Assembly: GCA_037443565.1 (NCBI GenBank)
Contig: JBBIOB010000001.1
Coordinates: 97,774-161,773 of the forward strand
DNA from: Armatimonadota bacterium
GTDB lineage: Bacteria > Sysuimicrobiota > Sysuimicrobiia > Sysuimicrobiales > Humicultoraceae
Reading direction: 5' to 3'
DNA: 64,000 nt
Shown: in pieces, positions 1 to 64,000 of the stretch
How the letters are laid out: each line of letters begins with the position of its first letter
Position numbering within the stretch: position 1 is the stretch's first letter
Program-made: the position numbers and the translations under genes
The notes under the pieces: generated by a model
Seen by the model: only the letters and a program-made list of their open reading frames with translations
The model's database searches: none
What the model was told of the DNA's origin: nothing

Positions 1-1
1 C

Positions 2-394
2 TCGGTGACGCTCGGGCTGGCGTCGTCGGCGCTGATCGCGCGCATGACCCGGAGCAGTCTGCTCGAAGTGCTGGGAGCGGACTACGTCCGGACCGCGCAC
101 GCGAAGGGCCTGGCGGAGCGTGTCGTTCTGCTGCGCCACGCGTTGCGCAACGCGCTCATCCCGGTGGTGACGGTCATCGGGTTGCAGCTCGGCGGACTGC
201 TCGGCGGTGCTGTGCTGACCGAGACGGTGTTCGCCTGGCCCGGCCTGGGCCGTCTGGCGGTGAACGCCATCTACAGCCGCGACATCCCGCTCGTGCAGGG
301 GACGATCCTCTTCACCGCGGTCGCCTTCGTGGTCATCAACCTGGCGGTCGACGCCCTCTACGCCCTGCTCGACCCGAGGGTGCGATATGACTAG
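2..394 (+). CDS. ABC transporter permease, C-terminal part (DppB/OppB-like); 5' end lies outside the window
   Basis: Open from the window edge. Translation shows the typical ABC inner-membrane permease tail (TETVFAWPGLGRL...ALLDPRVRY). It is followed by a second permease with ATGA start/stop overlap. Confidence 0.7.
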   Translation, partial: SVTLGLASSALIARMTRSSLLEVLGADYVRTAHAKGLAERVVLLRHALRNALIPVVTVIGLQLGGLLGGAVLTETVFAWPGLGRLAVNAIYSRDIPLVQGTILFTAVAFVVINLAVDALYALLDPRVRYD

Positions 395-1238
395 CGCAGG
401 CCGGCGGCGCCTGCGGCACCTGGCACGCCACCGGCCCGCGCTCGTCGGCCTGCTCGTGCTGCTGGCGACGGCCGCGGCCGCGACGCTGGCGCCCTGGGTC
501 TCGCCCTACGACCCCAACGTCCAGGTGTGGGAGCAGGCGCTCCAGGCGCCGTCGGGCCGCCACTGGCTCGGCACCGACGAGTTCGGCCGCGACGTGCTCA
601 CCCGTATCGTCTTCGGTGGCCGGATCTCGCTGGTGGTCGGTTTCCTGGCTGTGACCATCGCGGCCGGGGTGGGCGTGCCGCTCGGGCTCGTCAGCGGCTA
701 CGCCGGCGGCCGCACCGACGCCGTCATCATGCGGATCATGGACGTGCTGCTGGCGTTCCCGGCGATCCTGCTCGCGCTGGCCATCGTCGGTGCGCTGGGG
801 CCCGGCGTGCGGAACGCCATCATCGCCGTGGGGGTCGTCGCGATCCCGGCGTTTGCCCGCGTGGTGCGCGGGGCAACGCTGGTCGTGCGCGCCCAGGAGT
901 ACGTCGACGCGGCGCGCGCGCTGGGCGGCCGCGCGCCCCGCATCCTGGCCCGGCACGTCCTGCCCAACGCCGCGGCGCCGGTGATCGTGCAGGCGACGCT
1001 GGGGGTGGGCACGGCGATCCTGTCGTCGGCAGGACTCTCGTTCCTTGGATTGGGCGCGCAGCCGCCGACACCCGACTGGGGCGGGATGCTGGCCAGTGGC
1101 CGCGAATTCATGCTGCAGGCCTGGTGGATCGCGACGTTTCCGGGACTGGCGATCATGGTGACGGTGCTTGGGTTCAACCTGGTGGGCGACGCGCTGCGGG
1201 ACCTGCTCGATCCGCGGCTGCGGCCGCCGGGAGTGTGA
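387..1238 (+). CDS. ABC transporter permease (DppC/OppC-like)
   Basis: 283 aa. Has the N-terminal TM helix, the EAA-like loop region and the typical DppC C-terminus (NLVGDALRDLLDPRL). The ATG at 387 overlaps the upstream stop; the stop overlaps the next start (ATGA at 1235-1238). Confidence 0.75.
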   Translation: MTSAGRRRLRHLARHRPALVGLLVLLATAAAATLAPWVSPYDPNVQVWEQALQAPSGRHWLGTDEFGRDVLTRIVFGGRISLVVGFLAVTIAAGVGVPLGLVSGYAGGRTDAVIMRIMDVLLAFPAILLALAIVGALGPGVRNAIIAVGVVAIPAFARVVRGATLVVRAQEYVDAARALGGRAPRILARHVLPNAAAPVIVQATLGVGTAILSSAGLSFLGLGAQPPTPDWGGMLASGREFMLQAWWIATFPGLAIMVTVLGFNLVGDALRDLLDPRLRPPGV

Positions 1239-1969
1239 TGGGGAGGGCCATCATGACCGAAGCGCTCTACGTCCGAGACAGCTACCTCAAGGAATTCAAC
1301 GCCACTGTCACCGCCGTCGACGGGCAGGCGGTAGCGCTCGACCGCACGGCCTTCTACCCTGGCGGCGGCGGGTTGCCGCACGACACCGGGCGGCTCACCT
1401 GGGTGGGCAGGGAAGGCCGCGTCGTCGAGGTGAAGCGCGACGGTACCACGATCTGGCACGTCCTCGACGGCCCGGCCCCGGCCGACGGCACCGCGGTGCA
1501 CGGGACGATCGACTGGGACCGCCGGTACGGCGTCATGCGCCATCATACGGCGCTGCACGTGCTGGTCGGCGCGGTCTACAGGCTCTTCGGCGCGCTTGTC
1601 ACCGGCGGCCAGATCCATTCCGACCGCGCACGCATGGACTTCTCGCTCGCGGACCTCAGCAAGGAGCGCGTCGCCGCGATCGAGGCCGAGGCCAATCGGG
1701 TGATCGCCGAGGGGCACCGGGTGCTGGTCCGATTCGTCTCGCGCGAGGAGTACGAGCGTTCGGATCTTACCCGGCTGGCGAAGAACCTGCTGCCGCCCGA
1801 TATCACCGAGGTCCGCGTGGTCGAGATCGAGGGGTACGACGCGCAGGCCGACGGCGGCACGCATGTGGTCAGCACGGCAGAGATCGGCCGGCTGCGGGTG
1901 ACCAAGACCGAGAACAAGGGAAAGACGAACCGCAGGCTCGAGATCGCGCTAGAGAATCCAGGGGAGTAG
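1238..1969 (+). CDS. AlaX-like alanyl-tRNA editing protein (tRNA synthetase class II SAD domain)
   Basis: 243 aa starting at the ATG at 1238, in frame with the long spurious ORF 527..1969. HxxxH motif (RHHTALHVL) and GGTHV motif are present, but Asp replaces the usual Cys of CGGTH. An alternative start is the ATG at 1253. Confidence 0.55.
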   Translation: MGRAIMTEALYVRDSYLKEFNATVTAVDGQAVALDRTAFYPGGGGLPHDTGRLTWVGREGRVVEVKRDGTTIWHVLDGPAPADGTAVHGTIDWDRRYGVMRHHTALHVLVGAVYRLFGALVTGGQIHSDRARMDFSLADLSKERVAAIEAEANRVIAEGHRVLVRFVSREEYERSDLTRLAKNLLPPDITEVRVVEIEGYDAQADGGTHVVSTAEIGRLRVTKTENKGKTNRRLEIALENPGE

Positions 1970-2452
1970 GCGCCTGGTGCGCGCCCGGTAGCCGGCGTAC
2001 TCGGGGAACCGGGACTCGAGGTATCGCTCCTCGACCCGGGACTTGGCGGTTATGTAGGCGGCCAGGGCTCCGGCGAGGACCAGGTGCAGGGCGCTCGTCT
2101 TCCACAGCGCCCATCCGATCGCCGCGACGATCAGGCCGCCGTAGATCGGATGGCGCGCTCTCGCGTAGATGCCGCGTTGTACCAGAACGCCGTGCCGCCG
2201 CGGCTTCGGGAAAGCTGTGAGGTTTGGTCCCAGATCGAGGATGGCCCGCGCTGCCAGGCCGAGCCCGACGACGAGCAGCACCGTGCCGAGCCTGCCCCCC
2301 AGGGCGCCCCAGGGCGGCGGCCATGGCCATCTCGCGGGCGCGAATGCCAGGGCTGCCAGGAGGACACCCTGGCCGACGACCCACCACTCGCCGCGCGAGT
2401 TTCTCCACCAGGGGAGGCGGGGGTTGCTCATGCCTGACCTCATGGGGATCAC
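1949..2452 (-). CDS. Isoprenylcysteine carboxyl methyltransferase / phospholipid methyltransferase family membrane protein
   Basis: 167 aa. C-terminal RHPIYGG motif typical of the ICMT/PEMT family, several TM helices. The start may be an internal Met. Confidence 0.55.
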   Translation of the reverse strand: MIPMRSGMSNPRLPWWRNSRGEWWVVGQGVLLAALAFAPARWPWPPPWGALGGRLGTVLLVVGLGLAARAILDLGPNLTAFPKPRRHGVLVQRGIYARARHPIYGGLIVAAIGWALWKTSALHLVLAGALAAYITAKSRVEERYLESRFPEYAGYRARTRRLLPWIL

Positions 2453-2507
2453 AGGAAGAAACGCTCGGCCCCGGCGGGGGATTCCGCCGCGGCCTGGTCG
2501 TTCGCCG

Positions 2508-3638
2508 CTATCGCCGCGCCGGTTGCGGCTGCCGGCTCGCTCGGAACGCCTGGGTCACCATCCAGGCCACCACGCCGAGCCCGGCGACGAACAGGATCAG
2601 GAACAGCACCAGCGGGCTCCACTGGATGTTCAGCGGCGCGTCGGTCACGTCCACGAACCGCCGCAGTTCCGCGTTCTGCACGACCTGCCGGCTGATTCCG
2701 TTCAACGCGAGGACGGCGATCTGCGCCAGGGCGGTCATCAGCGCCGTCGCCTGCGTGATCCGGCCCCGCTGCGCGGCGAGGACCAGCCAGACCAGGCCGG
2801 GGCTGAGCGCCGTCAGCGCTGTCAGCACGACCAGCGGAGCGTTGAACATCAGGGCGCGGACCTCGGGAATCCAGGTCCCGAAGACATACCACGAGCCCGC
2901 GAGCGCGAACCAGAGGATGCCCAGAGAGTACAGCCGCAGGGCAAAGCCCGAGACCCACCGCCGGTAGGCCTCGGTCTCCCGCACTGCGAACATGCCGGCG
3001 TCCACCGCCGCGTAGGCCGCGGTGGTCGTCAGCGCCAGCCCGAACACCATGAGCCAGCGCGACCAGATCGCGGGCTCGCCCAGGAGCACCGCCGTTCCGC
3101 GGACCGCGCCGGCGACACTCGTCCGCTCCCAGAGCCCAGGCCAGACGTCCACGTTCGCCATCAACACGAAGGCGTGGGTGAAGACGAAGCCCATGGCGAT
3201 GAACAGGATCGCGGCGGTCCATCCAGAGGCGCGGCGCAGCGGGGTGAGCTTTCCCTCGCGCAGCCCGATGGCGTACAGGTACACGCCGTAGTACGCGATG
3301 ATCAAGAGGCCGACGATCGAGACCCAGGGCCACGCCATCAGGATCGTCGCCGGGTAGAAGACGCGGTGGTAGGCCACTTGGAGAAACAGCAGGGGCACGA
3401 TCCCGAAGTTGATCCCCAGCGCGATGATGATCGGCATCTGGTTCATCAGGCGGTCTGAGAACCGCCGCGCGTGCTCGCCGCGCGACCGCATCAGCATGGC
3501 GATCAGGATCCCCGCAAACCACAGGTTCATCGGCACAAGATGCAGCACGAAGCCCAGGACCTTGAGTACGGCCATGAACCAGTACGGGGCGGGGTATCCC
3601 AGCGGGCCCGGTGGCGCCAGCAGCTGGGTTACGTCCAT
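2508..3638 (-). CDS. Polytopic membrane protein of unknown function (possible partner subunit of the downstream bd-like oxidase)
   Basis: 376 aa, about 10 hydrophobic helices, no recognisable catalytic motif. It is co-directional with and 30 bp downstream of the CydA-like gene. Confidence 0.4.
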   Translation of the reverse strand: MDVTQLLAPPGPLGYPAPYWFMAVLKVLGFVLHLVPMNLWFAGILIAMLMRSRGEHARRFSDRLMNQMPIIIALGINFGIVPLLFLQVAYHRVFYPATILMAWPWVSIVGLLIIAYYGVYLYAIGLREGKLTPLRRASGWTAAILFIAMGFVFTHAFVLMANVDVWPGLWERTSVAGAVRGTAVLLGEPAIWSRWLMVFGLALTTTAAYAAVDAGMFAVRETEAYRRWVSGFALRLYSLGILWFALAGSWYVFGTWIPEVRALMFNAPLVVLTALTALSPGLVWLVLAAQRGRITQATALMTALAQIAVLALNGISRQVVQNAELRRFVDVTDAPLNIQWSPLVLFLILFVAGLGVVAWMVTQAFRASRQPQPARR

Positions 3639-3668
3639 GGCGGGCTCCTCCTCGGTCTGCTCATGCGG

Positions 3669-5045
3669 TCATCGGCCGAGCTCGGGCTCCATGCCCCGCG
3701 GCCGCGGGTGGGCGATCGAGGCCAGGTACCGGGCGAGGGCATCGGCCTCCTCGGGGGTACCCACCCAGGGCGGCATGAAGAACGTGGCTTCGTTGAGGTG
3801 GGCGAGCACGCTGCGGATGAGCTCGGGGGTCCAGCCCCGCGTGAGGTGGCTCACCGCCGAATAGCCCACGCGCGTGGCGTGGCAGTTGTTGCACTGGAAC
3901 TTGAAGATCGCCTCGCCGACGCGGCGCTGGTCGTCTTCGGGCAGCGCCGCGAGCCGGTCGGCCGCGACCTTTCCATCCTGCATCACCTGGGGGTACCGCG
4001 AAGCCACCCAGGCCTTCGTCCAGACCCCCGACTCCAGGAAGCCCCGCTGGTGGACGTCGCGCACCTCGTCCACGAGGAGCTGGTTGCCCATGACCACGTT
4101 GTAGACGATGTACGGCTTGCGCACCGCCTCGCGGATGAACTCGCCGGTCGAGAAGGCGGCCAGCCCGAACGCGAAGAGCAGGATCGCGAACCCCGGCGAC
4201 AGCCAGCCGGGGTGCCGGTACGGGCCGAAGTAGAGCATTACGAAGACCGCGATGGTGATGGCGAAGATGAGTACCATCATCACGTTCAGCGCCGCGGCCG
4301 CGGCCAGTGCCGCCCTCGCTGACTCCGGGAGGAACGCGTACCAGGTCAGGCCGCCCAGGACGATCAACACCGCGCCCAGCAGGGCCGGCCTGGCCGATCG
4401 CGCCGCGATGAGGTCGCGCAGCGCCGCCTCCTTCACCTTGAACGAGGCGTGCAGGTACACGTACAGCGACGCGAGCAGGAGCGCGCCGCCGGTCCTGGCC
4501 AGCGTCTGCGGCACGAACTGCGGGTTGAGAAACCCGGTCCAAAACGTCCGGTGCTCGGGCCAGGCGCCGGGGTGCAGCATGAACGCCGTGATGCCAGTGA
4601 TCAGGACCAGGCTCATCCACGCCGACCCCGCGTAGATCCAGCCGATGGTCGTGTGGATCTTCGGCGCGAGCCGGCCCCAGTAGTAGTAGAAGATGAACGC
4701 CGAGACGATCTCCAGCACGAAGAACACGTACTCCATCGCCCAGCCGAAGACGAAGGTGTGGATCAGGGTCTCAGTCGCCAGCGGGGAGGCCAGCCCGATC
4801 GTCCACCAGATGCCGACGCCCGTGATGGCGCCGAAGACCACGGTCAGCAGGATGAAGAACCAGGCATGCCCGCGCAGGTAGTCGAGATAGGCGCGGTTCT
4901 TGGTCCGGTAGGCGTACTGTGTCTCAAACGCGAGAAACAGGCCGCCGCCGACCGCGTAGTGTGCCACCAGCACGTGGACGACCGCAATGCCGGCGATGAG
5001 CATCGGCGCGGTGAGATAGGGCACATACCACCAGGGGTAGTGCAT
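3669..5045 (-). CDS. Cytochrome bd ubiquinol oxidase subunit I (CydA) homolog fused to a C-terminal monoheme cytochrome c domain
   Basis: 458 aa. The N-terminal 300 aa align by eye to CydA: HYAVGGGLFLAFETQY, TGVGIWWTIG, GWAMEYVFFVLEIVSAFIFYYYWGRL, and KIH at the CydA His186 position. The C-terminal soluble domain carries CNNCHA (a CXXCH heme c site). Confidence 0.55.
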   Translation of the reverse strand: MHYPWWYVPYLTAPMLIAGIAVVHVLVAHYAVGGGLFLAFETQYAYRTKNRAYLDYLRGHAWFFILLTVVFGAITGVGIWWTIGLASPLATETLIHTFVFGWAMEYVFFVLEIVSAFIFYYYWGRLAPKIHTTIGWIYAGSAWMSLVLITGITAFMLHPGAWPEHRTFWTGFLNPQFVPQTLARTGGALLLASLYVYLHASFKVKEAALRDLIAARSARPALLGAVLIVLGGLTWYAFLPESARAALAAAAALNVMMVLIFAITIAVFVMLYFGPYRHPGWLSPGFAILLFAFGLAAFSTGEFIREAVRKPYIVYNVVMGNQLLVDEVRDVHQRGFLESGVWTKAWVASRYPQVMQDGKVAADRLAALPEDDQRRVGEAIFKFQCNNCHATRVGYSAVSHLTRGWTPELIRSVLAHLNEATFFMPPWVGTPEEADALARYLASIAHPRPRGMEPELGR

Positions 5046-5165
5046 GGATCCCCCTCCGTCCCGGGGCTTTGCCCGTAGGATGCCACATCGGGGACCAGGA
5101 CCGCATCAGGTGGCCACCGGAGCAAGGGCAGGGCGGGCCGCCGGGAGCGCGAACTCCCTGACGCA

Positions 5166-5789
5166 GTGAGTCTCGCAGCCTTCTTCGTGCGCGGGCTGGT
5201 GATCGGATTCGCCATTGCGGCGCCCGTCGGCCCCATCGGGATCCTCTGCATCCGGCGGACCCTGGCCCACGGCCGGCTGGCCGGCTTCGTCTCGGGCCTG
5301 GGCGCGGCGACCGCCGACGCGGCCTACGGCGCGGTCTCCGGCTTCGGGCTGACGTTCGTCGCGGGATTCCTGATCGGTCAGCAAGACTGGCTGCGTCTTG
5401 TCGGCGGCGCATTCCTGCTCTATCTGGGCGTGCGGACCTTCGTCGCGCGGCCCACAGACCGATCGGCCGATGCGCAGGGCACCGGCCTGCTCGGCGCATA
5501 CGCCTCGACGCTGGCCTTGACCCTGACCAACCCCATGACGATCCTGTCATTCGCGGCGATCTTCGCCGGCCTTGGCCTGGCCGGCGCCGCGGGCAACTAC
5601 GCGTCGGCCAGCACGCTCGTGCTGGGCGTGTTTCTCGGCTCGGCGGCCTGGTGGTTCATCCTGAGCGCGGGCGCCGGCGCCGTGCGAGAGAGGATGACCC
5701 CTGCGGGGTTGCGGTGGGTGAACCGCGCCTCAGGCGCCATCATCGCGGGGTTCGGCCTGCTCGCGCTCGGGGGCCTCCTGCGCCCATGA
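5166..5789 (+). CDS. LysE/RhtB family amino-acid exporter
   Basis: 207 aa, six TM helices, N-terminal motif (FAIAAPVGPIG...RRTL) typical of LysE-type translocators. Confidence 0.75.
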   Translation: MSLAAFFVRGLVIGFAIAAPVGPIGILCIRRTLAHGRLAGFVSGLGAATADAAYGAVSGFGLTFVAGFLIGQQDWLRLVGGAFLLYLGVRTFVARPTDRSADAQGTGLLGAYASTLALTLTNPMTILSFAAIFAGLGLAGAAGNYASASTLVLGVFLGSAAWWFILSAGAGAVRERMTPAGLRWVNRASGAIIAGFGLLALGGLLRP

Positions 5790-5816
5790 TAGAGGGCAGC
5801 CGGTGGAGTAGCGGCG

Positions 5817-6719
5817 ATGACGATTGACGAGATCATCAACCGCATGGGCTGGGATCGACGCGATGATCTCCGCGTCGAGATGCTCCCCGGCGGTATCACC
5901 AACCTGAACTATCGGGTAGACGTGGGCGATGAGGCATATGTCGTCCGCATCCCCGGACAAGATAGCGAGCGGCTCGGCATCGACCGGTCCCGCGAGCACG
6001 GGTGCACGGTCGCGGCGCATCGGGCCGGGGTCGCCCCGGCCGTCATCGCCTACTTCGAGGAAGACGGCGTGCTGGTGACCCGATTCCTCCCGGGCCGAGG
6101 GCTTGCCGAGGACGAGATGCGCCGGCCGCGCATGCTCACCCGCGTGGCCGAGACCATGCGCCGCTACCATGAGGGCCCCGAGTTCCCTGGCGTGTTCTCG
6201 CCCTTCCAGACGGTCCGGGACTACCTGGCATTCGCCGCGCCACGCGGGGCGCCGCTGCCGGAGCGCTTCGACTGGATGCTGGCGCAGGCCGACCGTCTGG
6301 AGTCGGTCATGGGCGCGCCGGATCGGCTCCGGCCGTGCCACAACGACCTGTTGCTGGCCAACTGGATCGACGACGGCGCGCGCCTCTGGATCGTCGACTG
6401 GGAGTACGCGGCGATGGGCGGCATCTTCTTCGATCTCGGGAACTTCGCGGTGCACCTTCAGCTCGGCGATGCTGAAGAGGAGACGTTGCTGCGGGCCTAC
6501 TTCGGGCGACCGCTGCCCGCGGCCGCCGCGCGCCTGAAGCTCATGAAGATCATCTCGGACCTGCGCGAGGCGATGTGGGCCATGGTGCAGGTGACGATCT
6601 CGACGCTCGACTACGACTTCGCGGCCTACGGCAGGAAGCACTTCGACCGGTACACGGCGCAGCTGGGGGACCCGCGTCTGGACAGATGGCTGCGCGAGGC
6701 AGGCCGCGGCCAGGACTGA
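5817..6719 (+). CDS. Choline/ethanolamine kinase-like phosphotransferase (APH/ChoK family), paralog 1
   Basis: 300 aa. Brenner motif HNDLLLANWI and IVDWEYA (Mg-binding D) match the choline-kinase/aminoglycoside-phosphotransferase fold. It is a paralog of 16468..17376. Confidence 0.7.
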   Translation: MTIDEIINRMGWDRRDDLRVEMLPGGITNLNYRVDVGDEAYVVRIPGQDSERLGIDRSREHGCTVAAHRAGVAPAVIAYFEEDGVLVTRFLPGRGLAEDEMRRPRMLTRVAETMRRYHEGPEFPGVFSPFQTVRDYLAFAAPRGAPLPERFDWMLAQADRLESVMGAPDRLRPCHNDLLLANWIDDGARLWIVDWEYAAMGGIFFDLGNFAVHLQLGDAEEETLLRAYFGRPLPAAAARLKLMKIISDLREAMWAMVQVTISTLDYDFAAYGRKHFDRYTAQLGDPRLDRWLREAGRGQD

Positions 6720-6787
6720 TTGGGAGCTCGACGGCCCTATCCGCGGTGAAGCCTTCCCCTCGGTCGGCCACGCTGGCCGGTGCATAG

Positions 6788-7485
6788 TCACCGTCGTGCG
6801 ACGGAGCGAGTGAACCGCCGGACCTGAGCGTTGAACTCCGCCGGGGCTTCCGCATTCGCCAGATGACCCACGCCGGGAATCACGACGAGTGCAGCAGCGG
6901 GAATTCCAGCACGGAGATCCTCGGCGACGCGGAGCGGGGACCGCTCATCCAGTTCTCCATACAACAGAAGGGTGGGAACCTGTATCCGGTGGAGCACGTC
7001 ACGTAAGTCCGCCTCAGCCATTGAATACGCCATCGCGCGATATCCTCCGGGATGGCTGCTGCCGGCATTGTCCGCCGCGATGGCCACGATCTCCTGAACC
7101 AACTCAGGAGCAGCCGCGCTGCTCAGGACCAAGCCAGGATGAGGGATGCTGGAATGTGGGAATGCCGTCGGTAGAATTCCAGCGCGAGCGAGCTGCCCCA
7201 CGACAAGCCGAGAACGTGGGCGTGCTCCACGTGCACAGCATTGAGCCACGCTGCCAACGCATCGGCGTAGTCGGCCAACCGCCAGCTCTCCGGGACATCG
7301 GAGGATTGGCCGCATCCCGGCGCGTCCCAGGCGAGCACTGTGAACTCGTTCGCAAGACCGTCCAGCTGGCGCCGCCATGCGCGGCTGTCCTCCATCCCAC
7401 CATGAAGGAGCACAAGAGTCGGCCCCTGGCCGGCCTGCCGGTAGGTGATCCGAAGACCAGAAACGCTCACCTCTCTCATGTCCAC
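6788..7485 (-). pseudogene. Alpha/beta hydrolase disrupted by a single frameshift (or sequencing error)
   Basis: ORF 7123..7485 encodes the N-terminal half (HGG oxyanion motif, GLSWGS nucleophile elbow). ORF 6788..7378, in another frame, encodes the C-terminal half (catalytic D and H region, LYGELDE...PGVGHL). The frame switch lies near 7110-7150, around LILAWS* versus LVLSSAAAPE. Confidence 0.55.
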
Positions 7486-7512
7486 ACCCCGGCGGCCTGG
7501 GTCAAATACATC

Positions 7513-7800
7513 CTAATCCCGCGCATCGAGCGCAGCGGCACGGATCGCCTCGAACTGCGCCTCCAGCTCCGCCGCGACGGTCTCGGCGACGTCCCCGGGC
7601 GCGCCGGCGCGTGCCAGCACCGGTCCGGTTCGCCAGCCATCCAGATAGGCATCGGTGCCGGTCAGGCCCTGCCGCATCGCCGCAGCGTCGATCAGCTCCT
7701 GGAAACGCGGGCCCAGGAGGCGGCGGACCCGTTCGGGTCCCTCGAAGGCCTCCACCTGCGAAGGAATAGTCTGCCAGTAGGTGATCCGGTACTGCGCCAT
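7513..7800 (-). CDS. Small hypothetical protein (95 aa)
   Basis: In-frame Met (MAQYRITYW...) within the longer six-frame ORF. It sits directly downstream of the ALDH gene on the same strand. No recognised motif. Confidence 0.3.
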   Translation of the reverse strand: MAQYRITYWQTIPSQVEAFEGPERVRRLLGPRFQELIDAAAMRQGLTGTDAYLDGWRTGPVLARAGAPGDVAETVAAELEAQFEAIRAAALDARD

Positions 7801-7814
7801 CGCGGCCGACGGTC

Positions 7815-9281
7815 TTAGAACGCGATGAAGACGTTCTTGACCTCCGTGTAGAGGTCCAGCGCGTGCATCCCCAGCTCGCGGCCGAACCCGCTCATCTTGA
7901 CCCCGCCGAACGGCGCCTCCTGATGGACGCTGTGGTTGCTGTTGATGCTGAGCACGCCGGTGTGGATGGCCTTCGCCATGCGCAGTGCCCGGCCGACGTC
8001 GCGGGTCCACACCGACCCCGACAGGCCGTAGGGCGAGTCGTTGGCCATGCGGACCGCGTCGGCTTCATCGTCGAAGGGGATCAGGCAGGCTACCGGTCCG
8101 AAGATCTCTTCCTGCGCCACCTGCATCTCGTTGCGCACGCCGGCCAGCACCGTGGGGAGCAGGAAGGCGCCGGCGGCCAGCCGCGGATCATCGGGCGGCG
8201 CGCCGCCGAAGACGACCTCCGCGCCCTCATCCCGGCCGATGGCGACATAGCGCAGGATATGCTCACGCTGGCGGCCGGAGACGACCGGGCCCATCTCCGT
8301 GGCCCCGTCCATGGGATCGCCGACGCGGAGCCGGCGGGCCGCCTCGGTGAACAGGTGGGTGAAGTGCTCGTAGACCGGCCGCTGGACGAAGACCCGGCTC
8401 CGCGCGCAGCAGTCCTGTCCCGCGTTACCGTAGACCGCGCCGACCCCGCTCTGCGCCGCGCGCTCCAGGTCGGCGTCGGCGAAGATCACGTTCGGCGATT
8501 TGCCGCCCAGCTCCAGCGACACGCGTGTCATCCGATCGGCGGCCAGCTTCATGATCTGGATCCCGGTAGTCGTCTCGCCCGTCAGCGCCACCTTCCTGAC
8601 CGCCGGATGCGTGACGATCGCCGCGCCCACCGAGGCGCCCGGCCCAGTCACGACGTTGAGCACGCCCGGCGGCACGCCGGCCTCCAGCGCCAACGTCCCG
8701 AGCCGCAGGGCCGTCAGCGGCGTGTAGGACGCGGGCTTGAGGATGACGGTGTTCCCGGTCGCCAGCGCCGGCGCGACCTTCCACGAGGTGATGAGGAAGG
8801 GGAAGTTCCAGGGGACGATCAGCCCGACGACCCCGATCGGCTCGCGCAGCGTGAAGTCGAGCCCGCGGTCGGCCACAGGGATCGTGGCGCCGAAGACCTT
8901 GTTTGCGGCGCCCGCGTAGTATTCGAAGCATCCCGCGGCGGCCTCGACCTCCCCACGGGCGTCGCTGATGGTCTTGCCGCCCGAACGCACCTCGAGGGTG
9001 ACCAGTTCGTCGGCATGGGTTCGGATCGCGTCGGCCAGACGCAGGAGCACGCGGCCGCGCTCCGTGGCGCTCATCGCCGGCCAGGGGCCCCCATCGAAGG
9101 CGGCCCGCGCCGCCGTCGCGGCCCGGTCTACATCCTCCGGGCCCCCGCGCGGGACCTCGGCGATCACCTCGCCGTCGGCGGGGTTGACGACGTCGAACGT
9201 CTCGCCGCCCGCGGCGGGAACCTCCTCCCCCCCAATGCACATGCGGGCCTGCACGCGCTGTTCGGCCTGTCGTGGGTTCAT
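7815..9281 (-). CDS. NAD(P)-dependent aldehyde dehydrogenase
   Basis: 489 aa from the ATG at 9281 (MNPRQAE...). Motifs: VPWNFP, GNTVILKP, ELGGKSP, catalytic Cys in GQDCCA, EEIFGPV. The upstream part of the 815-aa six-frame ORF is non-coding read-through. Confidence 0.85.
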   Translation of the reverse strand: MNPRQAEQRVQARMCIGGEEVPAAGGETFDVVNPADGEVIAEVPRGGPEDVDRAATAARAAFDGGPWPAMSATERGRVLLRLADAIRTHADELVTLEVRSGGKTISDARGEVEAAAGCFEYYAGAANKVFGATIPVADRGLDFTLREPIGVVGLIVPWNFPFLITSWKVAPALATGNTVILKPASYTPLTALRLGTLALEAGVPPGVLNVVTGPGASVGAAIVTHPAVRKVALTGETTTGIQIMKLAADRMTRVSLELGGKSPNVIFADADLERAAQSGVGAVYGNAGQDCCARSRVFVQRPVYEHFTHLFTEAARRLRVGDPMDGATEMGPVVSGRQREHILRYVAIGRDEGAEVVFGGAPPDDPRLAAGAFLLPTVLAGVRNEMQVAQEEIFGPVACLIPFDDEADAVRMANDSPYGLSGSVWTRDVGRALRMAKAIHTGVLSINSNHSVHQEAPFGGVKMSGFGRELGMHALDLYTEVKNVFIAF

Positions 9282-9341
9282 GGGATCGCCTCCGGACGCA
9301 TCTGCACAGGATTTCCCTGCCTCGCGACGAACACCCTCCGC

Positions 9342-10205
9342 ATGCTGCTGCGATTCTGCGTCATCAACGGCTATCCCGCGAAGAACCGTGAGGTGCTGCT
9401 CGAGGCCGGCCACTGCAGCGCCGACCAGATGTACCTCTGGGTGTTCCGGAAGCTCCATCCCGACGCCCGGCTCGACGTGCTCTACCTCGCCGACCTCGAG
9501 GTGCCGGTACCCGATGACCGGTGGATCGAGAGGTACGACGCCTTCCTGTGGACGGGGTCCAACCTGACGATCTACGAGGACGATCCCCGCGTGATCCGTC
9601 AGATCGAGTTCTGCCGGCGAATCTTCGAGATCGGCCGGCCGCAGTGGGGGAGCTGCTGGGGTGTGCAGATGGCCGCGGTGGCCGCCGGCGGCGAGGTGCG
9701 CAAGAACCCGCGCGGCCGCGAGATGGCCTTCGCCCGCAGGATCCACCTGACGCCCGAAGGCCGTGCCCACCCGATGTACGACGGCAAGCCCGACGTCTTC
9801 GATGGGTTCATCTCCCACCTCGACGAGGTCACGCGGATTCCTGACGGCGGCGTGCTGCTGGCCACCAACGACCACACGCGCGTGCAGGCGCTTGAGGTCA
9901 GGTACAGGAACGGGACCTACTGGGCCACGCAGTACCATCCTGAGTACGACCTGCATCAGATGACCCGGCTGATCGTGGCCCGGGGCGAGGCGCTGATCAA
10001 GGAAGGCTTCTTCGCCGACCGGGCCGCCCTGGAGCATCGCGTGGCGCGGATGGAGGCGCTCGAGCGGGATCCGTCGCGCAAGGACCTGCGATGGGACCTG
10101 GCTATCGGTGACGACCTGCTGGACGAGCGCATCCGCTGGGTCGAGCTGCGAAACTGGCTGGAGAAGCTGGTGATCCCTGCCGCGCGGCGGTTGGAGCGCG
10201 TCTGA
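9342..10205 (+). CDS. Class I glutamine amidotransferase-like protein (PuuD/peptidase C26-like)
   Basis: 288 aa from the ATG at 9342. Nucleophile elbow GSCWGVQ and a His near the C-terminus (YHPEYD). The remainder of the 780-aa six-frame ORF is antisense to the ALDH gene and was rejected. Confidence 0.65.
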   Translation: MLLRFCVINGYPAKNREVLLEAGHCSADQMYLWVFRKLHPDARLDVLYLADLEVPVPDDRWIERYDAFLWTGSNLTIYEDDPRVIRQIEFCRRIFEIGRPQWGSCWGVQMAAVAAGGEVRKNPRGREMAFARRIHLTPEGRAHPMYDGKPDVFDGFISHLDEVTRIPDGGVLLATNDHTRVQALEVRYRNGTYWATQYHPEYDLHQMTRLIVARGEALIKEGFFADRAALEHRVARMEALERDPSRKDLRWDLAIGDDLLDERIRWVELRNWLEKLVIPAARRLERV

Positions 10206-10216
10206 CGCCAGGCGTG

Positions 10217-11368
10217 CTAGTCGGCCGGCAGCAGGTGCAGGACCTCCGGAAGCTCGACCCACACCCGCCGACCCCGAGGTAGCACCGCCGCGCGGGGATC
10301 TGGCAGGTCCACCAGGAGCTGCGAGGCGCTCAGCCGCACCACGTAGCGCACGATGGTGCCAAAGTACTCCGCGTCCTCAACGATGCCCTCCAGGGCCGAG
10401 GCTGGCCCTGCGCGTCGCGCCCCTGCCGCGGGGCCGTCAGCCGGTGCGGGAGCATCGGCGTCACGAATCCGCACCGCTTCCGGCCGCACCACCGCCAGCA
10501 CCCGCTGGCCCGTCTGCCAGGCCCGCCCGGTCCCGTGGACGTGCGCTTCGCCGTCAGGCAGGCGCAGCCGCAGCGTGCCGTCATCGACGGTGATCACTTC
10601 CGCCGGCAGCATGTTGACCTGTCCGACGAACCGGGCCACGAAGGGATCGGCCGGCCGCAGGTAGATCTCCTGCGGGGTCCCCACCTGGACCAGGCGGCCG
10701 TCGTGCATGACGGCCATGCGGTCGGAAATGCTCATGGCTTCCTGCTGGTCGTGGGTTACGAAGACCATGGTCAGATCGAGCTCGTCCTTGAGCCGGCGGA
10801 TCTCGGACCGCATCGCGATGCGCAGGTTGGCATCGAGGTTCGAGAGCGGCTCGTCCAGGAGCAGCACCCTGGGCCGCAGGACCAGCGCCCGGGCCAGCGC
10901 CACCCGCTGCTGCTGCCCGCCGGAGAGCTGATGGGGCCGGCGGCCTTCCAGCCCTTCGAGGCGGACGAGCCGGAGCGCATCGGCGACCCGCGCGCGGATC
11001 TCAGACGCAGGCCGCCGTCGCACCGAGAGGCCGTAGGCGACGTTCTCGAACACCGTCATGTGCGGGAACAGCGCGTAGTTCTGGAACACCATCGCGGTGG
11101 GGCGAAGGTTCGGCGGGACGCGGGTGATGTCGCGGTCCTCCAGGAGCACCGTCCCCTCGTCCGGCGTAGCGAAGCCGGCGATCACCCGCAGCAGCGTCGT
11201 CTTCCCACAGCCGCTCGGACCGATGAACGACGCGAGCTCACCGGCGGCAACAGACGCGGTCAGGCCGTCCACGGCGACCGTGGGGCCGAAGCGCTTGGTG
11301 ATCCCGCGGAGCTCCAGCGCGGGGCCGGGCGACCTCGGAGTCCGGGAATCGGGCGCGGATGGTATCAC
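10217..11368 (-). CDS. ABC transporter ATP-binding protein (PotA/FbpC family)
   Basis: Walker A GPSGCGKTT, signature LSGGQQQRV, Walker B LLLDEP, H-loop VTHD, plus a C-terminal TOBE-like regulatory domain. Confidence 0.85.
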   Translation of the reverse strand: MIPSAPDSRTPRSPGPALELRGITKRFGPTVAVDGLTASVAAGELASFIGPSGCGKTTLLRVIAGFATPDEGTVLLEDRDITRVPPNLRPTAMVFQNYALFPHMTVFENVAYGLSVRRRPASEIRARVADALRLVRLEGLEGRRPHQLSGGQQQRVALARALVLRPRVLLLDEPLSNLDANLRIAMRSEIRRLKDELDLTMVFVTHDQQEAMSISDRMAVMHDGRLVQVGTPQEIYLRPADPFVARFVGQVNMLPAEVITVDDGTLRLRLPDGEAHVHGTGRAWQTGQRVLAVVRPEAVRIRDADAPAPADGPAAGARRAGPASALEGIVEDAEYFGTIVRYVVRLSASQLLVDLPDPRAAVLPRGRRVWVELPEVLHLLPAD

Positions 11369-11369
11369 C

Positions 11370-13070
11370 CTACATCCCCAGCGCCTGGTCCCCGAACCTT
11401 CGGGCCACCAGGCGGATGATCAAGGTGCACGCCAGGACGATGGCGATCAGGATCACCGAGAGCGCGGCCGCCAGCCCGTACTCGCCCTGCTCGGCCAGGC
11501 TCAGCACGTACACCGCGGCCAGCCGGGTGCCGGGCGCGATCAGGAAGATCAACGAGCTGATGGTGATCATGCTGCTCATGAAGGCGTAGAGCAGCCCCAC
11601 CAGAAAGGCCGAGCCCAGCAGCGGGGCCACCACGCGCACAAACGTGGTCACCGGCGTGGCCCCGGCGTCCAGCGAGGCCTCTTCCAGCGACCGGTCGATC
11701 TGCTGCAGCCGGCTGATGCCGGCCTGCACCGCGACGCCCACGTAGCGGGCGACCAGGCTGATGACCAGGATGGCGGTAGTCCCGGTGAGCAGCAGGGGCG
11801 GGTGGTTAAAGGCCAGGATGTAGCCGATCCCCACGACGGTACCCGGGACCATGAGGCCGAACAGGGTCAGAAACTCAAGCGCGCCCCGGGCCGGCACTGG
11901 TTTGCGCGCGACCAGGTAGGCCAGCACGATGCCCGGAATGGCCGCGGCGAATCCGGCGGCCAGGGAGACCCGGAGGCTCGTGGCCAGCGCCCGCCATCCC
12001 ACCGGGCTCTCGAAGTGCTCGAGCGTGAAGGTGTAGTCCAGGCCGAAGACCCTGGTGAACGCCGTGGCCACGACCACGCCGAACGTGGAGACGATGACCA
12101 GCACGACCGCGAGGGCCAGCAGCACCAGCGGGATCAGCACCGCGGCGGGGAGCGGCCGCTCTTCGGACGCGACGCCGATCCCGCCGATGGTGGTGTACGC
12201 GCGCTCCTGCAGCAGGTAGCGGTGCACCACGAAGACCAGGAGCGCGGGCACGATCAGGAAGACGCTGAGGACCGCCGCGAGTTCCAGCTTCTGCTGTCCG
12301 ACGACCAGCAGGTAGGACTCGGTGGCCAGGAACGGCAGGCCCCGGCCGATCATCATGGGATTGGCGAAGTCGGCCAGGCACATCACGAAGACCAGCAGCG
12401 CTCCCTTGAGCACCCCGGGCATCGCCAGGGGAAGGGTGATCGTGCGCATCACCGTCCACGCGCCGGCGCCCAGGTCGGCGGCCGCGTCCTCGAGGGGCCG
12501 CCCCCGGGCACTCAGCACGTTCTCGCACATCATGTAGCCGACCGGAAAGAAGGCGATGGCCTGCGCCAGGATAACGCCGGTCCAGCCGTAGATGCTGAAC
12601 TCGATGTCCAGCGTCCGGGCGATGAGGCCCCGCCGCCCGCCCAGGATGATCAGCGCCAGCGAAAAGATGAAGGGGGGCGCCAGCAGCGGCAGCAGCGCGA
12701 CCAGGCGCAGCAGGCCGGTCCAGGCCCCCCGCATCCGCGTGACCAGCAGGGCGCAGGCCAGCCCGCCCACCATGATGATCGCGGTGGCCGCAGACGAGGT
12801 GACGAGGCTGTTGCGCAGCGCCCGCAGGTAGTAGCTCTGGGAGAAGAACTCCTGAAAGTGCCGCAGCGTCAGCCCGTCAGGCGTGCCCCACCCGAGGCTG
12901 CGGGCCAGGACCGCGGCGATCGGGAGGAAGATGAACACCACGACCCCGACGACGAGCGCCGCGGTGACGCCCACCAGCGGCGGTTCTGTCAGGAACGCGC
13001 GCAGCTCCTGCCGCCAGGTGGGCGCAGGCGCCGTCGGGGGTCGGGCCGCCGCCTGGAAGAGGTCTGCCAC
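11370..13070 (-). CDS. ABC transporter permease, fused two-domain type (FbpB/PhnUV-like)
   Basis: 566 aa with two repeats of the permease core (about 12 TM helices, two EAA-like loops). It lies directly upstream of the ATPase with a 1-bp gap. Confidence 0.8.
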   Translation of the reverse strand: MADLFQAAARPPTAPAPTWRQELRAFLTEPPLVGVTAALVVGVVVFIFLPIAAVLARSLGWGTPDGLTLRHFQEFFSQSYYLRALRNSLVTSSAATAIIMVGGLACALLVTRMRGAWTGLLRLVALLPLLAPPFIFSLALIILGGRRGLIARTLDIEFSIYGWTGVILAQAIAFFPVGYMMCENVLSARGRPLEDAAADLGAGAWTVMRTITLPLAMPGVLKGALLVFVMCLADFANPMMIGRGLPFLATESYLLVVGQQKLELAAVLSVFLIVPALLVFVVHRYLLQERAYTTIGGIGVASEERPLPAAVLIPLVLLALAVVLVIVSTFGVVVATAFTRVFGLDYTFTLEHFESPVGWRALATSLRVSLAAGFAAAIPGIVLAYLVARKPVPARGALEFLTLFGLMVPGTVVGIGYILAFNHPPLLLTGTTAILVISLVARYVGVAVQAGISRLQQIDRSLEEASLDAGATPVTTFVRVVAPLLGSAFLVGLLYAFMSSMITISSLIFLIAPGTRLAAVYVLSLAEQGEYGLAAALSVILIAIVLACTLIIRLVARRFGDQALGM

Positions 13071-13091
13071 TGTCAGGTGGCGCGCAGCCCC

Positions 13092-14117
13092 CTACTGCGC
13101 GAACCGCTCCCTCCAGGTACGCATGATCCGGTCGCGGTTGTCACCGGCCCAGACCGCGTCGTACTTGATGAGGTTCGGCTGGAACGGCACCAGCGACTGG
13201 ACGCCCGGCCGCGTGACCTTCGAGCGCATCTTGCCGGCCATGGCCTGGCCCGCGGGGGTGCCCAGGAAGTGCACCAGCCGCTTGGCGGCGTCGAGGTTGC
13301 GCGCGCCCTTGAAGATCCACACCACGTCGAGATCGAAGCCGACGCCTTCTTCGGGGATGATGGCCTCGATCGGAAAGCCGCGGTCCTTGCGAACGAAGAC
13401 CGCCTGGTCCCAGGTGACGGCCATGGCGTACTCGCCGCGCGCGACCATCTCCGCCGGGGCCGAGCCCGAGCTGGTGTACTGGGCAACGTTGCGGTGCAGC
13501 GCGGCCAGGTACTGCCACCCCCGGGTCTCGCCCATGATCTGCAGCACCGAGCTCACGGCCAGGTAGGCCGTGCCCGAGGTGCCGGGGTTGGGCATGACGA
13601 TCTCCCCGCGGTACTGTGGCTTGACTAGATCCTGCCAGGTCTTCGGCATCGGCAGGTTCTTCCGCCGCATGAGGTCGGTGTTGACCGCGATGACGTTGAA
13701 CCAGTAGGACCAGCCGTGCCAGCGACCTTCGGGATCTCTGAACTCGGCCGGGATGGCTTCCCACGACGGCGCCTTGTAGCGCTCCAGGAAGTCTTCCTTG
13801 ACGGCGAGCAGCGCCGTGCTGTGCAGCATGCCAAACACGACGTCGGCCCCGAAGCGCGGCTTCTCGGCCTGGACCCGGGCCCACAGCTCACCCGAGGACA
13901 TCCGAACGATCTCCATCCGGATGCCGGTGAGCTCCTCAACCGTCTTGACGAAGAACTCGTTCTCGCGCTCGTCGTTGTGCGTGTAGACGCGCAGCACCGC
14001 CCGGGCCTGCGCGTCCACCGGCGCCGTCGGCGCCGCTCCGATGACGAACCCGGCCACCAGCGTCAGGGTGGCCAGGCCTGCAGTGATCGTCCGTCCGATT
14101 GCTCTCATCGCGGGCAT
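13092..14117 (-). CDS. Periplasmic substrate-binding protein (Fe3+/2-aminoethylphosphonate/polyamine SBP family)
   Basis: 341 aa, N-terminal signal peptide (TAGLATLTLVAGFVIGAA). SBP_bac_8-like sequence. First gene of the ABC operon. Confidence 0.75.
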   Translation of the reverse strand: MPAMRAIGRTITAGLATLTLVAGFVIGAAPTAPVDAQARAVLRVYTHNDERENEFFVKTVEELTGIRMEIVRMSSGELWARVQAEKPRFGADVVFGMLHSTALLAVKEDFLERYKAPSWEAIPAEFRDPEGRWHGWSYWFNVIAVNTDLMRRKNLPMPKTWQDLVKPQYRGEIVMPNPGTSGTAYLAVSSVLQIMGETRGWQYLAALHRNVAQYTSSGSAPAEMVARGEYAMAVTWDQAVFVRKDRGFPIEAIIPEEGVGFDLDVVWIFKGARNLDAAKRLVHFLGTPAGQAMAGKMRSKVTRPGVQSLVPFQPNLIKYDAVWAGDNRDRIMRTWRERFAQ

Positions 14118-14323
14118 CCTCCTCTGTGATTCGGATCAAGAGGCGGGGTTGTGCCGTCCCTCGCCTCGGCCCAGGATCAACTCGACGGCGATGTGTCTCG
14201 GAGCCACCTCCGAAGGTCCTCAGAGTCCTGCGGTGTGCCTACTCCATTATGGGTGCGGGCAGTTCACTCCTTCCGGCGCCCGGTGGGCCTGGGTGCGAGG
14301 GGGCGATCGACAGGGCCGGCAGT

Positions 14324-15223
14324 CTACGGCAGGAAGTGCGGCTGCGTCCACGCGACGCCGCCGTTGGACGAGTACACTCTTGCGCGGACGTAGCCCTCGT
14401 CGCCCCGCGGTCGATAAGCCGGATCCAGCCCGCCGACCGTGGCCAGGATCCCGCCGCCTGAGCCGATGAAGTGCGTCGTGTAGCGGTAATTGTGCTCAGG
14501 GGCGATGTGGACCACGATGGCGCCGTCGCGGAACTCGATCTCGCGCAGCGTGACTTCGGTCGACGCGTAGAAGTCGCCGCGCTCCAACGCCCCCAGGACG
14601 GCCGCCGCCGTCTTCTCGCGGGCACGGACGACGACCCAGGCTCCGCCCGGCAGAGAGCGGTGTCCCCAGCAGTCGCCGCGGAAGTGATGCGCGTCGTCGG
14701 CGGCCACCGCCCACACGCGCTGCCCTCTCTCGAGCAGCCGGTCCCACATCTCCTCGACGCCCGGCCGTCCGTCGCCGCCGAAGTTGTTGCTCTCGGTGCT
14801 CGTGTTGAGGATCTCGAGCAGATAGGCGCCGCGCACGGCGCGCATCTCGGCGTCGCCAAACGCCCACCGGTAGTTGGGGTGGTTGACCTGGGGGATGCCT
14901 CCAGCGGCGCGCGCGGCCTCGACCTCGCGCTGCAGCAGCAGCGAGACGGTCTCTTCCCTCGGGAGCTCCGACCGGGCGGCGCTGCCCAGTGAGTTCACGT
15001 GTACCGGCTTCCCCTCGGCGAACAGGCTGATCTCGCACCCCGGGATCAGCAGCAGCGAGTGGTCCGCGCGGTTCCACGCCGTCACGTCCGTCACGGCGTT
15101 GTGGTCGGTGATGGCGAGGAAGTCATAGCCGCGCGCCTGGTACCAGCCCGCGACCTCCTCCAGCGGCGCGTCGCCGTCAGAATTGTTGGTGTGCGCGTGC
15201 GTGTTACCCTTGAGCCACATCAT
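14324..15223 (-). CDS. PHP-domain metal-dependent phosphoesterase
   Basis: About 300 aa from the in-frame Met (MMWLKGNTHAHTNNSDGD...). HxH N-terminal motif and DHN, typical of the polymerase/histidinol-phosphatase (PHP) fold. The long N-terminal extension of the six-frame ORF was rejected (it overlaps the MFS gene). Confidence 0.6.
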   Translation of the reverse strand: MMWLKGNTHAHTNNSDGDAPLEEVAGWYQARGYDFLAITDHNAVTDVTAWNRADHSLLLIPGCEISLFAEGKPVHVNSLGSAARSELPREETVSLLLQREVEAARAAGGIPQVNHPNYRWAFGDAEMRAVRGAYLLEILNTSTESNNFGGDGRPGVEEMWDRLLERGQRVWAVAADDAHHFRGDCWGHRSLPGGAWVVVRAREKTAAAVLGALERGDFYASTEVTLREIEFRDGAIVVHIAPEHNYRYTTHFIGSGGGILATVGGLDPAYRPRGDEGYVRARVYSSNGGVAWTQPHFLP

Positions 15224-16475
15224 TGCGCCGCTCCTGTGGTGGGCGCGCTCGCAGAGGACCCAGCGCCGCGATCCCGGCCAGCGGGCCCAGGGCCAGCAGG
15301 CCAAACGCCCAGCCCCACTGGCCCGAAGCACTGAACCCCAGCGTCTTGCCCAGATCCATCGCCAGGCCGGCCACCGCGGGCGACGCCGCGGTGGCCGCCC
15401 ATCCGAACAGCATCTGGACCGCAAACGCCCCGCCCAAGGAGCGGGGAGGCACCACCTCCATCAGCGCGGCAGTGTACGATGGGGAATCTGCCAGGCTGAC
15501 GGTACCGTAGGCCAGGGCGACCGCTGCGGTGAGCGCGATCGGCGCAGCCACAAGCCATCCAAAGGCCAGCGAGCAGACCAGGCTTGCGGTCAGCATGACG
15601 GTTGCCGCCCGCGCCCGGCCCAGGCGGTCCGAGAGCCGGCCGCCGGCAATCGCGCCGGTCGCGCCTCCCAGGCCAACCGCGCCCGCGGCCAGCAGGCCTC
15701 CCCACGCCAACGCGGCGCCTTCAGGATGCCCGTGGGCCGCGAGCGAGGCGACCATGAACGGTGCGAGCCAGCCCCATAGGCCGAACAACTCCCAGTTGTG
15801 GCCGGTATAGGCCACGATGACCCGACGCGCCGGGACATTCTTCAAGACATCGCCGAGATACCGCGAGAGGGTGGGCGGGCCCGCGGTCGCGGCTGCCGTC
15901 ACGCTGGGGACCCTCCAGGCCATGACGAGGGCGCCCAGTAACTCGAGCACGCCGATCGCGGCCATCGTGGCCCGCCAGCCGATCTGCGGCGCAAGCACGC
16001 CGACATAGAACAGCGGGATGGCGTACGCGGCGACGATTGTGGCGATGTAGATCCCGGTGGCCGCTCCCCGTCCTGCCGCGGGAACGGTGTCGGCAATCTG
16101 CTTCAGTGCCGGAAGGTAGAGGCCGCCGATGAGCACACCGACGAGCAGGCGCAATGCCAGTCCGGAGGCGAAGTCGCGCGCCGCCAGGGCGAAGAGGAGG
16201 TCGCCGAGCCCCACCAGCGCGGCCGACACCACCATGATCGGCTTGCTCCGCATCCGGTCGAGCAGGAAGCCCACGACCACATACGCGGCCAGCGTCCCCA
16301 GCTGAAAAGCCCCCAGGATGATCCCGGCCTGGCTGCTGCTCAGGTGCCACTCGGGCCCGACGACTGGGATGAGCACGGAGAAGGTGAGCCCGGTCTGGTG
16401 GGCCAGGAACTGTCCGATACAGAGGGTTACGAAGCCGGCGGTCCAGCCCCTCCGGCCCGCGGCGGCGTCAGCCAT
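15204..16475 (-). CDS. MFS transporter
   Basis: About 424 aa from the internal Met (MADAAAG...), 12 predicted TM helices, MFS motif region LLDRMRSKP. Its stop overlaps the PHP gene start; its start overlaps the kinase-like gene by 8 bp. Confidence 0.7.
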   Translation of the reverse strand: MADAAAGRRGWTAGFVTLCIGQFLAHQTGLTFSVLIPVVGPEWHLSSSQAGIILGAFQLGTLAAYVVVGFLLDRMRSKPIMVVSAALVGLGDLLFALAARDFASGLALRLLVGVLIGGLYLPALKQIADTVPAAGRGAATGIYIATIVAAYAIPLFYVGVLAPQIGWRATMAAIGVLELLGALVMAWRVPSVTAAATAGPPTLSRYLGDVLKNVPARRVIVAYTGHNWELFGLWGWLAPFMVASLAAHGHPEGAALAWGGLLAAGAVGLGGATGAIAGGRLSDRLGRARAATVMLTASLVCSLAFGWLVAAPIALTAAVALAYGTVSLADSPSYTAALMEVVPPRSLGGAFAVQMLFGWAATAASPAVAGLAMDLGKTLGFSASGQWGWAFGLLALGPLAGIAALGPLRARPPQERRNDVAQG

Positions 16476-17376
16476 TCCCGACCTGCACCAGGTACGCTCC
16501 CAGCCGGGGATCGCCGAGCGCGTCCCGGCAGCGGGCGAAGTGTACCGCGGCGTGCCCCGCGAACTCCGGGAGGGCCGCCGCCAGGTGTTGCGCCACAACG
16601 TACCACATCGCCTCGCGGAGCTCGGCGACGATCTTGAGGAGCCTCAGCCGGGCGAACGCGGCATCCGAGATCTCGCCGAAGTAGGTCCGCAGCAGCGCCT
16701 CATCGGTCTCGTCAGACGGCGAATGGTGAATGGCAAAGTTGGCCAGGTCGAAGAAGACGTCCCCATTCCCGGCGTACTCCCAGTCCACGATCCACGCCCG
16801 GCGGCCGTCATCGATCAGGTTGGGCCCCCAGAGATCGTTGTGACAGGGCCGGTGGGACACGCGGTCTGGGCGCATCGCCGACTCGATGCTGGACAGGGAC
16901 CGGTAGAGAGCGTCGATGTCTTGCGGGAGCGGGGTGTCGAGCCGGCGGGAGACCTCGCGATAGCCCTCCAGCGTCCTGAACGGCGAGAAGGATGTCTCGA
17001 AGGCCGCGCCCTGGTGGCACCGCCGGATCGCCCGGATCACGCGCTCGACCACCTCCGGTCCCGGCGTCTCGCCGGGCGCCAAGTGCCGACCATGGATGAA
17101 CCGCATGACCGACACTCCCAGCTCGGGCAGGAAGCAGACCACTTCCGGGCCGACGCCGGCCTGCCCGGCGGCCAGCGCGCAGCGGTACTCCCGATGGCGG
17201 TCGACGCCCAGCAGGGCGGCGTCCGCCGCGCAGATCCGGACGACGTACGCCTCACCGTCGACGTCGACCCGACAGCTGTAGTTGGTGATCCCGCCGGCCA
17301 GGGGCGAGATCGTCACCGCCTGGGCGTGCTTCCACAGCGGAATGTGGCTCAGCGCCTCGTCGATGGTGAGCGGCAT
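16468..17376 (-). CDS. Choline/ethanolamine kinase-like phosphotransferase, paralog 2
   Basis: 302 aa. HNDLWGPNLI (Brenner motif) and IVDWEYAGNGD. Alignable over the full length with 5817..6719 (LPGGITNLNYRV vs LAGGITNYSCRV; EAYVVRI in both). Confidence 0.7.
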   Translation of the reverse strand: MPLTIDEALSHIPLWKHAQAVTISPLAGGITNYSCRVDVDGEAYVVRICAADAALLGVDRHREYRCALAAGQAGVGPEVVCFLPELGVSVMRFIHGRHLAPGETPGPEVVERVIRAIRRCHQGAAFETSFSPFRTLEGYREVSRRLDTPLPQDIDALYRSLSSIESAMRPDRVSHRPCHNDLWGPNLIDDGRRAWIVDWEYAGNGDVFFDLANFAIHHSPSDETDEALLRTYFGEISDAAFARLRLLKIVAELREAMWYVVAQHLAAALPEFAGHAAVHFARCRDALGDPRLGAYLVQVGNG

Positions 17377-17402
17377 CGGCCGGATCGGGGCCGCGTCCGG
17401 GT

Positions 17403-18188
17403 TTACGTCCCTGCCCGCCGCCGGAGGAACTCGGTCGACATGCCCAGGGCCACGGTGAGGACGATGAAGACGACCGAGATGGCGTTGATGGTGGGCGAGA
17501 GGCCGAGCCTCACCGTGGTGTAGATCTGAATCGGGAGCGTCGTGTCGTTCCCGATGAGGAAGAACGTGGTGTTGAAGTTGTCAAAAGAGAGCAGGAACGC
17601 GACGACGCACGCGGCCACGATGGCGGGACGCAGGTACGGCAGGGTGATGAGGAGCACGGCGCGCAGGGGCGTAGCCCCCAGATCCTGTGCCGCCTCTTCG
17701 AGCGAGCGGTCGAACTTCTGGAGGCGTGCCGAGGCGATGAGCAAGACGAACGACGCGATGAACGATGTCTGACCCAGCACCGCCGTCGGCAGACCGGCCC
17801 GCAGGCCCAGGCTGTCGAAGAAGATCAGCATCGATACCCCCAGGATGACGCCCGGGGTGACCAGCGGCGAGAGTACGAGGGCATAGAGGAGTCCTTTGCC
17901 GGGGAACCGGTACCGCACCAGCAGGAACGCGGTCGTCACACCCAGCGGAATCGAGAGGGCGACCACCGCCAGTCCGACGAGGACGCTGTTGCCCACCGCG
18001 CGGAGCAGCAGCGGGTCCTGGACGATCGCGGCGAACCACTGCAGGGTGAGCCCGCGCCAGGGGAACTGCGGCATGGCGCTGTCGTTGAAGGCGAGCGCGG
18101 CGACCACCGCCAGCGGCACATAGAGATACAGGAGGAAGATGCCCACGTAGAGCAGGGTGGTCACCCGGGCGAGCCACCGCGCCGTCAT
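17403..18188 (-). CDS. ABC permease (PotC/PotI-like)
   Basis: 262 aa from the ATG at 18188 (MTARWLARV...). Six TM helices and an EAA motif region (SLEEAAQDLGATPLR). Confidence 0.8.
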   Translation of the reverse strand: MTARWLARVTTLLYVGIFLLYLYVPLAVVAALAFNDSAMPQFPWRGLTLQWFAAIVQDPLLLRAVGNSVLVGLAVVALSIPLGVTTAFLLVRYRFPGKGLLYALVLSPLVTPGVILGVSMLIFFDSLGLRAGLPTAVLGQTSFIASFVLLIASARLQKFDRSLEEAAQDLGATPLRAVLLITLPYLRPAIVAACVVAFLLSFDNFNTTFFLIGNDTTLPIQIYTTVRLGLSPTINAISVVFIVLTVALGMSTEFLRRRAGT

Positions 18189-19063
18189 GGCGACTGGATC
18201 ACCCTGCGGACCGACAGGCCGAACAGCCGCAGGAGGCCGACCACGAAGAGCAGCGACAGGGCAAGCAGGATGAACGCGAACGCCGAACCGAGATTCCAGT
18301 TCAGCGCGTCGTAGAAGCGACGATAGATGAGCTCGACGAACCAGACCGCCCCGCGGCCCCCCAGGAACGAGGGGACGACAAAGGTCCCGACGCTCAACAT
18401 GAACACCATGATGCCGCCGGCGACCGCCCCGGGCACCACGTGCGGGAGGATGATATGGCGCAGCACCCGCAGGTGGCTGGCCCCCAGATCCTGCGCCGCC
18501 TCGATGAGCGAGGTGTCCAGGCTCTCCAGCACCGCGTACAACGGGAAGATCATGAACAGCATGTACGCGTAGGTCATCCCCAGGATGACCGTCCCATCGC
18601 GGTAGAGGTACGACACCGGCTCGCCGATAAGGCCCAGGGTCCCCAGGATCTGGTTGAACACGCCCTGCTCGGTCAGGATCAGCAGCCAGGCGTAGGTGCG
18701 GACGATCTCGTTGACCCAGAAGGGGATGAGGATGAGGATCAGCAGCCGCCGGCGCCACGACGTCGCGGCCACCTTGGCCAGAATGTACGCGATCGGAAAT
18801 GCGGCCACGAAGGACACCACGGTGACGGCCACGGCCGCGTACAGCGTCTTCACAAAGACTTTCCAGTACAACGGCGTGGTGAAGAAGGCGTGGTAATGGG
18901 TCAGCGTGTGCACGTCCACGGCCGTGCCGACCTGATCGTAGGGCAGCATGAAGCGCAGCGAGAGGTCCAGCATCTTGAGCTGGGGGATGACGAGCAGCAG
19001 GAGGACCCACAGGAGCGCGGGGATGCTGAGCACCGCCACCGCAGCTGCCGTCCGGCCGGACAT
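18185..19063 (-). CDS. ABC permease (PotB/PotH-like)
   Basis: 292 aa. EAA loop LIEAAQDLGASHLRV. 4-bp overlap with the downstream permease. Confidence 0.8.
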   Translation of the reverse strand: MSGRTAAAVAVLSIPALLWVLLLLVIPQLKMLDLSLRFMLPYDQVGTAVDVHTLTHYHAFFTTPLYWKVFVKTLYAAVAVTVVSFVAAFPIAYILAKVAATSWRRRLLILILIPFWVNEIVRTYAWLLILTEQGVFNQILGTLGLIGEPVSYLYRDGTVILGMTYAYMLFMIFPLYAVLESLDTSLIEAAQDLGASHLRVLRHIILPHVVPGAVAGGIMVFMLSVGTFVVPSFLGGRGAVWFVELIYRRFYDALNWNLGSAFAFILLALSLLFVVGLLRLFGLSVRRVIQSP

Positions 19064-20181
19064 CAGGGCTCTCCCTCGGGCAGGGCATAGGCGTCCTCGC
19101 TGGAGAACGTGACCGTCGCCGGTCCCCCCACCGCGGGCAGGACGGTAGTGCCCACATTCGGAACGACTACCGCCATCTGACGGCCGCTGGCTAGCCGCAC
19201 GCGCATCCGAACCACCGGCCCCTCGTAGAAGACCTCCTCAAGCGTCCCCCGCAGGGCGTTGGCGCCTCCGGGGGTCTCGACGCCGGGCTCGTTCCCTGCG
19301 ACACACCGCAGCTTCTCGGGGCGGACGAACACCAGGCCCTGACGGCCGGCCTCGAGCCGTTCGGGGTTCCGGCAGACCAGCCGGCCTTCGGGGGTCTCCA
19401 CGACGACGCGCCCGTCCTCGACCGCGACGGTCCGGCCCGCGATGGCGTTGTTCTCGCCGACGAAGTACGCGACGAACTGCGTCTGCGGCTGCTCATAGAT
19501 CTCCGCCGGCGTGCCGATCTGCTCGATGCGGCCGCGGCTCATCACCGCGACCCGGTCCGACATCGCCAGGGCTTCACCCTGGTCGTGCGTAATGTAGATG
19601 AACGTTGTGCCCACGCGGTGCTGGATGGCCTTGAGCTCTTCCTTCATGTGCTCGCGCAGCTTGAGGTCCAGGGCGCCCAGCGGCTCGTCGAGCAGCAGCA
19701 CGGTCGGCTCGATGATGAGCGACCGGGCGATGGCCACCCGCTGCTTCTCGCCCCCCGACAGCTCATCGACGCGCTTGCTCCCATACCCGGGAAGGTTGAT
19801 GAGGTCGAGCTTGGCCGCCACGCGTGTGGCGATCTCACGCTCGGACACCCCGCGCATCCGCAGGCCGAAGGCGATGTTGTCGTACACGTTCATCAGCGGG
19901 AAGAGGGCGAGGTGCTGGAAGATCAGGCTGGTGGGCCGGCGGTTGGGTGGCACGCCCCGCATCGGCCGGCCGCCGATCAGGATCTCCCCTTCGTCGGGAT
20001 CGATGAATCCCGAGATCATGCGGAGGATGGTGGTCTTGCCGCACCCGCTGGGGCCGAGGATCGAGAAGAACTCGCCTCGGCCCACGTCGAGCGCGACGCC
20101 GGCGACCGCCGTGATATCGTGGTAGCGCTTGGTGACGTTGACGAGCTCGACGTCGACGTCGCGCCGGTGGGGATCGCTCAC
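19063..20181 (-). CDS. ABC transporter ATP-binding protein (PotA-like)
   Basis: Walker A GPSGCGKTT, LSGGEKQRV, LLLDEP, ITHDQ. C-terminal TOBE-like domain. Confidence 0.85.
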   Translation of the reverse strand: MSDPHRRDVDVELVNVTKRYHDITAVAGVALDVGRGEFFSILGPSGCGKTTILRMISGFIDPDEGEILIGGRPMRGVPPNRRPTSLIFQHLALFPLMNVYDNIAFGLRMRGVSEREIATRVAAKLDLINLPGYGSKRVDELSGGEKQRVAIARSLIIEPTVLLLDEPLGALDLKLREHMKEELKAIQHRVGTTFIYITHDQGEALAMSDRVAVMSRGRIEQIGTPAEIYEQPQTQFVAYFVGENNAIAGRTVAVEDGRVVVETPEGRLVCRNPERLEAGRQGLVFVRPEKLRCVAGNEPGVETPGGANALRGTLEEVFYEGPVVRMRVRLASGRQMAVVVPNVGTTVLPAVGGPATVTFSSEDAYALPEGEP

Positions 20182-20232
20182 AGGACACCGGATGGGAACC
20201 GGGGAGGCGGCGGAGCCGCCTCCCCGGTGATA

Positions 20233-21426
20233 CTAGGCCGCCTTCAGCCGGTCCACGTACCCGGCGAACATATTCAGCCACCAGGTGTGCTCGATGCCGT
20301 ACCACCAGAGGTTCCTGATGTCCTCGGGCGTGAACGACTCCTCGTACTGCTTCTTGATCGCCGGATCGAGGTGCGCCGCGGCGCCGTCGATAGCCGTGAA
20401 GTAGCCGCTCTCTTTCGTGAACAACGCCGCGTTGCTCGGATCGTACATGAAGTTCATCCACGCGTAGGCGGCGTCGAGGTTCGTCGCGCCCCTGGGGATG
20501 GCGAAACCGTCCATCCAGGTCATGGCGCCTTCCTTGGGAGCCACGAACTTGATGTCATGCCCGGCGCGGTCGAGCTTCCAGCCGGTGCCGTCCCAGGTCT
20601 GCGCGATCCACACCTCTTCCGTGGTGAGGAGCTTCTCGATCTCAGCGGCCGTGGCCCAGTAGGTCTTCACGTTCTTCTTCTTGCTGATGAGGAAGGCGAG
20701 AATCCGGTCGAGGATCGGCCGGGCCCTCTCCTCGCTCACGTAGACGTCGCGCATGCGGTTCCCCAGCCCCATCCACAGGCCGGTCGAGACGAACACGTGG
20801 AAGGTCGCCCGATAGGCCACCCGCCCGGCGAACTGATCCTGGTGGACCGAGCCGTACGAAGTCGGCCGGCGGGGAATCCTGAAGGTGTTGTGGGAGATCC
20901 CTTCGGTGCCCCAGTCGAAGGGGAGCCCGTACCGTCTGCCCCTCGACATGCCGCCGAGGTCCTCGGAGGCCTTGACCATGCTGGGAATCAGGTTCCTGAA
21001 GTTGGGGATTCGCCGTTCGTCAACCGTCTGGTAGAGGTTGAAGTCGAGCGCGGCCGGAATCAAGGTGACCGAGGGCTGGACCAGATCGTAGCCGGTGGCG
21101 CGCGTGGCCCTGAGCTTGCTGATCAGCTCGCCGTTACTGGCGTAGTAGGTGACCCGCACACTGTAGCCGGTCTCCTGCTCGAACTTCCTGACCAGGGGGG
21201 TCGGCGCGTAGCCTTCCCAGGTGAACAGGTTCAGCGTCCTGGCCGGCGCGGACTGCACCCGCTCCGGCCACGCGAGCGTTCGGCCCAGCACCGCCGCCGC
21301 GCCCGAGGCCAGGCCGGCCTTGAGCACGGTCCGCCGGGAGAGCTTGGCTTCCAGAGATCTGGAGCCATAGATGCCATCGGACATGATCCCACCCCATTCC
21401 CGGATGAGCTGCCGTGCACCTGTCAA
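20233..21426 (-). CDS. Periplasmic polyamine/amine-binding protein (PotD/PotF family) with a Tat-type signal
   Basis: 397 aa; SRRTVLKAGLASGAAAVLG is twin-arginine-like; PotD/PotF-like fold length and composition. The true start may be the internal Met at about 21384. Confidence 0.7.
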   Translation of the reverse strand: MTGARQLIREWGGIMSDGIYGSRSLEAKLSRRTVLKAGLASGAAAVLGRTLAWPERVQSAPARTLNLFTWEGYAPTPLVRKFEQETGYSVRVTYYASNGELISKLRATRATGYDLVQPSVTLIPAALDFNLYQTVDERRIPNFRNLIPSMVKASEDLGGMSRGRRYGLPFDWGTEGISHNTFRIPRRPTSYGSVHQDQFAGRVAYRATFHVFVSTGLWMGLGNRMRDVYVSEERARPILDRILAFLISKKKNVKTYWATAAEIEKLLTTEEVWIAQTWDGTGWKLDRAGHDIKFVAPKEGAMTWMDGFAIPRGATNLDAAYAWMNFMYDPSNAALFTKESGYFTAIDGAAAHLDPAIKKQYEESFTPEDIRNLWWYGIEHTWWLNMFAGYVDRLKAA

Positions 21427-21483
21427 CGCAGGTTCCTTCTTCGCGTTCTGCCATGATGCTCCTTCACCAGGCCGACGGGGCGG

Positions 21484-22158
21484 CTAGGCGCGGCCGGCCG
21501 CGCGCATCTGTTCGACGAACTGGATGGCCAGGTTTACCCCGTCCTGTGCCGTCTCGCCGTAGCCATCCGCCTGGATCTTCCGGCAGTAGGCCTCTGTGAC
21601 CGGCCCGCCACCGACCATGATCGTGTGTGTCTCGCGTATGCCGCGGGCATCGAAGAACTCGATCACCTCGCGCATCGACGGCATGGTCGTGGTCATGAGG
21701 GCTGAGAGCCCCACGATCTGGGCGCCGGTCTCCTCGGCCTTCTCCACGAACTTCCCGGGGTGCACGTTCACCCCAAGGTTGTGGACCTCGAAGCCCGCGA
21801 CCTTGAGCAGCGTCCCGAACAGGTCCTTGCCGATCGAGTGGACGTCGCCCTTGACGGTGCCGATCACGGCCACGCCGCGCTTCAGCCGGCCTTCACCCAT
21901 GGCCATGATGGCCGGTTCCAGGACCTTCATCGCCTCCAGGAAGACCTTGGCGGCCATCATCAGCTCGGGCAGAAAGATCTCCATCGCCTGGAACTTCTGG
22001 CCGATGATCGCGATGCCGCGCGACAGGCCGTCGTCGATGAGTTTCAGGGGAGGAATGCCCGCGTCCAGGCCCTTCTGGACCAGGCGCGCGCCCGCCTCGG
22101 CGTCGTAGTCGAGGACCGCCTCTCTCAGACCTTCGAGGATCGCTGCTTCATCACTCAT
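21484..22158 (-). CDS. Corrinoid (cobalamin)-binding protein of a methyltransferase system (MtmC/MttC/MetH B12-domain-like)
   Basis: 225 aa from the ATG at 22158. N-terminal four-helix cap plus a Rossmann B12-binding domain with a DxHxxG His-ligand motif (GDVHSIGKD) and GxxG loops. Confidence 0.75.
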   Translation of the reverse strand: MSDEAAILEGLREAVLDYDAEAGARLVQKGLDAGIPPLKLIDDGLSRGIAIIGQKFQAMEIFLPELMMAAKVFLEAMKVLEPAIMAMGEGRLKRGVAVIGTVKGDVHSIGKDLFGTLLKVAGFEVHNLGVNVHPGKFVEKAEETGAQIVGLSALMTTTMPSMREVIEFFDARGIRETHTIMVGGGPVTEAYCRKIQADGYGETAQDGVNLAIQFVEQMRAAGRA

Positions 22159-22175
22159 GGTCTCCTCCACGGCTG

Positions 22176-23549
22176 TTACCGGAGCGGCAGCCCGAGCCGT
22201 CGCAGATCTTCCTTGGCCTCGGCGTAGACAGCGTAGTGCTGCGGCGTAGGAGTCAGCGTGTCCAGATTGTAGCAGTCCTGGAACCGGTACCCTTCGGGCG
22301 GGTTGTCCAGGTGCGACTCGTACCGGGCGAGCAGCGTTGTGACGATCTCGTTGGCCTCCCGCCGGCCGAGCCCCGCGGCCGCGTGGGCTACCTCGCAGGC
22401 GAACCGCATCTCCATGGGGCTGTAGTTGTCCAACAGGACGCCCTTCGCCGGATGGACCGTCTCGATGTTGGCGCCCGAGACGACGTCGGTGATGATGCGG
22501 GCCGCGGTCTCGTCGTAGAGCTGCGGCGTGGCGGTGCCCGCGGCGGCGTACCCCAGGTCGAAGTACGGGAACCGCATGTTGCGGCTCACGGCCTGGCAAC
22601 CCAGGGCCACGCTGGTCAGCATCTCGCGCGCCGTGGAGTTGGACTGCTGGATGTGGAGCGAGTACAGTAGGTGGTAGGTGGCGCCGACCAACAGCGGCCC
22701 GGCCATGATGTACGCGGCATTGAGCACCGCCGAGCCGATCACCCCTCCGGCGAACCCGCCGTAGATGGCGCCGGCGGCGAACCCCACGTTGCCGCCGAAC
22801 GACAGGACGGCGGCCGTCTTGTTCATCACGTTGTAGTCCAGTTTCATCTCCGACAGTGACACGATCAACCATCCGTCGGAGGGGCGCAGGCCGTATTCGG
22901 AATTCGTGACGGCGAGCACCCCCATCGGCGAGGCCGAGCTGGAGAGCAGGTTGATGATCGGCAGGCCCGGCCTACCGGCGCGGCGCATGGACTCCCGCCC
23001 CAGGCGCACCGACTGGATGGCGGCGTAGATCTCCGACGGCGCGCCCGCCTGCACTGGCATCCCGCGAATCTGGGTCAGCGCCGGGATGCTCATGGAGTCG
23101 GCGTGCGGGATCCGCGCGTAGCCTTCCACCACGGCCGAGGCGATCTCGTCCGACGACACCGGGATGCCGCCGCCGACATGACACCAGGGAATCTGGGAGT
23201 CCTCGGGCCGGCGGGGCCGCATGAACTTCGCCTCTTTGCCTTCGCCCAGCGGACACTGCGTCGGCGCCAGGTGGATCGCCTCGTCGAGCTCTTCCCGCGA
23301 GAAGGTGATGACCCGGTTGGTGTCCGGGCAGTATGCGCCCGTCTCCACCAGGAAGTCGCCGGCGGCCAGAAAGATCCGATCGGCCAGATCGTCGTCCCAG
23401 GGGATGACGACATCCCTGGGTGGCGCGGTGAGCCCATGCTTCTTGATCGCCTTCTGGAGGTTTGGGACGAACCGCTGCATGTCGAAATCGTCGGGTGCGA
23501 CGATCGGTCCCATCGCCGCGCGCCGGCAGATCTCCAGGAAGCTCACCAT
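22176..23549 (-). CDS. MtmB-family methyltransferase (monomethylamine methyltransferase homolog) WITHOUT the pyrrolysine codon
   Basis: 457 aa, length matches archaeal MtmB (458 aa). Aligns by eye over the full length to M. barkeri MtmB: YCPDTNRVITFSREELDEAI vs YCTDTHRIVKYTEDEIWDAI; RRAGRPG vs AMAGRPG; C-terminus YRFQDCYNLDTLTPTPQHYAVYAEAKEDLRRLGL vs KTFQECYDVKTVTPTEEYMQVYDGARKKLEDLGL. At the Pyl position (MGV-O-GPE in MtmB) this protein reads LPIINLL with no in-frame TAG. RBS AAAGGAG lies 7 nt before the ATG at 23549. Confidence 0.8.
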   Translation of the reverse strand: MVSFLEICRRAAMGPIVAPDDFDMQRFVPNLQKAIKKHGLTAPPRDVVIPWDDDLADRIFLAAGDFLVETGAYCPDTNRVITFSREELDEAIHLAPTQCPLGEGKEAKFMRPRRPEDSQIPWCHVGGGIPVSSDEIASAVVEGYARIPHADSMSIPALTQIRGMPVQAGAPSEIYAAIQSVRLGRESMRRAGRPGLPIINLLSSSASPMGVLAVTNSEYGLRPSDGWLIVSLSEMKLDYNVMNKTAAVLSFGGNVGFAAGAIYGGFAGGVIGSAVLNAAYIMAGPLLVGATYHLLYSLHIQQSNSTAREMLTSVALGCQAVSRNMRFPYFDLGYAAAGTATPQLYDETAARIITDVVSGANIETVHPAKGVLLDNYSPMEMRFACEVAHAAAGLGRREANEIVTTLLARYESHLDNPPEGYRFQDCYNLDTLTPTPQHYAVYAEAKEDLRRLGLPLR

Positions 23550-23570
23550 GGCTGGCTCCTTTCGTCTCTG

Positions 23571-24503
23571 TCAGGTGCGACGCCTGCGCACCGCCGCGGC
23601 GATGAGCCGGATGTGCTCGGGCGTGCTGCCGCAGCAGGCACCGACGATGTTGGCCCCGGCGTCGAGGATCGCGGGATACGCCCCTGCCATCGCCTGAGGC
23701 GACAGGTCGTACACGGTGCGATCGTCCACGATCTTGGGCATCCCGGCGTTGGGATACGCCGCCAGCCGGCCGGAGGTTACCCCCCGCATCTCCCGGATGA
23801 TGACCGCGGCGCGGACCGGACCGCCCTCCCCGCAGTTGCAGCCCACGATGTCCGCGCCCGCGTCGAACAGCAGCCGTGCGACGTCCGTCGGCGTCGAGCC
23901 CCACAGCGTCCGGTCTATGCCCTTCCGGGCGCTATACTGGAAGAACATCGTGGCCATCACGGGCAGGTCGGCGGCGGACTTCGCGGCCTTGATGGCGGTC
24001 ACGACCTCATCGGGGACCATCATCGTCTCCACGGCGAAGAGGTCTACGCCGCCCTCGGCCAGCGCAACGGCCTGCTCGGTGAAGTTGGCGCGCATCTCGT
24101 CCAGCGAGGTGTCGCCCATTGCCGCGAGCGTGTCGGGGAGATGCCCTGTCGGTCCGATCGACCCTGCCACGTACTTCCCCGGTGGGCAGACGGCGCGCGC
24201 CAGGCGCGCGGCCATGATGCTCAGGTCGCGCGCCCGTCCCTGCAGCTCGTAGGGCGCCAGCTTGAGGCGTGTGCCGCCGAACGTATTCGTCTCGACGATG
24301 TCGGCGCCGGCGTCGAAGTAGGCCCGGTGAATGCCGGAGACCACCTCGGGGTGGGTTTCGTTCCACAGCTCCGGGCAGGCGCCATCGACGAGGCCGGCCT
24401 CGAACAGCATCGTGCCCATGGCGCCGTCGAGGACCAGCACCTCGGAGGTCAACCGGTCGAGCAGCTCGCGCCCTCTCGGATGCATATCCCGTCCCTCACT
24501 CAA
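23571..24503 (-). CDS. Homocysteine/thiol S-methyltransferase domain protein (MetH Hcy-binding module as a separate protein)
   Basis: 310 aa. N-terminal VLVLDGAMGTML, zinc-ligand motifs GCNCG and GACCGSTPEHI as in the MetH/BHMT Hcy-binding barrel. Confidence 0.75.
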   Translation of the reverse strand: MSEGRDMHPRGRELLDRLTSEVLVLDGAMGTMLFEAGLVDGACPELWNETHPEVVSGIHRAYFDAGADIVETNTFGGTRLKLAPYELQGRARDLSIMAARLARAVCPPGKYVAGSIGPTGHLPDTLAAMGDTSLDEMRANFTEQAVALAEGGVDLFAVETMMVPDEVVTAIKAAKSAADLPVMATMFFQYSARKGIDRTLWGSTPTDVARLLFDAGADIVGCNCGEGGPVRAAVIIREMRGVTSGRLAAYPNAGMPKIVDDRTVYDLSPQAMAGAYPAILDAGANIVGACCGSTPEHIRLIAAAVRRRRT

Positions 24504-26355
24504 ACCGTAACGCCGTCAGAAACGCGTCCTGGAACTCAGGATGCGTTGCCAGCGAAACGTGTCTGATCTGTCCGGCCAGCGCGTCGGCGCGCCGGCGCTC
24601 GGTCTCGGAGACCAGGGCCATCTGCGCGCCCAGGCCCGCGGCGTTGCCGACGTAGCTCACGCGGTCGGCCGGCATCCGCGGGATGAGGCCGATTCGAATC
24701 GCGCTGCGGATGTTCAGGTAGTTGCCGAATCCGCCGGCCAGCATCAGCTCCGCGAGGTGATCCGCGGGTGTGCCGCTCAGGCGCTGCAGCATCGCGAGCC
24801 CGCTTCGGATCGCGCCCTTGGCGAGCTGCACCTGGCGGATGTCCGCCTGCGTCAGGACGATGTCCCTGCCCGTGGCGCTCTGGGACCCGGGCGCCAGGAC
24901 AAACGCTGGGAGCCCGTCGGGCAATGTGATGATGCGGCGGCGCAGCGCGTCAGGCACGGCTCCGGACGGCTCGGGGTGCAGCCGGCCTGTGGCGTCCACG
25001 ACCCCCGCGTCGAGCAGGCCGGCGATCGCATCGAGGATCCCCGAGCCACACACCCCCAGGGGTGATCCCGCGCCGATCACGTGGGAATCCACATCCTGCT
25101 CGATGCGGACCTGATCGATGGCGCCCCGGGCGGCGCGCATGCCGCACTGGAGCTGTGCACCTTCCAGCGCGGGTCCCGCAGGAGCCGAGCAGGCCGTCAG
25201 GCCGTCCGTGGACGCGAGGACCATCTCGCCGTTCGTGCCGATGTCCACGGCGATCCGGGGTTCGCGGCTCTCGTCGAGCCGGGTGGACAGGACCATGCCC
25301 ACGGCATCCGCGCCCACGAAGCCCGCCACGATGGGCAGCAGGAAGATGGGCGTCGGCGGACGCAGGCGCAGCCCCACCTCGGCGGCGGTGACTTTGACGC
25401 TCCGCCGGACGGCGGGCGCATACGGCGCCTGACCGACATAGGTGGGGTCGATGCCCAGGAAGAGGTGATGCATCACCGTGTTCCCCACGACGACGCCCTT
25501 GTAGATACGATCGCGATCGACGCCGGCCCTGGCGCACGCGTCCTCGATCTGCTCGTTCAGCATCCGGATGATACGGGTGTGGAGCTGACGAACGTTCGAT
25601 GGGCCTTCCTGCGCGAAGGCGATCCGTGACATCAGGTCGCCGCCGAAGGCCGCCTGAGCGTTGAGGCCGGATGCGGTGGCCGCCACGACCCCGCTCGCCA
25701 GATCCACCAGATACCCGACAACCGTCGTCGTGCCGATGTCAAAGGCGATGCCGTAGGCCTCGGCACGAGTGTCCCCGGGTTCGGCGGCCAGCAGCGTGCG
25801 GTTGAAGCGCGCCAGGGTGAAGCCGGCGGGCTGCGATCGCAGCAGCAACGGGATGCGCCGGAGCGCCTCGAGGGACGCGTCGGCCACCTCCCCCTCGAGG
25901 CGGCGCAGCACCGCTTCCAGGTCCGAGTCGGGGCGATCCTCGTCGGACGGTGGCAACGCGGTGACGAACATCTTGTGCACACCTGAATCCAGGGTGAACC
26001 CCGCCGCCGAGCGCAGCGTCCGGGTCTCGGCCAGGATCTGAAACGCGGTCTCTTCGAAGATCGGCGCGGCCGCGACCGTCAGATCGCCCCAGGCTTCGGT
26101 CTGGCAGGCCAGGCGGTAGCGCTCTCTTACCTCGTCGTCGCCGAGTTGGATCCGGTCGGCCAGCCCGGCCGGCGGCGGGTTTCCGGCGACGATCTGCACC
26201 CGGCAGCTCCGGCAGCGGCCGCGCGCCCCGCAGGTCGCCACGATCTCGCACCCAGCCTGCTGCGCCGCCTGGAGGATCGTCGTGCCCACGGGCACATGCA
26301 CCCGGTATCCGTTGGGCGCAAACACGACGGTGACCGTGGTGCCGGTCATGGCCAT
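24496..26355 (-). CDS. RamA/RACo-like reductive activator of corrinoid proteins (N-terminal 2Fe-2S ferredoxin plus ASKHA ATPase domain)
   Basis: 619 aa. N-terminal plant-type ferredoxin motif CGARGRCRSCRV, then a large actin-like ATPase region (DIGTTTV..., DIGTNGE...) as in COG3894 activators. Confidence 0.7.
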   Translation of the reverse strand: MAMTGTTVTVVFAPNGYRVHVPVGTTILQAAQQAGCEIVATCGARGRCRSCRVQIVAGNPPPAGLADRIQLGDDEVRERYRLACQTEAWGDLTVAAAPIFEETAFQILAETRTLRSAAGFTLDSGVHKMFVTALPPSDEDRPDSDLEAVLRRLEGEVADASLEALRRIPLLLRSQPAGFTLARFNRTLLAAEPGDTRAEAYGIAFDIGTTTVVGYLVDLASGVVAATASGLNAQAAFGGDLMSRIAFAQEGPSNVRQLHTRIIRMLNEQIEDACARAGVDRDRIYKGVVVGNTVMHHLFLGIDPTYVGQAPYAPAVRRSVKVTAAEVGLRLRPPTPIFLLPIVAGFVGADAVGMVLSTRLDESREPRIAVDIGTNGEMVLASTDGLTACSAPAGPALEGAQLQCGMRAARGAIDQVRIEQDVDSHVIGAGSPLGVCGSGILDAIAGLLDAGVVDATGRLHPEPSGAVPDALRRRIITLPDGLPAFVLAPGSQSATGRDIVLTQADIRQVQLAKGAIRSGLAMLQRLSGTPADHLAELMLAGGFGNYLNIRSAIRIGLIPRMPADRVSYVGNAAGLGAQMALVSETERRRADALAGQIRHVSLATHPEFQDAFLTALRFE

Positions 26356-26379
26356 CGACTCGGGAGGATCATGGATCGG

Positions 26380-27009
26380 TCAGGCATCAGCACGGGAGGC
26401 CGGGATCAGGCCGTAGATCCCGGTGATGGACTTCCGCGGCAGCATCACACATGACTCGGTCAGGTGCACCGACAGGTCGCCGCCTGCAAACGTCGAGAAC
26501 AACACTCGCTGCTGGTCCAGGGGCCAGTCCGCAAAGCCCGGCGCTGTGCGCCCGGTCAGGCGTAGCCCGCGTGCGGCGGCCTCGGCCCGCAGCCTGTCCC
26601 GCAGCTGCCCGGTCAGCGCCTCCAGCGCGACCCATCCCGCTGTGTCGAGCAGTAGCCCGTCGGCGAATTGTTCCTCCGCAATCAACGCCTGTACGCGGCC
26701 TTCCAGCGCCGGTCCAATGGTCAGGATGACGAGCACGGCCTCAGTGGCGTCATGGAGGAGCCGTGCCAGGGCGCGGCTGGTGAACTCGGTCCCGTCGGCC
26801 AGGCGCACGCAGCCGTCGGGTTCGGCGCGGCTCACCGGTTCCCGCCGCATCCACCCGCGCGGCACCACCAGCGCCTCGGCCAGCGATGCCATCCGGCGCG
26901 CCGTCTCACTGACGACCGGGGCGATCCTGTCAAGATCCCGGTACTTCTGCAGCCGCAGGATGAGATCCGGATCCACGCGCGGCCGTTGGAGGTCCAGATT
27001 CTCGACCAT
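26380..27009 (-). CDS. Methionine synthase reactivation (AdoMet-binding) domain homolog, standalone
   Basis: 209 aa. C-terminal APGFADWPLDQQRVLF...LTESCVMLPRKSITGIYGL parallels E. coli MetH RPAPGYPACPEH...LTESFAMWPGASVSGWYF. Confidence 0.6.
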   Translation of the reverse strand: MVENLDLQRPRVDPDLILRLQKYRDLDRIAPVVSETARRMASLAEALVVPRGWMRREPVSRAEPDGCVRLADGTEFTSRALARLLHDATEAVLVILTIGPALEGRVQALIAEEQFADGLLLDTAGWVALEALTGQLRDRLRAEAAARGLRLTGRTAPGFADWPLDQQRVLFSTFAGGDLSVHLTESCVMLPRKSITGIYGLIPASRADA

Positions 27010-27012
27010 GGC

Positions 27013-27888
27013 TCAGCCTGACGACCGCGGGCCTCCTCCTGCCGCTCTGGCCGCCGGCGGCGTCTTCATGAAGTCTAACGTCCCGGCGCGCACGCCGGCC
27101 AGGTAGCGGCGGCAGAACTCGTCCTGCCCTAGCAGCATCTGGGCCGTGGTCAGGTTGGCCATCAGCCTCCGGTCGAGCGGATCGAGGATGAACGCGTCCA
27201 TGCCGTGCGCCATACACAGGACGAGGAACACCTGATTGATCTGGGCGCGATAGGGCAGCCCGAACGAGACGTTGCTGAGCCCGCAGATCGTCCGCACCTC
27301 GGGAAACCGCGCCTTGATCAGGTCCAGCGCCCCCAGGAAGACCACGGCAGACCGGCTGTCCGTCGCGATGGGGAACAGCAGCGGGTCGACGAGGATGTCG
27401 TGCGGCGGCACCCCGACCGCGGTGAGGCCATCGATCAGCCTGGACGCGAACTCCAGCTTGCCCGCGGCCGTGGACGGAATCCCCTGGTCGTCCATGCACA
27501 GGGCCACGACCTCCGGCTGGAACTCCTGGATCACCGGCAGGAGGGCCGCCCACCGGTCCTGCTCCAGGTTGATCGAGTCCAGCAGGGCCTTGCCCCGGTG
27601 CACCTCGAGGCCCCGGCGCAGCGCGATCGGGTTGGGGCTGTCGATGCTGATCCGCACGTCGAGGGCGTCCTGGATGGTCCGCACGGCCCACTCCATGCAC
27701 GCGACCTCGTCCTCCATCAACGTCGCGCAGTTGACATCCACCAGGTGCGCGCCGGCCTCGACCTGCCGCCGGGCGAGATCGACGATGGCTGCGGCATCGC
27801 GGGCTTCCAGCAGCGGCTGGATCTGCTTGCGGGTGGAGTTGATGAGCTCGCCGACGATCAGCGTGGCCGGTCCTCCGGATGTCTTCCA
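27013..27888 (-). CDS. Methyltetrahydrofolate:corrinoid methyltransferase (pterin-binding MeTr/MtrH/MetH folate module); start codon unresolved
   Basis: TLIVGELINSTRKQIQ...EAGAHLVDVN is the canonical pterin-binding (DHPS-like) barrel N-terminus. No ATG/GTG/TTG lies in frame between the upstream gene stop (27858) and the domain start. The only in-frame starts are over 150 nt upstream, inside the MetF-MetV gene. GGAGGA plus a 9-nt spacer precedes a CTG at about 27864. Confidence 0.6.
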   Translation of the reverse strand, partial: WKTSGGPATLIVGELINSTRKQIQPLLEARDAAAIVDLARRQVEAGAHLVDVNCATLMEDEVACMEWAVRTIQDALDVRISIDSPNPIALRRGLEVHRGKALLDSINLEQDRWAALLPVIQEFQPEVVALCMDDQGIPSTAAGKLEFASRLIDGLTAVGVPPHDILVDPLLFPIATDSRSAVVFLGALDLIKARFPEVRTICGLSNVSFGLPYRAQINQVFLVLCMAHGMDAFILDPLDRRLMANLTTAQMLLGQDEFCRRYLAGVRAGTLDFMKTPPAARAAGGGPRSSG

Positions 27889-29444
27889 GACACCATTTCC
27901 AACCTCACCAGTCGCATGCCTCCTCCTTGGAAGTGGGTGACCCAGGAGCAGGTGTTCCGGCTCTCTTCGGGGACCGGAGGGATCAAGACCTCTTCCAGGT
28001 CGGCCAGCCGGCCGGCCTTCCTGGACAGACGGTAGATCCCGTTGTGGATGCACTCCCGATCGCCGAACTCGCAGATGCCGTCGTGCGTGCCGCCGCACGG
28101 TCCGTTCGCCAGTCCCTTCGGACAGGTCTCCGGGCAGACGTACGCGGTGGCCGGGAGCCGGCAGGAGCCGCACCCCCGGCAGCCGACCAGCGGGCGTTTG
28201 ATCGCCAGCTCAAGCATGAGCAGGAACCCGTCCGACCCGAACCGGGCGCCGAGCCCCCGGACCAAAGGCCCCACCACGCGCGCGCCCGGTGAGCCGTCGT
28301 GGAAGGCGAGACGGTCGACCAGGTCCAGCGCGCGGAACCGCAGCGACTCGCCGAGTCTTGGGCCGATATTGCCGTCGAGCGTGCCCGCATCCAGGTACAG
28401 ACCGTGCTCGGGCGCGACCTGCGCCTGCCGGTCATCGGCGAATGTCAGCGCCCGCCGCCAGGCCCTCTGCCAGTCCTCGAGGGTCGGGCATTCCGTCGCG
28501 ACGCCGTCGACCGTGTCGAGCAGCCGGGCGACCTTCGAATAGGTGTGAAGGCCGCTGATCTGCGCCCCGGCATAGCCCATCAGACGCGCGCCCACCACCT
28601 GCAGCGCCAGACGTCGGTACGCCGCATCCCGGCCACTGTCGGGCGCGCGCGACTCTTCCTCGAGCTTCTCGGCCAGGTCATTGGTGATCGTCACGCCGGG
28701 CAGGCCCACCTGACGGATGCGACGGCACCGGCCGGGCGTGAGGAAGAGCAATCCCGCCAGTAGCGGGGCGGGATATCCCCGGCCGGCGAGGACCCGGCGC
28801 GCCTCCTCAAGCTTGCACATGTCCCAGCCGATCTGCGTGACCAGGAAGTCGGCGCCCGCCCGCAGCTTCTTGCCTGCCTTGAGGTACTGATTCAGCAGGT
28901 CTTCTTCACGGTACTTGAATGGACAGACCGCCGCGGCCAGAAGACAGGCGCCGGAGTGCTGTCGGGCGGCCCGAAGGGCGTGCACCGAGTCCAGATACCG
29001 CACCGGCCGGTCGGCGGGCGGCGCCTTCAGGCCGTCTCCGGTGACGAGCAGGAACGTGTCGAGCCCCAGCGCTCCGGCCCGCCGCAGGTGCTCCTCCAGG
29101 TTGTGCAGGCTGCGATCCTTGCCGGCCAGGTGGACGATCGGCATCGCACCGGAGACCTCCAGGACCCTGTGGCCGATCGCGACCGGATCGTGGTCGTGGT
29201 CGGATCGGCTGCGGTCGGTCAGGGCGAGCGCGGCGATCCTGGGGTCACCTCGGATCGCCTTTGCCAGGGCAAGGATGGGCGCCACGGCGCCGTCGAAGGG
29301 CTCGCTCGCCACCGGCGACGCGTACTCGATCGTGATCGCGAACCGGCCGGCGGCCAGCGCCGCGCACAAGCGGTGGGTGCCCGCCTGCCGGAGCACGTCG
29401 CTCATCTGGGACGTAACGTACGGAGGGGGCGATACCCGGGGCAA
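27858..29444 (-). CDS. Methylenetetrahydrofolate reductase MetF domain fused to an MTHFR C-terminal (MetV-like, Cys-rich) domain
   Basis: 528 aa. N-terminal FAITIEYASP and the MTHFR barrel. C-terminal CRGCGSCRLPATAYVCPETCPKGLANGPCGG is the MetV-type zinc-ribbon domain. The start may be the internal Met at 29402. Confidence 0.7.
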   Translation of the reverse strand: MPRVSPPPYVTSQMSDVLRQAGTHRLCAALAAGRFAITIEYASPVASEPFDGAVAPILALAKAIRGDPRIAALALTDRSRSDHDHDPVAIGHRVLEVSGAMPIVHLAGKDRSLHNLEEHLRRAGALGLDTFLLVTGDGLKAPPADRPVRYLDSVHALRAARQHSGACLLAAAVCPFKYREEDLLNQYLKAGKKLRAGADFLVTQIGWDMCKLEEARRVLAGRGYPAPLLAGLLFLTPGRCRRIRQVGLPGVTITNDLAEKLEEESRAPDSGRDAAYRRLALQVVGARLMGYAGAQISGLHTYSKVARLLDTVDGVATECPTLEDWQRAWRRALTFADDRQAQVAPEHGLYLDAGTLDGNIGPRLGESLRFRALDLVDRLAFHDGSPGARVVGPLVRGLGARFGSDGFLLMLELAIKRPLVGCRGCGSCRLPATAYVCPETCPKGLANGPCGGTHDGICEFGDRECIHNGIYRLSRKAGRLADLEEVLIPPVPEESRNTCSWVTHFQGGGMRLVRLEMVSGRHPEDRPR

Positions 29445-29474
29445 TAGCCCGTCCTGGGGGGATCGCGGTCCGCG

Positions 29475-30725
29475 TTACTTCTGGAGGTACCGGACCGCCG
29501 CTTCTGTGCGCGTGTGGACCTGGAGCTTGTCGAAGATGCTCCGCAGATGGCCGTGAACCGTCCAGGCACTGATCCCGAGCCGCTGGGCGATCTCCTTGTC
29601 CACATATCCCTTGCTCAGGGCCTCGAGAATCTCTTGCTCGCGGGGCGTCAGTTGGGCCATGGTGCGAGTCTCGTCCCCGGCCGGCGCGTCGAAGAGGCTC
29701 TGGAAGTAACGACGGATGCGCTGGGAGACCTGCACCATCCGCATCGTCGGCGCCAAAGGAAGCCCCAGGGGTTCCAGCAGCAGCCCGGGCGGTCGTCGGC
29801 GGAGGATGTACCCGGCGCGCACGCCGCCGAAGGAGAGGAACAGGCGATCGCTGTCGCTGTACGTGCCGTAGGTGAACACGGGAAGGTCTGGATGCCGGGT
29901 GCGCAGTCCCTCGGCGCACGCGCTTGCGCCGATGCCTGGAAGGTCTCGGTTGAGCAGCACAAGCGCAGGTCTGACGTCCGAGGTGAGTCGAAGCGCCTCT
30001 TCAGCGGCGGCCAGGATCGCGACGGTCAATCCCGGAGGGTGGCGTTCGACGCACGAGGCCAGCGTGCGGCCCACACCCGGGTCAGCCTCCACGATCCAGA
30101 CCACGCCTTCACGTGTCGGCTCGGTGCGCCTGCTCAGGCCGTCCGGATTCCCTTCGGGAGTCGTGACGAGGGTTCCGTAGGTGCAGGCCAGGGGGTCCAT
30201 CGCCCAGAGGACGGCGACGGTGAGCTCCCGCGGAAACCGCTCCCTGGCCGCCGACCACCCGGCCGTCAGGATGGTGCGGTAGATCGTGGCCGCCCGCCGC
30301 GCCGCGTCTGTTCGCGTTGCGGTCCCCAAAGCGAAGTAGTGGCCTTCACCGTCATGCTCAATCCGCGCCGAAAACTCGCCTGGGTGCGCGGGCCTGAGGC
30401 CCTCGGTGTACCGGCGCACCAGGAGCCGGCGACTCCAGTACCTGGCCTGATCCCTCACGGCGGCAGGAGGCGCCGGCGCGATACGCGGCCGGGATTGCGC
30501 GATCGCGGCATCCCATCCCCGGGTGAGGATGGCGCGGAAGAGCGCACGTGCGCGCCTCGCCGCCTCGATGCGCGGCCCCGCGCCGAGCGAGACGGTATGC
30601 CGCCGTCCCTGATGCTGGATCTTGACCGACCAGCCCCGCACGCGGAGCAGTCGGCCGCCCCGGGTGTACGAGTTCCTGAACACCCGTCGGGTCCAGTAGC
30701 CGATGCTTGGACTCTGCTTGGACAT
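29475..30725 (-). CDS. LuxR-family transcription regulator: two tandem AP2-like DNA-binding domains, a degenerate receiver domain and a LuxR HTH
   Basis: C-terminal LTPREQEILEALSKGYVDKEIAQRLGISAWTVHGHLRSIFDKL is a LuxR HTH. The central REC-like fold has N at the phospho-acceptor position (LVLLNRDLPG). Two N-terminal repeats (YWTRR...FSVKIQHQGRRHTVSLGAG...AARRA...ILTRGW and YWSRR...FSARIEHDGEGHYFALGTA...AARRA...ILTAGW) resemble AP2/integrase-type domains. Confidence 0.65.
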   Translation of the reverse strand: MSKQSPSIGYWTRRVFRNSYTRGGRLLRVRGWSVKIQHQGRRHTVSLGAGPRIEAARRARALFRAILTRGWDAAIAQSRPRIAPAPPAAVRDQARYWSRRLLVRRYTEGLRPAHPGEFSARIEHDGEGHYFALGTATRTDAARRAATIYRTILTAGWSAARERFPRELTVAVLWAMDPLACTYGTLVTTPEGNPDGLSRRTEPTREGVVWIVEADPGVGRTLASCVERHPPGLTVAILAAAEEALRLTSDVRPALVLLNRDLPGIGASACAEGLRTRHPDLPVFTYGTYSDSDRLFLSFGGVRAGYILRRRPPGLLLEPLGLPLAPTMRMVQVSQRIRRYFQSLFDAPAGDETRTMAQLTPREQEILEALSKGYVDKEIAQRLGISAWTVHGHLRSIFDKLQVHTRTEAAVRYLQK

Positions 30726-30880
30726 GAACTGGCAGCATCGTACCACATCTCCGCGCCCATCTGCCCGGCCCGGGGACACCTGGCGGCGCCCCCGGTCCCT
30801 TGGACGGGCTATTGTTGCGGCGCGCGGCCTCCCTGTACAGTGGGGTGGGTCGAAGGAGTAGACGACGCAGAGGAGGATCC

Positions 30881-33328
30881 GTGAAGTCTGAGGCGCAGGC
30901 GGTCATCATCGGTGGCGGGGTCTATGGGTGCAGCATCGCGTATCACCTCACCCGGATGGGGTGGCGCGACGTCGTGCTGGTGGAGAAAGGTGGGCTGACG
31001 GGCGGCGCCACCTTTCACGCCGCCGGCCTGGTCGGGCAGCTCCGCGGCTCGGTGACGCTCACACGGATGATCATGTACAGCGTGGAGCTCTACCGCGCGC
31101 TGCTGGCGGAGACCGGCCACGATCCCGACTGGCGCGAGACCGGGAGCCTGCGGCTCGCGTCGACCCCTGAACGCATGATCGAGCTCAAGCGCCACGCGGC
31201 CACGGCCCGGACCTTCGGCCTGCCCATGGAGCTGCTGACGCCGAAGGAGGCGGTCGACCTCTTCCCGGTGATGAGCCCCGAGGGGCTGCTGGGCGCGGCA
31301 TATCTCCCCACGGACGGCAGCGTCGACCCCAATGGTCTGACCTTTGCCTTCGCCAGGGGTGCGAGGAACTACGGTGCGGAGATCTCCACCGAGACCGAGG
31401 TCACCGGGATCACCGTGCGGGACGGCCGGGTCCGGGGCGTCGTCACGAACCGCGGGACGATTCGGACCGACGTGGTGGTGAACTGCGCGGGAATCTGGGC
31501 GGCGACCATCGGAGCCATGGCGGGCGTCACGGTCCCGGTCGTCGGCATCGAGCACCAGTACCTCCTCACCGGCCCGGTCGAGGGGACGCACCGCCGCATG
31601 CCGGTGGTGCGCGATCCGGACCTGCTCATCTACTTCCGCGAAGAGGTCCGCGGGCTGTGCATCGGTGGCTACGAGGCCAACCCGATTCCCTTCGGGCTCG
31701 ATGGGATCCCTGACGACTTCCACCACCGTCTGCTCGCGCCCAACTGGGAGCAGTTCGAGCAGCTCGCGAAGAACGCCGCGATCCGCATTCCCGCCGTGGA
31801 GAAGGCCGGTGTGCACAAGCTTATCAACGGGCCCGACGGATTCACCCCTGACGGCGACCTGATCCTGGGCGAGGCCCCGGAGGTGCGAGGCTTCTTCGTG
31901 GCCGGAGGCTCTCCGGGCATCGCGTGCGGGGGCGGGGTCGGCAAGGTCATGGCCGAGTGGATCGTCGAGGGCGCGCCCGGTATGGACATGTGGCGCATGG
32001 ACGTCCGGCGCTTCCAGGCGCACTACGCGGACCGGCGCTACGCGGCCGCGCGGGCGCTGGAAACCTACGAGAAGAACTACCTCCTGCATCCGCCATATGA
32101 GGAGCGGGAGTCCGCGCGCGGGCTGCGCCTGAGCCCGCCGCATCCGCGCCTGCGGGCGCTTGGCGCAGCCTTCGGCGAGAAGGCGGGCTGGGAGCGGCCG
32201 AACTGGTTTGCCAGCAACGAACCGGCGCAGGCCGCGGGCACCCCCCACACTCCTGCGCCGGCAGACTGGGCGCCGGCCGGATGGGCACGGCTCAACTGGT
32301 CGCCGGCGATCGGTGTCGAGCACCGGGCGGTGCGGGAAGCGGCCGGCCTGTTCGACTTCACCTCGTTCAGCAAGTTCGAGATGGAGGGACCGGGTGCGCT
32401 CAAGACCCTGCAGTGGCTGACCGACAATCAGATGGACAAGCCGCCCGGCAGCGTGATCTACACTCAGATGCTCAATGCGCGCGGCGGGATCGAGTGCGAC
32501 CTGACCGTCACCCGCCTTTCGGCCGAGCGCTTCATGATCGTCACCGGGAGCGGTTTTGGGGTGCACGATCTCGACTGGATCCGGCGGCACCTGCCGGACG
32601 ACGGCTCGGCGGCGATCCGTGAGGTCACGGCGGAGCTGTCCTGCATCGGCGTGTGGGGGCCGAACGCGCGGGAGATTCTGCGGCGGGTATGCGACGACGA
32701 CGTTTCGAATGCGGCGTTTCCGTACATGACGTGCAGGGAGATTCAGATCGTCGGTGTGCCCGTGCGCGCTCAGCGCGTGACCTACGTGGGCGAGCTGGGC
32801 TGGGAGCTGTATGTGCCGATCGGAGATGGCCTGAAAGTCTGGGACGCGCTGTGGGAGGCGGGACGGCCGTTTGGGCTTCGGCCCATTGGCTATCGCGCCG
32901 TCGACTCGCTGCGGCTGGAGAAGGCATACCGCTACTGGAGCGTCGACATCACCCCCGAGTACACGCCCTATGACTCCGGCCAGGCGTTCTGCGTCAGGCT
33001 CGACAAGGGCGACTTCCAGGGCCGCGGGGCGCTGCTGCGGCAGAAGGCCGACGGGCTGACGCAGCGGCTCTGCTGCCTGGTGCTGGCCGACCCCCGAATC
33101 GTTGCGCTCGGGAACGAGCCGGTGTACGAGGCCGAGCGGGTGGTCAGCCGGGTGACGAGCGGTGGATACGGGTACACGGTCGGCGAGAGTATCGCCTACG
33201 CGTACCTACCGGTCGGCCTGTCGGCCGTCGGCACGGGGTTGGCTGTCAGCATCGACGGTGAACGTGTTCCGGCCACGGTGGCGCGCGAGCCGCGCTACGA
33301 TCCCGCGAACAGCCGGATCAAGGCCTGA
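30881..33328 (+). CDS. Dimethylglycine/sarcosine dehydrogenase family protein (FAD DAO domain plus GcvT-like folate-binding domain), paralog 1
   Basis: 815 aa from the GTG at 30881 (AGGAGG 4 nt upstream). GGGVYGCSIAYHL dinucleotide fold, FHAAGL (covalent-FAD His motif), C-terminal aminomethyltransferase fold. About 65% identity to paralog 2. Confidence 0.8.
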   Translation: MKSEAQAVIIGGGVYGCSIAYHLTRMGWRDVVLVEKGGLTGGATFHAAGLVGQLRGSVTLTRMIMYSVELYRALLAETGHDPDWRETGSLRLASTPERMIELKRHAATARTFGLPMELLTPKEAVDLFPVMSPEGLLGAAYLPTDGSVDPNGLTFAFARGARNYGAEISTETEVTGITVRDGRVRGVVTNRGTIRTDVVVNCAGIWAATIGAMAGVTVPVVGIEHQYLLTGPVEGTHRRMPVVRDPDLLIYFREEVRGLCIGGYEANPIPFGLDGIPDDFHHRLLAPNWEQFEQLAKNAAIRIPAVEKAGVHKLINGPDGFTPDGDLILGEAPEVRGFFVAGGSPGIACGGGVGKVMAEWIVEGAPGMDMWRMDVRRFQAHYADRRYAAARALETYEKNYLLHPPYEERESARGLRLSPPHPRLRALGAAFGEKAGWERPNWFASNEPAQAAGTPHTPAPADWAPAGWARLNWSPAIGVEHRAVREAAGLFDFTSFSKFEMEGPGALKTLQWLTDNQMDKPPGSVIYTQMLNARGGIECDLTVTRLSAERFMIVTGSGFGVHDLDWIRRHLPDDGSAAIREVTAELSCIGVWGPNAREILRRVCDDDVSNAAFPYMTCREIQIVGVPVRAQRVTYVGELGWELYVPIGDGLKVWDALWEAGRPFGLRPIGYRAVDSLRLEKAYRYWSVDITPEYTPYDSGQAFCVRLDKGDFQGRGALLRQKADGLTQRLCCLVLADPRIVALGNEPVYEAERVVSRVTSGGYGYTVGESIAYAYLPVGLSAVGTGLAVSIDGERVPATVAREPRYDPANSRIKA

Positions 33329-33334
33329 CGGTCC

Positions 33335-34657
33335 GTGCCGGCGCCCTCCGAGCCAACGCCCGCCGAACGCGCCCTGGTTGTCTTCCCGGCAGGCTCCCCG
33401 GGCGAGTACAACCTCCCACCCAACCTGGTGACCGTCCTGGTTCGTGGGGAAGGCGCGTCGGTGTGGGACGCGCAGGGGCGCCGGTTCACCGACTTCACCA
33501 TGGGCTGGGGCTCGGTGCTGCTCGGCCACGCGCATCCCGCGGTGGTTGGCGCGGTCCGCGATCGCGCCGGCGACGGATCCAACTTCGCCTATGTGAGCGA
33601 GCCAGCGCTCAAGCTCGCGGAGGAGCTGGTCCGGGCGGTGCCCTGCGCCGAGCGCGTCCGGTTCTGCGCGTCCGGAACCGAAGCGACCGCCTACGCCGTC
33701 CGGCTGGCGCGTGCCGCTACCGGGCGGCCGAAAGTGCTGAAGTTCGAGGGCGCCTACCACGGCGCGAACGAGGTCGGGACCGCCAGTCTGTTTCCGACCC
33801 GCATGCTGGAGTTTCCGCAGGCCGAGCCCACGTCGGCCGGCCTGCCCCCGGGGGCCGTCGCCAACATCCTGGTCGGGCCGTACAACGATCTCGAGACGAC
33901 CGCGCGCATCACTGCGGCGTACCGGCGTGAGCTGGCCGCGATCATCGTGGAACCGCTCCACCGATGCACGCCGCCGCGCTCCGGCTTCCTCCAGGGGTTG
34001 CGCGACCTGGCCACCGAGGCCGGCGCGCTATTGGTGTTCGACGAGGTGGTGACCGGGTTTCGCCTGGCTTACGGTGGCGCGCAGGAGTACTACGGCGTGC
34101 GCCCCGACCTCGCGGCGCTGGGAAAGGCGCTCGGCGGCGGATATCCGATCGGCGCGGTCGCCGGACGTGCGGACATCCTCGACCTGGTGCGCGAGGATCG
34201 GCTGGGTCGGGACGACTACGTGTGGTTCGCATCATCCCTGGGCGGGAATCCCATCTCCACCGCGGCCGGGCTGGCGACGCTGGCCGAGCTGCGGAAGCCC
34301 GGCACCTACGATCGCCTCTTCGCGCTGGGGACGGGGCTACGCGACGGGCTGCGGTCGGTGCTGGAGGATGAAGGGATAACGGCCCATGTGCAGGGCGACG
34401 GTCCGCTGGCCGCGGTAGTGTTCACCGATCAGGAGGTCACCGACTACCGCGCGGCCGCGCGCGCAGACCGGCGGCGCGGCCGCGCGTTCCTCCTGGGCCT
34501 CTTTCGCCGCGGGATCTTCCTGAATCCCATGTCCACCAAGCTCTACCTTTCGCTCGCCCACACCGAGGCCGACATCGCGCGGCTCCTGGAGGCCGCGCGC
34601 GCGACCTTACGGGAGGAGATCAAGATCGCATCGCCTGGAGGTCACGATGAAGTCTGA
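33335..34657 (+). CDS. Class III (PLP-dependent) aminotransferase, glutamate-1-semialdehyde aminomutase-like
   Basis: 440 aa starting at the GTG at 33335. AT-III fold (GWGSVLLGHAHP, ASGTEA, EVVTGFR, PLP-Lys region); sits between the two DMGDH paralogs. Confidence 0.75.
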   Translation: MPAPSEPTPAERALVVFPAGSPGEYNLPPNLVTVLVRGEGASVWDAQGRRFTDFTMGWGSVLLGHAHPAVVGAVRDRAGDGSNFAYVSEPALKLAEELVRAVPCAERVRFCASGTEATAYAVRLARAATGRPKVLKFEGAYHGANEVGTASLFPTRMLEFPQAEPTSAGLPPGAVANILVGPYNDLETTARITAAYRRELAAIIVEPLHRCTPPRSGFLQGLRDLATEAGALLVFDEVVTGFRLAYGGAQEYYGVRPDLAALGKALGGGYPIGAVAGRADILDLVREDRLGRDDYVWFASSLGGNPISTAAGLATLAELRKPGTYDRLFALGTGLRDGLRSVLEDEGITAHVQGDGPLAAVVFTDQEVTDYRAAARADRRRGRAFLLGLFRRGIFLNPMSTKLYLSLAHTEADIARLLEAARATLREEIKIASPGGHDEV

Positions 34658-37109
34658 GGCACAGGCCGTCGTCATCGGCGGCGGGATCGTCGGCTGCAGC
34701 ATCGTCTACCACCTGTCGTTCATGGGATGGCGCGACGTCGTGCTCGTGGACAAGGCCGATCTCACCAGCGGATCCACCTGGCATGCCGCCGGGCTCGTGG
34801 GACAGCTGCGGGGCTCGCTCAGCCTGACGCGCATCATGATGTTCAGCGTCGAGCTGTATGCGCGCCTCGCCCAGGAGACCGGGCAGGAGACGGACTGGCG
34901 CCAGTGCGGCAGCCTGCGGCTGGCCTCGACGCCCCTGCGCATGGAAGAGAACCTGCGCCAGGCCGCGCTGGCGCGGACATTCGGGCTGCCCGTCGAGGTG
35001 CTGAGCGCCCACGAGGCGGTAGGGCTGTTCCCGCTGCTGAGTGAGACGGACCTCGTCGGCGCGGTCTACATGCCGACGGACGGCCGCGTGGACGGCAGCG
35101 GTGTGACGTTTGCAATGGCGCGCGGCGCGCGGAGCCGGGGCGTGGACATCTATACCAATACGACGGTGCAGCAGATCCAACTCAAGAACGGTCACGTGGA
35201 CGCGGTGGTCACCGACCGGGGAACCATCCGGACGCCGGTCGTGGTCAACGCCGCGGGCATGTGGGCCGACCAGATCGGCCGGATGGCCGGTGTGCGCGTG
35301 CCGATCGTCCCAATGCAGCACCAGTACCTGCTGACCGAGCCGATCGACGGCATGCGGCCCGAGTTCCCGGTGGTGCGCGATCCCGACCTGCGCGTGTACG
35401 CGCGCGAGGAGGTCCGGGGTCTCGTCGTCGGCGGGTTCGAGGCGCAGCCCGAGCCGTGGTCGACCGACGGTGTGCCCAACGAGTTCGTCCACCGGCTGCT
35501 GCCGACCAACTGGCCGATCTTCGAGCCGGTGGTCCGCAACGCGGCAAAGCGCATCCCGGCGTTCGAGCACGCCGAGATCTCGAAGGTCATCAACGGGCCC
35601 GAGGCGTTCACGCCCGACGGGGAGTTCATGATGGGCGAGGCGCCCGGCGTCCGGGGGTTCTTCGTCGCCGCGGGTTTCAACGCGTACGGGATCGCGGCCG
35701 GCGGCGGCGTGGGCCGCGTGCTTGCCGAGTGGATCGTCGACGGCCAGCCGAGCCTGGACGTATGGCGGATGGACATCCGGCGGTTCGGGCCGCAGTACGC
35801 GCACGCGTCGCACACGATAAGCCGGTCGGTGGAGGCATACACGCGCCGGTACGGCGCCGTGAGCCTGCCGTTCGAGGAATGGGACACCGCCCGCCGCTTC
35901 CGGTTGAGCCCGGTCTATCCGCGCCTAGTGGACCTGCGTGCGGCATTCGGCGAGAAGGGCGGATGGGAGCGGCCGAACTGGTTTGCCAGCAATGAGCCTG
36001 CCGGCGGCGGCACGGGCGCCGGGACCGTGGCGGCCCCTGCGGGGAGCTGGACCCCGCTGGGCTGGGCGCGGCACAACTGGTCGCCGGCCATGGCTGCGGA
36101 GCACCTGGCCGCGCGAGAGGCGGCAGGCCTCTTCGACTTCACGTCGTTCAGCAAGCTCGAGGTCAAAGGCGCGGGGGCGCTGGCGGCGTTGCAGTGGCTG
36201 ACGGACAACGAGATGGACAGGCCGCCGGGCAGCGTGACCTACACGCAGATGCTGAACGCCCGGGGCGGTATCGAGTGCGACCTGACGGTCACGCGACTGG
36301 GCCCGGACAGGTTCATGATCGTCACCGGCAGCGCCTTCGGCCCCCATGACCTGGACTGGATCCGCAAGCACCTGCCGGCCGACGGTTCGGTGACGGCAAC
36401 GGACATCACGACGGACCTCGCCTGCATCGGGCTATGGGGCCCCCGCGCCCGCGACGTCCTGCGGCGGGTGTGCGAGGAAGACCTGTCCGAGGCCGCGTTC
36501 CCCTACATGACGTGGCAGGAGATCCGTGCGGCAGGGGTTCCGGTGCGCGCGCTGCGCGTGACGTACGTCGGCGAGCTCGGCTGGGAGCTGTACGTGCGCC
36601 CCGACGATGCCCTGCGCCTCTGGGACGCGCTGTGGGAAGCGGGACGGCCGCTGGGCCTGCGGCCGGTCGGCTACCGCGCGGTGGACTCGCTGCGACTCGA
36701 GAAGGGCTACCGGTACTGGAGCGCGGACATCACGCCGGACTACACACCGTACGAGTCCGGCCAGGCGTTCTGCGTCAAGCTCGACAAGGGCGACTTCCAG
36801 GGCCGCGGCGCGCTGCTGCGGCAGAAGGCTGAAGGATTGACGCGGATGCTGTGCTGTCTGGTGCTGGCCGACCCGCAGCGGGTCGTGCTCGGCAACGAGC
36901 CGGTGTTCGAGGACGATCGGCTGGTGAGTCGCGTCACAAGCGGCGGATACGGCTACTACGTGGGCGAGAGCATCGCCTACGCGTACCTGCCGGTGCGCCT
37001 GGCGACGCTGGGTGCCGAGGTGAGCATCGAGGTCGACGGGATGCGCATCCCGGCGACGGTCCAGCGCGACCCGCGCCACGACCCGACCGGCAGCCGCATC
37101 AAGGCATAG
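34647..37109 (+). CDS. Dimethylglycine/sarcosine dehydrogenase family protein, paralog 2
   Basis: 820 aa, ATG at 34647 overlapping the aminotransferase stop by 11 bp. GGGIVGCSIVYHL, STWHAAGL (covalent FAD His), GcvT-like C-terminal domain. Confidence 0.8.
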   Translation: MKSEAQAVVIGGGIVGCSIVYHLSFMGWRDVVLVDKADLTSGSTWHAAGLVGQLRGSLSLTRIMMFSVELYARLAQETGQETDWRQCGSLRLASTPLRMEENLRQAALARTFGLPVEVLSAHEAVGLFPLLSETDLVGAVYMPTDGRVDGSGVTFAMARGARSRGVDIYTNTTVQQIQLKNGHVDAVVTDRGTIRTPVVVNAAGMWADQIGRMAGVRVPIVPMQHQYLLTEPIDGMRPEFPVVRDPDLRVYAREEVRGLVVGGFEAQPEPWSTDGVPNEFVHRLLPTNWPIFEPVVRNAAKRIPAFEHAEISKVINGPEAFTPDGEFMMGEAPGVRGFFVAAGFNAYGIAAGGGVGRVLAEWIVDGQPSLDVWRMDIRRFGPQYAHASHTISRSVEAYTRRYGAVSLPFEEWDTARRFRLSPVYPRLVDLRAAFGEKGGWERPNWFASNEPAGGGTGAGTVAAPAGSWTPLGWARHNWSPAMAAEHLAAREAAGLFDFTSFSKLEVKGAGALAALQWLTDNEMDRPPGSVTYTQMLNARGGIECDLTVTRLGPDRFMIVTGSAFGPHDLDWIRKHLPADGSVTATDITTDLACIGLWGPRARDVLRRVCEEDLSEAAFPYMTWQEIRAAGVPVRALRVTYVGELGWELYVRPDDALRLWDALWEAGRPLGLRPVGYRAVDSLRLEKGYRYWSADITPDYTPYESGQAFCVKLDKGDFQGRGALLRQKAEGLTRMLCCLVLADPQRVVLGNEPVFEDDRLVSRVTSGGYGYYVGESIAYAYLPVRLATLGAEVSIEVDGMRIPATVQRDPRHDPTGSRIKA

Positions 37110-37156
37110 CTGCGCAGGGTGATGGGAAACCGCTTACGCGGGACCCATCTAGTGTG

Positions 37157-37162
37157 TATAAT
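37157..37162 (+). promoter_or_regulatory. Candidate -10 element (TATAAT) inside an AT-rich TGTGTA-repeat operator-like sequence upstream of vapBC
   Basis: TAGTGTGTATAATTGTGTGTAG is the only strongly AT-rich patch in the 37110-37190 intergenic region, about 30 nt upstream of the vapB start. Confidence 0.3.
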
Positions 37163-37192
37163 TGTGTGTAGAAGTGACCTCATGTGAGGGCG

Positions 37193-37459
37193 ATGCGCAT
37201 TAACGTTGTTCTACCCGTCGACCTCCTGCGGGAGATCGACCGCGTCGCGGGTGCGCGCCGGCGCAGCCGTTTTCTCGCAGACGCGGCGCAGGAGAAGCTG
37301 GCGCGGCTGCGGTTCGAGCGGGCCGCCGCGGCAGCCTTTGGCGCCTGGAAGGACCACGACCATCCCGACCTGATGACCAGCGCCGACATGCGGCGGTTCC
37401 GCCGGCGTATTCGAGGCCCTGCCGATCGACGGCTGCGGCGGCGACTGGTCCGTGGGTAG
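37193..37459 (+). CDS. vapB: VapB-type antitoxin (ribbon-helix-helix)
   Basis: MRINVVLPVDLLREIDRV is a classic RHH beta-strand/helix start. Overlaps the vapC start by 8 bp. The GTG at 37184 is an alternative start. Confidence 0.6.
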   Translation: MRINVVLPVDLLREIDRVAGARRRSRFLADAAQEKLARLRFERAAAAAFGAWKDHDHPDLMTSADMRRFRRRIRGPADRRLRRRLVRG

Positions 37460-37847
37460 GGCGCTGCTGGACACCGATGTCATCATCTGGCATCTGCGCG
37501 GGCGGGAACACACACGGCGCTGGATCGGCGAACTACAAGCGGACGGCGTGCCCGCCTGCTCGGCCCTGTCGATAACCGAAGTCGTCGTGGGGATGCGGCC
37601 CAGAGAGGTGGGGGTGACCCGTGCGTTTCTGGAAGCCCTCGACGTCATCCCGGTGGATCGCGAGATCGCCTGGTTGGCAGGTGAGCTGATTCAAACCTAC
37701 GGCCGCCGTGGGATTACCCTGGACTTCGTGGACGCCACCGTTGCCGCGACATGCCTCGTCGAGCGTCTGGCCCTTGCCACCTACAACATCGGGCACTATC
37801 CTATGCCGGATCTTCACCGCGCCAACGTTCCTTTGTACGAAGGCTAA
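37452..37847 (+). CDS. vapC: VapC PIN-domain toxin
   Basis: 131 aa. LLDTDVIIW (first acidic residue), then conserved E and D positions of the PIN fold (SITEVV..., FVDATVAA). Confidence 0.7.
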   Translation: MGRALLDTDVIIWHLRGREHTRRWIGELQADGVPACSALSITEVVVGMRPREVGVTRAFLEALDVIPVDREIAWLAGELIQTYGRRGITLDFVDATVAATCLVERLALATYNIGHYPMPDLHRANVPLYEG

Positions 37848-37887
37848 GACTCCCCGGTTGGTTCCGTCTCGGCGCCTTTAGTTTTAG

Positions 37888-39015
37888 TCAGCCTGCCGCC
37901 GGTACCGGGACCCCGATCCCCATCTCCTCTAACACCTCTCGAATCGCCGCCAGGGCGCCGCGTATGTCGTCTTCGGTGAGCCGGCCGATGCAGCCGATGC
38001 GGAAGGAGTCGGTCACCGTCAGCTTGCCCGGATAGATCAGGTAGCCCCGCTGCGCGAGCCGGTCGTAGAACGTCTTGAATTCGAACCGGGGGTCGGCGGG
38101 CGTGTGGAAGGTGACGATGATGGGCGCCTGAAGCGCATCCGGCAGCAGCGGCCTGAAGCCCATCGCCCGCATGCCGTCGACCAGCACCCGGCAGTTGCGC
38201 CGGTAGCGCGCGCCGCGGGCCTCGACGCCCCCCTCGGCCGCGTGCTCGTCCAGGGCCCGATCGAATGCCGCAAGCACGTGCGTCGGCGGCGTGAAGCGCC
38301 ACTGACCGGTCCGCTCCATGTAGGTCCACTGGTCGTGGAGGTCCAGTGAGACCGAATGGGCGTTGCCGGCAGCGGCCTCGAGGGCCTGTCTGCGGCAGAT
38401 GACAAACGCCGCCCCGGGCACTCCTTCGATGCACTTGTTGAACGACGACGCCAGCGCGTCGAACGGGACCTCGCGCGTGTCGCAGCGCAGCGCGCCGAAC
38501 GCGCTCATCGCGTCGATCAGGAGCCGCCGCCCGGCCCGGGCGACGGCCGCGGCCACCTCCGCCAGCGGGTTGAGGATGCCCGAGGTCGTCTCGCAATGCA
38601 CCACGGCCACATGCGTGATCGCGGGATCGGCCGCCAGCCTCGTGGCCACGGCCCCGGGATCCACCGCGGCGTCTTCGGGCCACTCCAGGGGTGTGTGCGG
38701 ACGCCCGATGACACCGCAGATCCGCGCCATCCGCTGGCCGTAGGCGCCGTTGATCAGGATCAGCACGTTGCCGTCGCGGGGCACGAAGGTTCCGAGCATC
38801 GCCTCGACCGCGAACGTGCCCGATCCCTGGAGCAGGACGGCCACGTGCGAGCCGGCCCCGCCCACCATCGCGACCAATCGCTCGCGCACCCTGGCGTTCA
38901 TAGCGATGAACGTGCCGTCGCGCGACCCCCAGTCACGGAGCATCGCCTCTTTGGTCGTCCGCGACGTCGTCAGCGGTCCGGGTGTGAGCAGCAGGGGGTC
39001 GGCGTGGTGCGCCAT
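37888..39015 (-). CDS. phnW: 2-aminoethylphosphonate:pyruvate aminotransferase (PhnW), class V aminotransferase
   Basis: 376 aa from the ATG at 39015. [27 protein letters not shown] matches the PhnW N-terminal signature (Salmonella [20 protein letters not shown]). Similarity continues over the full length ([18 protein letters not shown]). Confidence 0.85.
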   Translation of the reverse strand: [375 protein letters not shown]

Positions 39016-39023
39016 CGAGCGCT

Positions 39024-40730
39024 TCACCTCTTCCTCCAGGCCTGCGTGCGGCGGTCCAGGTACCGCGACAGCAGCACGTGCAGCAGCTTGACCGTCGCCG
39101 ACGTGTAGGCGATCATCATCGCCATGGCCGCGGCCGCGCCCTGCTGGCCCGTCTCGTCCATGTAGACCACGGCGATCGACGCCACCCGGGTCTCGGGGAC
39201 CCACAGGAAGATCAGCGCAGAGACCGTGGTCATCGCATTCACGAAGAAGTAGACCGCGATGTCGAGGATCGCCGGCAGGCACACCGGCACCGTCACCTTC
39301 CAAAAGGTCCGGTAGAACGGCGCCCGCAGCGACGCGGAGACCGCCTCGAACTCGCTGTCGAGCTGCTTGAGCGCCGTCGTGGCCGTGAGATGGCTCACGG
39401 TATAGAAGTGGGCAATGGTGTTGATGACCATGATCGCCAGCGTGCCATAGAAGAAGCCCAACGGGTTCCTCGGATGATTGAAGAAGAAGATGTAGCTGAG
39501 ACCCAGCACCAGCCCCGGCACGGCGAGCGGCAGCATGGCGAAGAGCTGGGTGATCGAGCGCAGCGTGGGGTTCCCGCGGATCTTCTCCTGGAAGTAGGCT
39601 CCGGTGAACACGACGGCCGTGCCGATCAACGCGGCCAATCCCGCCAGGCGCAGCGAGTTGAAGTACGGAAGCCAGCCCGCGGTCTCAAAGCGCGCGAACT
39701 CGTAGTTCCGCAAGCCCAGCGTCAGGTTGTACGGCCAGAACCGGATGAACGAGCCCCAGGCCGCAGTGGCCAGGAGCCCGACGACAGGAACAACGATGAG
39801 CGCGCACATCGCGAAGAAGGGCCAGTCCGTCAGTGGCCGAGGGCGGGGCTCCAGCGGCACCGCCTGCGCCGTGAGCGCGGCCATCTGCCTGCGCCGCACG
39901 AAGCGCTCGGCCGCGAACGATAGCAGGGCCGGGACGAGCAGCACCATGCTCACCACCGCGCCCATCTCGAAGTTCTGCCGGCCGTAGACCTGCTTGTAGA
40001 TGTCGGTGGCTAGAACGTTGAACTGGCCGCCGATGACCTTGGGGATGCCGAAGTCGGTAATGACCAGGGTGAAGACGACGAAGGCGGCGCTGATGATCCC
40101 ATACCGGGCCCCGGGCAGCGTGACTGTGAAGAACACCCGCCGCGGCGAGGCGCCCAGCGCCGCCGCCGACTCGTAGAGCCGCGCATCCGAGGTCCGCAGC
40201 GCGGTAACCAGGATCATCAGCGCGTGCGGGAAACAGTAAATCGACTCAGCGAGGATGATCCCGATCGGGCCGTAGATCGAGTGGCCGAACAGCCAGCTTC
40301 GCAGGAACCCCTGGTTTCCGAACAGGTAGACCAGGGCGAGGGCCTGCAGGAACGAAGGCGCGAGAATCGGGATGAGGGCCAGGGCGCCGAACAACCCCTT
40401 GGCCCGCATGGACGTCCTGGTCAGCGCGTAGGCGTAGAGGAACGAGCCCGGAAGCACCAGCGCCGTGGCCACGGCGGCGATCATGAGGCTGTTCCAGAGC
40501 GACGAGAGGAGGGCCGGGTTGGAGAAGTACTCGGCGTAGTTGGCCAGCCCGACGAACTGTCCCTGACGGTCCAGGACGCTCTTGGAGAGCAGCGCCCACA
40601 GCGGGAGGGCCACGGTGATCAGCAGCCACAGGGTCAGGGCCGCAAGGCCCGCGCGGGCCAGCCACTCGTCGCGGGCGAGCTTCTGCCGGACCGGAGCCGC
40701 CGCCGCTGTCGCGGTCGCCATGGCGCTCAC
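39024..40730 (-). CDS. Fused two-domain ABC permease (PhnU/PhnV-like)
   Basis: 568 aa, two permease repeats. 4-bp overlap with the upstream ATPase gene. Confidence 0.8.
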   Translation of the reverse strand: MSAMATATAAAAPVRQKLARDEWLARAGLAALTLWLLITVALPLWALLSKSVLDRQGQFVGLANYAEYFSNPALLSSLWNSLMIAAVATALVLPGSFLYAYALTRTSMRAKGLFGALALIPILAPSFLQALALVYLFGNQGFLRSWLFGHSIYGPIGIILAESIYCFPHALMILVTALRTSDARLYESAAALGASPRRVFFTVTLPGARYGIISAAFVVFTLVITDFGIPKVIGGQFNVLATDIYKQVYGRQNFEMGAVVSMVLLVPALLSFAAERFVRRRQMAALTAQAVPLEPRPRPLTDWPFFAMCALIVVPVVGLLATAAWGSFIRFWPYNLTLGLRNYEFARFETAGWLPYFNSLRLAGLAALIGTAVVFTGAYFQEKIRGNPTLRSITQLFAMLPLAVPGLVLGLSYIFFFNHPRNPLGFFYGTLAIMVINTIAHFYTVSHLTATTALKQLDSEFEAVSASLRAPFYRTFWKVTVPVCLPAILDIAVYFFVNAMTTVSALIFLWVPETRVASIAVVYMDETGQQGAAAAMAMMIAYTSATVKLLHVLLSRYLDRRTQAWRKR

Positions 40731-41857
40731 CCCCTGGCGAACACGCGGATGCGATCGGCCGGGAGCGACACGGTGATGGTCTTCCCTGGGGCCAGGTCGC
40801 CTTCACGCTGGAGGTGGATGGGCACGTCGGCCCGGACCTCCGCCGTGCCCGCGGCCGCGGGCCGCAGCGTCGCGCGATAAAACGATCCCAGGAAATCCAG
40901 GGCGACAATCTCCACCGGCATGGCATTGACGGCGGGGGCGCCCGCGTTTCGGACATCCACATCCTCGGGCCGGAAACACACCCGAACCAGGGCGCCCGGG
41001 GACAGTCCGTCCGTGGTGTCGCACCGCAGCTCCGTGGTCCCCACGCGGATCACGTCAGGGCCCATCAGCACGCCGTCCAGGAAGTTCATCTCTCCCACGA
41101 AGTCGGCGACGAACGGCGTCGCGGGATTCCGGTAGATCTCGATCGGCGTGCCGATCTGCTCCACGACCCCATGGTTCATGACGACGATGCGGTCGGCCAT
41201 CGTCAGCGCCTCTTCCTGGTCGTGGGTGACCAGGACCGTCGTGATGCCGAGCCGGCGCTGGAGGCTGCGAATCTCGTGCCGGAGGCGGATGCGCAGCCGG
41301 GCGTCGAGGGCCGAGAGCGGTTCGTCGAGGAGCAGCAGGCCCGGCGACGGCGCCAGTGCCCGCGCGAGCGCCACCCGCTGCTGCTGCCCGCCGGAGAGCT
41401 GCGCCGGATACTTGCGCGCCGCATCGGGCATGCCGATGAGCGCCAGGAGCTCACCCACCCGCGCGGCGATCTGCTCGCGCCTCATCCTCCGGCTGTGCAG
41501 CCCGTACGCGACGTTGTCGAAGACCGTCAGGTTCGGAAAGAGCGCGTACGACTGAAACACGATGCCGAAGTCGCGCTGCGCGGGCGGCAGAGCGGAGATG
41601 TCGCGATCCTGATGCAGGATCCGGCCCTGCGTCTGGACCTCCAGGCCCATGATGATCCGCAGCAGCGTCGTCTTGCCGCACCCCGAGGGGCCGAGCAGGC
41701 AGACGAACGCGCCGTGCTCGATGTCGAACGAGACGTCCATCAGCGCGGTGAAGGTTCCAAACCGCTTCCAGATGGACTCGATGCGCAGATAGGCCGCCGC
41801 GGTGTGGCCTGCTGCAGTGTGCTGTGCGCCGGCGGCGCCGGAGTGCACGCGATTCAT
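40727..41857 (-). CDS. ABC ATP-binding protein (PhnT/PotA-like)
   Basis: Walker A GPSGCGKTT, LSGGQQQRV, LLLDEP, VTHDQ. The start is assigned to MNRVH...; an upstream Met at 41914 is possible. Confidence 0.8.
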   Translation of the reverse strand: MNRVHSGAAGAQHTAAGHTAAAYLRIESIWKRFGTFTALMDVSFDIEHGAFVCLLGPSGCGKTTLLRIIMGLEVQTQGRILHQDRDISALPPAQRDFGIVFQSYALFPNLTVFDNVAYGLHSRRMRREQIAARVGELLALIGMPDAARKYPAQLSGGQQQRVALARALAPSPGLLLLDEPLSALDARLRIRLRHEIRSLQRRLGITTVLVTHDQEEALTMADRIVVMNHGVVEQIGTPIEIYRNPATPFVADFVGEMNFLDGVLMGPDVIRVGTTELRCDTTDGLSPGALVRVCFRPEDVDVRNAGAPAVNAMPVEIVALDFLGSFYRATLRPAAAGTAEVRADVPIHLQREGDLAPGKTITVSLPADRIRVFARG

Positions 41858-41935
41858 GGTAAAGGCGCCAGCCCCCGTCCTGACGACACCCGAGACGGGG
41901 GCTGGCCGGTGCATCTCACCCGACTGCCCGGTCGA

Positions 41936-42988
41936 TCAGCGCCGAGCCGACTTGCCGTCGTAGCGCCGCGTCCACTCTTTGAGAATGCGGTCGCGGTTCT
42001 TCGCCATCCAGGCGAAGTCGTTCTTGATCATCGAGGTTTCACCCTGAGGGGGGTAGAAGGGAGGAACGTTGGTGATGCCTGGATAGGCGACCACCGCGTA
42101 CCACTGGTTGTACATCTCATTGGCCTTGCGGGTGACCGACCAGTCGGCCAACCGCTGGGCCGCCGCCAGGTTGCGCGTCCCGCGGTGGATGGCCGTGGCC
42201 TCCATCTCCCAGCCGGAGCCTTCTCGCATGACCAGGACGTCGATCGGTGCGCCTTCCTGCTTCAGCCGGGCGCCGCGCATGTCGAACCCGATGCCCAGCG
42301 TGAACTCGCCACGGGCCGCCTGCACGCAGGGCGCCGACCCCGAGTGCAGATAGACGGCGACGTTCTCGTGGAGCTGGTTCATGAAGTTCCAGCCGTCCTG
42401 CTCGCCGAAGAGCTGCAGCCAGGCCGCGATAGTCAGGAATCCGGTCCCCGACGACGCCGGGTTCGGCATGACGATCTGCCCCTTGTAGAGGGGGTTGGCC
42501 AGGTCCTTCCAGGACCGAGGCTGGCGGATGTTGCGCCTGGCGGCCTCGCGCGTGTTGAAGCACACCACGGAGAGGTAGGCGTCCATGCCGGTCCAGGTCA
42601 TGGGGTTCCTGGAGCTGCGGAACTGCGGCTTGAGCTGATCGGCCCCTCTGGGCGTGTAAGGCTGGATCATGTTGAGTTCTTCGAAGACGAGGACGCTGGA
42701 GGCAGACAGGCCCCAGATGATGTCGGCCCGGGGGTTGTCCTTCTCCGCGATGAGGCGCGAGGTGACGGTGCCGGTCGAGTCGCGGACCCACGAGATGGTG
42801 ATGCCGGGGTTATCGGCCTCGAACATCTCCTTGTAGGGTCCCATCTGGTCGTTTTCGATCGCGGTGTAGACCGTCAACCGGACCGGCGCCTGAGCGAGAG
42901 CCTCGCCCGCTAGACCTGCGGCGAGAGCCAGGAGCACCACGAGCACTGCTGCCCGCATGAGCACACTACCAATCGCGACTCGCGGCAT
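41936..42988 (-). CDS. Periplasmic substrate-binding protein (PhnS/FbpA family)
   Basis: 350 aa. Sec signal peptide (AAVLVVLLALAAGLAGEALA), SBP_bac_8-like. Confidence 0.75.
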   Translation of the reverse strand: MPRVAIGSVLMRAAVLVVLLALAAGLAGEALAQAPVRLTVYTAIENDQMGPYKEMFEADNPGITISWVRDSTGTVTSRLIAEKDNPRADIIWGLSASSVLVFEELNMIQPYTPRGADQLKPQFRSSRNPMTWTGMDAYLSVVCFNTREAARRNIRQPRSWKDLANPLYKGQIVMPNPASSGTGFLTIAAWLQLFGEQDGWNFMNQLHENVAVYLHSGSAPCVQAARGEFTLGIGFDMRGARLKQEGAPIDVLVMREGSGWEMEATAIHRGTRNLAAAQRLADWSVTRKANEMYNQWYAVVAYPGITNVPPFYPPQGETSMIKNDFAWMAKNRDRILKEWTRRYDGKSARR

Positions 42989-43105
42989 AGATACCCTCCC
43001 CCTCTGGATCGAGCCGTCTGGCGATTGCAGTAGCCGGTAGTATTCATCAGGATCCTGTCGAGTCCTTGTGCACCTTTCCCGCCGCCCGGCACCCCAGGCC
43101 GGCGG

Positions 43106-44572
43106 CTACGTGCCCAGCCGCATCCGGATGCTCTTGATCTGGGTGTAACTCAACATTTCCTCCAGGCATTCCTCTCTGCCGATCCCGCTCTGCTTGATGC
43201 CGCCGTAGGGCAGCCCCAGCGCGTGGCCGCCGGGGATGTTCACCCAGATGTACCCGGCCTCGAGCCGCCTCGCGACCCGCTGGGCGCGCGCGTGGTCCCG
43301 CGTGTAGATCGCCGCGCTCAGGCCGTAGATGACCCCGTTGGCCTGTCGGATCATTTCGTCCTCGTCGTCCCACGTCAGCACAGCCATCACCGGTCCGAAG
43401 ATCTCTTCCTGCGCGATGCGCATCTCGGGGCGCACGCCGCCGAACACCGTGGGTTCGACGAAGTAGCCGTGCCGGAGTGCCGGATCGTCTGGCGGCCCGC
43501 CACCGCACAGCAGGCGGGCGCCCTCGCGGCGGCCGGCCTCGATGTAGGTCATCACCTTCTCGTACTGCTCCTTTGAGATCAGGCACCCCACCTGGCTCTC
43601 CTCGGCCTCGGGTAGGCCCAGGCGCAGATCCCGCAGGCGGGCGAGGAGTGCCTCGATGAACGCGGCGTGCAGGCTGTTGTGCACGAAGATGCGCGAGGTG
43701 CTGCTGCACGACTGACCGGCCCGGTTGAGATTCATGGCCCCCACCGCGGCGTCGGCGGCCTCGCTAGGGTCCACGTCGGGGAAGAGGATCAGCGGGTTCT
43801 TGCCGCCCAGTTCGAGGGTGACCGTCTTCAACCCGTCGCTGGCCGCGCGCATGACGGCCCGCCCGGCCTCCACCGACCCGATCAGGGCGATGCGCCGCAC
43901 GAGCGGGTGGCGGACCAGCGCCGCGCCGGTCGTCGGCCCGTCTCCCGTGACGATGTTGACCACGCCCGGCGGGAAGATCTCTTGAATCAGGGATCCGAGC
44001 ACCAGCGACGACAGGGGCGCCTGCTCGGGCGGCTTGAGGACCACGGTGTTCCCGGCGGCCAGAGGCGCCGCCAGCTTCTCCGCCGCAAAGCGCAGCGGGT
44101 GGTTGTAGGGATTGATCTTCGCGACCACGCCGAACGGCTCGCGGAGCGTGTAGGCGAGCGTGGCAGCGTCGGTCGGCAGCACCTCGCCCTTGATCTCCGG
44201 GATGAGGCCCGCGAAGTAGTCGAGCGAGTCCGCGGCCCAGTCCACATCGCGCCGCATGCCGGTGATGACGTTGCCGGAGTTAAGGGCATCCAGCCGCGCC
44301 AGGTCCTCGCCGTGCCCGCGCAATGCGGCCGCCAGCGCCCGCAGGCGCGCTCCCCGCTCGGGCCCGGGGGTCTCGGCCCACGACGGGAACGCATCGGCCG
44401 CGGCGCGGACCGCCCGGTCGACGTCTGCCTCGTCGGCCAGCGGCACCCGGCCGAGCGCCGCGCGCGTGGCGGGGTTGTACGTCGTGATCATGCGGTCTGA
44501 ACGGCTGTCCTCCCACCGCCCGCCGATGAACAGCCGGCCCTGCGGGATCTGCTCAAGGAGCGCCGGGCCCAT
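43106..44572 (-). CDS. Aldehyde dehydrogenase (candidate phosphonoacetaldehyde dehydrogenase PhnY-like)
   Basis: 488 aa. GNTVVLKP, ELGGKNP, catalytic Cys (GQSCSS), EEIFGPV. The function is inferred from the phnW/ABC context only. Confidence 0.7.
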   Translation of the reverse strand: MGPALLEQIPQGRLFIGGRWEDSRSDRMITTYNPATRAALGRVPLADEADVDRAVRAAADAFPSWAETPGPERGARLRALAAALRGHGEDLARLDALNSGNVITGMRRDVDWAADSLDYFAGLIPEIKGEVLPTDAATLAYTLREPFGVVAKINPYNHPLRFAAEKLAAPLAAGNTVVLKPPEQAPLSSLVLGSLIQEIFPPGVVNIVTGDGPTTGAALVRHPLVRRIALIGSVEAGRAVMRAASDGLKTVTLELGGKNPLILFPDVDPSEAADAAVGAMNLNRAGQSCSSTSRIFVHNSLHAAFIEALLARLRDLRLGLPEAEESQVGCLISKEQYEKVMTYIEAGRREGARLLCGGGPPDDPALRHGYFVEPTVFGGVRPEMRIAQEEIFGPVMAVLTWDDEDEMIRQANGVIYGLSAAIYTRDHARAQRVARRLEAGYIWVNIPGGHALGLPYGGIKQSGIGREECLEEMLSYTQIKSIRMRLGT

Positions 44573-44575
44573 GGC

Positions 44576-45433
44576 TTAGCGCGCTCCTTCCTGCCGTCGG
44601 GAGAAGGGACGATCCGGGGGGCCATCGTAGAACTCCGGCTTCTGCAGCGACAGGTCCAGTGGCTGCACGATCGAGGCGTTGGTCGATGCCCGCCAGCCCC
44701 GCTCGCGGTGCAGCTCTTCGTAGGTATGGGCGATCAGCGATACGGTGCGCGACAGCAGGTACACGCCCTTGATCAGGTCCAGATCGAATCCCATGTCCAT
44801 GCAGATTGCGCCCACCGCGCCGGGACCGTTCAGGTAGATGCGCCGCCCCCAGAACTCCTCGGTGGCCGACTCGATGGCCCTTGCCATCTCCACGTGGCGG
44901 GCGGCGACGCCGTATTCATCCGCCAGCTCGAGGAGGCGCGCCGTGCGCGGGTCGATGATGTGCTGCGCGTGATGGTACCCCGGCAGCCGCCGGCCTTCGC
45001 GCCTGGCCTCGCCCGCAGTCCGGCGGGCGGCATCTCCGAGGGAGAGTCCATCGCGATCCATCAGGGCGACCGCGTCTCTGAAGAGCTCGGCTGGGCGGTC
45101 GGCTGTGCCGTGCAGTGACCCCAGGGTCATGATCCCGCCGGCCACGCCGACGTTCAGCGGAACCCCGCCGGAGGTGACGAACCGGCAGGCCGCCGACGAG
45201 GGGGAGAACGCGTGCTCGGCCTGGTTGACCAGGATGGCGTCGAGCATGCGCGCGTGATGTTCGGGCGGCAGCTCCCCCCGCCAGACGAGATAGGCCATCT
45301 CGGTGAACGAGATGTTGCCGGTCAGGTCGTTGATGTTGTAGCCGCGGACGACCACGCGGTCCCTGGTCTTGTACGCGATCGCCGTCCGCCAGTGAAACGG
45401 CTCGCGCTCCTTGACCGCCGCAGAATCCATCAT
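44576..45433 (-). CDS. Citrate synthase-family small protein (citryl-CoA lyase-like)
   Basis: 285 aa. PGYHHAQHIIDPRTARL parallels the citrate synthase GFGHRVYK..DPRA catalytic His loop. Its size matches citryl-CoA lyase-type short homologs. Confidence 0.5.
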   Translation of the reverse strand: MMDSAAVKEREPFHWRTAIAYKTRDRVVVRGYNINDLTGNISFTEMAYLVWRGELPPEHHARMLDAILVNQAEHAFSPSSAACRFVTSGGVPLNVGVAGGIMTLGSLHGTADRPAELFRDAVALMDRDGLSLGDAARRTAGEARREGRRLPGYHHAQHIIDPRTARLLELADEYGVAARHVEMARAIESATEEFWGRRIYLNGPGAVGAICMDMGFDLDLIKGVYLLSRTVSLIAHTYEELHRERGWRASTNASIVQPLDLSLQKPEFYDGPPDRPFSRRQEGAR

Positions 45434-46251
45434 GCCCTCCTTGAAGACGCTGCCTCTTCGGCCTTCAGATAGAGCCGCCCGGGATCCAGCTCGTCACGCA
45501 GCACGCGGAGGTCATCCGACGCCGGCGGCGCCACCGCGCGCAGATCCGGTGCCACCTCCGGTCGAAACCCCGTCTCCGCCAGCACCTCCTCGACCCGGAC
45601 ACCGGGCATGAGCGCGGTCACGCGGAGGGCGCAGGTCTCGGGGTCGTTCTCCATGACCGCCAGGTCGGTCACCACGGCGACTGAGAAATCCGGGTTCAAT
45701 CCGGCCCGCTGCCGGCCGCCGGGGCCGTCCAAGAATCCGGGGCTCGTGATGTAGTCGCAGCGTTCGGGAAACCTCCGGCGCTCGTGATGCGTGATGATCA
45801 GCAGGCGCCTGCAGTGGGAAGCCATGTCGTTGGCCCCGCCGCTGCCCGGCAGCCGGCGAATGCCGTGTGGACGAGCGATCTGGGTCGAGTTGATGTTGGC
45901 GTACCGGTCGATCTGGGCGCCCCCGAGAAAGCCGACGTCGATGAGGCCCCGCTGGAGCAGGCCGCCCAGGACCTCGCGCAGCGTCCCGAGCCGCACCGCC
46001 CTATACATGGCCTTCGGGTCCGACACCGAGATGGGGGTGGGGCGGACCTGCGGCGCGATCACGCCGCTCTCGATGACCATGACGATGTGGGGCGCGTGGG
46101 TGCGCTGGGCCAGCGTGGTCGCCAGCAGCGGCAGTCCCGTGCCGACGAACACCACCTCGCCGTCCCGAAGCCGCCTGGCGGCCTCGATGACCATCAACTC
46201 CTGGCGCGAGGCTCCTGCGCCGACGGCGGGTGTGTCGCCGGAAGGCATCAC
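45430..46251 (-). CDS. CoA-transferase subunit B (3-oxoacid/glutaconate CoA-transferase family)
   Basis: 273 aa. VNLGIG-like region (VGTGLP) and the glutamate-containing C-terminal region of family I CoA transferases. 4-bp overlaps on both sides. Confidence 0.65.
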   Translation of the reverse strand: MMPSGDTPAVGAGASRQELMVIEAARRLRDGEVVFVGTGLPLLATTLAQRTHAPHIVMVIESGVIAPQVRPTPISVSDPKAMYRAVRLGTLREVLGGLLQRGLIDVGFLGGAQIDRYANINSTQIARPHGIRRLPGSGGANDMASHCRRLLIITHHERRRFPERCDYITSPGFLDGPGGRQRAGLNPDFSVAVVTDLAVMENDPETCALRVTALMPGVRVEEVLAETGFRPEVAPDLRAVAPPASDDLRVLRDELDPGRLYLKAEEAASSRRA

Positions 46252-47162
46252 GTTATCTCCCGCATGGCCTCGGCCAGCGCTTCGAGGTGCGGCGGGCCCG
46301 CGGCCCGCATCAGGTAGCCGTCGAAGGTGCCGTGTGCCCAGACGTTCGCCGCGAGGTAGGCCTCAACGGCCGGACCGCCGGCGCGCGCGGCCTCCTGGTA
46401 GGCGGACACTTCGTCGGCATCGTAGTCGTAGAAGCCATAGGTGGACGTGGGGTAGGCGCCGCAGGGCTGCACTACCACGGCGTCCACATACAGGAACGGC
46501 ACCGTCGTGCGCTCGGGATGGGCCCGGACCTCGTCGGTCGTGATGAGCGTCTCGCAGCTGACGATGACGTGCCGCGAGGCGCGGATCATCTCGGGCTCGT
46601 GCGTCGCAAACCCCTCGATGATGATGTTGCCGAGGGGGTCGGCGCGCTGCACGTGCACGATCGAGACGTCCGGCTGGAGGGCGGGAACCAGCACCACCGG
46701 CTCGGCCGGACTCCACGGGTTCTCGGTAACGACGGCTTTCCCCGGCCGGCCGCCGTCTGGTGGCGGCAACAGGTCTGAGCCCAGCAGGCTCCGGACCGGC
46801 ATGAACGGCACGCCCATCTCGCCCGCGAGGAAGCGGCTCACCATCGCCAGATGGCTGTAGTCTTCCACCTCAAGGGTGCCGTCCTCGATGCCGCGCCGCC
46901 AGCAGAACGTGGTGCCAAACCGCTCTAGATTGCCGGAGCCGCTCTCGCACCGCCTCACGAGCCCGGCGCCTACGAGCTGGTCCATCCCGATCGACAGGTT
47001 GCAGCCCACGACGGTCAGGCCGCCGATCCGCTGGCGGATGATCTCATGGGTCAGGGCCATCGGCACCCGGCCGATGTTCTGCCCGCCCATGCCGAGTACG
47101 GCGCCGGGGCGTACGAACCGCGCCACGGCCTCGGCCGCGCTCATGACCTTGTCCGCGTACAT
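46248..47162 (-). CDS. CoA-transferase subunit A
   Basis: 304 aa. Family I CoA-transferase A subunit fold (VLGMGGQNIG... , VDYSHLA...). First gene of the minus-strand operon. Confidence 0.65.
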   Translation of the reverse strand: MYADKVMSAAEAVARFVRPGAVLGMGGQNIGRVPMALTHEIIRQRIGGLTVVGCNLSIGMDQLVGAGLVRRCESGSGNLERFGTTFCWRRGIEDGTLEVEDYSHLAMVSRFLAGEMGVPFMPVRSLLGSDLLPPPDGGRPGKAVVTENPWSPAEPVVLVPALQPDVSIVHVQRADPLGNIIIEGFATHEPEMIRASRHVIVSCETLITTDEVRAHPERTTVPFLYVDAVVVQPCGAYPTSTYGFYDYDADEVSAYQEAARAGGPAVEAYLAANVWAHGTFDGYLMRAAGPPHLEALAEAMREIT

Positions 47163-47224
47163 GCTTGCAGTGGATTATCGGCCCCGCCGACAAATAAAGT
47201 CAAATAAGGAGATTTGCTCATCCT

Positions 47225-47239
47225 ATAAGTGGCACTTAT
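47225..47239. promoter_or_regulatory. Perfect 15-bp palindrome ATAAGTG-G-CACTTAT (a T-N11-A LysR box) in the divergent promoter
   Basis: Read directly from the sequence. It lies between the CoA-transferase operon start (47162) and the LysR gene, preceded by the AT-rich direct repeat CAAATAAAGTCAAATAAGGAG. Confidence 0.45.
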
Positions 47240-47357
47240 GAAAGGCCCGCGGCAGGCTGGAGGGATTCGCCGGCCCGAGGTTCAATCATCTCCTGACAAC
47301 GGCATGGGACGTTCTCCCTTTCGCACCCCGTCGGGATCGACACTCGCCGCGGGACAG

Positions 47358-48320
47358 ATGGGCGGCGGCATCCCGCTGGCGCCGTTGAGGACTTTTCACC
47401 TTGCGGCGATGCATCAGAGTTTCAACCGGGCCGCCCGGCATCTGGGCGTCACGCAGCCGGCGGTGACGCAGCAGATCCGCCGGCTGGAGCAGGCCGTCGG
47501 GCTCCGGCTGTTCCACCGGGAGGGCCGGCGCCTGGCGTTGACCGACGCGGGGCACACCCTTCGCACCTTTACCGGCCGCATCTTCCATCTCGTCGAGGCC
47601 GCGCGTGAAGCCCTCGAGGGCGCCTCGGCGCTGCAGACCGGCCACCTGCGGGTGGGAGCCAGCCGCACCGCCGGTGCTTATTACATCGCCGCCCTGATCG
47701 ACCGGTTCAAGCGGCGCTATCCCGGGGTGAAGGTGAGCCTCTCGGTCGGCAACTCTCAGATGATCGTGGCCGGCGTCCTGGACTTCAGCCTGCACGCGGG
47801 GCTGGTTGCCGGCCGGCCCGACGACCCTCACCTGGTCGCGCTGCCGCTCATCCGAGACCGGATGCTGGTCGTGCTCCCGCCCGACCACCGCCTCGCGCGC
47901 AAGTCCGCGCTCTCCATTGAGGATCTCCGCGGATCCCCCCTGGCGATGCGCGAGCCCGGCTCCACGACCCGGCACCTGATCGAGCAGGCGTTCGCGGCGT
48001 CCGGGTTGACCGTGGATCCTTCCATGGAGCTCGAGAGCAACGAAGCGATCAAGAGCGCGGTGGCCGATGGCATCGTGGTGGCGATCATGGCCCACGCCGC
48101 GGTGGCGGACGACCTGGCCGCGGGGCGCCTTGTCGGCCGCCGGCTGCGCCGACCGCTCTGGATCGACTTCGCGCTGGTTTACCACCGCGACCGCATCCTC
48201 TCACCTGTGCTTGCTTCGTTCCTGGCCCTGCTGCCGCGCCGTCAGCCGCCGGCGCGGCCGCGGCAGACATCGAGCGGGACGGCCCGACGCGGGCCGGCCG
48301 GACATCTGGAGGTCTCGTGA
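47358..48320 (+). CDS. LysR-family transcriptional regulator
   Basis: HTH LRTFHLAAMHQSFNRAARHLGVTQPAVTQQIRRLE plus a LysR substrate-binding domain. The start is assigned to the Met immediately before the HTH; the six-frame ORF extends upstream to 47229. Confidence 0.75.
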   Translation: MGGGIPLAPLRTFHLAAMHQSFNRAARHLGVTQPAVTQQIRRLEQAVGLRLFHREGRRLALTDAGHTLRTFTGRIFHLVEAAREALEGASALQTGHLRVGASRTAGAYYIAALIDRFKRRYPGVKVSLSVGNSQMIVAGVLDFSLHAGLVAGRPDDPHLVALPLIRDRMLVVLPPDHRLARKSALSIEDLRGSPLAMREPGSTTRHLIEQAFAASGLTVDPSMELESNEAIKSAVADGIVVAIMAHAAVADDLAAGRLVGRRLRRPLWIDFALVYHRDRILSPVLASFLALLPRRQPPARPRQTSSGTARRGPAGHLEVS

Positions 48321-49696
48321 TGGATGCGATGATGCCCGACCGGTCGGAAGGCGACATCAACCTGACGTCGCTACGCACGGCCTGGCAGGCGGAGGCCCTC
48401 GACGCGCAGACGCGGGCGCTGCTCGATGAGGACGCCCGCTACTTCCTGCACCAGTCGCTGTCCACCCCCTGCCTGAACGCGCTGCGGCGTGCGGACGGCA
48501 TCTACCTCGAGGACCTCCAGGGCCGGCGCTACATGGACTTCCACGGAAACAGCGTCCACCAGGTCGGCTTCGCGAATCCCGCGGTGATCGCCGCGGTCAA
48601 GGCGCAGCTCGATGACTTGAGCTTCTGTCCTCGCCGCTACACGAACCGGACCGCGGTGGCCCTGGCGCGGAAGCTCGCCGCGCTCGCGCCCGACGACCTC
48701 AACAAGGTGCTGCTCTGCCCGAGCGGGACCGGCGCGATCGGCATCGCGCTCAAGCTCGCCCGGGTGGTCACCGGCCGCCACAAGACCATCTCAATGTGGG
48801 ATTCGTTCCACGGCGCCTCGCTCGATGCCATTTCGGTCGGCGGGGAGGCGCTCTTCCGGCGCGGGATTGGCCCCCTCCTGCCAGGGGCGGCGCATGTGCC
48901 GCCGCCCGATCCCTACCGCTGCGCCTGGGACTGCGGCGGCCGCGGCGGGTGCGATCTGCAGTGCGCCCGACACATCGAGTACGTGCTGGAGAAGGAAGGC
49001 GATGTGGCCGCCGTGATGGCCGAGACCGTACGCAGCCTTCCGGTGATCCCGGCCCCCGACTTCTGGCGGACCGTCCGGCGCGCCTGCGACCGCCACGGCG
49101 CGCTGCTGATCCTCGACGAGATCCCCAACGGCCTCGGCCGCACCGGCGCGATGTTCGCCTGCGAGCACTTCGGCGTCACGCCCGACGTGCTCGTGCTCGG
49201 GAAGGGGCTGGGCGGCGGGATCCTTCCGATGGCCGCGGTCATCACGCGCGATCGCTTCAACGTCGCGGGGGACCTCGCGCTCGGCCACTACACGCACGAG
49301 AAGAACCCGGTGGCCTGCGCGGCCGCGCTCGCGACGATCCGGTACATCGAGGAGCACGGGCTGATCGCGCACGCGCGGGACCTCGGGCGGTCCGCGATGA
49401 GGCGGCTGTCGGCGATGCAGGCGCGCCATCCGCTGGTCGGCGATGTCCGCGGCCTGGGGCTGCTGATGGGGGTCGAGCTCGTGACCGACCGCGCGTCGCG
49501 GACCCGCGCCGTGGCCGAGGCCGAGGCGGTCATGTACCGCGCGCTCACCAGGGGGCTGAGCTTCAAGTTGACGATGGGCAACATCATCACGCTCAGCCCG
49601 CCGTTGACGATCACCCGCGAGGAGATGGATCGGGCCCTCGACATCCTGGACGCCTGCCTGACCGAGGTCGAATCTCTCAAGGAGAGGCGCGGATGA
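48317..49696 (+). CDS. Class III aminotransferase (omega-amino acid/ taurine-pyruvate aminotransferase-like)
   Basis: 459 aa. The AT-III fold with GNSVHQVGFANP, DEIPNGLGRTG, PLP-Lys region (VLGKGLGGG). Start overlaps the LysR stop. Confidence 0.8.
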   Translation: MMDAMMPDRSEGDINLTSLRTAWQAEALDAQTRALLDEDARYFLHQSLSTPCLNALRRADGIYLEDLQGRRYMDFHGNSVHQVGFANPAVIAAVKAQLDDLSFCPRRYTNRTAVALARKLAALAPDDLNKVLLCPSGTGAIGIALKLARVVTGRHKTISMWDSFHGASLDAISVGGEALFRRGIGPLLPGAAHVPPPDPYRCAWDCGGRGGCDLQCARHIEYVLEKEGDVAAVMAETVRSLPVIPAPDFWRTVRRACDRHGALLILDEIPNGLGRTGAMFACEHFGVTPDVLVLGKGLGGGILPMAAVITRDRFNVAGDLALGHYTHEKNPVACAAALATIRYIEEHGLIAHARDLGRSAMRRLSAMQARHPLVGDVRGLGLLMGVELVTDRASRTRAVAEAEAVMYRALTRGLSFKLTMGNIITLSPPLTITREEMDRALDILDACLTEVESLKERRG

Positions 49697-50352
49697 TCGA
49701 TCAACCGGAGTGTGCCCCCGGCCAGACCCTGCTCTACACGCTGCGGCACGGGCTGACCGAGCTCAACCGGTCGAAGCGGACCGGCGGCCGGCTGGATGCT
49801 CCCCTCATCGACGTGGGACGACAGCAGGCCCAGGAGGCCCGCGCCAACTTCAATGGGACGCCGCTGGACGTGGTCATCGCCTCCAGCCTGCGGCGCGCCG
49901 TCGAGACGGCGGAGATCGTGACCGGGTGGCCGCGCGAGCGCATCATCATCGACGACCTGGCCATCGAGCGGTCGTTCGGCGAGATGGAAGGGCTGACGCA
50001 GGACGAGATCCGCGTCCGCTTTCCCCAGGTGATCTACGTGCCGATCGAGCACGTCCGGTACTCGCTCAATCCGCCGAGTGGCGAGTCGTTCGAGGCCCTG
50101 CGGGCGCGGGCCCGGGCGTTTCTGGAGAAGACCCTCGGCGCCCATCGCGGCAGGAGGGTCCTCGTCTCGTCGCACCAGAACTTCATGCAGCAGCTCCACG
50201 CCGAGTTGCGCGGACTGGACCCGTACGCCGCGCTGCGGTACGACATCCTGAACCTGGAGCTCAACCAGTTCCACCTCGACACCGACGGCCGGCTGCTTGG
50301 CCACCGCGTCTACTACCTCTGTCCGGACGCCTCGAAATACCCTTCATTCTGA
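49693..50352 (+). CDS. Histidine phosphatase (phosphoglycerate-mutase-like) family protein
   Basis: 219 aa. RHG catalytic motif (LRHGLTELN) and a later H (SSHQNF). ATGA overlap with the upstream stop. Confidence 0.6.
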   Translation: MIDQPECAPGQTLLYTLRHGLTELNRSKRTGGRLDAPLIDVGRQQAQEARANFNGTPLDVVIASSLRRAVETAEIVTGWPRERIIIDDLAIERSFGEMEGLTQDEIRVRFPQVIYVPIEHVRYSLNPPSGESFEALRARARAFLEKTLGAHRGRRVLVSSHQNFMQQLHAELRGLDPYAALRYDILNLELNQFHLDTDGRLLGHRVYYLCPDASKYPSF

Positions 50353-50365
50353 GGCGGCGCGCGTC

Positions 50366-51661
50366 GTGACGGTGTCTCGAGCGTTGCGCGTGCCGGTCCC
50401 GGCCGCCATTGAAGCTCTGGCCGACCAGTATGGTCGCCGTTTCCCGCCGGCGCTGCGCGGCATGCGCCGGATCGGCCGCGAGGCGGAGTTCCCGCTCGTC
50501 TGGCCCGATGGGCGCGCCGGCGACGCCTCGCTGTTGTGGGAACCGCTGCTGGCCGAGGGCGGCGGTCGGGTGGCCTACGATGATGCCGCCGGCGGGAGCA
50601 TGATCGTGAGGGTGGACTTCGGCGCCGTGGGCTACGAGATCGAGATGGGACGCGCGACGGTGGAGGTCGTCCTCCCGCCGGCCGACGATCTCCACCAACT
50701 CGCGGCAATCTCGGAGGTGGCGGTCGGACGTCTGGTGCGCGCGGCGACGTCCCGGGGGATGGTTGTGATGGGGTATGGCATCCAGCCCCGCACCCCGGGT
50801 CTTGCGGCGTTGATGACGCCGAAGCGGCGCTACATCGCCCTGCACCGCGCCGTCGGACGGCACTGGTTGCACTTCACCACCACTGCCAGCGACCAGACGC
50901 AGGTCGACGTTGCCAGGTCCGAGCTCGTCGACGTCACCAACGTGATGAACCTCCTGGCCGGACCGATCATCGCGCTCACGGCAAATTCCTCGGTGTATGC
51001 GGGCCGGGTCGGCCGCTTCGTCTCCGGACGAGAGGGGTTGCTGGGCACGTTAGGCCGTCACCGCCACGGCATGACTCCCCGCAGGTTCACCTCTCTTGAG
51101 GACTGGCTCGCGTTCATCTGCGGGCAGACCTGTCACGTGTTGCCGCGGGGCAGGCGCTTCGTGCCGTACGGCCGGCCGTTCGCGGCGTATCTGGCGACCC
51201 ACGGTCCGGACCTCAAGGCATACCTGTGGCATGAGCACTACGTCTGGCACAGCGCGCGCCTGCGCGCGCACCATGCGACCATCGAGATCCGGCCGGCCTG
51301 CCAGCAGCCGCCGGACCAGCCGTTGGCCGCCGCGGCGCTGTCGCTGGGGCTGGTCGAAGCCTGGCCGAGCCTATGGGCGCTCGTACGCGATCGGCTCGGC
51401 CCCGATCCATGGCCGGCCATGAAGATCTATCGTGCCGGAGCGATACGCCGCGGGCTTCGGGCCCGCGAGCCCGCGCCCGGCTTCCTCGCCGAACTGGTGG
51501 CCCTCTGCGAGGAGGCGTTGCGGCGCCGGGGCCGCGGTGAGGAAACGTTCCTGCAGCCGATCCACCACCGCCTGGAGATGCGCCAGGTGCCGGCGGATCG
51601 TGCCGCGCGGCTGTTCCGCTCCGGCGGCATCCTGGCGCTGATCGACGGCATGAAGTTCTGA
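50366..51661 (+). CDS. Glutamate-cysteine ligase family 2 (GCS2/YbdK-type carboxylate-amine ligase)
   Basis: About 431 aa from the GTG at 50366. EAEFPLV..., the GCS2 central fold, and length all fit YbdK/EgtA-type ligases. Confidence 0.55.
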   Translation: MTVSRALRVPVPAAIEALADQYGRRFPPALRGMRRIGREAEFPLVWPDGRAGDASLLWEPLLAEGGGRVAYDDAAGGSMIVRVDFGAVGYEIEMGRATVEVVLPPADDLHQLAAISEVAVGRLVRAATSRGMVVMGYGIQPRTPGLAALMTPKRRYIALHRAVGRHWLHFTTTASDQTQVDVARSELVDVTNVMNLLAGPIIALTANSSVYAGRVGRFVSGREGLLGTLGRHRHGMTPRRFTSLEDWLAFICGQTCHVLPRGRRFVPYGRPFAAYLATHGPDLKAYLWHEHYVWHSARLRAHHATIEIRPACQQPPDQPLAAAALSLGLVEAWPSLWALVRDRLGPDPWPAMKIYRAGAIRRGLRAREPAPGFLAELVALCEEALRRRGRGEETFLQPIHHRLEMRQVPADRAARLFRSGGILALIDGMKF

Positions 51662-51689
51662 GCGCAGCGCACCACACATCCACGGAGGG

Positions 51690-52466
51690 ATGACGATGGG
51701 ACGCCTGGACGGTAAGGTCGTACTGATCACCGGAGCCGGCAGCGGCATGGGCCGGCTGGCCTCAGAGCTGTTCGCGCGGGAGGGCGCGCGGATCGTCGTG
51801 AGCGAGATCGTCGAGGCGGCGGGCCAGGAGACGGTCGCGCGGGTGCGCGCAGCGGGCGGTGAGACCGTCTTCGTCCGCACCGACGTGTCCCGGGAGGCCG
51901 ATGTCGCCGAGGCGGTGCGTGCCGGCGAGGCCGCGTTCGGCAGGATCGACGTGCTCTACAACAACGCGGGTATCTTCCCGGCCGAGGATGGATCGGTCGT
52001 GGATCTCGACGAGGCCGTGTGGGACCGCGTCATGAGCATCAACCTCAAGGGCATCTACCTGGTCTGCAAGCACGGCGTCCCGGCGCTGCTGCGGGCCGGG
52101 GGCGGATCGATCATCAACATCGCGTCGTTCGTGGCGCTCGTCGGCTGCACGGTGCCCCAGGACGCCTACACGGCCAGCAAGGGTGCGGTGATCGCGCTGA
52201 CCAAGTCGCTGGCCGTGCAGTTCGGGCCGAAGGGGATCCGCAGCAATGCGATCTGTCCCGGACCGATCGAGACGCCGCTGCTGACCGAGTGGCTGCTTAC
52301 CAACCCCGAGGCCAAGCGCGTCCGGCTGGCCCGGATTCCGATGGGGCGCTTCGGCCGATCCGAGGACATCGTCTACCTGGCCATGTACCTGGCCTCCGAC
52401 GAGTCGAGCTGGACCAACGGCGCGGTGCTGGTGGCGGACGGAGGCATCACGTCCAACTACTTTTAG
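51690..52466 (+). CDS. Short-chain dehydrogenase/reductase (SDR)
   Basis: TGAGSGMGR (TGxxxGxG), NNAG, YxxxK (YTASKGAV), PG motif. Confidence 0.85.
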   Translation: MTMGRLDGKVVLITGAGSGMGRLASELFAREGARIVVSEIVEAAGQETVARVRAAGGETVFVRTDVSREADVAEAVRAGEAAFGRIDVLYNNAGIFPAEDGSVVDLDEAVWDRVMSINLKGIYLVCKHGVPALLRAGGGSIINIASFVALVGCTVPQDAYTASKGAVIALTKSLAVQFGPKGIRSNAICPGPIETPLLTEWLLTNPEAKRVRLARIPMGRFGRSEDIVYLAMYLASDESSWTNGAVLVADGGITSNYF

Positions 52467-53317
52467 ACCGGCTGCCCCAGCGGTTCCACCTGCCAGGCGC
52501 CGTTGCGCAGCACTGCCAGCGCAACGCAGCCCACCTCGCGAAGCCGCGCCAGGGCCTCATCGTGGAAGCCCGTGACGCCGCGCGGCGCGTGGGCGTCCGT
52601 CGTGACCACGAGGGGTATCTTCAACTCGAGTGCCCGGCGCAGGATCCAGGGGCTGGGATAGGCGTTCCGGACGGCGTTGCCCCAGCCGATCGTGTTGAGT
52701 TCAACGATGAGCCCCGCGCGGGCGCAGGCCGCCAGCGCCGCCTCGACCTCGCCCCGGTACCAGCTCTCATCTTCTTTGAAGTACCGGCCGCCAGTGTTCC
52801 ACTTCTTGATGCGGTCGAGGTGCCCGACAATGACCGCGCGGCCCCAGGACGCCAGGCCGCGGACGCGCTCGTAGTACGCGCCGACCAGCCGGCGGATGTC
52901 GCCGCCGAAGTACCGGTGGAGGCCGGCCTCGAACCCGCGCCGGCTGAGATCGAAGGCCCACGGCACGCCGTCCTCCGTCTCGCCGATGAAGTGCACCGAG
53001 CCGATGAGGTACTCGAAGGGATAGGGCTCGACCAGAGCCCACAGCTGCGCATGACGCTCAGGGATATAGTCGAACTCCAGGCTGAGGTGCACCCGCAGGC
53101 GGTCGCGGTTGGCCTCGCGCAGCCCGGCGACCTCGGCGCAGTAGGCCGGCAGGTGCTCGGCGCGCATCGCCGCCTCGTCGGGAAAGGTAAGCGGCGAATG
53201 GCTGGAGATGCCCAGCGCGTCCAGCCCCGCGGCCGCGGCGGCCTCCACGTACTCGGCGATCTCGCCCCTGCCGTCACAGTAGCGGTTGTGTGTGTGATAG
53301 CTCGTGCGGATCCTCAT
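52463..53317 (-). CDS. PHP-family histidinol-phosphatase-like phosphoesterase
   Basis: 285 aa from the ATG at 53317 (GGAGGAG RBS). MRIRTSYHTHNRYCDGRGE (HxH), GSVHF, TDAH motifs of HisK-type PHP enzymes. The longer six-frame extension was rejected. Confidence 0.65.
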   Translation of the reverse strand: MRIRTSYHTHNRYCDGRGEIAEYVEAAAAAGLDALGISSHSPLTFPDEAAMRAEHLPAYCAEVAGLREANRDRLRVHLSLEFDYIPERHAQLWALVEPYPFEYLIGSVHFIGETEDGVPWAFDLSRRGFEAGLHRYFGGDIRRLVGAYYERVRGLASWGRAVIVGHLDRIKKWNTGGRYFKEDESWYRGEVEAALAACARAGLIVELNTIGWGNAVRNAYPSPWILRRALELKIPLVVTTDAHAPRGVTGFHDEALARLREVGCVALAVLRNGAWQVEPLGQPV

Positions 53318-54552
53318 CGGCGCTCCTCCGGAGGCCGGATGTTGCGGAACATCCCGAACAACAACAGATCGTAGACGATCTTCAACCCGCCACCCAGGAA
53401 GAACGGCACGCCCAGGCCCACGACCTGCATCGAGGCTCCGGCGACGACCGGCGTGATGGCCTGGGCGACGTTCCGGGCGATGTTCGTGACGCCGGCGGCG
53501 GCGACACGCTCCCCGGGATCGACGACCGCGACGATGTACGACTGGCGCGTCGGCACGTCCATTTGCGAGAGCGCGTGGCGCGCGAGCAGCAGGCCGATGG
53601 CCCAGGGCAGCGAGGGCGCCAGGGGAATCGCCATGAGCAGTACATTGGAGGGCAGATGCGTGAAGACCATGGTGTTGATGAGGCCGATGCGCTCGGCCAG
53701 GCGGCCGGCCGCCCAGAACGAGCCGGCCTGGAGCAGGCCGACCCACAGGAAGATCGGGCCCAGCAGCTCAGGCCCGGTCGCCCACCGCAAGTGGAAGTAG
53801 AACGCGATCAGACTCTGGACCACGAAGCCGCCGGCCAGCGAGTCGAGGCTGAACAGCCCGGCCAGGCGTAGGACGACGGACCGCGAGCGGCCCAGGCCTG
53901 AGGTGGCGGCGCCGGAAGGCGCCGCCTCGACCCCGTCACTCATCCCGCGGAACAGCGCCCAGGCTGCGACCGCGCACACCGCGTACCCTGCGAACATCAC
54001 CCGGAACGATGCGTCGGGATCCAGCCCCGGCCAGCGCTGCAGCAGCGCCGGAGTCCCGGCGGCCAGCGCGCCGACCGAGCCGGAGACGGCGCCGACGAGG
54101 TTGTAGAGCGAGAACAGACGGGTGCGCCGCTCGGCCGCGACGGTCTGCGGGATGATGGCCTGTTCGAGCGTGAGAAATGGGCCGACCTCGCCCGAGGTGG
54201 CGCCGACCGTACCGGTCAGCGACGCCAGAATCAGGAGCGGGTACGACGTGGTGAGAGCGAACGCGGCGCCGCTGCCTGCCATGAACAGGGCCGAGAGCCG
54301 CAGCATGCGGCGGCGTCCGTACCGGTCGGCGGTCGCGGCGAACAGCGCGGTGAGCGCGGCCGAGCCCAGCAGGGTGGCGGTGAGCACGGCGCCGACCTGC
54401 CACGGCGCGAATCCGACCTGCCCCAGGTAGATCCCTAGCAGGACGGACTGGAACCCGTAGGCGAAGGTGCGTACGCCACGGGCGGCCAGGATCCGCCGGC
54501 CGTCCGGGCTGACCCAGGAGGGATCTCCGCGCGCTCTCGAAGAACCAGGCAC
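53314..54552 (-). CDS. MFS transporter
   Basis: 412 aa, 12 TM helices, MFS loop motif (ADRYGRRRML). 4-bp overlap with the PHP gene. Confidence 0.7.
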   Translation of the reverse strand: MPGSSRARGDPSWVSPDGRRILAARGVRTFAYGFQSVLLGIYLGQVGFAPWQVGAVLTATLLGSAALTALFAATADRYGRRRMLRLSALFMAGSGAAFALTTSYPLLILASLTGTVGATSGEVGPFLTLEQAIIPQTVAAERRTRLFSLYNLVGAVSGSVGALAAGTPALLQRWPGLDPDASFRVMFAGYAVCAVAAWALFRGMSDGVEAAPSGAATSGLGRSRSVVLRLAGLFSLDSLAGGFVVQSLIAFYFHLRWATGPELLGPIFLWVGLLQAGSFWAAGRLAERIGLINTMVFTHLPSNVLLMAIPLAPSLPWAIGLLLARHALSQMDVPTRQSYIVAVVDPGERVAAAGVTNIARNVAQAITPVVAGASMQVVGLGVPFFLGGGLKIVYDLLLFGMFRNIRPPEERR

Positions 54553-54749
54553 GCTCGATCATTCGGCGGGTGGCGGCGGCGCCCTTTGCGCCGCGCCGCC
54601 GGGCGCAGAAAGGGCTTTGGTGCCGCCAGCGGACCGGCGCTGCGTGAAGGCTGGCACGGGGGGAAGGTATCAGCAGAGGACAGAACTCTGTGGTGAGTGT
54701 TCCGCGGTGGCGGTCTACGACCGGCCGCGGGCTGAGGGGGTGGACTATC

Positions 54750-56351
54750 GTGGCCATCGAAGAGGGCGTGCGCAGCCGTCTCGGACTCGAGGCACACGGC
54801 ATTCAGGCCGAGGCCGTCGCGTGGAACCTGTCGGTGCCGGCGCTGTACGAGCACTCGGTGCGCCGACGCGAAGGCCTGATCGCCCAGGCGGGCCCGCTGG
54901 TCGTCCACACCGGGCACCACACCGGCCGCTCGCCGCGGGACAAGTTCATCGTGAAGGAGCCGTCGAGCGAGGAGCGGATCTGGTGGGGCCAGCACAACCG
55001 GCCGTTCGACGCCGAGAGGTTCGACCGGATTCACCGTCGGCTGCAGGCCTACCTGCAGGGCAAGGAGGTGTTCGTCCAGGACGTGTTCGTCGGCGCCGAC
55101 GAACGCTACCGCAAGAACGTCCGGGTGATCACCGAGTACGCCTGGCACAGCCTGTTCGCCCGCACGATGTTCATCGTGCCGGATCGGGAGGCGCTGGCGA
55201 CGCACGACCCAGAGTTTACGATCATCGACGTGCCCCGGTTCCACGCTGAGCCCGAGGTCGACAGCACGCGCACCGAGGTCTTCGTGCTGATGCACCTGGC
55301 GAGGAAGCTCGTGCTCATCGGCGGGACCTCGTATGCCGGCGAGATCAAGAAATCGGTCTTCACGCTCATGAACTACCTGCTGCCGTTGGAAGACGTACTG
55401 CCGATGCACTGCTCGGCCACCGTCGGTCGCGAGGGAGACACCGCGCTCTTCTTCGGCCTCTCCGGCACCGGGAAGACGACGCTGTCGTCCGACCCGGAGC
55501 GGACGCTGATCGGTGACGACGAGCACGGATGGTCGGATGCGGGGATCTTCAACTTCGAGGGCGGCTGCTACGCGAAGACGATCCGGCTCTCGCCCGAGGG
55601 CGAGCCCGAGATCTATGCCACGACCCGCATGTTCGGCACCGTGCTCGAGAACGTGGCGATCGATCCCGTCTCGCGGCACCTCGACCTGGACGATGACTCC
55701 CTGACCGAGAACACCCGCGGCGCGTATCCGCTGCGCTTCATTCCCAACGCGTCCGAGACCGGCCTGGCGGACCACCCGCGCACCGTGGTGTTCCTGACGG
55801 CCGACGCGTTCGGCGTCATGCCACCCATCGCGCGCCTGACCCCCGATCAGGCCATGTACCACTTCCTGTCCGGCTACACCGCGAAAGTGGCCGGTACCGA
55901 GAAGGGGGTGACCGAGCCCCAGGCCACCTTCAGCCCCTGCTTCGGCGCGCCGTTCATGGTGCAGCAGCCCTGCCTCTACGCCGAGATGCTGGGTCGGCGC
56001 ATCGCGCAGCACGGCACGAAGGTGTGGCTCATCAACACCGGCTGGACCGGCGGTCCGCACGGCGTCGGCCATCGGATGAAGCTGGCCTACACGCGTGCGA
56101 TGGTGCGCGAAGCCCTTGCCGGGGCGCTGGACGACGTCCCGACAACACCCGACCCGATCTTCGGCGTGCAGGTGCCCAGGCAGGTGCGCGGCGTCCCGTC
56201 CGAGATTCTCGTCCCGCGTAACACGTGGAGTGATCCGGCAGCTTACGACGCCACCGCCCAGAAGCTTGCCCGCATGTTCGTGGAGGCGTTCGCTGAGTTC
56301 ATCCCGTGTGTCCCGGAGTCTGTCAGCGCGGCAGGGCCCAAGCCTGACTGA
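54750..56351 (+). CDS. pckA: Phosphoenolpyruvate carboxykinase (ATP)
   Basis: PEPCK-ATP motifs: HTGRSPRDKF, kinase-1a GLSGTGKTTLS, NTGWTGG. The GTG at 54750 follows a GAGGGGG RBS; the ATG at 54690 is an alternative. Confidence 0.85.
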   Translation: MAIEEGVRSRLGLEAHGIQAEAVAWNLSVPALYEHSVRRREGLIAQAGPLVVHTGHHTGRSPRDKFIVKEPSSEERIWWGQHNRPFDAERFDRIHRRLQAYLQGKEVFVQDVFVGADERYRKNVRVITEYAWHSLFARTMFIVPDREALATHDPEFTIIDVPRFHAEPEVDSTRTEVFVLMHLARKLVLIGGTSYAGEIKKSVFTLMNYLLPLEDVLPMHCSATVGREGDTALFFGLSGTGKTTLSSDPERTLIGDDEHGWSDAGIFNFEGGCYAKTIRLSPEGEPEIYATTRMFGTVLENVAIDPVSRHLDLDDDSLTENTRGAYPLRFIPNASETGLADHPRTVVFLTADAFGVMPPIARLTPDQAMYHFLSGYTAKVAGTEKGVTEPQATFSPCFGAPFMVQQPCLYAEMLGRRIAQHGTKVWLINTGWTGGPHGVGHRMKLAYTRAMVREALAGALDDVPTTPDPIFGVQVPRQVRGVPSEILVPRNTWSDPAAYDATAQKLARMFVEAFAEFIPCVPESVSAAGPKPD

Positions 56352-56468
56352 TCGCGATGAGCGACGAACGCTGAACTTGCGCGGGCAGCACCCTCAGCAT
56401 ACTCTGATAACGAAGCAGCGCTTGCCTGCAGCACGACAACGACACGGCGAGCGGAAAGGGAGAGACTG

Positions 56469-57494
56469 ATGCACATCGGCGTGCTGACCGGCGGCGGGGA
56501 CGCGCCCGGTCTGAATGCAGCCATCCGGGCGATCGTCCGTCGAGCCCTCGAAGGGACACACGAGGTCACGGGTATCCGCAATGGCTGGCTCGGGTTGCTC
56601 GAAGGGGATGTCATCCCGCTGACGCGCGACAGCGTGTCGGGCATCCTGCACCGGGGGGGGACGATCCTCGGTACCTCGCGGACGAATCCATTCAAGAATC
56701 CCGACGGCGGCGAGCGCCTGCTGGAGGCGCTCGAGCGTCTGGGCATCAACGCGCTGATTCCCATCGGCGGCGACGACACGCTCAGCGTGGCGCTGAAGCT
56801 CTCGCAGATGGGCGTGCGGGTGGTGGGGGTTCCTAAGACGATGGACAACGATGTGCCCGGGACCGACTACACGATCGGCTTCGACACGGCCGTGAATACC
56901 GTCATGGACGCGTGCGACAAGCTCCACACCACGGCCGAGGCGCATCACCGGGTCATGATCGTCGAGGTGATGGGCCGCGACGCGGGATGGGTGGCCGGTA
57001 TCGGCGGTCTGGCCGGCGGGGCCGATGTGGTCCTCGTGCCCGAGGTGCCCTTCACCATCGACGAGGTCTGCGAGATCGTCCGGCGGCGCCGGGAGCGGAC
57101 CCGGACGTTCAGTATCGTCGTGGTGTCCGAGGGGGCCAAGCCCAGCGACTTCGGGGTGCAGATCACGCAGGACGCGCGCGTCGACGAGTTCGGACACGTG
57201 CGCCTGGGCGGCGTCGGGTCCCTGCTGGCGCGAGAGATCGAGGCCCGCACCGGCTACGAGACGCGCGTGACGGTGCTGGGACACCTGCAGCGCGGCGGCG
57301 CGCCGACGGTCTTCGACCGCGTGCTCGCCACGCGCTACGGTGTGGCCGCGGTGGAAGCGCTGGAGGCCGGCCAGTCGGGCGTGATGGTCGCGGCGCAGGG
57401 GACGAAGATCATCTCGGTCAGCCTCGAGGAGGCGCTCTCGGGCTCAAACAAGCTCGATTTGCAGCTCTACCGGCTTACGAGGCTGTTTCATTGA
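56469..57494 (+). CDS. pfp: 6-phosphofructokinase, probably pyrophosphate-dependent type
   Basis: GGGDAPGLNAAIRA, GGDDT (Asp instead of Gly) and PKTMDND (Lys) match the PPi-PFK signature positions; MGR motif present. Confidence 0.8.
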   Translation: MHIGVLTGGGDAPGLNAAIRAIVRRALEGTHEVTGIRNGWLGLLEGDVIPLTRDSVSGILHRGGTILGTSRTNPFKNPDGGERLLEALERLGINALIPIGGDDTLSVALKLSQMGVRVVGVPKTMDNDVPGTDYTIGFDTAVNTVMDACDKLHTTAEAHHRVMIVEVMGRDAGWVAGIGGLAGGADVVLVPEVPFTIDEVCEIVRRRRERTRTFSIVVVSEGAKPSDFGVQITQDARVDEFGHVRLGGVGSLLAREIEARTGYETRVTVLGHLQRGGAPTVFDRVLATRYGVAAVEALEAGQSGVMVAAQGTKIISVSLEEALSGSNKLDLQLYRLTRLFH

Positions 57495-57550
57495 ATGCGT
57501 TCTTTCAAGGAGGCTACACCGCTACATCGAACTCTTCCACAAGTACGTCC

Positions 57551-57596
57551 TAACCCGGCGGAGCCGGAACCAAACAGGGCCGGCTCCGCCGGGTTA
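57551..57596 (+). terminator. GC-rich perfect hairpin (17-bp stem, 12-nt loop) downstream of pfp; likely factor-independent terminator lacking a U-tract
   Basis: TAACCCGGCGGAGCCGG / loop AACCAAACAGGG / CCGGCTCCGCCGGGTTA. It abuts the IS left end. Confidence 0.45.
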
Positions 57597-57621
57597 GTCC
57601 CTTACGAGTCAGATCGTGCGC
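57594..57621. repeat. IS left terminal inverted repeat (28 bp)
   Basis: Exact reverse complement of 59195-59222. Confidence 0.8.
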
Positions 57622-57651
57622 CGCACGAGCTGGTGAGCGACAATAGGGAGC

Positions 57652-59187
57652 ATGAACACATTCCTCGAACGGCACGCGCAGAGGATTGCGGGGACCCTCT
57701 CCTGCTTTGACCGGGTGGTGATCCCCGGCACACTCCCGGAGATCTGCCACGCCGAGGCCGTGGCCCGGCACCTGACCGCAAAGGGGGTTCGCTTCTTCGA
57801 CTACCCCCGGTGGGCCGAACCGTTCCGCGAGGCCCTCCGCGCCCACGCCGAGCGGTTGGCCCAGGAGCACGGCCTGGAGATCGAGTTCATCCGGCGCAAG
57901 AACTTCCGGAAGGAGGAGCGCATCAAGGAGATCGTTGCCACACGCGGAGACCACGAAGGGCTCGTCCACATCTTCTCGGCGATGGAGCCGTGCCCCTCGT
58001 TCCGCCCCTGGCATGACAAGGCCACCGGCAAGACCTTCCTCCGCCCCACGGAGGCCAAGTGCCTCCACTACTACTTCTACTTCATCGACCGGGAGCTGGG
58101 GCTCTGCTACCTGCGGGTGCCGACCTGGGCCCCGTTCCGTCTGCAGTTCTACTTCAACGGCGACAACGCCCTGGCCCGTAAGCTCCAGCGGGCCGGCATT
58201 CGCTACACCCTGCGCGACAACGCCTTTGTGGAGTGCGCCGACTACCTCCGGGCGCAGGCCTTGGCCGATGCCCTGGATGTCCACCGCCTGCACCGGCACC
58301 TGAACCGGCTGGCGGCCCGCTACTGCCCGGTAGTCCGGCACTTTCCTGCGGGCTACCACTGGAGCCTGATGCAGGTCGAGTACGCCACCGACGTGGTGTT
58401 CCGGCGCCAGGCCGACTTCCAGCCGCTCTACGCGGCGCTCACGTACACCGCCATCCACGCCATCAAGCCCGAGCACGTGGCCACCTTCCTCGGGCGCCGG
58501 CTGACTGATGCCTACCAAGGAGAAGCCGGCAACGCCTTCGACACCCGCATCCTGGGGACGCGGATCAAGCACCACCTGGGGCCCGTGGCGATCAAGCTCT
58601 ACGACAAGTGCGGCCTGCTCGGCCGCGTCGAGTGTACCGCCAATGATGTCAGCTTCTTCAAACACCACCGCACGGTGGAACACCGCGACGGGACCGCAGA
58701 GGTCAAGCTGGCCCCGGTGCGCAAGTCGATCTACAGCCTGCCGGTCCTGCGGGACCTCATGCGGGCGGCCACCCGTCGCTACCTGGACTTCCTGGCGGCC
58801 ATCGACGACCCCACGCCGGGGCTGCGCACCCTGGAGAAGATCGCGGCACCCGTCCGCGAGGGCGAGCGCAGCTACCGGGGGTTCAACCTGTTTCATGGCG
58901 CGGACCTCGACCTATTCCAGGCCATCCTGCGAGGGGAATTCACGATCAGCGGATTCCAAGCGCGCCAGCTCCGTGCCATCCTGCCCGGGCTCTCCAGTGC
59001 CCAGTTGTCGCGCCTGCTCAAGCGGCTCCGCCTCCACGGGCTCATCAAGAAGATCGGCAAGCGCTACAAGTACTATCTCACGACCATGGGCCGTACCATC
59101 GCCACTGCGGCGCTGAAACTGCGCGAGCTCGTGATCATCCCAGCCCTTAATCACCCGATCTCCACTCCCGCAGGGCGAACTTCATGA
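57652..59187 (+). CDS. IS transposase (511 aa) with a C-terminal winged-helix-like segment
   Basis: Single long ORF filling the element between the IRs. C-terminal LSSAQLSRLLKRLRLHGLIKKIGKRYKYYLTTMG resembles a wHTH. Acidic-residue-rich central region consistent with a DDE transposase. Family not determined from memory. Confidence 0.65.
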   Translation: MNTFLERHAQRIAGTLSCFDRVVIPGTLPEICHAEAVARHLTAKGVRFFDYPRWAEPFREALRAHAERLAQEHGLEIEFIRRKNFRKEERIKEIVATRGDHEGLVHIFSAMEPCPSFRPWHDKATGKTFLRPTEAKCLHYYFYFIDRELGLCYLRVPTWAPFRLQFYFNGDNALARKLQRAGIRYTLRDNAFVECADYLRAQALADALDVHRLHRHLNRLAARYCPVVRHFPAGYHWSLMQVEYATDVVFRRQADFQPLYAALTYTAIHAIKPEHVATFLGRRLTDAYQGEAGNAFDTRILGTRIKHHLGPVAIKLYDKCGLLGRVECTANDVSFFKHHRTVEHRDGTAEVKLAPVRKSIYSLPVLRDLMRAATRRYLDFLAAIDDPTPGLRTLEKIAAPVREGERSYRGFNLFHGADLDLFQAILRGEFTISGFQARQLRAILPGLSSAQLSRLLKRLRLHGLIKKIGKRYKYYLTTMGRTIATAALKLRELVIIPALNHPISTPAGRTS

Positions 59188-59194
59188 CCACCTT

Positions 59195-59222
59195 GCGCAC
59201 GATCTGACTCGTAAGGGACTAA
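59195..59222. repeat. IS right terminal inverted repeat (28 bp)
   Basis: Exact reverse complement of 57594-57621. Confidence 0.8.
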
Positions 59223-59303
59223 GGGGTTGAATGCTGCCTGGGTCGGAAAGACTGCCTGCCTGACTTCCTCCAGCACCTCCGGATCCATCCGGGAGGGTCC
59301 GCG

Positions 59304-60242
59304 GTGGGCCGTATTGCGCGCGAACTGGGCATCAGCCGGCAGCACGTCTACAGGCTGCGCGACCGCGTGCGGGAGATCTACGGGATCTGGGTGGACGACG
59401 CCTCATCAGACCCTCTCGTCCCACGGGGCTATCTGAGGATCCGAGCCCGCGAGACCTCCGGTGTAGCCGTCACGCTCAGCGCGCAGGAGGCGGGGGCGCT
59501 GCTCACCGCTGCCGCGCGCATCGAGAACCTGCCTCCCCCAGTGAGGCAAGCCCTCCGGCGTATCGTCCAAGGGACCCCGGTTGCGTCGGAAGCGGAGCGC
59601 GGCCCCATCGTTTACTCCCCCTTGGCGGACGAGTATGCCCCCGGACTCTACGAGAAGGTCGCAGAGGCGATTCGCGGGCGACGCACCGCGCGGATCACCT
59701 ACCGCAATGCCAGGGGCGAGGAGAAGACCTACCGGTTCGACCCCTACATCCTGATCGCCCGCGACCCCCACCTCTACCTGGTGGGCGCCAACCACAACAG
59801 CCGGGCCGCGGGTCACGACCCGGTCCACGAACTGCGACTGGACCAGATTGTCGAGTTCCGCCTTCTGCGGGACCGTTTTCCCCTTCCGGACTTCGACGTG
59901 CGGGCCTACTGCCGGGGAAGGTTCCGATGGTTTCCCGGCGAGGGTAAACCCATCCGAGTCCGGGTGCGTTTCAGCCCTCAGAAGGCAGGCTTCATCCGCC
60001 GCATGCGCCACCATCCCACGCAGACCCTCACCGAGGAATTGGACGGAAGCGTGGTGTGGGAAGTGCGAGTCCCCTTCTGCGAAGACCTCGTACACTGGAT
60101 AGTGGGCTACGGCCCCCACGCCACCGTCATCGAGCCCTACGACCTCAGGCGCAGGGTAGTGGAGTGGGCAAGAGGTGCCGCGGAAGCCAACTTGTCGCCC
60201 GAGGGTGCGACAGTCGAGGCGTATCCTGGGATGAGAAGGTGA
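59304..60242 (+). CDS. WYL-domain transcriptional regulator (wHTH - WYL - WCX), CRISPR-Cas/defence-associated type
   Basis: HTH IARELGISRQHVYRLRD, WYL domain ITYRNARGEEKTYRFDPYILIARDPHLYLVGANH...HELRLDQIVEF, C-terminal WCX-like region. The annotated GTG start lies 81 nt from the IS right end. The reading frame stays open back to the stop inside the IS IRR. Confidence 0.75.
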   Translation: MGRIARELGISRQHVYRLRDRVREIYGIWVDDASSDPLVPRGYLRIRARETSGVAVTLSAQEAGALLTAAARIENLPPPVRQALRRIVQGTPVASEAERGPIVYSPLADEYAPGLYEKVAEAIRGRRTARITYRNARGEEKTYRFDPYILIARDPHLYLVGANHNSRAAGHDPVHELRLDQIVEFRLLRDRFPLPDFDVRAYCRGRFRWFPGEGKPIRVRVRFSPQKAGFIRRMRHHPTQTLTEELDGSVVWEVRVPFCEDLVHWIVGYGPHATVIEPYDLRRRVVEWARGAAEANLSPEGATVEAYPGMRR

Positions 60243-60338
60243 AGAGGGGGTACCATCACCGCTTTCGCGGCACCCCCGATGAATTGGACATGGACGGCAG
60301 GTGACACGGGGCAGGATCCGATGGCTCGCCAGGAGGCA

Positions 60339-60512
60339 ATGAGGGTGCGGGATTTCAAGACCTTCTTCAGGATGGCGACGGGTAAGGATCCGTTCCCCTA
60401 CCAGACGTCGCTCGCCGAGGGCAAGGCGTTCCCTGAGCTCGTCCGCATTCCCGCGCGAGCAGGAAAGACCGCAGGGGCGATCCTGGCGCGGTGTGCGAAG
60501 AGAGTCGCATGA
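60339..60512 (+). other. Small ORF mimicking the Cas3 N-terminal Q-motif and Walker A (cas3 5' duplicate or remnant), ATGA-coupled to cas3
   Basis: FFRMATGKDPFPYQTSL...IPARAGKTAGAIL parallels cas3 FWSLTGFSPMNWQCRL...IPTGLGKTSVIVI. The ORF stops right after the Walker A. Its stop TGA (60510-12) overlaps the cas3 ATG (60509-11). Upstream in-frame ATGs at 60279 and 60321. Confidence 0.4.
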
Positions 60513-63220
60513 ACAGCAGCTTCGAGGAGCGCTTCTGGAGTCTGACGGGGTTCTCACCCATGAACTGGCAGTGCCGGTTGTTCAAGCGCTTTGTCGCGGA
60601 CGACCTGCCAGATGCCTGCGATATCCCGACCGGTCTAGGGAAAACCTCTGTTATTGTCATCTGGCTACTTGCACTCGTCCGGCAAGCCGAGGACGGCAGG
60701 GTGAACCTGCCGCGACGCCTTGTCTACATCGTCAACCGACGCACCGTGGTCGATCAGGCGACAGAGACGGTGGAGCGCTTGCGGAGCCGTCTCCTGGAGC
60801 CAGGAGCCCAGGAATGGCAAGACCACGCCGATACGCTGTCCGAAATCGCGGAGGCCCTGGACTGTCTGCGTGCCTCCGACGGGGCCCCGCTGGGAGTTAG
60901 CACGCTGCGCGGAGAGCTTGCGGACAATGAAGAGTGGAAAGCCGATCCCGCACGGCCGGCGATCGTTGTCGGCACCATTGACATGATTGGCAGCAAGCTT
61001 CTCTTCAGCGGCTACGGCGACGGACGCTACGGACGTGCGCATCATGCTGGCCTAATCGGGCAGGACGCGCTAGTTGTCCATGACGAGGCACACCTCACGC
61101 CCGCCTTCAGCGATCTTCTCCATGCTATTGCTCAAGAACAGGCCCGAGAAAGCGCGCGCAGCGCCTGCTTCGGGCATCCCGTCCGCGTGATCGAGCTATC
61201 GGCGACGACGCGACCGAGCGAAGGAGGGCCCCATTTCGACAAGATCTTCACGTTGGAATCGGAGGACGAAAAGGACGGGATCGCCCGCGACCGCCTGACG
61301 GCGGCGAAGCGACTGCAGGTTCACCCGGCTCCAGAGGACTCGGTCACGAACAAGATGGTCGAGCTCAGCAAGGCGCATGAGGGGGAGAGAGCCAAGATCT
61401 TGATATATGTCCGCTCTCCCGAACAGGCTGGACAGGTTGCCTCGGCTCTCGCGAAGTCCCTGGGGAAGGGCGCCGAGGAACGAGTCGCCCTTCTCACCGG
61501 CACGATCCGCGGGCACGAGCGCGATGGGCTCCTCAAGACAAACCTGGTCTATCGCGCGTTGCTGGATCCTGATTGTCGCGTTGAGAGAACGGTGTATCTG
61601 GTCAGCACTTCCGCTGGCGAGGTCGGGATTGATCTGGATGCCGATCACCTGGTCTGCGACCTGACGACGCTCGATGCGCTGATTCAGCGGGTGGGGCGTG
61701 TCAACCGTCGCGGCGGCAAGGGGCGCGAAGCGCGTGTGCACGTCGTCGGGGACGCTCCGGGCAAGGATAGGCCGTCCAAGGTCGATATGGCCGTCGCGAC
61801 CACGCTCAGACTTCTGCGGCGATGGGACGAAGCATCAGAAGGGGGCGTTGACGTCAGTCCCGGAAACCTCCTGAGGCTTCTCGGAGCCGCGAAGCCTCAG
61901 GATATCGAGAAAGCCTTCTCGCCAAGACCGGAAGGCCCGCCGTTAACCGATATCCTGCTGGACTCCTGGTCGCTGACGAGCATCCAGAAGATGCCGGGCC
62001 GGCCAGAGGTGGCGGCATTTCTCCACGGACTCACGCACGATCCGCCGGACACGTTTGTCGCCTGGCGGCGGGAGATTTCCATTCTCGAGAAGGCCACGGT
62101 CGACGAACCCTCCCTCCGTGACTGGTTTGGTGCCTGTCGCGTCAATGCTCGGGAGCGGCTGCGGGACCGAACGGATCGCGTAAAGGCGTCGCTGGCCCGA
62201 TTGCTCAAGGTCCACCGGGACACCGACAAACACTTCGACTTCTCCGTTGTCCTGCTCGACGAGCGCGGCGATGCTCGGTGGTCCAAGCTGTCGGAGATCG
62301 TGAAAGAGGACGTCAACCTGGACTATCGCACGGTGGTACTCCCGGTGGAAGCAGGCGGTCTCGACCGGAACGGGATGCTCGACCCTACGGCTGTGAAGAT
62401 CCCCGATGGAGTCTCCCCTGATGTGGCCGAGGAGGGCTCGACCGATGACCGCCGGGAGCGGTGGCTGCATCGCCGGTCGGTGGACGGCGAGCGATACGAA
62501 CGGTTGCTTACGCGGGAGATCTTCGACGCCCCACCGGCAGAGCTGCGAGAGAAGGAACGGATTTCGCTGCACCAGCCGGAAGAAGCGGAGGAGGACGAGG
62601 AAGCCGAAACGGTCGAGCTTGTGCTTCTGGTATCGCCCGCGCAGTCGGCGCTGGTGGACCCAGAGACGGCCAGTGGCCGGCAGACCCTGGCGGATCACAC
62701 CGGGGCGATCGCAGCACAGATGTCCGCAATCGCCGAACGATTGGGCCTCGCTGAGCCAATCCGAGTCGCGCTGGTTACAGCTGCGCGCTGGCATGACAGA
62801 GGCAAAGACCGTTCGGTCTGGCAGCGCTATGCGCACAACGATCGCGGCAGTGAGCCTCTGGCGAAGTCCGTGAGATACTTGCATCCCCGCGTCCTCGGAG
62901 GCTATCGTCATGAGTTCGGTTCGCTGCTCGACGCGGTAGCTAGCGACGATCTTCAGCAGTGTACGGAACCTGACTTGGTACTCCACCTAATCGCAGCGCA
63001 TCATGGCTGGGCCCGGCCGCATTTCGAGCCACGATCGCACGACAACACCCACACGACCGCGGCGAACGACAAGGCAGCTTTGCAGGTGATGCGCCGGTTC
63101 GGGCAATTGCAGCAGCGCTTCGGGCGCTGGGGGCTGGCGTGGTTGGAATCATTGCTGCGTTGTGCCGACATCGCGGCTTCCACCGCCACCCCTTCCGGTA
63201 CCGAGACGGCGGGGAGGTGA
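60509..63220 (+). CDS. cas3: Cas3 helicase-nuclease with C-terminal HD domain (type I-G / I-U architecture)
   Basis: N-terminal Q motif/Walker A (PMNWQ, PTGLGKT), DEAH box (VVHDEAH), helicase C motifs. C-terminal HD nuclease motifs LADHTGA, ARWHDRGK, YRHEFGS, IAAHHGW, CADIAAS. HD at the C-terminus is the type I-G arrangement. The GTG at 60491 is an alternative start. Confidence 0.8.
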   Translation: MNSSFEERFWSLTGFSPMNWQCRLFKRFVADDLPDACDIPTGLGKTSVIVIWLLALVRQAEDGRVNLPRRLVYIVNRRTVVDQATETVERLRSRLLEPGAQEWQDHADTLSEIAEALDCLRASDGAPLGVSTLRGELADNEEWKADPARPAIVVGTIDMIGSKLLFSGYGDGRYGRAHHAGLIGQDALVVHDEAHLTPAFSDLLHAIAQEQARESARSACFGHPVRVIELSATTRPSEGGPHFDKIFTLESEDEKDGIARDRLTAAKRLQVHPAPEDSVTNKMVELSKAHEGERAKILIYVRSPEQAGQVASALAKSLGKGAEERVALLTGTIRGHERDGLLKTNLVYRALLDPDCRVERTVYLVSTSAGEVGIDLDADHLVCDLTTLDALIQRVGRVNRRGGKGREARVHVVGDAPGKDRPSKVDMAVATTLRLLRRWDEASEGGVDVSPGNLLRLLGAAKPQDIEKAFSPRPEGPPLTDILLDSWSLTSIQKMPGRPEVAAFLHGLTHDPPDTFVAWRREISILEKATVDEPSLRDWFGACRVNARERLRDRTDRVKASLARLLKVHRDTDKHFDFSVVLLDERGDARWSKLSEIVKEDVNLDYRTVVLPVEAGGLDRNGMLDPTAVKIPDGVSPDVAEEGSTDDRRERWLHRRSVDGERYERLLTREIFDAPPAELREKERISLHQPEEAEEDEEAETVELVLLVSPAQSALVDPETASGRQTLADHTGAIAAQMSAIAERLGLAEPIRVALVTAARWHDRGKDRSVWQRYAHNDRGSEPLAKSVRYLHPRVLGGYRHEFGSLLDAVASDDLQQCTEPDLVLHLIAAHHGWARPHFEPRSHDNTHTTAANDKAALQVMRRFGQLQQRFGRWGLAWLESLLRCADIAASTATPSGTETAGR

Positions 63221-63227
63221 CGGCCGA

Positions 63228-64000
63228 GTGAACCCGCCGAAGCCGAGTGCCGTCGTGCGTCTGGACCCCAGGAATCCAGGCCAGGTCTTGGCGTGTTGCG
63301 GGCTACTGGAGCTTGCGCACCGGCTGTGGCCCGGTGTGGAAGGATGGTTCGGTAGTGAAAGCTTCGCGTTCGGTAATCCGGACCCAGGCGTCGGGGTGGA
63401 CCTAGCTGAGCTCGTACGCAGACTCGCGACCTGCACGCTCTCGACCCTGACGGCGGCGGAGCGCGACGAGCGCGAAGACCTGGAGAAGCGGCGGCGCGAT
63501 CTTAGGAAGGAAAGCAAGCGACTTCCTACTCAAGAGGCGCAGCGTTTGAAGGAACTTGGGAGGCAGGCTCGCGCAGGAGGCCTCCGCATAGAAGCGCCCT
63601 TCAACCTCGTGATTGACTGGTTCGAGGCGGGCGAGGGAGCGGTTGTCCGGGGAACCCCGAAGACGTGGGCGGGCCAGCAAGAACCGCACAAAATCGCGCG
63701 AGCCGCCCAGGATGCGCTTTCGAGCATCAGAGATCTTTCGACCCTGCTGGACTATGGCTGTGTACTGCGCGTCCCCGCCGAGTACCGTAAGGGGAAATCC
63801 CGCGACCAACAGAAGGTCGAGCCATTCTACTTCGATGCTAGGCGTTCCGCCCACGCTTTAGATGCTGGCTTTTCCGCCGATACGCAGGAGATGGAGGTCG
63901 TCGCATACCCGGCGGTTGAGTTACTCTGCCTGGTTGGCCTTCAACGCTTCCGGCCAGTTGTCATGAATGAGAAATGGGTCTTCAACTATTGGATATGGTC
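63228..64000 (+). CDS. Partial CDS directly downstream of cas3; candidate Cas8u2/Csx17-type large subunit. The 3' end lies beyond the window
   Basis: GTG at 63228, 8 nt after the cas3 stop, with a GGGGAGG RBS. The open frame continues to the window end (VNPPKPSAVVRLDPRNPGQVLACCGLLELAHRLW...). Family assigned by position only. Not in the provided ORF track because it has no stop inside the window. Confidence 0.35.
   Translation, partial: MNPPKPSAVVRLDPRNPGQVLACCGLLELAHRLWPGVEGWFGSESFAFGNPDPGVGVDLAELVRRLATCTLSTLTAAERDEREDLEKRRRDLRKESKRLPTQEAQRLKELGRQARAGGLRIEAPFNLVIDWFEAGEGAVVRGTPKTWAGQQEPHKIARAAQDALSSIRDLSTLLDYGCVLRVPAEYRKGKSRDQQKVEPFYFDARRSAHALDAGFSADTQEMEVVAYPAVELLCLVGLQRFRPVVMNEKWVFNYWIW

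Follow-up and report, generated by a model that had tools for sequence, protein, structure and literature searches.

A compact OR-C-type operon of the cytochrome bd superfamily: a CydA-like subunit fused to cytochrome c and its putative CydA-type partner

The usual view of cytochrome bd oxidases is that they oxidise quinols and contain no c-type haem. What is the role of a CydA-like protein that ends in a cytochrome c, and what does the protein encoded directly behind it contribute? The question is raised by a two-gene operon in a 64,000-nucleotide stretch of Armatimonadota DNA (hereafter the window; GenBank assembly GCA_037443565.1, contig JBBIOB010000001.1, positions 97,774 to 161,773). Both open reading frames lie on the minus strand, as do all residues and motifs located below, and both are found where the original prediction had placed them. 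The first, ORF A (3669..5045, 458 aa), encodes a CydA-like subunit I with a fused cytochrome c, which Pfam, Foldseek and hhalign comparisons place among the bd oxidases and whose features match the OR-C type. The second, ORF B (2508..3638, 376 aa), encodes a 9-TM protein for which AF2 modeling, Foldseek, hhalign and synteny point to a subunit II with the bd fold. The 30-nt spacer between them (3639..3668) carries a GGAGGAG Shine-Dalgarno ribosome-binding site ahead of the ORF B ATG. The nearest relatives of the locus are found in hot-spring CSP1-3/Armatimonadota MAGs, a thermophilic, high-GC lineage. A small, hairpin-terminated PEMT/ICMT-like methyltransferase gene (1949-2452) was considered as a third operon member and rejected: its synteny is confined to the closest relatives, where another gene lies in between.

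The N-terminal part of ORF A is related to CydA, as had been proposed. PF01654 (Cyt_bd_oxida_I; cutoff 26.2) aligns its model positions 7-223, out of 418, with residues 18-229 at 54.3 bits, the ORF A profile finds 5doq_A among PDB sequences at 1.4e-7, and comparison with a canonical CydA reference profile gives 96.6% in hhalign (E 5e-10). At the structural level, every one of the top 19 Foldseek matches in the PDB is a chain of a bd oxidase, the best at E 1e-6. The membrane domain (residues 1-318; 4092..5045) is modeled by AF2 as eight transmembrane helices, spanning residues 13-47, 51-86, 88-121, 128-157, 177-203, 207-237, 241-276 and 284-318. A linker of few residues connects TM6 to TM7 in this model, where the Q-loop and its quinol site are absent, and TM9 of canonical CydA is missing. 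Both termini are predicted to lie outside, with a K+R value of 3.8 for the outer segments against 8.6 for the inner ones, following the positive-inside rule.

The C-terminus of ORF A (residues 370-458; 3672..3938) is a class-I-type monohaem cytochrome c domain with predicted haem attachment. PF13442 (Cytochrome_CBB3) covers residues 375-441 at 36.3 bits (cutoff 27), sequence matches in the PDB include cytochrome c-552 (7o38) and c6, and AF2 arranges the helices as in a small c-type cytochrome. With the class I monohaem cytochromes c (the cbb3 subunit III-type PF13442 proteins and c6/c-552) the domain shares an N-terminal helix followed by CXXCH, a Met-Pro-Pro motif, a C-terminal helix and a length of about 90 residues, but it is fused to a bd-type membrane subunit instead of being soluble or part of a haem-copper oxidase. 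The attachment motif C385-N-N-C388-H389 (3879..3893) is the single CXXCH of the protein, and its C385, C388 and H389 are invariant. M424-P-P (3768..3776) is also invariant, including in distant members; M424 is the probable sixth haem c ligand, a role that we presume from what is generally known of class I cytochromes c. Since the TM count is even, the topology is N-out as in CydA and the positive-inside rule is obeyed, the CXXCH domain is predicted to be periplasmic and not to fall on the cytoplasmic side. The fusion of a CydA-related protein with a monohaem c module is therefore real, with both Pfam domains above their cutoffs and the CNNCH motif in place.

The haem ligands of CydA are retained in part. 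His24 (4974..4976) corresponds to H19 of Escherichia coli CydA and H21 of Geobacillus thermodenitrificans CydA, an axial ligand of the active-site haem; it is invariant in homologs down to 39% identity and has the same residue number in the OR-C1a reference sequence (Table S6 of Murali, Gennis and Hemp, 2021; bioRxiv 10.1101/2021.01.16.426971). Glu105 and Glu112 in TM3 (4710..4733) correspond to the proton-channel and haem-site glutamates E99 and E107 and pair with E101 and E108 of 5doq_A. They are separated by six residues, as in qOR3 and OR-C, are invariant to the same depth and again match OR-C1a in Table S6. The equivalents of H126 and S140 are kept as well and are invariant over deep divergence. 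In contrast, the b558 ligands are gone: Ala183 occupies the position of H186, according to the motif register and Table S6 (where the reference has F183), and no equivalent of M393 was found, TM7 being devoid of a conserved Met or His. The original statement that the haem-ligand histidines are conserved thus holds for H19 and fails for H186. Two other histidines of ORF A were examined and discarded. H199, a candidate b558 ligand, sits where TM5 ends on the cytoplasmic side, and distant members have Thr in its place; His2, in the N-terminal MHYPWW motif, is Asn in distant members and so is no universal ligand.

A further motif, E302-F-I-R305-E306-A-V-R309-K310-P311 (4113..4142), lies at the periplasmic end of TM8 and does not vary within the family, even in members as distant as 39-41% identity. 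It is the putative counterpart of the CydA motif GWxxAExGRQPW, which holds E445. From the similarity of the two motifs, and from a second HMM domain that is weak and non-significant and provides the sole alignment of this region with 5doq_A, we infer that E306 may be the equivalent of E445. For OR-C1a, no E445 equivalent is given in Table S6 (bioRxiv 10.1101/2021.01.16.426971), and the E302/R305/E306/R309-K310-P311 motif would suggest an E445-like residue that is absent from the table.

To which branch of the superfamily does the fusion belong? Proteins of the described OR-C family have eight TM helices and a haem c on the periplasmic side, and lack both the Q-loop and the b558 ligands (Murali, Gennis and Hemp, 2021; bioRxiv 10.1101/2021.01.16.426971). 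The predicted TM count of ORF A, its fused periplasmic CXXCH, the missing Q-loop and quinol site and the signature residues all match this type. H24, E105, E112, H131, S145, Y121, V77 and W80 of the OR-C1a reference recur in ORF A at identical residue numbers, all of them invariant, and a residue other than His at position 183 is common to both; they differ at position 119, which is Tyr in the reference and Phe in ORF A. The CydA-cytochrome c architecture is therefore already in the literature: monohaem OR-C members of about 440-490 aa are given for cultured bacteria, and Armatimonadota are scored positive (bioRxiv 10.1101/2021.01.16.426971). Cultured carriers of OR-C1a include Chloracidobacterium, Hydrogenobacter, Thermocrinis, Lysinibacillus and Desulfovibrio vulgaris. 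The likeness to Nitrospira-type bd-like proteins that had been suggested names the sister family, OR-N, whose members have 10-14 TM helices, no fused haem c and a petABD operon or separate cytochromes (bioRxiv 10.1101/2021.01.16.426971). With eight helices and a fused haem c, ORF A lacks the OR-N features and fits OR-C.

ORF B has neither a Pfam nor an NCBIfam match, and HMM searches with its family against PDB sequences and Pfam returned nothing real. The original observation that it bears no visible similarity to CydB stands for plain sequence comparison; the description of the protein as unrelated does not. The AF2 model (pLDDT 91.9, pTM 0.90) has nine TM helices, and its top 17 Foldseek matches in the PDB are all CydA or CydB chains, with similar scores for both (TM 0.55-0.66). 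A deep profile of the B family aligns with the A family in hhalign at 93.7-96.3% (E 1.5e-9 and 269 columns at the upper value), co-linear with the membrane domain of ORF A. The B-family HMM likewise matches all A members co-linearly, and one distant B member carries a precomputed PF01654 match. Shallow profiles built from 30 and 31 close homologs gave 0.7% for A against B, a misleading value that the deep B profile supersedes. The family is large, forming more than 1,300 clusters when grouped at 50% identity; Pfam has no model for it, and its members are labelled 'hypothetical' throughout.

ORF B has no cysteine and no haem c motif, and no member among 150 representatives of its family has its own CXXCH. 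His33 (3540..3542) aligns in the hhalign register with His24 of ORF A, so with CydA H19, and is universally conserved (69 of 69 diverse family members), while the proton-channel glutamates E99 and E107 are lost. Met197 (3048..3050) aligns with the b558 ligand H186 when the B family is compared with CydA in hhalign. Across 69 members this column holds His in 35, Met in 8 and Leu or Ile in 15; close relatives all have the Met.

The two genes belong together. More than 1,800 homologs of ORF A and more than 1,100 of ORF B were found, at about 60-70% identity across phyla, and the observation is far beyond chance. In all loci with room for it, an ORF B homolog lies directly downstream of the ORF A homolog (among 80 GTDB loci and six others, from at least 10 phyla), and this pairing extends to a B subgroup at 25% identity. 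Comparison of the related loci revealed no further conserved neighbour, an electron-donor gene included, and at the present locus no pet-type or cytochrome genes adjoin the pair. A-B is thus a conserved, self-contained module. The surroundings vary: some pairs adjoin genes for an aa3 oxidase and haem A, for Rieske/cytochrome b and c-type cytochromes, or for AhpC or thioredoxins. In Zixibacteria, the genes beside the pair code for an Rrf2 regulator, a multicopper protein, a cytochrome of the NapC/NirT type and a redoxin. The hosts include many nominal anaerobes (Bipolaricaulota, Anaerolineae). One protein, P0268, has partial matches to both A and B with a translated spacer between them; it was rejected as an A-B fusion and is probably a read-through artefact. 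Two incomplete fragments, P0279 and P0349, look like in-frame A-B junctions.

What reaction might the module catalyze? The alternative quinol-oxidising complex that had been suggested is unlikely, as the Q-loop and the b558 ligands are absent from ORF A. The A-B pair is probably an OR-C-type operon of the bd superfamily that encodes an O2 reductase independent of quinol, with a donor in the periplasm supplying its electrons. A cytochrome c has been proposed as the OR-C donor (Murali et al.; bioRxiv 10.1101/2021.01.16.426971). In the mechanism envisaged here, the fused haem c would receive single electrons from a donor in the periplasm, most likely a cytochrome c that is either soluble or anchored in the membrane, and would functionally replace b558. 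Electrons would then pass to two high-spin haems, which H24, E105 and possibly E306 would hold and at which O2 would be reduced to water. Protons would be drawn from the cytoplasm through the E105/E112 channel, so that turnover, like that of canonical bd oxidases, would be electrogenic. The part of ORF B would be that of a structural partner, in the manner of CydB, and its His33 may ligate an additional haem. We infer O2 as the substrate, along with the haem types and the donor; given the many nominally anaerobic hosts, A-B could serve to scavenge O2 instead of conserving energy. The literature search returned no purified, assayed or otherwise characterised OR-C enzyme, in agreement with the earlier description of a poorly characterised bd-like enzyme.

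Alternatively, A-B may be an unrecognised OR-C architecture with haem in both subunits. Such a bd enzyme would be pseudo-symmetric, its electrons would take a different route, and its substrate might be something other than O2. Here the universal H19-type His of ORF B and the H186-type His in half of its family (Met in this clade) bear directly on the argument: the haem site lost from subunit I, whether b558-like or active-site-like, could survive in ORF B. This alternative is a tentative one, conceivable though doubtful.

It is also possible that the A-B enzyme does not reduce O2 at all, but reduces or detoxifies NO, H2O2 or nitrite, or conducts electrons between haems on the cytoplasmic side and a periplasmic cytochrome c. 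The anaerobic or microaerophilic habit of many hosts and the regulator, multicopper protein, cytochrome and redoxin beside the Zixibacteria pair would suit such a role, as would the lack of OR-C enzymes with biochemical evidence in the literature search; an H19-type His in both subunits would allow haems in both. However, the residues for O2 chemistry and proton delivery in bd oxidases (the equivalents of H19, E99, E107, H126 and S140) are invariant over deep divergence, aerobic respiratory genes adjoin some loci, and the neighbourhoods are too variable to point to a specific alternative substrate. A function other than O2 reduction is thus unlikely, and the preferred reading remains that of a quinol-independent O2 reductase.

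Where does ORF B itself come from? It might be an extremely diverged orthologue of canonical CydB instead of a CydA-type paralog. Its 376 aa and nine TM helices match CydB (379 aa in E. coli), and CydB chains stand among its Foldseek matches with TM scores like those of CydA chains. Moreover, hhalign aligns the deep B-family profile with CydB at 45.1% (E 2e-4, 114 columns), well above the calibration value of 0.5% for CydA against CydB. Nevertheless, the same profile is closer to canonical CydA (77.4%, 175 columns) and closest to the A family (96.3%), a ranking that is indicative and not decisive, the CydA and CydB reference profiles being small (11-13 sequences, from plasmid cydAB operons). 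These profiles were used because hhalign comparison of the B profile with single E. coli CydA or CydB sequences is uninformative. The invariant His33 at the position of the H19 ligand, and His at the H186 position in half of the family, likewise speak against CydB. The profile ranking together with His33 points to an A-type or CydA-type paralog, and descent from CydB is improbable. ORF B is best regarded, from profiles and models, as a bd-fold subunit II and a very diverged CydA-type paralog of the ORF A membrane domain. The original reading as a whole, with a CydA-cytochrome c fusion, an unrelated protein in place of CydB and a Nitrospira-like alternative quinol-oxidising or electron-input complex, can draw on the lack of Pfam, NCBIfam and PDB-sequence matches for ORF B and on the non-significant shallow A-B profile comparison, but can hardly be maintained against the bd subunits that fill the top Foldseek matches of ORF B, the deep profiles that tie B to A at 96%, the missing Q-loop and b558 ligands, and the OR-C rather than OR-N features of ORF A.

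The putative CydA-type origin of ORF B can be set against the known two-subunit systems. Canonical CydAB (qOR1-3; E. coli 6rko, G. thermodenitrificans 5doq) shares both subunit folds with A-B, the H19, E99, E107, H126 and S140 equivalents with ORF A, and a two-subunit operon with subunit I first. It differs in possessing the Q-loop, the H186/M393 ligation of b558 and TM9, where ORF A has a fused cytochrome c, and in its subunit II: ORF B is nearer to CydA than to CydB (PF02322), keeps an H19-like His and has no Pfam match. Closer parallels to ORF B are found in CydAA' (qOR4a/qOR4b, Caldivirga) and in the OR-N a/b pairs, where a CydA paralog without the proton-channel glutamates, but with the H19 equivalent, serves as subunit II. 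This pattern is recorded for qOR4b and OR-N3b/4b/5b in Table S6 of Murali et al. (bioRxiv 10.1101/2021.01.16.426971). CydAA', however, is a quinol oxidase without haem c, and OR-N proteins, with 10-14 TM helices, rely on separate subunits for electron donation. The listed a/b pairs are 26-48% similar, whereas A and B have diverged much more deeply here, to the point that ORF B has no detectable Pfam match.

Within OR-C, the published partner, OR-C1b, is a second CydA-like clade with eight TM helices and one or two CXXCH motifs (bioRxiv 10.1101/2021.01.16.426971). ORF B has nine helices and no Cys, yet it resembles a 'b'-type CydA paralog in keeping H19 and losing E99/E107. A BLAST search that starts from CydA would miss the ORF B family. 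That this family is distinct from OR-C1b and lacks a Pfam model is a modest new point.

These findings bear on how bd-type genes are read in genomes. A conserved 'hypothetical' gene downstream of OR-C-type subunit I can be annotated as its cognate bd-fold subunit II. Pipelines that score PF01654 alone give subunit I the wrong name, 'cytochrome ubiquinol oxidase subunit I', and quinol-dependent, high-affinity O2 respiration is consequently predicted in many uncultured anaerobes whose enzyme has no quinol site. The OR-C branch would instead be a cytochrome c-dependent bd-type oxidase, with no purified example found in the literature, and the locus described here, a compact two-gene example from a thermophilic lineage, is a reasonable candidate for expression and cryo-EM. 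Finally, ORF B scores against both CydA and CydB, whereas neither of these finds the other; it may be intermediate between them in sequence and so have a bearing on the origin of CydB from CydA.

The pair is encoded on the minus strand, where ORF A (458 aa, 3669..5045), a CydA-like subunit I with a C-terminal monohaem cytochrome c, precedes its partner gene ORF B (376 aa, 2508..3638) across a 30-nt spacer carrying a GGAGGAG ribosome-binding site. The ORF positions and Pfam matches bear out the fusion and neighbouring gene first described from the sequence alone. The GC content of the window is 63-71%, and ORF A is the only CXXCH gene in its 64 kb. A PEMT/ICMT-family membrane methyltransferase-like gene (167 aa, 1949-2452, minus strand) lies 55 nt downstream of ORF B and may be co-transcribed with the pair in the window, since the only well-placed terminator-like hairpin (1926-1940) comes after it. 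As a member of the system it was left out, because its synteny is limited to the closest relatives (Ca. Fervidifonticultor). Elsewhere, at 7815-10262, very long ORFs overlap on the minus (815 aa) and plus (780 aa) strands, the former reading as an aldehyde dehydrogenase whose N-terminal extension is implausibly long; such overlap is typical of spurious ORF extension in ~70% GC DNA, and true starts need care.

Subunit I retains the active-site and proton-channel residues of CydA but neither its quinol site nor its b558 ligation, and it bears a c-type haem domain on the periplasmic side. PF01654 (Cyt_bd_oxida_I) matches ORF A at 54.3 bits (Pfam cutoff 26.2), over the N-terminal half of the model only (model positions 7-223 of 418, aligned to residues 18-229). 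The profile of the A family, the homologues of ORF A, matches Geobacillus thermodenitrificans CydA among PDB sequences (5doq_A, 1.4e-7, residues 8-194) and a CydA reference profile drawn from 11 diverse cydAB operons (hhalign probability 96.6%, E 5e-10). The AlphaFold model (pLDDT 79.7) has eight TM helices and, after them, a helical domain in the periplasm, and its top 19 Foldseek matches in the PDB are all cytochrome bd chains. In the alignment H24 corresponds to CydA H19, E105/E112 to E99/E107, H131 to H126 and S145 to S140; all of these are invariant even in A partners at only 39-41% identity, and the six-residue gap between E105 and E112 matches Geobacillus. The position of CydA H186 is occupied by Ala183, and the model has no Q-loop, since TM6 and TM7 are joined by just a few residues. 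H199 was discarded as an invariant histidine: it sits where TM5 ends on the cytoplasmic side, and distant members do not keep it. At the periplasmic end of TM8, a conserved motif (E302/R305/E306/R309-K310-P311) resembles the CydA "GWxxAExGRQPW" motif holding E445, a putative assignment drawn from a weak HMM domain. The protein begins with a periplasmic MHYPWW motif (residues 1-6, window 5028-5045), of which M1, H2, Y3, P4 and W6 are invariant at >=66% identity; His2 is not universal, because the motif becomes MNYP(I/F)W at 39-41% identity. AF2 confidence is low over residues 1-12.

The haem c module is recognised by PF13442 (Cytochrome_CBB3; 36.3 bits, cutoff 27, residues 375-441), and the A-family profile matches small c-type cytochromes among PDB sequences over residues 378-446. 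Its single CXXCH is C385-N-N-C388-H389 (nt 3879-3893, minus strand); C385, C388, H389 and Met424-Pro-Pro are invariant in the A family, and Met424 is the probable sixth haem ligand. A cytoplasmic location of this domain, which would undercut the original prediction, fails because eight TM helices, a CydA-type N-out orientation and the distribution of K+R (A-family average 3.8 in outside loops versus 8.6 in inside loops), agreeing with the positive-inside rule, all predict that it lies outside the membrane.

Subunit II, obligately linked to subunit I, adopts the bd fold. ORF B has no match in Pfam or NCBIfam, and its AlphaFold model (pLDDT 91.9, pTM 0.90) contains nine TM helices. CydA and CydB chains make up all 17 of the best Foldseek matches in the PDB (probability 1.00, TM 0.55-0.66), below which there is only noise (TM <0.2). 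A shallow comparison of A and B profiles, built from close homologues, was not significant. A deep B alignment of 69 sequences, which extends down to 24% identity, is co-linear with the A family (hhalign 93.7%, E 1.9e-7, 285 columns), and the hhalign probability is 96.3% (E 1.5e-9) when distant A members are included. Canonical CydA is matched by this B profile at 77.4% (175 columns) and canonical CydB at 45.1% (114 columns); between the A family and CydB the figure is 1.2%. Furthermore, the B HMM matches every A-family member co-linearly at 31-38 bits, and a precomputed PF01654 match exists for one distant B member. The partner had been taken for an unrelated membrane protein, a reading contradicted by the exclusively bd Foldseek matches and by the deep-profile homology to the A family and CydA.

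His33, the sole universally conserved histidine of ORF B (69/69), aligns with ORF A His24 and hence with CydA H19, while hydrophobic residues align with E105 and E112. The 'b'-type CydA paralogs of the published superfamily classification (qOR4b, OR-N3b/4b/5b) show the same pattern, with H19 kept and the proton-channel glutamates lost (Murali et al., 2021, bioRxiv 10.1101/2021.01.16.426971). Position 197 (Met; window 3048-3050, minus strand), aligned with CydA H186, is His in one large B subfamily, Met in the clade of ORF B and Leu/Ile elsewhere. The invariance of His197 in that subfamily suggests that some A-B complexes retain a b558-type haem site in subunit II. The His197 subfamily (~25-29% identity) also has R317...R321; the subfamily including ORF B has Asp213, Gln306 and R317-Q318-x-x-Q321, and its position 197 is Met, Leu or Ile.

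A word-indexed search returned >1,800 homologues of ORF A and >1,100 of ORF B, both with identities of ~60-70% across Armatimonadota, Acidobacteriota, Chloroflexota, Bipolaricaulota, Planctomycetota, Zixibacteria, Tectomicrobia and others. The B profile, used in a full HMM scan, picked up 1,326 clusters at 50% identity. Relatives of ORF A are encoded on 392 stretches from GTDB species representatives, the nearest being hot-spring 'Candidatus Fervidifonticultor' MAGs (77-81% identity); one paper naming the genus places Fervidifonticultor tertius among Sysuimicrobiota (candidate phylum CSP1-3) MAGs, and the window most likely derives from this lineage. In 80 GTDB loci and six others, A is followed directly on its own strand by a B-type gene wherever the contig has room, and the adjacency extends to a 25%-identity B subgroup in Bacteroidota and Kryptonia. 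The loci examined hold no other conserved neighbour; sensor kinases, ABC transporters, NikR, thioredoxins and PFOR recur. In a Bipolaricaulota locus the pair adjoins an aa3 oxidase with haem A synthesis genes, and in Zixibacteria it ends a cluster with a Rieske/cytochrome b complex, two c-type cytochromes and a multihaem cytochrome. That cluster (positions 1-10921 of the Zixibacteria loci) also encodes a NapC/NirT-type cytochrome, an Rrf2 regulator, a multicopper-oxidase-like protein and a redoxin, and unannotated proteins flank the pair upstream (356 aa) and downstream (131 aa). On two Bacteroidota-like contigs of the distant subgroup, a PAS-domain histidine kinase and a sigma-54-dependent response regulator, which may form a dedicated regulatory module, are directly upstream of A-B, and an AhpC/redoxin gene is nearby. 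The B-profile scan also returned an 865-aa apparent A-B fusion, probably a read-through or assembly artefact because its A and B matches are partial and the intergenic spacer seems to be translated; two further apparent fusions are contig-end fragments in which the A C-terminus runs in frame into the B start.

Which bd class does the pair represent? The original prediction likened it to Nitrospira-type bd-like oxidases, but these belong to the sister family OR-N, with 10-14 TM helices and without a fused haem c (Murali et al., 2021), against 8 TM helices plus haem c in ORF A. ORF A is instead a member of the known, bioinformatically defined OR-C family, because the OR-C1a reference residues of Table S6 (H24, E105, E112, S145, H131, Y121, V77, W80, non-His at 183, no M393) have the same numbering as the residues invariant in ORF A, Table S7 includes numerous similarly sized monohaem OR-C1a proteins of cultured bacteria, and Table S3 scores Armatimonadota as OR-C-positive (Murali et al., 2021). 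We hold this identity of the system with high confidence. ORF B is not the OR-C1b of that paper, which has 8 TM helices and 1-2 CXXCH motifs, since it spans the membrane with nine TM helices and is free of cysteine; all 150 B-family representatives lack a CXXCH of their own. Sequences for that classification were gathered by BLAST with CydA (Murali et al., 2021), an approach that would probably miss a B-type partner, for which Pfam has no match. The ORF B family is unannotated and distinct from published OR-C1b, a modest, useful refinement.

Cytochrome c has been proposed as the OR-C donor (Murali et al., 2021). A periplasmic donor such as cytochrome c would reduce the fused haem c, the substitute for b558, and a high-spin haem pair at H24, E105 and possibly E306 would then take up the electrons and reduce O2 with cytoplasmic protons delivered via E105/E112. 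Like CydB, ORF B would have a stabilising role in the complex, and its His33 may bind an extra haem. We give O2 reduction with a cytochrome c donor roughly even chances. In our literature search no OR-C enzyme had been studied biochemically, and papers from 2024-2026 refer to OR-C solely as a phylogenetic class.

A-B falls within a known but uncharacterised family and is not a new kind of system, unsurprising to a specialist familiar with the 2021 classification. As a sequence bridge, the B family may help in tracing the origin of CydB from CydA, because its profile detects both, whereas equal-sized CydA and CydB profiles miss each other (hhalign 0.5%). The A-B operon is a compact candidate for study in an enzyme class that is biochemically unexplored.

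Follow-up and report, generated by a model that had tools for sequence, protein, structure and literature searches.

A minus-strand gene string of a hot-spring bacterium and its possible role in corrinoid-dependent demethylation of a choline-like compound

Introduction

Which compound is handled by a string of methyltransferase, transporter, kinase and hydrolase genes that share one strand over 15 kb? Its host is an uncultured hot-spring bacterium. We analyzed the string within the whole stretch of 64,000 nucleotides that contains it (the window), and compared its synteny with loci of Ca. Fervidifonticultor (Sysuimicrobiota) relatives, numbered L001 onward. A B12-dependent stripping of methyl groups from a choline-like lipid head-group compound, feeding folate and methionine metabolism, emerged as the most likely function.

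Organization of the gene string

From position 29444 down to 14324, 15 tightly packed genes all lie on the minus strand, as the preliminary description had stated, and each of them shows a third-codon-position GC of 0.83–0.98 in the coding frame plus domain matches. The domain matches also agree at the family level with its assignment of a corrinoid methyltransferase module with MetF-MetV, a PotABCD-type importer, a kinase-like phosphotransferase, an MFS transporter and a PHP-type metallohydrolase. Using the best start codon of each gene, we computed a 30-bp gap between the stop of the regulatory gene (29475) and the MetF-MetV start (29444), followed by a 4-bp overlap with the pterin methyltransferase gene and gaps of 3 bp to the small-protein gene and 24 bp to RACo. 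Next come an 8-bp overlap or a 10-bp gap before the homocysteine methyltransferase gene, and gaps of 21 bp to the MtmB homolog, 17 bp to the corrinoid protein gene, 57 bp (TTG 21426) or 99 bp (ATG 21384, the start in a public gene call) to PotD, and 51 bp to PotA. The remaining junctions are a 1-bp overlap (PotA/PotB), a 4-bp overlap at 18185-18188 (PotB/PotC), a 26-bp gap (PotC/kinase), an 8-bp overlap at 16468-16475 (kinase/MFS) and a 17–20-bp overlap at 15204-15223 (MFS/PHP), the last three overlaps being exactly those reported earlier. Thus the string has five start/stop overlaps, and the tight packing described previously holds, whereas the upper limit of 55 bp does not, since the choice of PotD start sets the largest gap at 57–99 bp. 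Likewise, the string is real but does not mark the end of the same-strand run, which continues past 14324 to 10217 after a 206-bp gap.

Consensus scans returned no promoter, terminator-like sites were not in excess over shuffled sequence, and no Rfam elements were found. The pterin methyltransferase gene has no ATG, GTG or TTG at the homologous start position and uses a non-canonical CTG start, which overlaps the MetF-MetV stop codon (CTGA) and is preceded 9 nt upstream by a GGAGGA Shine-Dalgarno sequence, an arrangement that implies coupled translation, so that at least these two genes would share a transcript. A single long transcription unit is plausible here, judging from the sequence.

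Corrinoid methyl-transfer core

At the center of the methyltransferase module stands a non-pyrrolysine MtmB homolog, and the genes around it supply a corrinoid system of the split methionine-synthase type. Together, the parts of the module form a complete split methionine synthase, for which homocysteine and tetrahydrofolate (THF) would both be acceptors. The MetF-MetV fusion of methylene-THF reductase and its C-terminal domain (27858..29444; PF02219 MTHFR, PF12225), proposed to oxidize methyl-THF to methylene-THF, is also encoded in L004 and L010 and in the kinase loci L066 and L068. It is followed by a MeTr/MtgA/MtgD-like methylcorrinoid:THF methyltransferase (27013..27861; NCBIfam NF005719, 311 bits against a cut-off of 259). 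A small protein (26380..27009), 57–71% identical in relatives, resembles a stand-alone MetH reactivation domain, with a weak PF02965 match and an E-value of 0.0045 over 125 residues to PDB 1J6R (T. maritima TM0269). The adjacent RACo-type ATP-dependent reductive activator with a 2Fe-2S domain (24496..26355; PF14574, PF17651, PF17650, PF00111) scores 408 bits with the NCBIfam AcsV-like model. The homocysteine-binding S-methyltransferase (23571..24485; PF02574, E 1.4e-68), similar to MetH module 1 and MtgE, has MetH homocysteine domains as best PDB matches (160 bits) and carries the zinc-ligand cysteines in GCNCG and ACCG; the proposed reaction is methyl transfer from the methyl-corrinoid to homocysteine, giving methionine. 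Finally, the cognate MtmC/MtgC-like corrinoid protein (21484..22158; PF02310, PF02607; TIGR02370, 200 bits) contains the His-on motif DxHxxG as DVHSIG.

The MtmB homolog (22176..23549, minus strand), the candidate substrate:corrinoid methyltransferase, matches PF05369 end to end (E 2.7e-86) and PDB 1L2Q with an E-value of 1.6e-56. Homologs are publicly annotated as 'monomethylamine:corrinoid methyltransferase', and this annotation together with the end-to-end Pfam match would suggest a genuine monomethylamine system. We regard this as highly improbable, given that the gene is full-length without an in-frame stop, and thus without an amber codon, the position of pyrrolysine-202 is taken by Ile199, the window has no tRNA gene of any kind, hence no tRNA-Pyl, and no NCBIfam model matches the protein. 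Moreover, the acidic residues E205, E229 and E324 of the pyrrolysine enzyme, which we take to line the active site in the published MtmB structure, are replaced here and lost in the homologs. Among 79 non-pyrrolysine homologs, R222 and R323 are nearly invariant, a pattern that would suit an anionic quaternary amine, for example phosphocholine, as a possible substrate. The only characterized non-pyrrolysine MtmB, MtqB, demethylates tetramethylammonium and choline and has only trace activity with monomethylamine (PMC13044021).

Kinase, hydrolase and transport genes

The phosphotransferase of the choline/ethanolamine kinase family (Kin, 16468..17376, minus strand; PF01636; PF01633, 44 bits against a cut-off of 29) has structural matches to PDB 3DXQ and LicA and contains the Brenner motif HNDLWGPN and the motif WIVDWEY, whereas its best curated match, below cut-off, is the guanitoxin kinase GntI and not a choline kinase. 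Kin and the MFS transporter (15204..16475, minus strand; PF07690, E 2.9e-36) are always paired, the pair being found in at least eight other loci, and MFS homologs with 65–80% identity directly follow the kinase in L013 and L065–L068. The PHP-fold metallohydrolase (14324..15223, minus strand) belongs to the CehA/McbA family (NCBIfam NF038032, 104 bits against a cut-off of 80), scores 25 bits with PF02811, just under the cut-off of 26.4, has the HxH motif GNTHAHTNNSDGD, and is a putative phosphoesterase. Its homologs come after Kin/MFS in L004, L065 and L069 and adjoin MtmB paralogs in L019, L023, L025 and L030. Further members of the same gene set are displaced within the window, including a paralogous kinase Kin2 (5793-6719, plus strand), a PF13769 small protein (7543-7812, minus strand), an aldehyde dehydrogenase ALDH2 (7815-9239, minus strand) and a class-I glutamine-amidotransferase-like gene (9333-10205, plus strand). 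Their counterparts in relatives directly follow the corrinoid gene, as in L065, where the order is Corr-PF13769-Kin-MFS-PHP-GATase-ALDH2.

The PotABCD-like importer, all on the minus strand, comprises a PotD/PotF-fold binding protein with a TAT signal (20233..21426, or from ATG 21384; PF13416), an ATPase (PotA, 19063-20181; PF00005 and TOBE_2) and two permeases with PF00528 (PotB, 18185-19063; PotC, 17403-18188). The binding protein reaches only 105 bits with the PotD model (cut-off 582) and about 100 bits with PotD/PotF structures. A second ABC importer on the same strand (10217..14117), identified by Pfam beyond the 206-bp gap after PHP, consists of a phnS2-like binding protein (TIGR03261, 265 bits, below the cut-off of 393), a fused permease and an ATPase; similar importers adjoin MtmB homologs in L017, L024, L028 and L054.

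Regulator and divergent arm

The LuxR/GerE-type regulator (29475..30779, minus strand; likely start ATG 30725) has a C-terminal GerE domain (PF00196, E 1.8e-16) and an internal duplication in its N-terminal region, with a 52-nt direct repeat, 258 nt apart, within the gene. Its position directly upstream on the same strand, as noted previously, was confirmed, and homologs with 56–65% identity occupy the same position in relatives.

On the opposite side of the regulator, a plus-strand operon (30881..37109) encodes two DMGDH-like flavoenzymes (DMGDH1, 30881-33328, and a second one, 34647-37109), with Pfam DAO, FAO_M and GCV_T matches, flanking a HemL-like class-III aminotransferase (AT3, 33329-34657) whose best matches, the GSA-aminomutase family and GntE, are both below cut-off. 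In L001-L002, L004 and L006, too, a DMGDH-like gene and the regulator point away from each other; in L011 and L012 such a gene is part of the operon and neighbors MtmB. The string is only half of a divergon, with the divergent arm completing the predicted demethylation logic.

Conservation in related genomes

The core gene order is kept in 12 or more related loci. Next to it, the kinase, MFS, PHP and PotABCD-like genes appear repeatedly but not in a fixed order, a signature of functional coupling; in L004, L065 and others, for example, the corrinoid gene is followed by Kin-MFS-PHP. PotDABC is missing from most relatives. The first synteny table covers 63 loci, none of which showed a homolog, whereas L069 has orthologs (70% identity for the binding protein, 70–77% for the ATPase and permeases) beside MtmB-Corr, linked to a paralogous kinase on the opposite strand. 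Given this shuffling and the patchy PotDABC, one long transcription unit is no conserved property.

The same variability could mean that unrelated operons, namely a split methionine synthase, a polyamine importer and a resistance-like kinase/MFS/hydrolase cassette, simply stand head to tail. In L001, DHDPS and luciferase-like genes replace the kinase, the PotD region of the window has a slightly lower GC (0.65), and the APH family includes antibiotic kinases. However, Kin, Kin2, MFS, PHP, PotDABC, the amidotransferase-like gene, ALDH2, the DMGDH-like genes and MetF-MetV recur beside the core in differing orders, the gaps in the window are tiny with five overlapping junctions, and the kinases carry choline-kinase motifs, making such a chance arrangement quite improbable.

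In genomes that lack MtmB, a GCV_T-only (DmdA-like) gene is found in a GCV_T-Kin-MFS-MetFV operon, with gaps of at most 38 bp and overlaps, along with the same DMGDH-like, ALDH and GATase genes. This configuration would fit a non-orthologous replacement of the first demethylase acting on a choline-type substrate. The L068 operon of this type adjoins glycerophosphodiester phosphodiesterase, glycerol kinase and glycine-cleavage genes.

Proposed pathway and its substrate

We tentatively propose, with a probability of about 0.45, that the string belongs to an island for the catabolism of an N-trimethylated two-carbon head-group amine, of which it is the arm for uptake and first demethylation. The favored substrate is a quaternary (trimethylammonio)ethyl compound, choline after phosphorylation, from which the corrinoid system would take the first methyl and flavoenzymes the remaining two. 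What the sequences show is the order of the genes, their families, their catalytic motifs and their conserved linkage; the substrates, the order of the steps and co-transcription are inferred. The substrate would be imported by the PotABCD-like system and/or the MFS transporter and phosphorylated by the choline-kinase-family enzyme, choline giving phosphocholine, after which the MtmB homolog would move one N-methyl onto the Co(I) corrinoid protein. From methyl-Co(III), the MeTr-like enzyme would pass the methyl to THF for oxidation to methylene-THF by MetF-MetV, or the MetH-type homocysteine module would yield methionine; oxidized cobalt would be re-reduced by RACo and the MetH-activation-like protein. 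Since a quaternary nitrogen would be beyond flavin enzymes, the corrinoid step should give a tertiary amine, which the two divergently encoded flavoenzymes would demethylate twice. The resulting primary amine may be disposed of by the aminotransferase and an aldehyde dehydrogenase, and the phosphate removed by the PHP hydrolase at some stage.

This pathway is supported by the conserved core order, the Kin-MFS-PHP genes after the corrinoid gene, PotDABC in L069, DMGDH-like genes beside MtmB, and an OpuAC-type (quaternary-amine) ABC importer near the L065 locus. The OpuAC class is typical for choline, and the PotD-fold binding protein of the polyamine/phosphonate class thus argues against this pathway, as do the GntI match of the kinase and the presence of a kinase and a phosphatase in one operon, which need distinct substrates to avoid a futile cycle. 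Furthermore, no precedent for AT3 action on phosphoethanolamine or ethanolamine was found in the literature. Published systems lend support through the substrates of MtqB (PMC13044021), the kinase-first corrinoid choline pathway MthK/B/C/A (PMC12155760), which also gives a precedent for the earlier scheme, favored here as well, of import, phosphorylation of an amino-alcohol and corrinoid demethylation, and the split-MetH architecture with MetF2 in Ruegeria (PMC12478193), although MtqB uses choline directly and the family precedent requires no kinase.

Enzymes of the DMGDH/DMGO family are known for dimethylglycine and sarcosine, which favors glycine betaine as the substrate, taken up directly or produced from choline via a dehydrogenase and ALDH2. 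Here the MtmB homolog would do the job of MtgB or BHMT elsewhere, the DMGDH-like pair would act as genuine dehydrogenases of dimethylglycine and sarcosine and yield glycine, and the kinase, MFS and PHP proteins would serve something else. Indeed, DMGDH1 matches dimethylglycine oxidase and DMGDH over the full length (528–560 bits; DMGO 1PJ5, 560 bits), betaine-aldehyde dehydrogenase is among the top matches of both aldehyde dehydrogenases, below cut-off, and the invariant arginines could bind a carboxylate; the L065 importer, the glycine-cleavage genes beside the L068 cluster and the resemblance to the split-MetH/MetF2 glycine-betaine system of Ruegeria (PMC12478193) point the same way. On the other hand, this reading would not account for Kin, Kin2, MFS, PHP, AT3 and the amidotransferase-like gene, although no accessory genes are linked more consistently, and in particular not for Kin inside the GCV_T operons. 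The known glycine-betaine corrinoid methyltransferases, as far as two reports describe them, all belong to the MttB superfamily and none to the MtmB family (PMC13080624, PMC12155760). We consider glycine betaine a less probable candidate, though still a serious one.

Another alternative is raised by phosphonate-catabolic genes in the window and around distant homologs. PhnW (548 bits, cut-off 296), PbfA (713 bits, cut-off 525) and a phnS2 binding protein (445 bits, cut-off 393) are encoded in the window, and the phnS2-like importer directly follows the PHP gene. Among distant MtmB-homolog loci, 16 of 50 have PhnW and/or PbfA within 10 kb, often in the same operon (PhnW-PbfA-MtmB in L047, PhnW-MtmB-MtmB in L039), with PhnW equivalogs of 480–508 bits and PbfA at 66–75% identity (711 bits in L047), and in L072 an AT3 homolog (77% identity) lies in a PbfA/phnS2 cluster. 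The literature searched contained no report of such a link between an MtmB-like enzyme and phosphonate genes. These contexts, which count against the phosphocholine pathway, suggest an N-methylated aminophosphonate, chiefly N,N,N-trimethyl-2-aminoethylphosphonate (trimethyl-AEP), a close phosphonate analogue of phosphocholine; the corrinoid would take the first methyl, the DMGDH-like enzymes the other two, and AT3 or PhnW would make phosphonoacetaldehyde. No flavoenzyme acting on quaternary amines is known, and the sole known trimethyl-AEP route is oxygenase-dependent (PMC10590968). Yet such a substrate, though a serious candidate too, appears less likely, as close relatives of the window's MtmB clade have no PhnW or PbfA within 10 kb and carry kinase, MFS and OpuAC genes, the clade does not fall inside the phosphonate-linked clades of an NJ tree, the window's phosphonate genes lie 8–20 kb away in their own operons, and the kinases would have nothing obvious to phosphorylate.

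Comparison with known systems

The importer shares a PotD/PotF-fold binding protein, a TOBE-domain ATPase and two permeases with PotABCD/PotFGHI, whereas its binding protein reaches only about 100 bits, while the equivalog cut-offs are 582–636, and its genomic partners are kinases and demethylases instead of polyamine enzymes. Similar to the split MetH/MtgBCDE system of Ruegeria pomeroyi and Phaeobacter inhibens (PMC12478193), the homocysteine-, pterin- and cobalamin-binding modules are separate proteins, accompanied by a reductive activator and a dedicated MetF paralog, and the methyl would go to THF or methionine. In contrast, the substrate module is MtmB-type and not MtgB (MttB family), the activator is RACo-type with a MetH-activation-like protein in place of DUF1638, and one operon holds all parts, which are scattered in Ruegeria.

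The MthK/MthB/MthC/MthA pathway of Eubacterium limosum, whose kinase is reported to be only about 19% identical to LicA (PMC12155760), likewise places a kinase next to a corrinoid methyltransferase set with a MeTr-like methylcorrinoid:THF methyltransferase and puts an anionic handle on choline before demethylation. It differs in that the present substrate methyltransferase comes from the MtmB family and not the MttB superfamily, further methyls would be removed by DMGDH-like enzymes, a dedicated hydrolase is present, and the host is a facultative anaerobe of hot springs and not a gut acetogen. By family membership and published description, the closest counterpart of the key enzyme, whose family has only one member characterized so far, is found in MtqB/MtqC of Methanococcoides methylutens Q3c (PMC13044021), where a non-pyrrolysine MtmB-family protein (PF05369) is also encoded beside its cognate corrinoid protein; a quaternary-amine donor is likewise expected here. 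Compared with it, the present system is bacterial (Sysuimicrobiota), would use THF and homocysteine instead of coenzyme M as acceptors, and adds a kinase, a PHP hydrolase, DMGDH-like enzymes and MetF-MetV, while its invariant arginines suggest an anionic substrate, in contrast to the MtqB site, described as sulfur- and aromatic-rich.

Organization of the gene string

The G+C content of the window is approximately 69%, so that mechanical ORF lists are full of spurious frames; the genes of the string were fixed by third-codon-position GC content and domain searches. By these means the minus-strand string from 29444 to 14324 proposed in the preliminary description was confirmed with small corrections, and 15 minus-strand genes were found between these limits. 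In the direction of transcription, they include a MetF-MetV fusion (MetFV, 27858-29444), a pterin-binding methyltransferase (PterinMT, 27013-27861), a 209-aa protein (Small, 26380-27009), the activase RACo (24496-26355), a homocysteine S-methyltransferase-domain protein (HcyMT, 23571-24485), an MtmB-family protein (22176-23549), a corrinoid protein (Corr, 21484-22158), a PotD-fold binding protein (20233-21426), an ABC ATPase (19063-20181), two permeases (18185-19063 and 17403-18188), a choline/ethanolamine-kinase-family protein (Kin, 16468-17376), an MFS transporter (15204-16475) and a PHP-fold hydrolase (14324-15223). All three overlaps named in the preliminary description were found by start-codon analysis. 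The tight spacing held in the main: five gene pairs overlap and the others are 3-57 bp apart, except that the distance between Corr and the binding protein becomes 99 bp if the latter starts at ATG 21384, as in a public gene call. The LuxR-type gene does lie upstream on the same strand (29475-30779), 30 bp from the string. This gene also contains a 52-nt direct repeat (30265-30316 and 30523-30574, 71% identity, 258 nt apart), which in the protein is the duplication of a motif of some 86 aa within an N-terminal region without a Pfam domain.

The run of genes on this strand resumes 206 bp further on and extends down to 10217 with the downstream neighbour of the string, a second ABC importer that is phnS2-like. 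Consensus scans identified no promoter and no excess of terminator-like sites, folding of the 206-bp spacer gave no signal (z = -0.04), nor did a search for repeats in the spacers, and an Rfam scan of the whole window returned no match, including cobalamin, THF and SAM riboswitches. The MetFV/PterinMT junction, where the PterinMT start is a CTG codon overlapping the MetFV stop (CTGA; 27858-27876), with GGAGGA 9 nt upstream and no ATG, GTG or TTG alternative, argues for co-transcription. The same junction is present in the related locus L004 (4860-4870), and where relatives have no MetFV upstream, the corresponding codon is ATG.

A non-pyrrolysine MtmB homolog within a split-MetH module

The product of 22176-23549 matches PF05369 over profile positions 4-450 of 450 (E 2.7e-86) and aligns over residues 9-454 with the TIM-barrel protein MtmB1 of Methanosarcina barkeri (1L2Q; E 1.6e-56). 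It belongs to PF05369, not to PF06253 (the MttB superfamily), and no MttB gene was identified among the annotated window genes. The open reading frame is uninterrupted, with Ile199 rather than a UAG codon aligned at the position of Pyl202; this column holds Ile in 13/13 close-clade sequences, and the remaining 66 have Met, Leu, Gly or Ile there. Because there is no in-frame stop and Ile199 takes the place of pyrrolysine 202, the protein is, as judged from its sequence, a non-pyrrolysine MtmB homolog. No tRNA genes, and hence no tRNA-Pyl, were found within the 64-kb window, and a genuine monomethylamine system is very improbable. Throughout the 79 non-pyrrolysine homologs compared, E205, E229 and E324 of the pyrrolysine enzyme are replaced and R222 and R323 are nearly invariant. 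These are positions that we take to line the pocket in the MtmB structure; if they do, phosphocholine or another anionic quaternary amine would be a more likely substrate than choline itself.

The partner proteins form a recognizable set. Corr, encoded 17 bp downstream of the MtmB homolog, combines PF02310 and PF02607 and carries the motif DVHSIG (His-on). PterinMT (PF00809) scores 311 bits against NF005719, a model of MeTr-type methylcorrinoid:THF methyltransferases with a cut-off of 259. HcyMT (PF02574) retains the zinc cysteines and has MetH proteins as its best PDB matches, while Small weakly matches the stand-alone MetH activation domain TM0269 (E 2.3e-4 in Pfam, E 0.0045 for 1J6R). All four MetH modules thus appear to be present as separate proteins around the MtmB homolog, the activation-domain match being weak but consistent. 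The RACo-type ATP-dependent activase and the MetF-MetV fusion complete the methyltransferase set; the module contains no match to DUF1638. In general terms, and with a probability of about 0.8, we read the string as a system for demethylating a quaternary amine that is corrinoid-dependent, follows the split-MetH design and has genes for uptake and modification linked to it.

Among the latter, the PotD-fold binding protein scores 105 and 98 bits against the PotD and PotF equivalog models (cut-offs 582 and 636) and about 100 bits against PotD/PotF structures; by these scores it is not a PotD/PotF equivalog. Kin and its paralog Kin2 (5793-6719) belong to the ChoK/APH family, with a Brenner motif plus a choline-kinase-like motif, and the structures closest to them are those of a choline/ethanolamine-kinase-family protein and of LicA. 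The best curated NCBIfam match of both paralogs is the guanitoxin kinase GntI (225 and 272 bits, cut-off 357). The pairing of kinases with transporters is consistent, Kin occurring with the MFS gene and Kin2 with an ABC importer. The protein previously called a PHP phosphoesterase falls below the PF02811 cut-off (25.0 bits versus 26.4), exceeds that of the CehA/McbA domain model NF038032 (104 versus 80) and has the motif GNTHAHTNNSDGD; it is best described as a putative CehA/McbA-family PHP-fold metallohydrolase.

Conservation and synteny

The MtmB homologs include a tight clade with 85-94% identity, all others being at most 50% identical. The named members of this clade are hot-spring MAGs of Ca. 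Fervidifonticultor, phylum Ca. Sysuimicrobiota (CSP1-3). A tblastn synteny table of 63 loci, together with gene maps, revealed the conserved core LuxR-(MetFV-PterinMT)-Small-RACo-HcyMT-MtmB-Corr. Past Corr, the locus L065 continues with PF13769-Kin-MFS-PHP-(amidotransferase-like)-ALDH, and parts of this order are found in L004, L010 and L013. The window has its small PF13769 gene and that ALDH at a displaced position, 7543-9239, with Kin2 at 5793-6719 and the amidotransferase-like gene at 9333-10205 on the plus strand. The PF13769 gene ('Virulence_fact') directly follows Corr in ten close-clade loci by tblastn, and in L065 and L069 by Pfam; in the window it occupies 7543-7812 (minus strand), 14 kb from Corr and behind the aldehyde dehydrogenase ALDH2 (7815-9239). 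Its conserved pairing with Corr suggests a role in the methyltransferase system.

An origin of the PotDABC genes as a window-specific insertion was rejected, as L069 has orthologs with 70-77% identity, arranged as PotD-A-B-C followed by a paralogous kinase and adjoining MtmB-Corr. The accessory genes therefore recur as a set, in an order that varies from genome to genome, which supports functional coupling; that the string is a series of unrelated neighbouring operons appears improbable. By the same token, a single long operon would be a trait of this genome and not of the system.

The divergent operon and the proposed number of demethylation steps

Divergent from the regulator gene, the operon at 30881-37109 encodes a flavoenzyme similar to dimethylglycine dehydrogenase/oxidase (DMGDH/DMGO), a HemL-like class-III aminotransferase (AT3, 33329-34657) and a second DMGDH-like enzyme. 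In the loci L001-L002, L004 and L006, too, a DMGDH-like gene is divergent from the regulator, and in L011 and L012 it is within the operon, directly 5' of MtmB. A housekeeping HemL function of AT3 was rejected on the basis of its score (344 bits versus a cut-off of 527) and its catabolic neighbours; the stand-alone loci L070 and L071 are uninformative on this point. First-pass clustering placed AT3 in 23 loci, which was wrong since it had merged all class-III aminotransferases. After re-scoring, most of these are PbfA-like, and close AT3 homologs occur among the neighbour genes only in L006, L015 and L054. The guanitoxin transaminase GntE is among the best matches of AT3 (286 bits, cut-off 525), and a catabolic gene set like that of the window may have been the source of the guanitoxin enzymes.

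Activity on quaternary amines is not known for any FAD enzyme (PMC10590968), so that the simplest reading is three methyls and three demethylases. The corrinoid system would remove the first methyl, from the quaternary nitrogen, the two flavoenzymes would remove the second and third via their folate-binding GCV_T domains, and the resulting primary amine would be handled by the aminotransferase and an aldehyde dehydrogenase. Many distant loci have two to four tandem MtmB paralogs, with or without MttB genes, and no DMGDH. Such paralogs are found in L014, L019, L023, L024 and L026, sometimes with one or two non-pyrrolysine MttB genes, and a single Corr gene lies beside them in L019, L023, L024 and L026. 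This arrangement is consistent with one paralog per methyl removed, and the distant loci without DMGDH would be the strictly anaerobic form of the same arithmetic.

Candidate substrates

Our main model takes choline, via phosphocholine, as the substrate, a reading whose chances we put somewhat short of even. The only characterized non-pyrrolysine MtmB homolog, MtqB, acts on tetramethylammonium and choline (PMC13044021), and in Eubacterium limosum the kinase MthK first converts choline to phosphocholine, which is then demethylated by an MttB-family enzyme (PMC12155760). Where genomes lack MtmB, a DmdA-like gene with GCV_T as its only domain (392-399 aa) forms a GCV_T-Kin-MFS-MetFV operon (L066:7785-12765, L067:9001-13226 and L068:7782-12663), near which the same DMGDH-like, ALDH2, amidotransferase-like and Kin2 genes are located. 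Its product has the aminomethyltransferase/GcvT fold, to which the DMSP demethylase DmdA also belongs. Methyl-THF would be the product of a DmdA-type enzyme, which would explain the presence of MetF-MetV in both cluster types, and the gene apparently stands in, as a non-orthologous replacement, for the first demethylase and corrinoid module. In L068 the operon adjoins genes for glycerophosphodiester phosphodiesterase (GDPD), glycerol kinase, glycerol-3-phosphate dehydrogenase and glycine cleavage, and L065 has an OpuAC-type importer nearby.

PEMT-family (phospholipid N-methyltransferase-like) genes were observed near the island in the window (1949-2554, minus strand) and in L069 (16108-16587); the organism may itself be a producer of N-methylated phospholipid head groups, a possible substrate source. 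The window also encodes a GCS2/YbdK-like carboxylate-amine ligase and an SDR dehydrogenase (50252-52466, plus strand), a pair that recurs at the L066 kinase locus with an amidotransferase-like gene and an ALDH. Together, the four genes are reminiscent of gamma-glutamylation of an amino-alcohol, as a route from ethanolamine to glycine.

Glycine betaine is a rather unlikely substrate. The DMGDH-like enzymes do align over their full length with dimethylglycine oxidase and dehydrogenase, both ALDHs are similar to betaine-aldehyde dehydrogenase (below the cut-off), and the Ruegeria precedent uses this compound; however, glycine betaine would leave no role for the kinases, the MFS and PHP genes, AT3 or the amidotransferase-like gene.

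Phosphonates of the trimethyl-AEP type are an alternative of about the same likelihood, which draws on another part of the window. An aminophosphonate catabolic region (37888-49696, both strands) contains, on the minus strand, PhnW (37888 to about 39000), a phnS2 ABC importer (39024-43105), an ALDH (43106-44575), a citryl-CoA-lyase-like gene (44576-45493) and CoA-transferase A/B (45430-47174), followed on the plus strand by LysR (47229-48320) and PbfA (48350-49696); PhnX and PhnA were not seen in the window. PhnW, PbfA and the phnS2 binding protein all exceed curated cut-offs, the importer immediately 3' of the string is phnS2-like, and an AT3 homolog with 77% identity belongs to a PbfA/phnS2 cluster (L072). 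Trimethyl-AEP is phosphocholine minus the ester oxygen, and one enzyme family is plausible for both compounds, with a kinase needed for the alcohol only. However, close relatives of the window clade carry kinases and not PhnW or PbfA, and a neighbour-joining tree of 79 homologs assigns the window clade to no context-defined group, the phosphonate-linked clades included.

The association itself is recurrent among distant homologs. In 16/50 such loci, from Planctomycetota, Chloroflexota and Desulfobacterota MAGs, PhnW equivalogs (480-508 bits) and/or PbfA lie within 10 kb of a non-pyrrolysine MtmB homolog, the PbfA proteins being 66-75% identical to that of the window. Often the genes form one operon, such as PhnW-PbfA-MtmB in L047 (7275-12313) and PhnW-MtmB-MtmB in L039 (8744-17133), and also in L026 (996-12165); the other loci include L045 (3626-13139), L017, L020, L022-L025, L027, L034, L040, L048, L059 and L061. 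Citryl-CoA-lyase-like pairs and a SauS-like acylating aldehyde dehydrogenase beside PhnW/MtmB in L039, L045 and L014 hint at an undescribed fate of phosphonoacetaldehyde or phosphonoacetate. The literature searched contained no report of a link between MtmB homologs and phosphonates.

We tentatively propose, as a possibility well below even odds, that non-pyrrolysine MtmB homologs, this one included, are corrinoid N-demethylases of methylated 2-aminoethyl-phosph(on)ates such as trimethyl-AEP and phosphocholine. They would then provide an oxygen-independent route feeding AEP or HAEP to PhnW and PbfA, a large orphan family would gain a function, B12 methylotrophy would be tied to the phosphonate cycle, and the purpose of the kinase would be to turn choline into the phosphate analogue recognized by the MtmB-type enzyme. 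For trimethyl-AEP, no route other than the oxygenase pathway is known, and none for anoxic habitats (PMC10590968), a gap that would be filled if the phosphonate reading is right.

Comparison with known systems

Nothing relevant to this cluster type, or to methylated-amine metabolism in Sysuimicrobiota, was found in the literature searched. The published tree of non-pyrrolysine MtmB homologs comprises 1,061 sequences with one demonstrated function, that of MtqB in 2026 (PMC13044021). The locus is a complete, compact bacterial example of this orphan family from an uncultured but enrichable phylum, with Sysuimicrobiota enrichments available according to PMC11604079, and since all partner proteins are identifiable, the substrate question is directly testable in vitro. 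Its main interest is this complete, testable context, together with the unreported phosphonate association of the family. Because these proteins carry the public label 'monomethylamine methyltransferase', metagenome surveys are led to overstate the use of methylamine.

With MtqBC the string shares the enzyme family, namely a non-pyrrolysine MtmB homolog encoded next to its cognate corrinoid protein. MthKBCA has in common with the string the THF acceptor and, as proposed here, the kinase-first logic, whereas the Mth substrate enzyme MthB belongs to the MttB superfamily and that of the string to the MtmB family; if the kinase-first reading is right, phosphorylation followed by demethylation of choline arose twice, on unrelated methyltransferase folds. 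The split-MetH design with dual acceptors is shared with MtgBCDE plus MetF2 of Ruegeria, a split methionine synthase/glycine-betaine architecture (PMC12478193) whose substrate module is of the MttB family, in contrast to the MtmB-family module of the string, and whose reactivation relies on a RamA-type activase plus DUF1638 instead of RACo plus a putative TM0269-like protein. The protein of the string thus lacks the pyrrolysine of MtmB proper and the MttB-family membership of Mth and Mtg, and the string would work as a combination of MtqBC, MthKBCA and MtgBCDE plus MetF2 while probably being a full member of none.

Follow-up and report, generated by a model that had tools for sequence, protein, structure and literature searches.

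The locus described here, on the minus strand of a 64,000-nt stretch of DNA (the window, to which all coordinates refer), probably encodes a corrinoid-dependent methyl-transfer system (rough probability 0.68). The system would be built around one dedicated corrinoid protein (CoP) and would carry methyl groups from an N-methylated amine to homocysteine (Hcy) and, here, also to THF. Seven genes occupy positions 21484-29444, with spacing between a 4-nt overlap and 24 nt, and are given below together with the regulator directly upstream.

29475..30779, minus strand: LuxR-family regulator with a GerE HTH and a weak receiver domain (PF00196 60 bits)
27858..29444, minus strand: MetF-MetV fusion (metFV), with a divergent MTHFR domain ahead of a Cys-rich PF12225 domain
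27013..27861, minus strand: MeTr, methyl-THF:corrinoid methyltransferase of the MtgA/AcsE type (PF00809 89 bits; NF005719 309 bits, cutoff 259)
26380..27009, minus strand: Act, stand-alone MetH activation domain protein of the TM0269 type (profile, AF2 and Foldseek matches), predicted to bind AdoMet
24496..26355, minus strand: RACo/RamA-type ATP-dependent reductive activase with an N-terminal 2Fe-2S ferredoxin (Fer2) domain (PF14574 259 bits)
23571..24485, minus strand: HcyMT, MetH-type homocysteine S-methyltransferase module, proposed methyl-corrinoid:Hcy MT2 (PF02574 232 bits)
22176..23549, minus strand: MtmB-family methyltransferase, non-pyrrolysine, proposed substrate:corrinoid MT1 (PF05369 291 bits, full length)
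21484..22158, minus strand: CoP, corrinoid (B12) protein with cap and Rossmann domains (PF02310 89 bits, PF02607 62 bits; DVHSIG motif)

The seven-gene array is a real, conserved operon, as the preliminary description had it in reporting seven co-directional, tightly spaced genes. The gene set is as listed because MetF and MetV form one fused ORF; both domains named earlier are present (PF02219 52 bits, PF12225 75 bits), on a single polypeptide. All families named there were recovered with profile HMMs, though PF02965 in Act scores 21 bits, under the cutoff of 25. The co-directional array is larger than these seven genes and includes the LuxR-family regulator upstream, which also heads the operon in L002, L005, L008, L009, L016, L019 and L021 (57-67% identity), and, downstream to position 10217, an ABC transporter, a choline/ethanolamine-kinase-family gene, an MFS transporter, a PHP hydrolase and a second ABC transporter. 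Promoter, terminator and riboswitch evidence was sought and none delimits the operon transcript; no SAM or B12 riboswitch was found at the locus. The start of metFV is TTG 29444 or ATG 29405 (515/528-aa ORF). MeTr lacks an ATG, GTG or TTG start and most likely begins at the CTG at 27861, which overlaps the metFV stop (CTGA), a junction kept in L005 and L016. The true start of CoP is at 22158 (224 aa) and not at the ORF start 22872.

The MtmB homolog is full-length, has no in-frame TAG (UAG) and matches 1L2Q at 195 bits, in keeping with the earlier assignment to that family; the Pyl202 column of MtmB is aligned inside 'GLPIINLL' of the window protein. It belongs to a tight clade (83-94% identity) that shares only 38-50% identity with the phosphonate-linked MtmBs. 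CoP scores 197 bits with TIGR02370 and 190 bits with MtgC, and resembles methylamine-type corrinoid proteins (7XCN 154 bits, MtmC 125 bits) more than MetH B12 domains (≤92 bits). Similarly, MeTr matches 4O0Q (191 bits) and AcsE (174 bits) better than MetH pterin modules (≤113 bits). Judged by these similarities, CoP and MeTr are of the methylotroph/acetogen type, not of the MetH type. The MTHFR domain of MetFV is strongly divergent, with 52 bits in Pfam and about 30 bits against solved MTHFRs (31 bits for T. thermophilus 1V93), and eight Cys are located at residues 409-452. HcyMT carries the Zn-ligand motifs GCNCG and GACCG and scores 156-160 bits against MetH Hcy domains, versus 64 bits for BHMT and 61 bits for the SMM/MmuM type. 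Its best likeness is T. maritima MetH (160 bits; TM0268), which has its Hcy, pterin and B12 modules on a single chain and is not known to work with an MT1. The earlier picture of a MetH taken apart into separate genes accordingly holds for HcyMT and Act, which are MetH-like, but not for the methylamine-type CoP or the 4O0Q/AcsE-type MeTr.

Act (209 aa) has the same truncated activation-domain fold as T. maritima TM0269. Its family profile matched PDB 1J6R (TM0269) at E = 1.4e-11, and its AF2 model (pLDDT 96.3) gave 1J6R as the top Foldseek match (TM 0.82/0.86), followed by 18 MetH activation domains. The motifs R-x-A-P-G-F/Y and LTExxxMxPxKSxSG are conserved, with Phe, not Tyr, in the RxxxGY motif of Act. 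RACo also matches PF17651 (191 bits), PF00111 (48 bits) and an AcsV-like profile (408 bits). The preliminary description regarded these two proteins as alternative reactivation routes. Both the RACo/RamA-type and the AdoMet-type protein are indeed present, but their genes are always neighbours in every operon variant that keeps both, and they may therefore form one cooperative module more readily than two alternatives.

The close clade comprises the window and 18 related loci (19 in total), from MAGs of Sysuimicrobiota, Methylomirabilota and Armatimonadota. Essentially all of the 18 related loci (83-91% MtmB identity) carry the near-invariant core Act-RACo-HcyMT-MtmB-CoP, which appears in four gene orders. 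Its recurrence in these loci, drawn from at least three phyla, puts the cluster far beyond chance. HcyMT is present in 16/16 close-clade loci with informative flank, and no HcyMT or Act was found near MtmB in any of about 69 more distant MtmB loci. The genomic contexts of other MtmB family members are heterogeneous. MtmB-CoP has HcyMT, Act and RACo as its conserved partners, but MeTr and MetFV are optional: MeTr is found in six of the 19 loci, and an intact metFV in just three (the window, L005 and L016), with a fragmented, decayed copy in L021. At least seven of the 13 loci without a local MeTr have about 10 kb of informative flank, and HcyMT is therefore the sole candidate MT2 there; it is a candidate only, and MeTr could be encoded elsewhere in genomes without a local copy.

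It is very improbable that the locus combines an ordinary housekeeping split MetH (HcyMT, MeTr, CoP, Act and RACo) with an MtmB that is a mere neighbour and feeds no methyl group into it. Every module for CH3-THF:Hcy methyl transfer is present, and split MetH with a RamA-like activase is already known (bioRxiv 10.1101/192971). However, the MtmB gene sits between those of HcyMT and CoP, separated from them by 21 and 17 nt; HcyMT, MtmB and CoP are kept together over the four gene orders and at least three phyla; and MeTr, which is essential for MetH, is locally absent in 13/19 loci. The methylamine type of CoP and the lack of a SAM or B12 riboswitch at the locus also argue against it. Even less credit is given to HcyMT being a direct betaine, S-methylmethionine or AdoMet:Hcy methyltransferase (BHMT, MmuM or YitJ type) that works without the corrinoid protein. 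The YitJ N-domain (257 bits) and the 'betaine-homocysteine S-methyltransferase' PRK07534 (214 bits) are partial NCBIfam matches that point in this direction, both under their cutoffs. Against it stand the much higher scores with MetH Hcy domains and the invariant linkage of HcyMT to MtmB, CoP, Act and RACo; moreover, the alphaproteobacterial 'Bhmt' has itself been argued to be a corrinoid-dependent module, MtgE (Mausz et al., PMC12478193).

The substrate of the proposed MT1 is approached through the genes around the operon, which are as follows.

17403..21426, minus strand: first ABC importer, found only in the operon variant of the window (PotD/PotF-like binding protein with TAT signal, 20233-21426; ATPase, 19063-20181; two permeases, 18185-19063 and 17403-18188)
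16468..17376, minus strand: choline/ethanolamine-kinase-family (APH) kinase (PF01636 74 bits, PF01633 44 bits, PDB 3DXQ 106 bits)
15204-16475, minus strand: MFS transporter
14324-15220, minus strand: PHP-domain CehA/McbA-family metallohydrolase (NF038032 102 bits, cutoff 80)
10217..14117, minus strand: second ABC importer, PhnS2-like (2-aminoethylphosphonate-type; TIGR03261 265 bits, under the cutoff of 393), with binding protein (13092-14117), fused permease (11370-13091) and ATPase (10217-11368)
30881..37109, plus strand: divergent unit of a DMGDH/sarcosine-dehydrogenase-like FAD+GcvT enzyme (30881-33328), a GSA-aminomutase-like class-III aminotransferase (33335-34657) and a second DMGDH-like enzyme (34647-37109)
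37888..39027, minus strand: PhnW, 2-aminoethylphosphonate:pyruvate transaminase (NF010006 547 bits, cutoff 296; TIGR02326 496 bits, cutoff 401)
39024..43105, minus strand: PhnS2-type AEP ABC transporter, as context (TIGR03261 445 bits, cutoff 393), with permease (39024-40802), ATPase (40727-41935) and binding protein (41936-43105)
48320..49696, plus strand: gene matching NF049939 (715 bits, cutoff 525)

The kinase, whose best NCBIfam match is GntI-like (225 bits, under the cutoff), follows CoP also in L005, L008, L016 and L019 and is placed elsewhere in L011. The kinase-MFS-PHP trio recurs in L005 and the kinase-MFS pair in L008, L016 and L019; among the distant loci, L006, L027, L032 and L042 have a PHP homolog after CoP. 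The second ABC importer has orthologs (50-57%) inside the Methylomirabilota-type clusters L013, L018 and L091, and further homologs next to distant MtmBs in L025, L030, L038 and L075. Homologs of the aminotransferase (56-64% identity) adjoin distant MtmBs in L023, L030, L038 and L046, and orthologs of the gene at 48320..49696 (65-75% identity) lie beside 12 distant MtmB loci. PhnW, PhnS2 and PbfA of the window all score over curated cutoffs, and PhnW is possibly the downstream pathway of the locus. PhnW and/or PbfA occur beside MtmB in 18/66 distant loci. The window also holds betaine-aldehyde-dehydrogenase-like ALDHs, under their cutoffs, and a PEMT-like gene (1949-2554).

The aminophosphonate genes (PhnW, PbfA and PhnS2-like transporters) of the window and of these 18 distant loci, together with the conserved choline-kinase-family genes, suggest N-methylated 2-aminoethyl phosphates or phosphonates as substrates. 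For the window, such a compound, e.g. phosphocholine or trimethyl-AEP, is a tentative assignment, put roughly at somewhat under even odds; the narrower claim, which extends to the family as a whole, is more doubtful. The clues conflict: the kinase would suit phospho-esters and PhnW/PbfA/PhnS2 phosphonates, while the DMGDH-like enzymes classically indicate betaine. It is unlikely that the substrate is glycine betaine, which would make the locus an MtmB-family analogue of MtgB for betaine -> dimethylglycine -> sarcosine -> glycine and assign the nearby phosphonate genes and kinases to other pathways. A DMGDH/SarDH-like FAD+GcvT gene adjoins in 15/19 close-clade loci, and the window has two of them; published MtgBCD systems often have genes for the later steps of betaine demethylation close by (PMC12478193), and the sub-cutoff ALDHs would fit as well. 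Nevertheless, the known betaine:corrinoid methyltransferases are all of the MttB family (PMC13044021), the DMGDH-like proteins match no betaine-pathway equivalog, and the conserved kinase, MFS, PHP and PhnS2-like transporter genes have no role in betaine catabolism. The rest of the estimate falls to substrates that are neither of the 2-aminoethyl phosphate/phosphonate type nor glycine betaine. Operation in the biosynthetic direction is scarcely credible; here CH3-THF, or AdoMet via Act, would load CoP, and the MtmB homolog would N-methylate an amine, for example to build head groups of the phosphocholine-like or N-methyl-phosphonate kind. The chemistry of MT1 reactions is reversible, and the kinase and the PEMT-like gene represent head-group chemistry in the window, but the operon is surrounded by two importers, an MFS transporter, oxidative demethylase-like genes and catabolic PhnW/PbfA, and the characterised relatives are all catabolic.

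In the preferred catabolic mechanism, an N-methylated amine would be imported and either phosphorylated by the choline/ethanolamine-kinase-family enzyme or already bear a phosphate or phosphonate group. The non-pyrrolysine MtmB-family MT1 would demethylate it, methylating Co(I)-CoP, and the MetH-type Hcy module would move the methyl group from CH3-Co(III)-CoP to homocysteine, yielding methionine. In this genome, the MtgA/AcsE-type MeTr may also pass the methyl group to THF, and the MetF-MetV fusion would oxidise CH3-THF to CH2-THF. MeTr, CoP and HcyMT could also be used as a split methionine synthase on CH3-THF, because MeTr is reversible. CoP oxidised to Co(II) would be repaired by the Act-RACo pair, with ATP-driven reduction from RACo and with the TM0269-like protein (Act) probably trapping Co(I) through AdoMet-dependent methylation. 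The two adjacent DMGDH-like FAD/GcvT enzymes probably strip the remaining N-methyl groups oxidatively. Gene identities, folds, motifs, operon layout and the conserved core are established here, whereas the individual catalytic steps, the flux direction, Act-RACo cooperation and the substrate are inferred. The branched fate of the methyl-corrinoid, to Hcy or to THF/MetFV, which had been proposed previously, is the most plausible mechanism.

The concept is already published for MttB-type enzymes in marine roseobacters (MtgBCDE, MetF2, RamA). Genetic evidence in R. pomeroyi shows that the betaine methyltransferase MtgB and a split MetH (MtgC/D/E) have the corrinoid and pterin modules in common; MetF2 adjoins MtgD, and a RamA-like activase is present (Mausz et al. 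2025, PMC12478193). Price et al. (bioRxiv 10.1101/192971) had earlier described split MetH together with a RamA-like protein. The novelty first ascribed to a split MetH wired to a methyltransferase and MetF is thus out of date. MtgBCDE (Ruegeria pomeroyi, Phaeobacter inhibens, Sinorhizobium meliloti), a dual betaine demethylase/split methionine synthase, resembles the locus in its separate corrinoid protein, pterin methyltransferase and Hcy methyltransferase, in an MT1 that shares the corrinoid protein, in a MetF paralog beside the pterin methyltransferase for CH3-THF oxidation, in the RamA-like ATP-dependent activase and in nearby later demethylation genes (DMGDH-like). It differs in that its MT1 is of the MttB family (PF06253) and not the MtmB family (PF05369), and its second reactivation protein is DUF1638 and not a TM0269-type activation domain. 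Here, MetF is fused to a MetV-like domain, one operon holds everything, including transporter and kinase genes, the invariant partner is the Hcy module, not the pterin module, and the system is found in MAGs of Sysuimicrobiota, Methylomirabilota and Armatimonadota. MtqB/MtqC of Methanococcoides methylutens (Kashyap et al. 2026, PMC13044021) pair a non-pyrrolysine MtmB-family MT1 with its cognate corrinoid protein on a quaternary amine. MtqB, active on tetramethylammonium and choline, is the only such member with demonstrated function and is likened to the window homolog by family, not by sequence; the archaeal methyl acceptor is coenzyme M, whereas here it would be Hcy and THF. In the kinase-dependent phosphocholine system MthK/MthB/MthC/MthA of Eubacterium limosum (Jiang et al. 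2025, PMC12155760), a kinase is likewise encoded with MT1, corrinoid protein and THF methyltransferase, and the substrate is phosphorylated before demethylation. Unlike in the window, MthB belongs to the MttB family, MthK is related to serine kinases and not to the choline/ethanolamine kinase family, and the Hcy module and activation-domain protein are lacking. The chloromethane genes cmuA/cmuB/metF/folD/purU of Methylobacterium represent corrinoid-dependent demethylation in an aerobe, in which a pterin-type MT2 hands the methyl group to THF and a dedicated MetF serves its oxidation; CmuA is a fused MT1 and corrinoid domain, and the system is not known to include an Hcy module and has another substrate class than the window locus.

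New here are the use of an MtmB-family MT1, the pairing of RACo with a TM0269-type activation protein, the compact layout as one operon and the phyla concerned. The enzyme family of the first step, non-pyrrolysine MtmB, is almost uncharacterised. For Hcy to serve as the acceptor of a catabolic flux, turnover of methionine or SAM would be required.

The operon comprises seven co-directional, tightly spaced genes on the minus strand (21484-29444), with spacing that ranges from a 4-nt overlap to 24-nt gaps. The preliminary description of these genes is confirmed, with corrections given below, and its interpretation is supported in part. The window has a GC content of ~69%, and codon-position GC served to separate genuine genes from numerous spurious ORFs.

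Genes of the operon
29444/29405–27858, minus strand, metF-metV fusion (MetFV)
27861–27013, minus strand, methyl-THF:corrinoid methyltransferase (MeTr)
27009–26380, minus strand, activation-domain protein (Act)
26355–24496, minus strand, RACo/RamA-type activase (RACo)
24485–23571, minus strand, homocysteine (Hcy) S-methyltransferase (HcyMT)
23549–22176, minus strand, MtmB homolog
22158–21484, minus strand, corrinoid protein (CoP)

A LuxR-family regulator is located immediately upstream of the operon. On the 3' side of CoP, a same-strand array extends to 10217. It starts with an ABC importer, followed by a kinase of the choline/ethanolamine kinase family, an MFS transporter and a metallohydrolase of the PHP/CehA-McbA type; a second ABC importer, whose binding protein is PhnS2-like, closes the array. 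The divergent upstream unit consists of a GSA-aminomutase-like aminotransferase between two DMGDH/sarcosine-dehydrogenase-like FAD+GcvT enzymes. Further copies of MetH modules, full-length metH, metE and DUF1638 were not found within the 64-kb window. The Sysuimicrobiota paper has no per-genome metH or metE entries in its supplements, and its main text is silent on the system. A search of the window for riboswitches and tRNAs found none, and a scan for promoters and terminators gave sites not above chance expectation. Elsewhere in the window, a second choline/ethanolamine-kinase-family paralog (5793-6719, plus strand) is 46% identical to the operon kinase; its top NCBIfam match is GntI-like (272 bits, below cutoff), and a LysE-type exporter lies alongside at 5079-5789. 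At 37178-37847 (plus strand), the interval from the DMGDH-like unit to PhnW contains a gene for a PIN-domain toxin, preceded by a small ORF that may encode the antitoxin; L005, a related locus from another genome, also has a PhdYeFM/PIN pair. A Cas3-like helicase ORF (PF22590, Helicase_C) is found at 60437-63220 (plus strand), and the GC content falls to ~63% from 60 kb.

Profile-HMM searches (Pfam, NCBIfam) recovered all of the protein families that had been proposed, with PF02965 below cutoff and a divergent MTHFR domain. The MtmB homolog, the putative substrate:corrinoid methyltransferase (MT1), matches PF05369 with 291 bits (residues 5-454, aligned to positions 4-450 of the 450 in the profile), and aligns end to end with M. 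barkeri MtmB1 (1L2Q, 195 bits, residues 9-454). The ORF is unbroken and has no in-frame TAG/UAG, the column of Pyl202 falling inside GLPIINLL. As judged from its sequence, the protein is a non-pyrrolysine member of the family; lacking a UAG-encoded pyrrolysine, it is not to be classed as a monomethylamine methyltransferase. The MttB superfamily (PF06253), to which MtgB belongs, gave no Pfam match in this protein.

HcyMT matches PF02574 with 232 bits and has intact Zn-ligand motifs, GCNCG and GACCG. It scores 156–160 bits against the Hcy domains of MetH, versus 64 for BHMT and 61 for the SMM-type enzyme; on these PDB sequence scores, a direct BHMT or SMM-type role was rejected. CoP has the cap and Rossmann domains (PF02607, PF02310), and the DxHxxG motif is present as DVHSIG at residue 105. 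Its highest scores are with methylamine-type corrinoid proteins (7XCN, 154 bits; 1Y80, 139; MtmC, 125), with MetH B12 domains at 92 bits or less, and its nearest relatives are 7XCN, MtmC and MtgC-type models. MeTr matches NF005719 with 309 bits (cutoff 259) and is closest to 4O0Q (D. hafniense MtgA, 191 bits) and to AcsE (174 bits), with MetH pterin modules at 113 bits or less. The preliminary description had read the operon as a methionine synthase taken apart into separate genes and joined to an MtmB-like enzyme, a RamA activator and MetF-MetV. This holds for the Hcy module, which is of the MetH type, and is rejected for CoP and MeTr, which are nearer to methylotrophic and acetogenic components. 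The locus encodes together a three-component set of MT1, methylamine-type CoP and THF-type acceptor-side methyltransferase (MT2), with the activase. Given the methylotroph-like CoP and MeTr and the MetH-type HcyMT, the operon is best described as a methylotroph-style MT1/CoP/MT2/activase set with recruited MetH-type Hcy and TM0269-type activation modules.

Act is matched by PF02965 in its C-terminal part alone (21.1 bits versus a cutoff of 25). A profile of the family (36 homologs) matches PDB 1J6R, a free-standing chain of 214 aa named "methionine synthase", with E = 1.4e-11. In Foldseek, the AlphaFold (AF2) model of Act (pLDDT 96.3) matched this TM0269 activation domain of T. maritima (1J6R) with E = 6e-12 and TM 0.82/0.86, and the next 18 matches were all MetH activation domains. 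The modelled fold of Act is thus that of a MetH activation domain of the TM0269 type. The motifs R-x-A-P-G-F/Y and LTExxxMxPxKSxSG are kept in the family; the predicted AdoMet motif RxxxGY reads R-T-A-P-G-F in Act, most family members having Phe for Tyr. The adjacent RamA-like (DUF4445/RACo) activase matches PF14574 (259 bits) and PF17651 (191 bits) and carries a Fer2 domain. MetFV, a single ORF of 515/528 aa, matches PF02219 (52 bits) and PF12225 (75 bits), both over cutoffs; its MTHFR domain is divergent (~30 bits versus solved MTHFRs), and its PF12225 domain has eight Cys at residues 409-452. MetF and MetV are separate subunits in the acetogen MetVF-type methylene-THF reductase, whereas in the window they are fused, as they also are in the related loci L005 (521 aa) and L016.

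A scan of GTDB species genomes combined with exact-protein look-ups yielded 18 related loci in Ca. Fervidifonticultor (Ca. Sysuimicrobiota, formerly CSP1-3), Methylomirabilota/NC10, Armatimonadota and unclassified MAGs. Four variants of the gene order were observed (L numbers denote MtmB-bearing loci in other genomes).

Variants of the operon
V1: LuxR–MetFV–MeTr–Act–RACo–HcyMT–MtmB–CoP; window, L005, L016, and L021 with fragmented metFV
V2: V1 order minus MetFV; L008, L009
V3: LuxR–Act–RACo–HcyMT–MtmB–CoP; L002/L004, L019, and L011 and L020 with this core and LuxR not detected upstream
V4: HcyMT–ABC–DMGDH–MtmB–CoP–Act–RACo; L013–L018, L091

HcyMT is present in all loci with informative flank (16/16), Act and RACo are adjacent in each variant that keeps both, and MeTr occurs in 6 of the 19 loci. 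Neither HcyMT nor Act was found near ~69 more distant MtmB loci. This linkage pattern indicates that the conserved functional unit is Act–RACo–HcyMT–MtmB–CoP, rather than the complete MetH initially described. The MtmB homolog of the window falls in a tight clade (83–94% identity), with the next relatives at 50% or less. In a neighbor-joining tree of 118 MtmB sequences the window clade pairs with a kinase-linked Spirochaetota clade, although the tree is crude and this position is not firm; the highest identities outside the clade (49%) are with L046 and L023, which are linked to PbfA and the aminotransferase. MtmB is by far the best-conserved protein of the cluster across phyla, with 83-91% identity among the close-clade loci (L002-L021, L091), versus 57-73% for Act, 68-78% for RACo and 57-67% for LuxR. 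This suggests either unusually strong constraint or recent lateral transfer among Sysuimicrobiota, Methylomirabilota and Armatimonadota. A small PF13769 ('Virulence_fact') gene of 92-97 aa directly follows CoP in L002/L004/L005; the window lacks this gene and has an ABC transporter in its place. In L021 (4024-4996), metFV is broken into four fragments, with ~40% of the protein gone, between LuxR and an intact MeTr, and looks like a pseudogene caught between V1 and V2.

The start of MeTr is unusual, as no ATG, GTG or TTG start occurs between 28053 and 27741. A CTG that shares bases with the metFV stop codon (CTGA) opens the conserved N-terminus, LIVGELIN, and a Shine-Dalgarno sequence, GGAGGA, lies 9 nt upstream of it. 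This junction, without a canonical start, is kept in all three loci with metFV upstream (window 27858-27930; L005 4865; L016 3794), and in the record of L005 the MeTr gene is called from that CTG. In the metFV-less loci L008 (~5684) and L009 (~5689), an ATG is found five codons upstream. MeTr appears to start at the non-canonical CTG. The metFV frame also has a strong AAGGAGG Shine-Dalgarno sequence with an ATG at 27917, which would give a mere 19-aa tail; it raised the possibility of a frameshift or a sequencing error, but the conservation of the junction in L005 and L016 favors the CTG start.

The general design of the locus, which the preliminary description had taken to be new, is already known. 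A split MetH with a RamA-like protein was defined earlier (Price et al., bioRxiv 10.1101/192971), and in R. pomeroyi genetics showed that MtgC (corrinoid) and MtgD (pterin methyltransferase) are required both to demethylate betaine and to make methionine (Mausz et al. 2025, PMC12478193). In that system, MtgBCDE, MtgB (MttB family) is MT1, MtgE is the Hcy module, MetF2 (encoded beside mtgD) oxidises CH3-THF, and RamA and DUF1638 serve reactivation (PMC12478193). The window likewise has a separate Hcy methyltransferase, pterin methyltransferase, B12 protein and RamA-like activase. It differs in its MT1, which is of PF05369 (MtmB) rather than the MttB superfamily PF06253, and in the DUF1638 partner, which is not among the Pfam matches of the scanned window ORFs, a TM0269-type protein standing beside RACo instead. 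The best-supported model is one in which demethylation of the MT1 substrate would lead to methionine; it is supported mainly by gene linkage, above all by loci with HcyMT and without MeTr, and by this direct precedent.

Several clues bear on the substrate of MT1. MtqB, the sole characterised non-pyrrolysine MtmB, acts on tetramethylammonium and choline (PMC13044021); what it is known to share with the window protein is that both are non-pyrrolysine. In E. limosum, phosphocholine is demethylated after a kinase step (PMC12155760), and a choline/ethanolamine-kinase-family gene is conserved 3' of CoP. The PhnS2-like ABC importer (10217–14117) is orthologous to the importer embedded in the V4 clusters. 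Aminophosphonate genes are located 8-20 kb from the operon, and the PhnW, PhnS2 binding protein and PbfA of the window are each over NCBIfam curated cutoffs.

Aminophosphonate genes of the window
37888-39027, PhnW, aminophosphonate catabolism
39024-43105, PhnS2-type ABC transporter, aminophosphonate catabolism
47229-49696, PbfA and LysR regulator

Among the distant loci, 18 of 66 have PhnW and/or PbfA within 10 kb of MtmB, often directly adjacent. The order is PhnW–PbfA–MtmB–MtmB in Planctomycetota and MtmB–MtmB–CoP with PhnW–PbfA alongside in Chloroflexota; in Syntrophaceae, PbfA neighbors a run of one to three MtmB paralogs that leads on to CoP and MeTr, and in one such locus (L025) MeTr is succeeded by a gene resembling MetFV and by a PhnS2-like transporter. 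Tandem pairs or triplets of non-pyrrolysine MtmB directly beside PhnW and/or PbfA were seen in L053, L054, L069, L070 and L076 (Planctomycetota), L031 and L034 (Chloroflexota) and L025 and L033 (Syntrophaceae); a corrinoid protein is absent within the flank of the Planctomycetota tandem loci. Taken together, the kinase, the PhnS2-like importer, the PhnW/PbfA linkage and the MtqB and E. limosum precedents suggest that the window MT1 may act on N-methylated 2-aminoethyl phosphates or phosphonates, with a probability of roughly 0.35-0.45.

The main alternative is glycine betaine, given the DMGDH-like genes that adjoin the operon. Other MtmB family members occur in unrelated contexts. The class-III aminotransferase between the two DMGDH-like genes (33335-34657) has homologs with 56-64% identity in deltaproteobacterial MAGs (L023 996, L030 4655, L038 1555, L046 1-708), beside MtmBs that are 44-49% identical. 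The phosphate/phosphonate reading can be extended, more tentatively still, to the non-pyrrolysine MtmB family including the window clade, whose members might be corrinoid-dependent N-demethylases for 2-aminoethyl phosphate/phosphonate head groups: trimethyl-, dimethyl- and monomethyl-2-aminoethylphosphonate (AEP), their 1-hydroxy forms, and phosphocholine. In anaerobes, two or three tandem MtmB paralogs would then remove successive methyl groups; in the window clade, one MtmB would be combined with two DMGDH-like enzymes, and the first methyl group would be kept as methionine via the MetH-type Hcy module. According to Zangelmi et al. 2023 (PMC10590968), the FAD enzymes found in phosphonate clusters do not act on trimethyl-AEP, for which an oxygenase route is the only one. 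Among the papers covered by the literature search, none ties MtmB or corrinoid enzymes to phosphonates.

The locus is of interest for its uncharacterised MT1 family, for the conservation of Act–RACo as a pair, for a compact operon that could be reconstituted, and for the testable link to phosphonate catabolism. Of ~1000 non-pyrrolysine MtmB sequences one has a known function, and the seven-gene operon is open to reconstitution; it also offers a direct test of cooperation between a stand-alone AdoMet-type activation domain and a RamA/RACo ATPase. The recurrent linkage to PhnW, PbfA and PhnS2-type transporters bears on the oxygenase-free breakdown of trimethyl-AEP and related N-methyl phosphonates; if the family proposal is true, these MtmB enzymes would supply a currently missing oxygen-independent route for N-methylated phosphonates, delivering AEP or its 1-hydroxy form (HAEP) to PhnW/PbfA. 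If the demethylation-to-methionine model is correct, the shared corrinoid hub that leads from methyl-amine catabolism to methionine would extend beyond marine Proteobacteria and beyond MttB-type enzymes: uncultivated phyla of soil, groundwater and hot springs would have assembled it independently, with an MtmB-family enzyme at its center.
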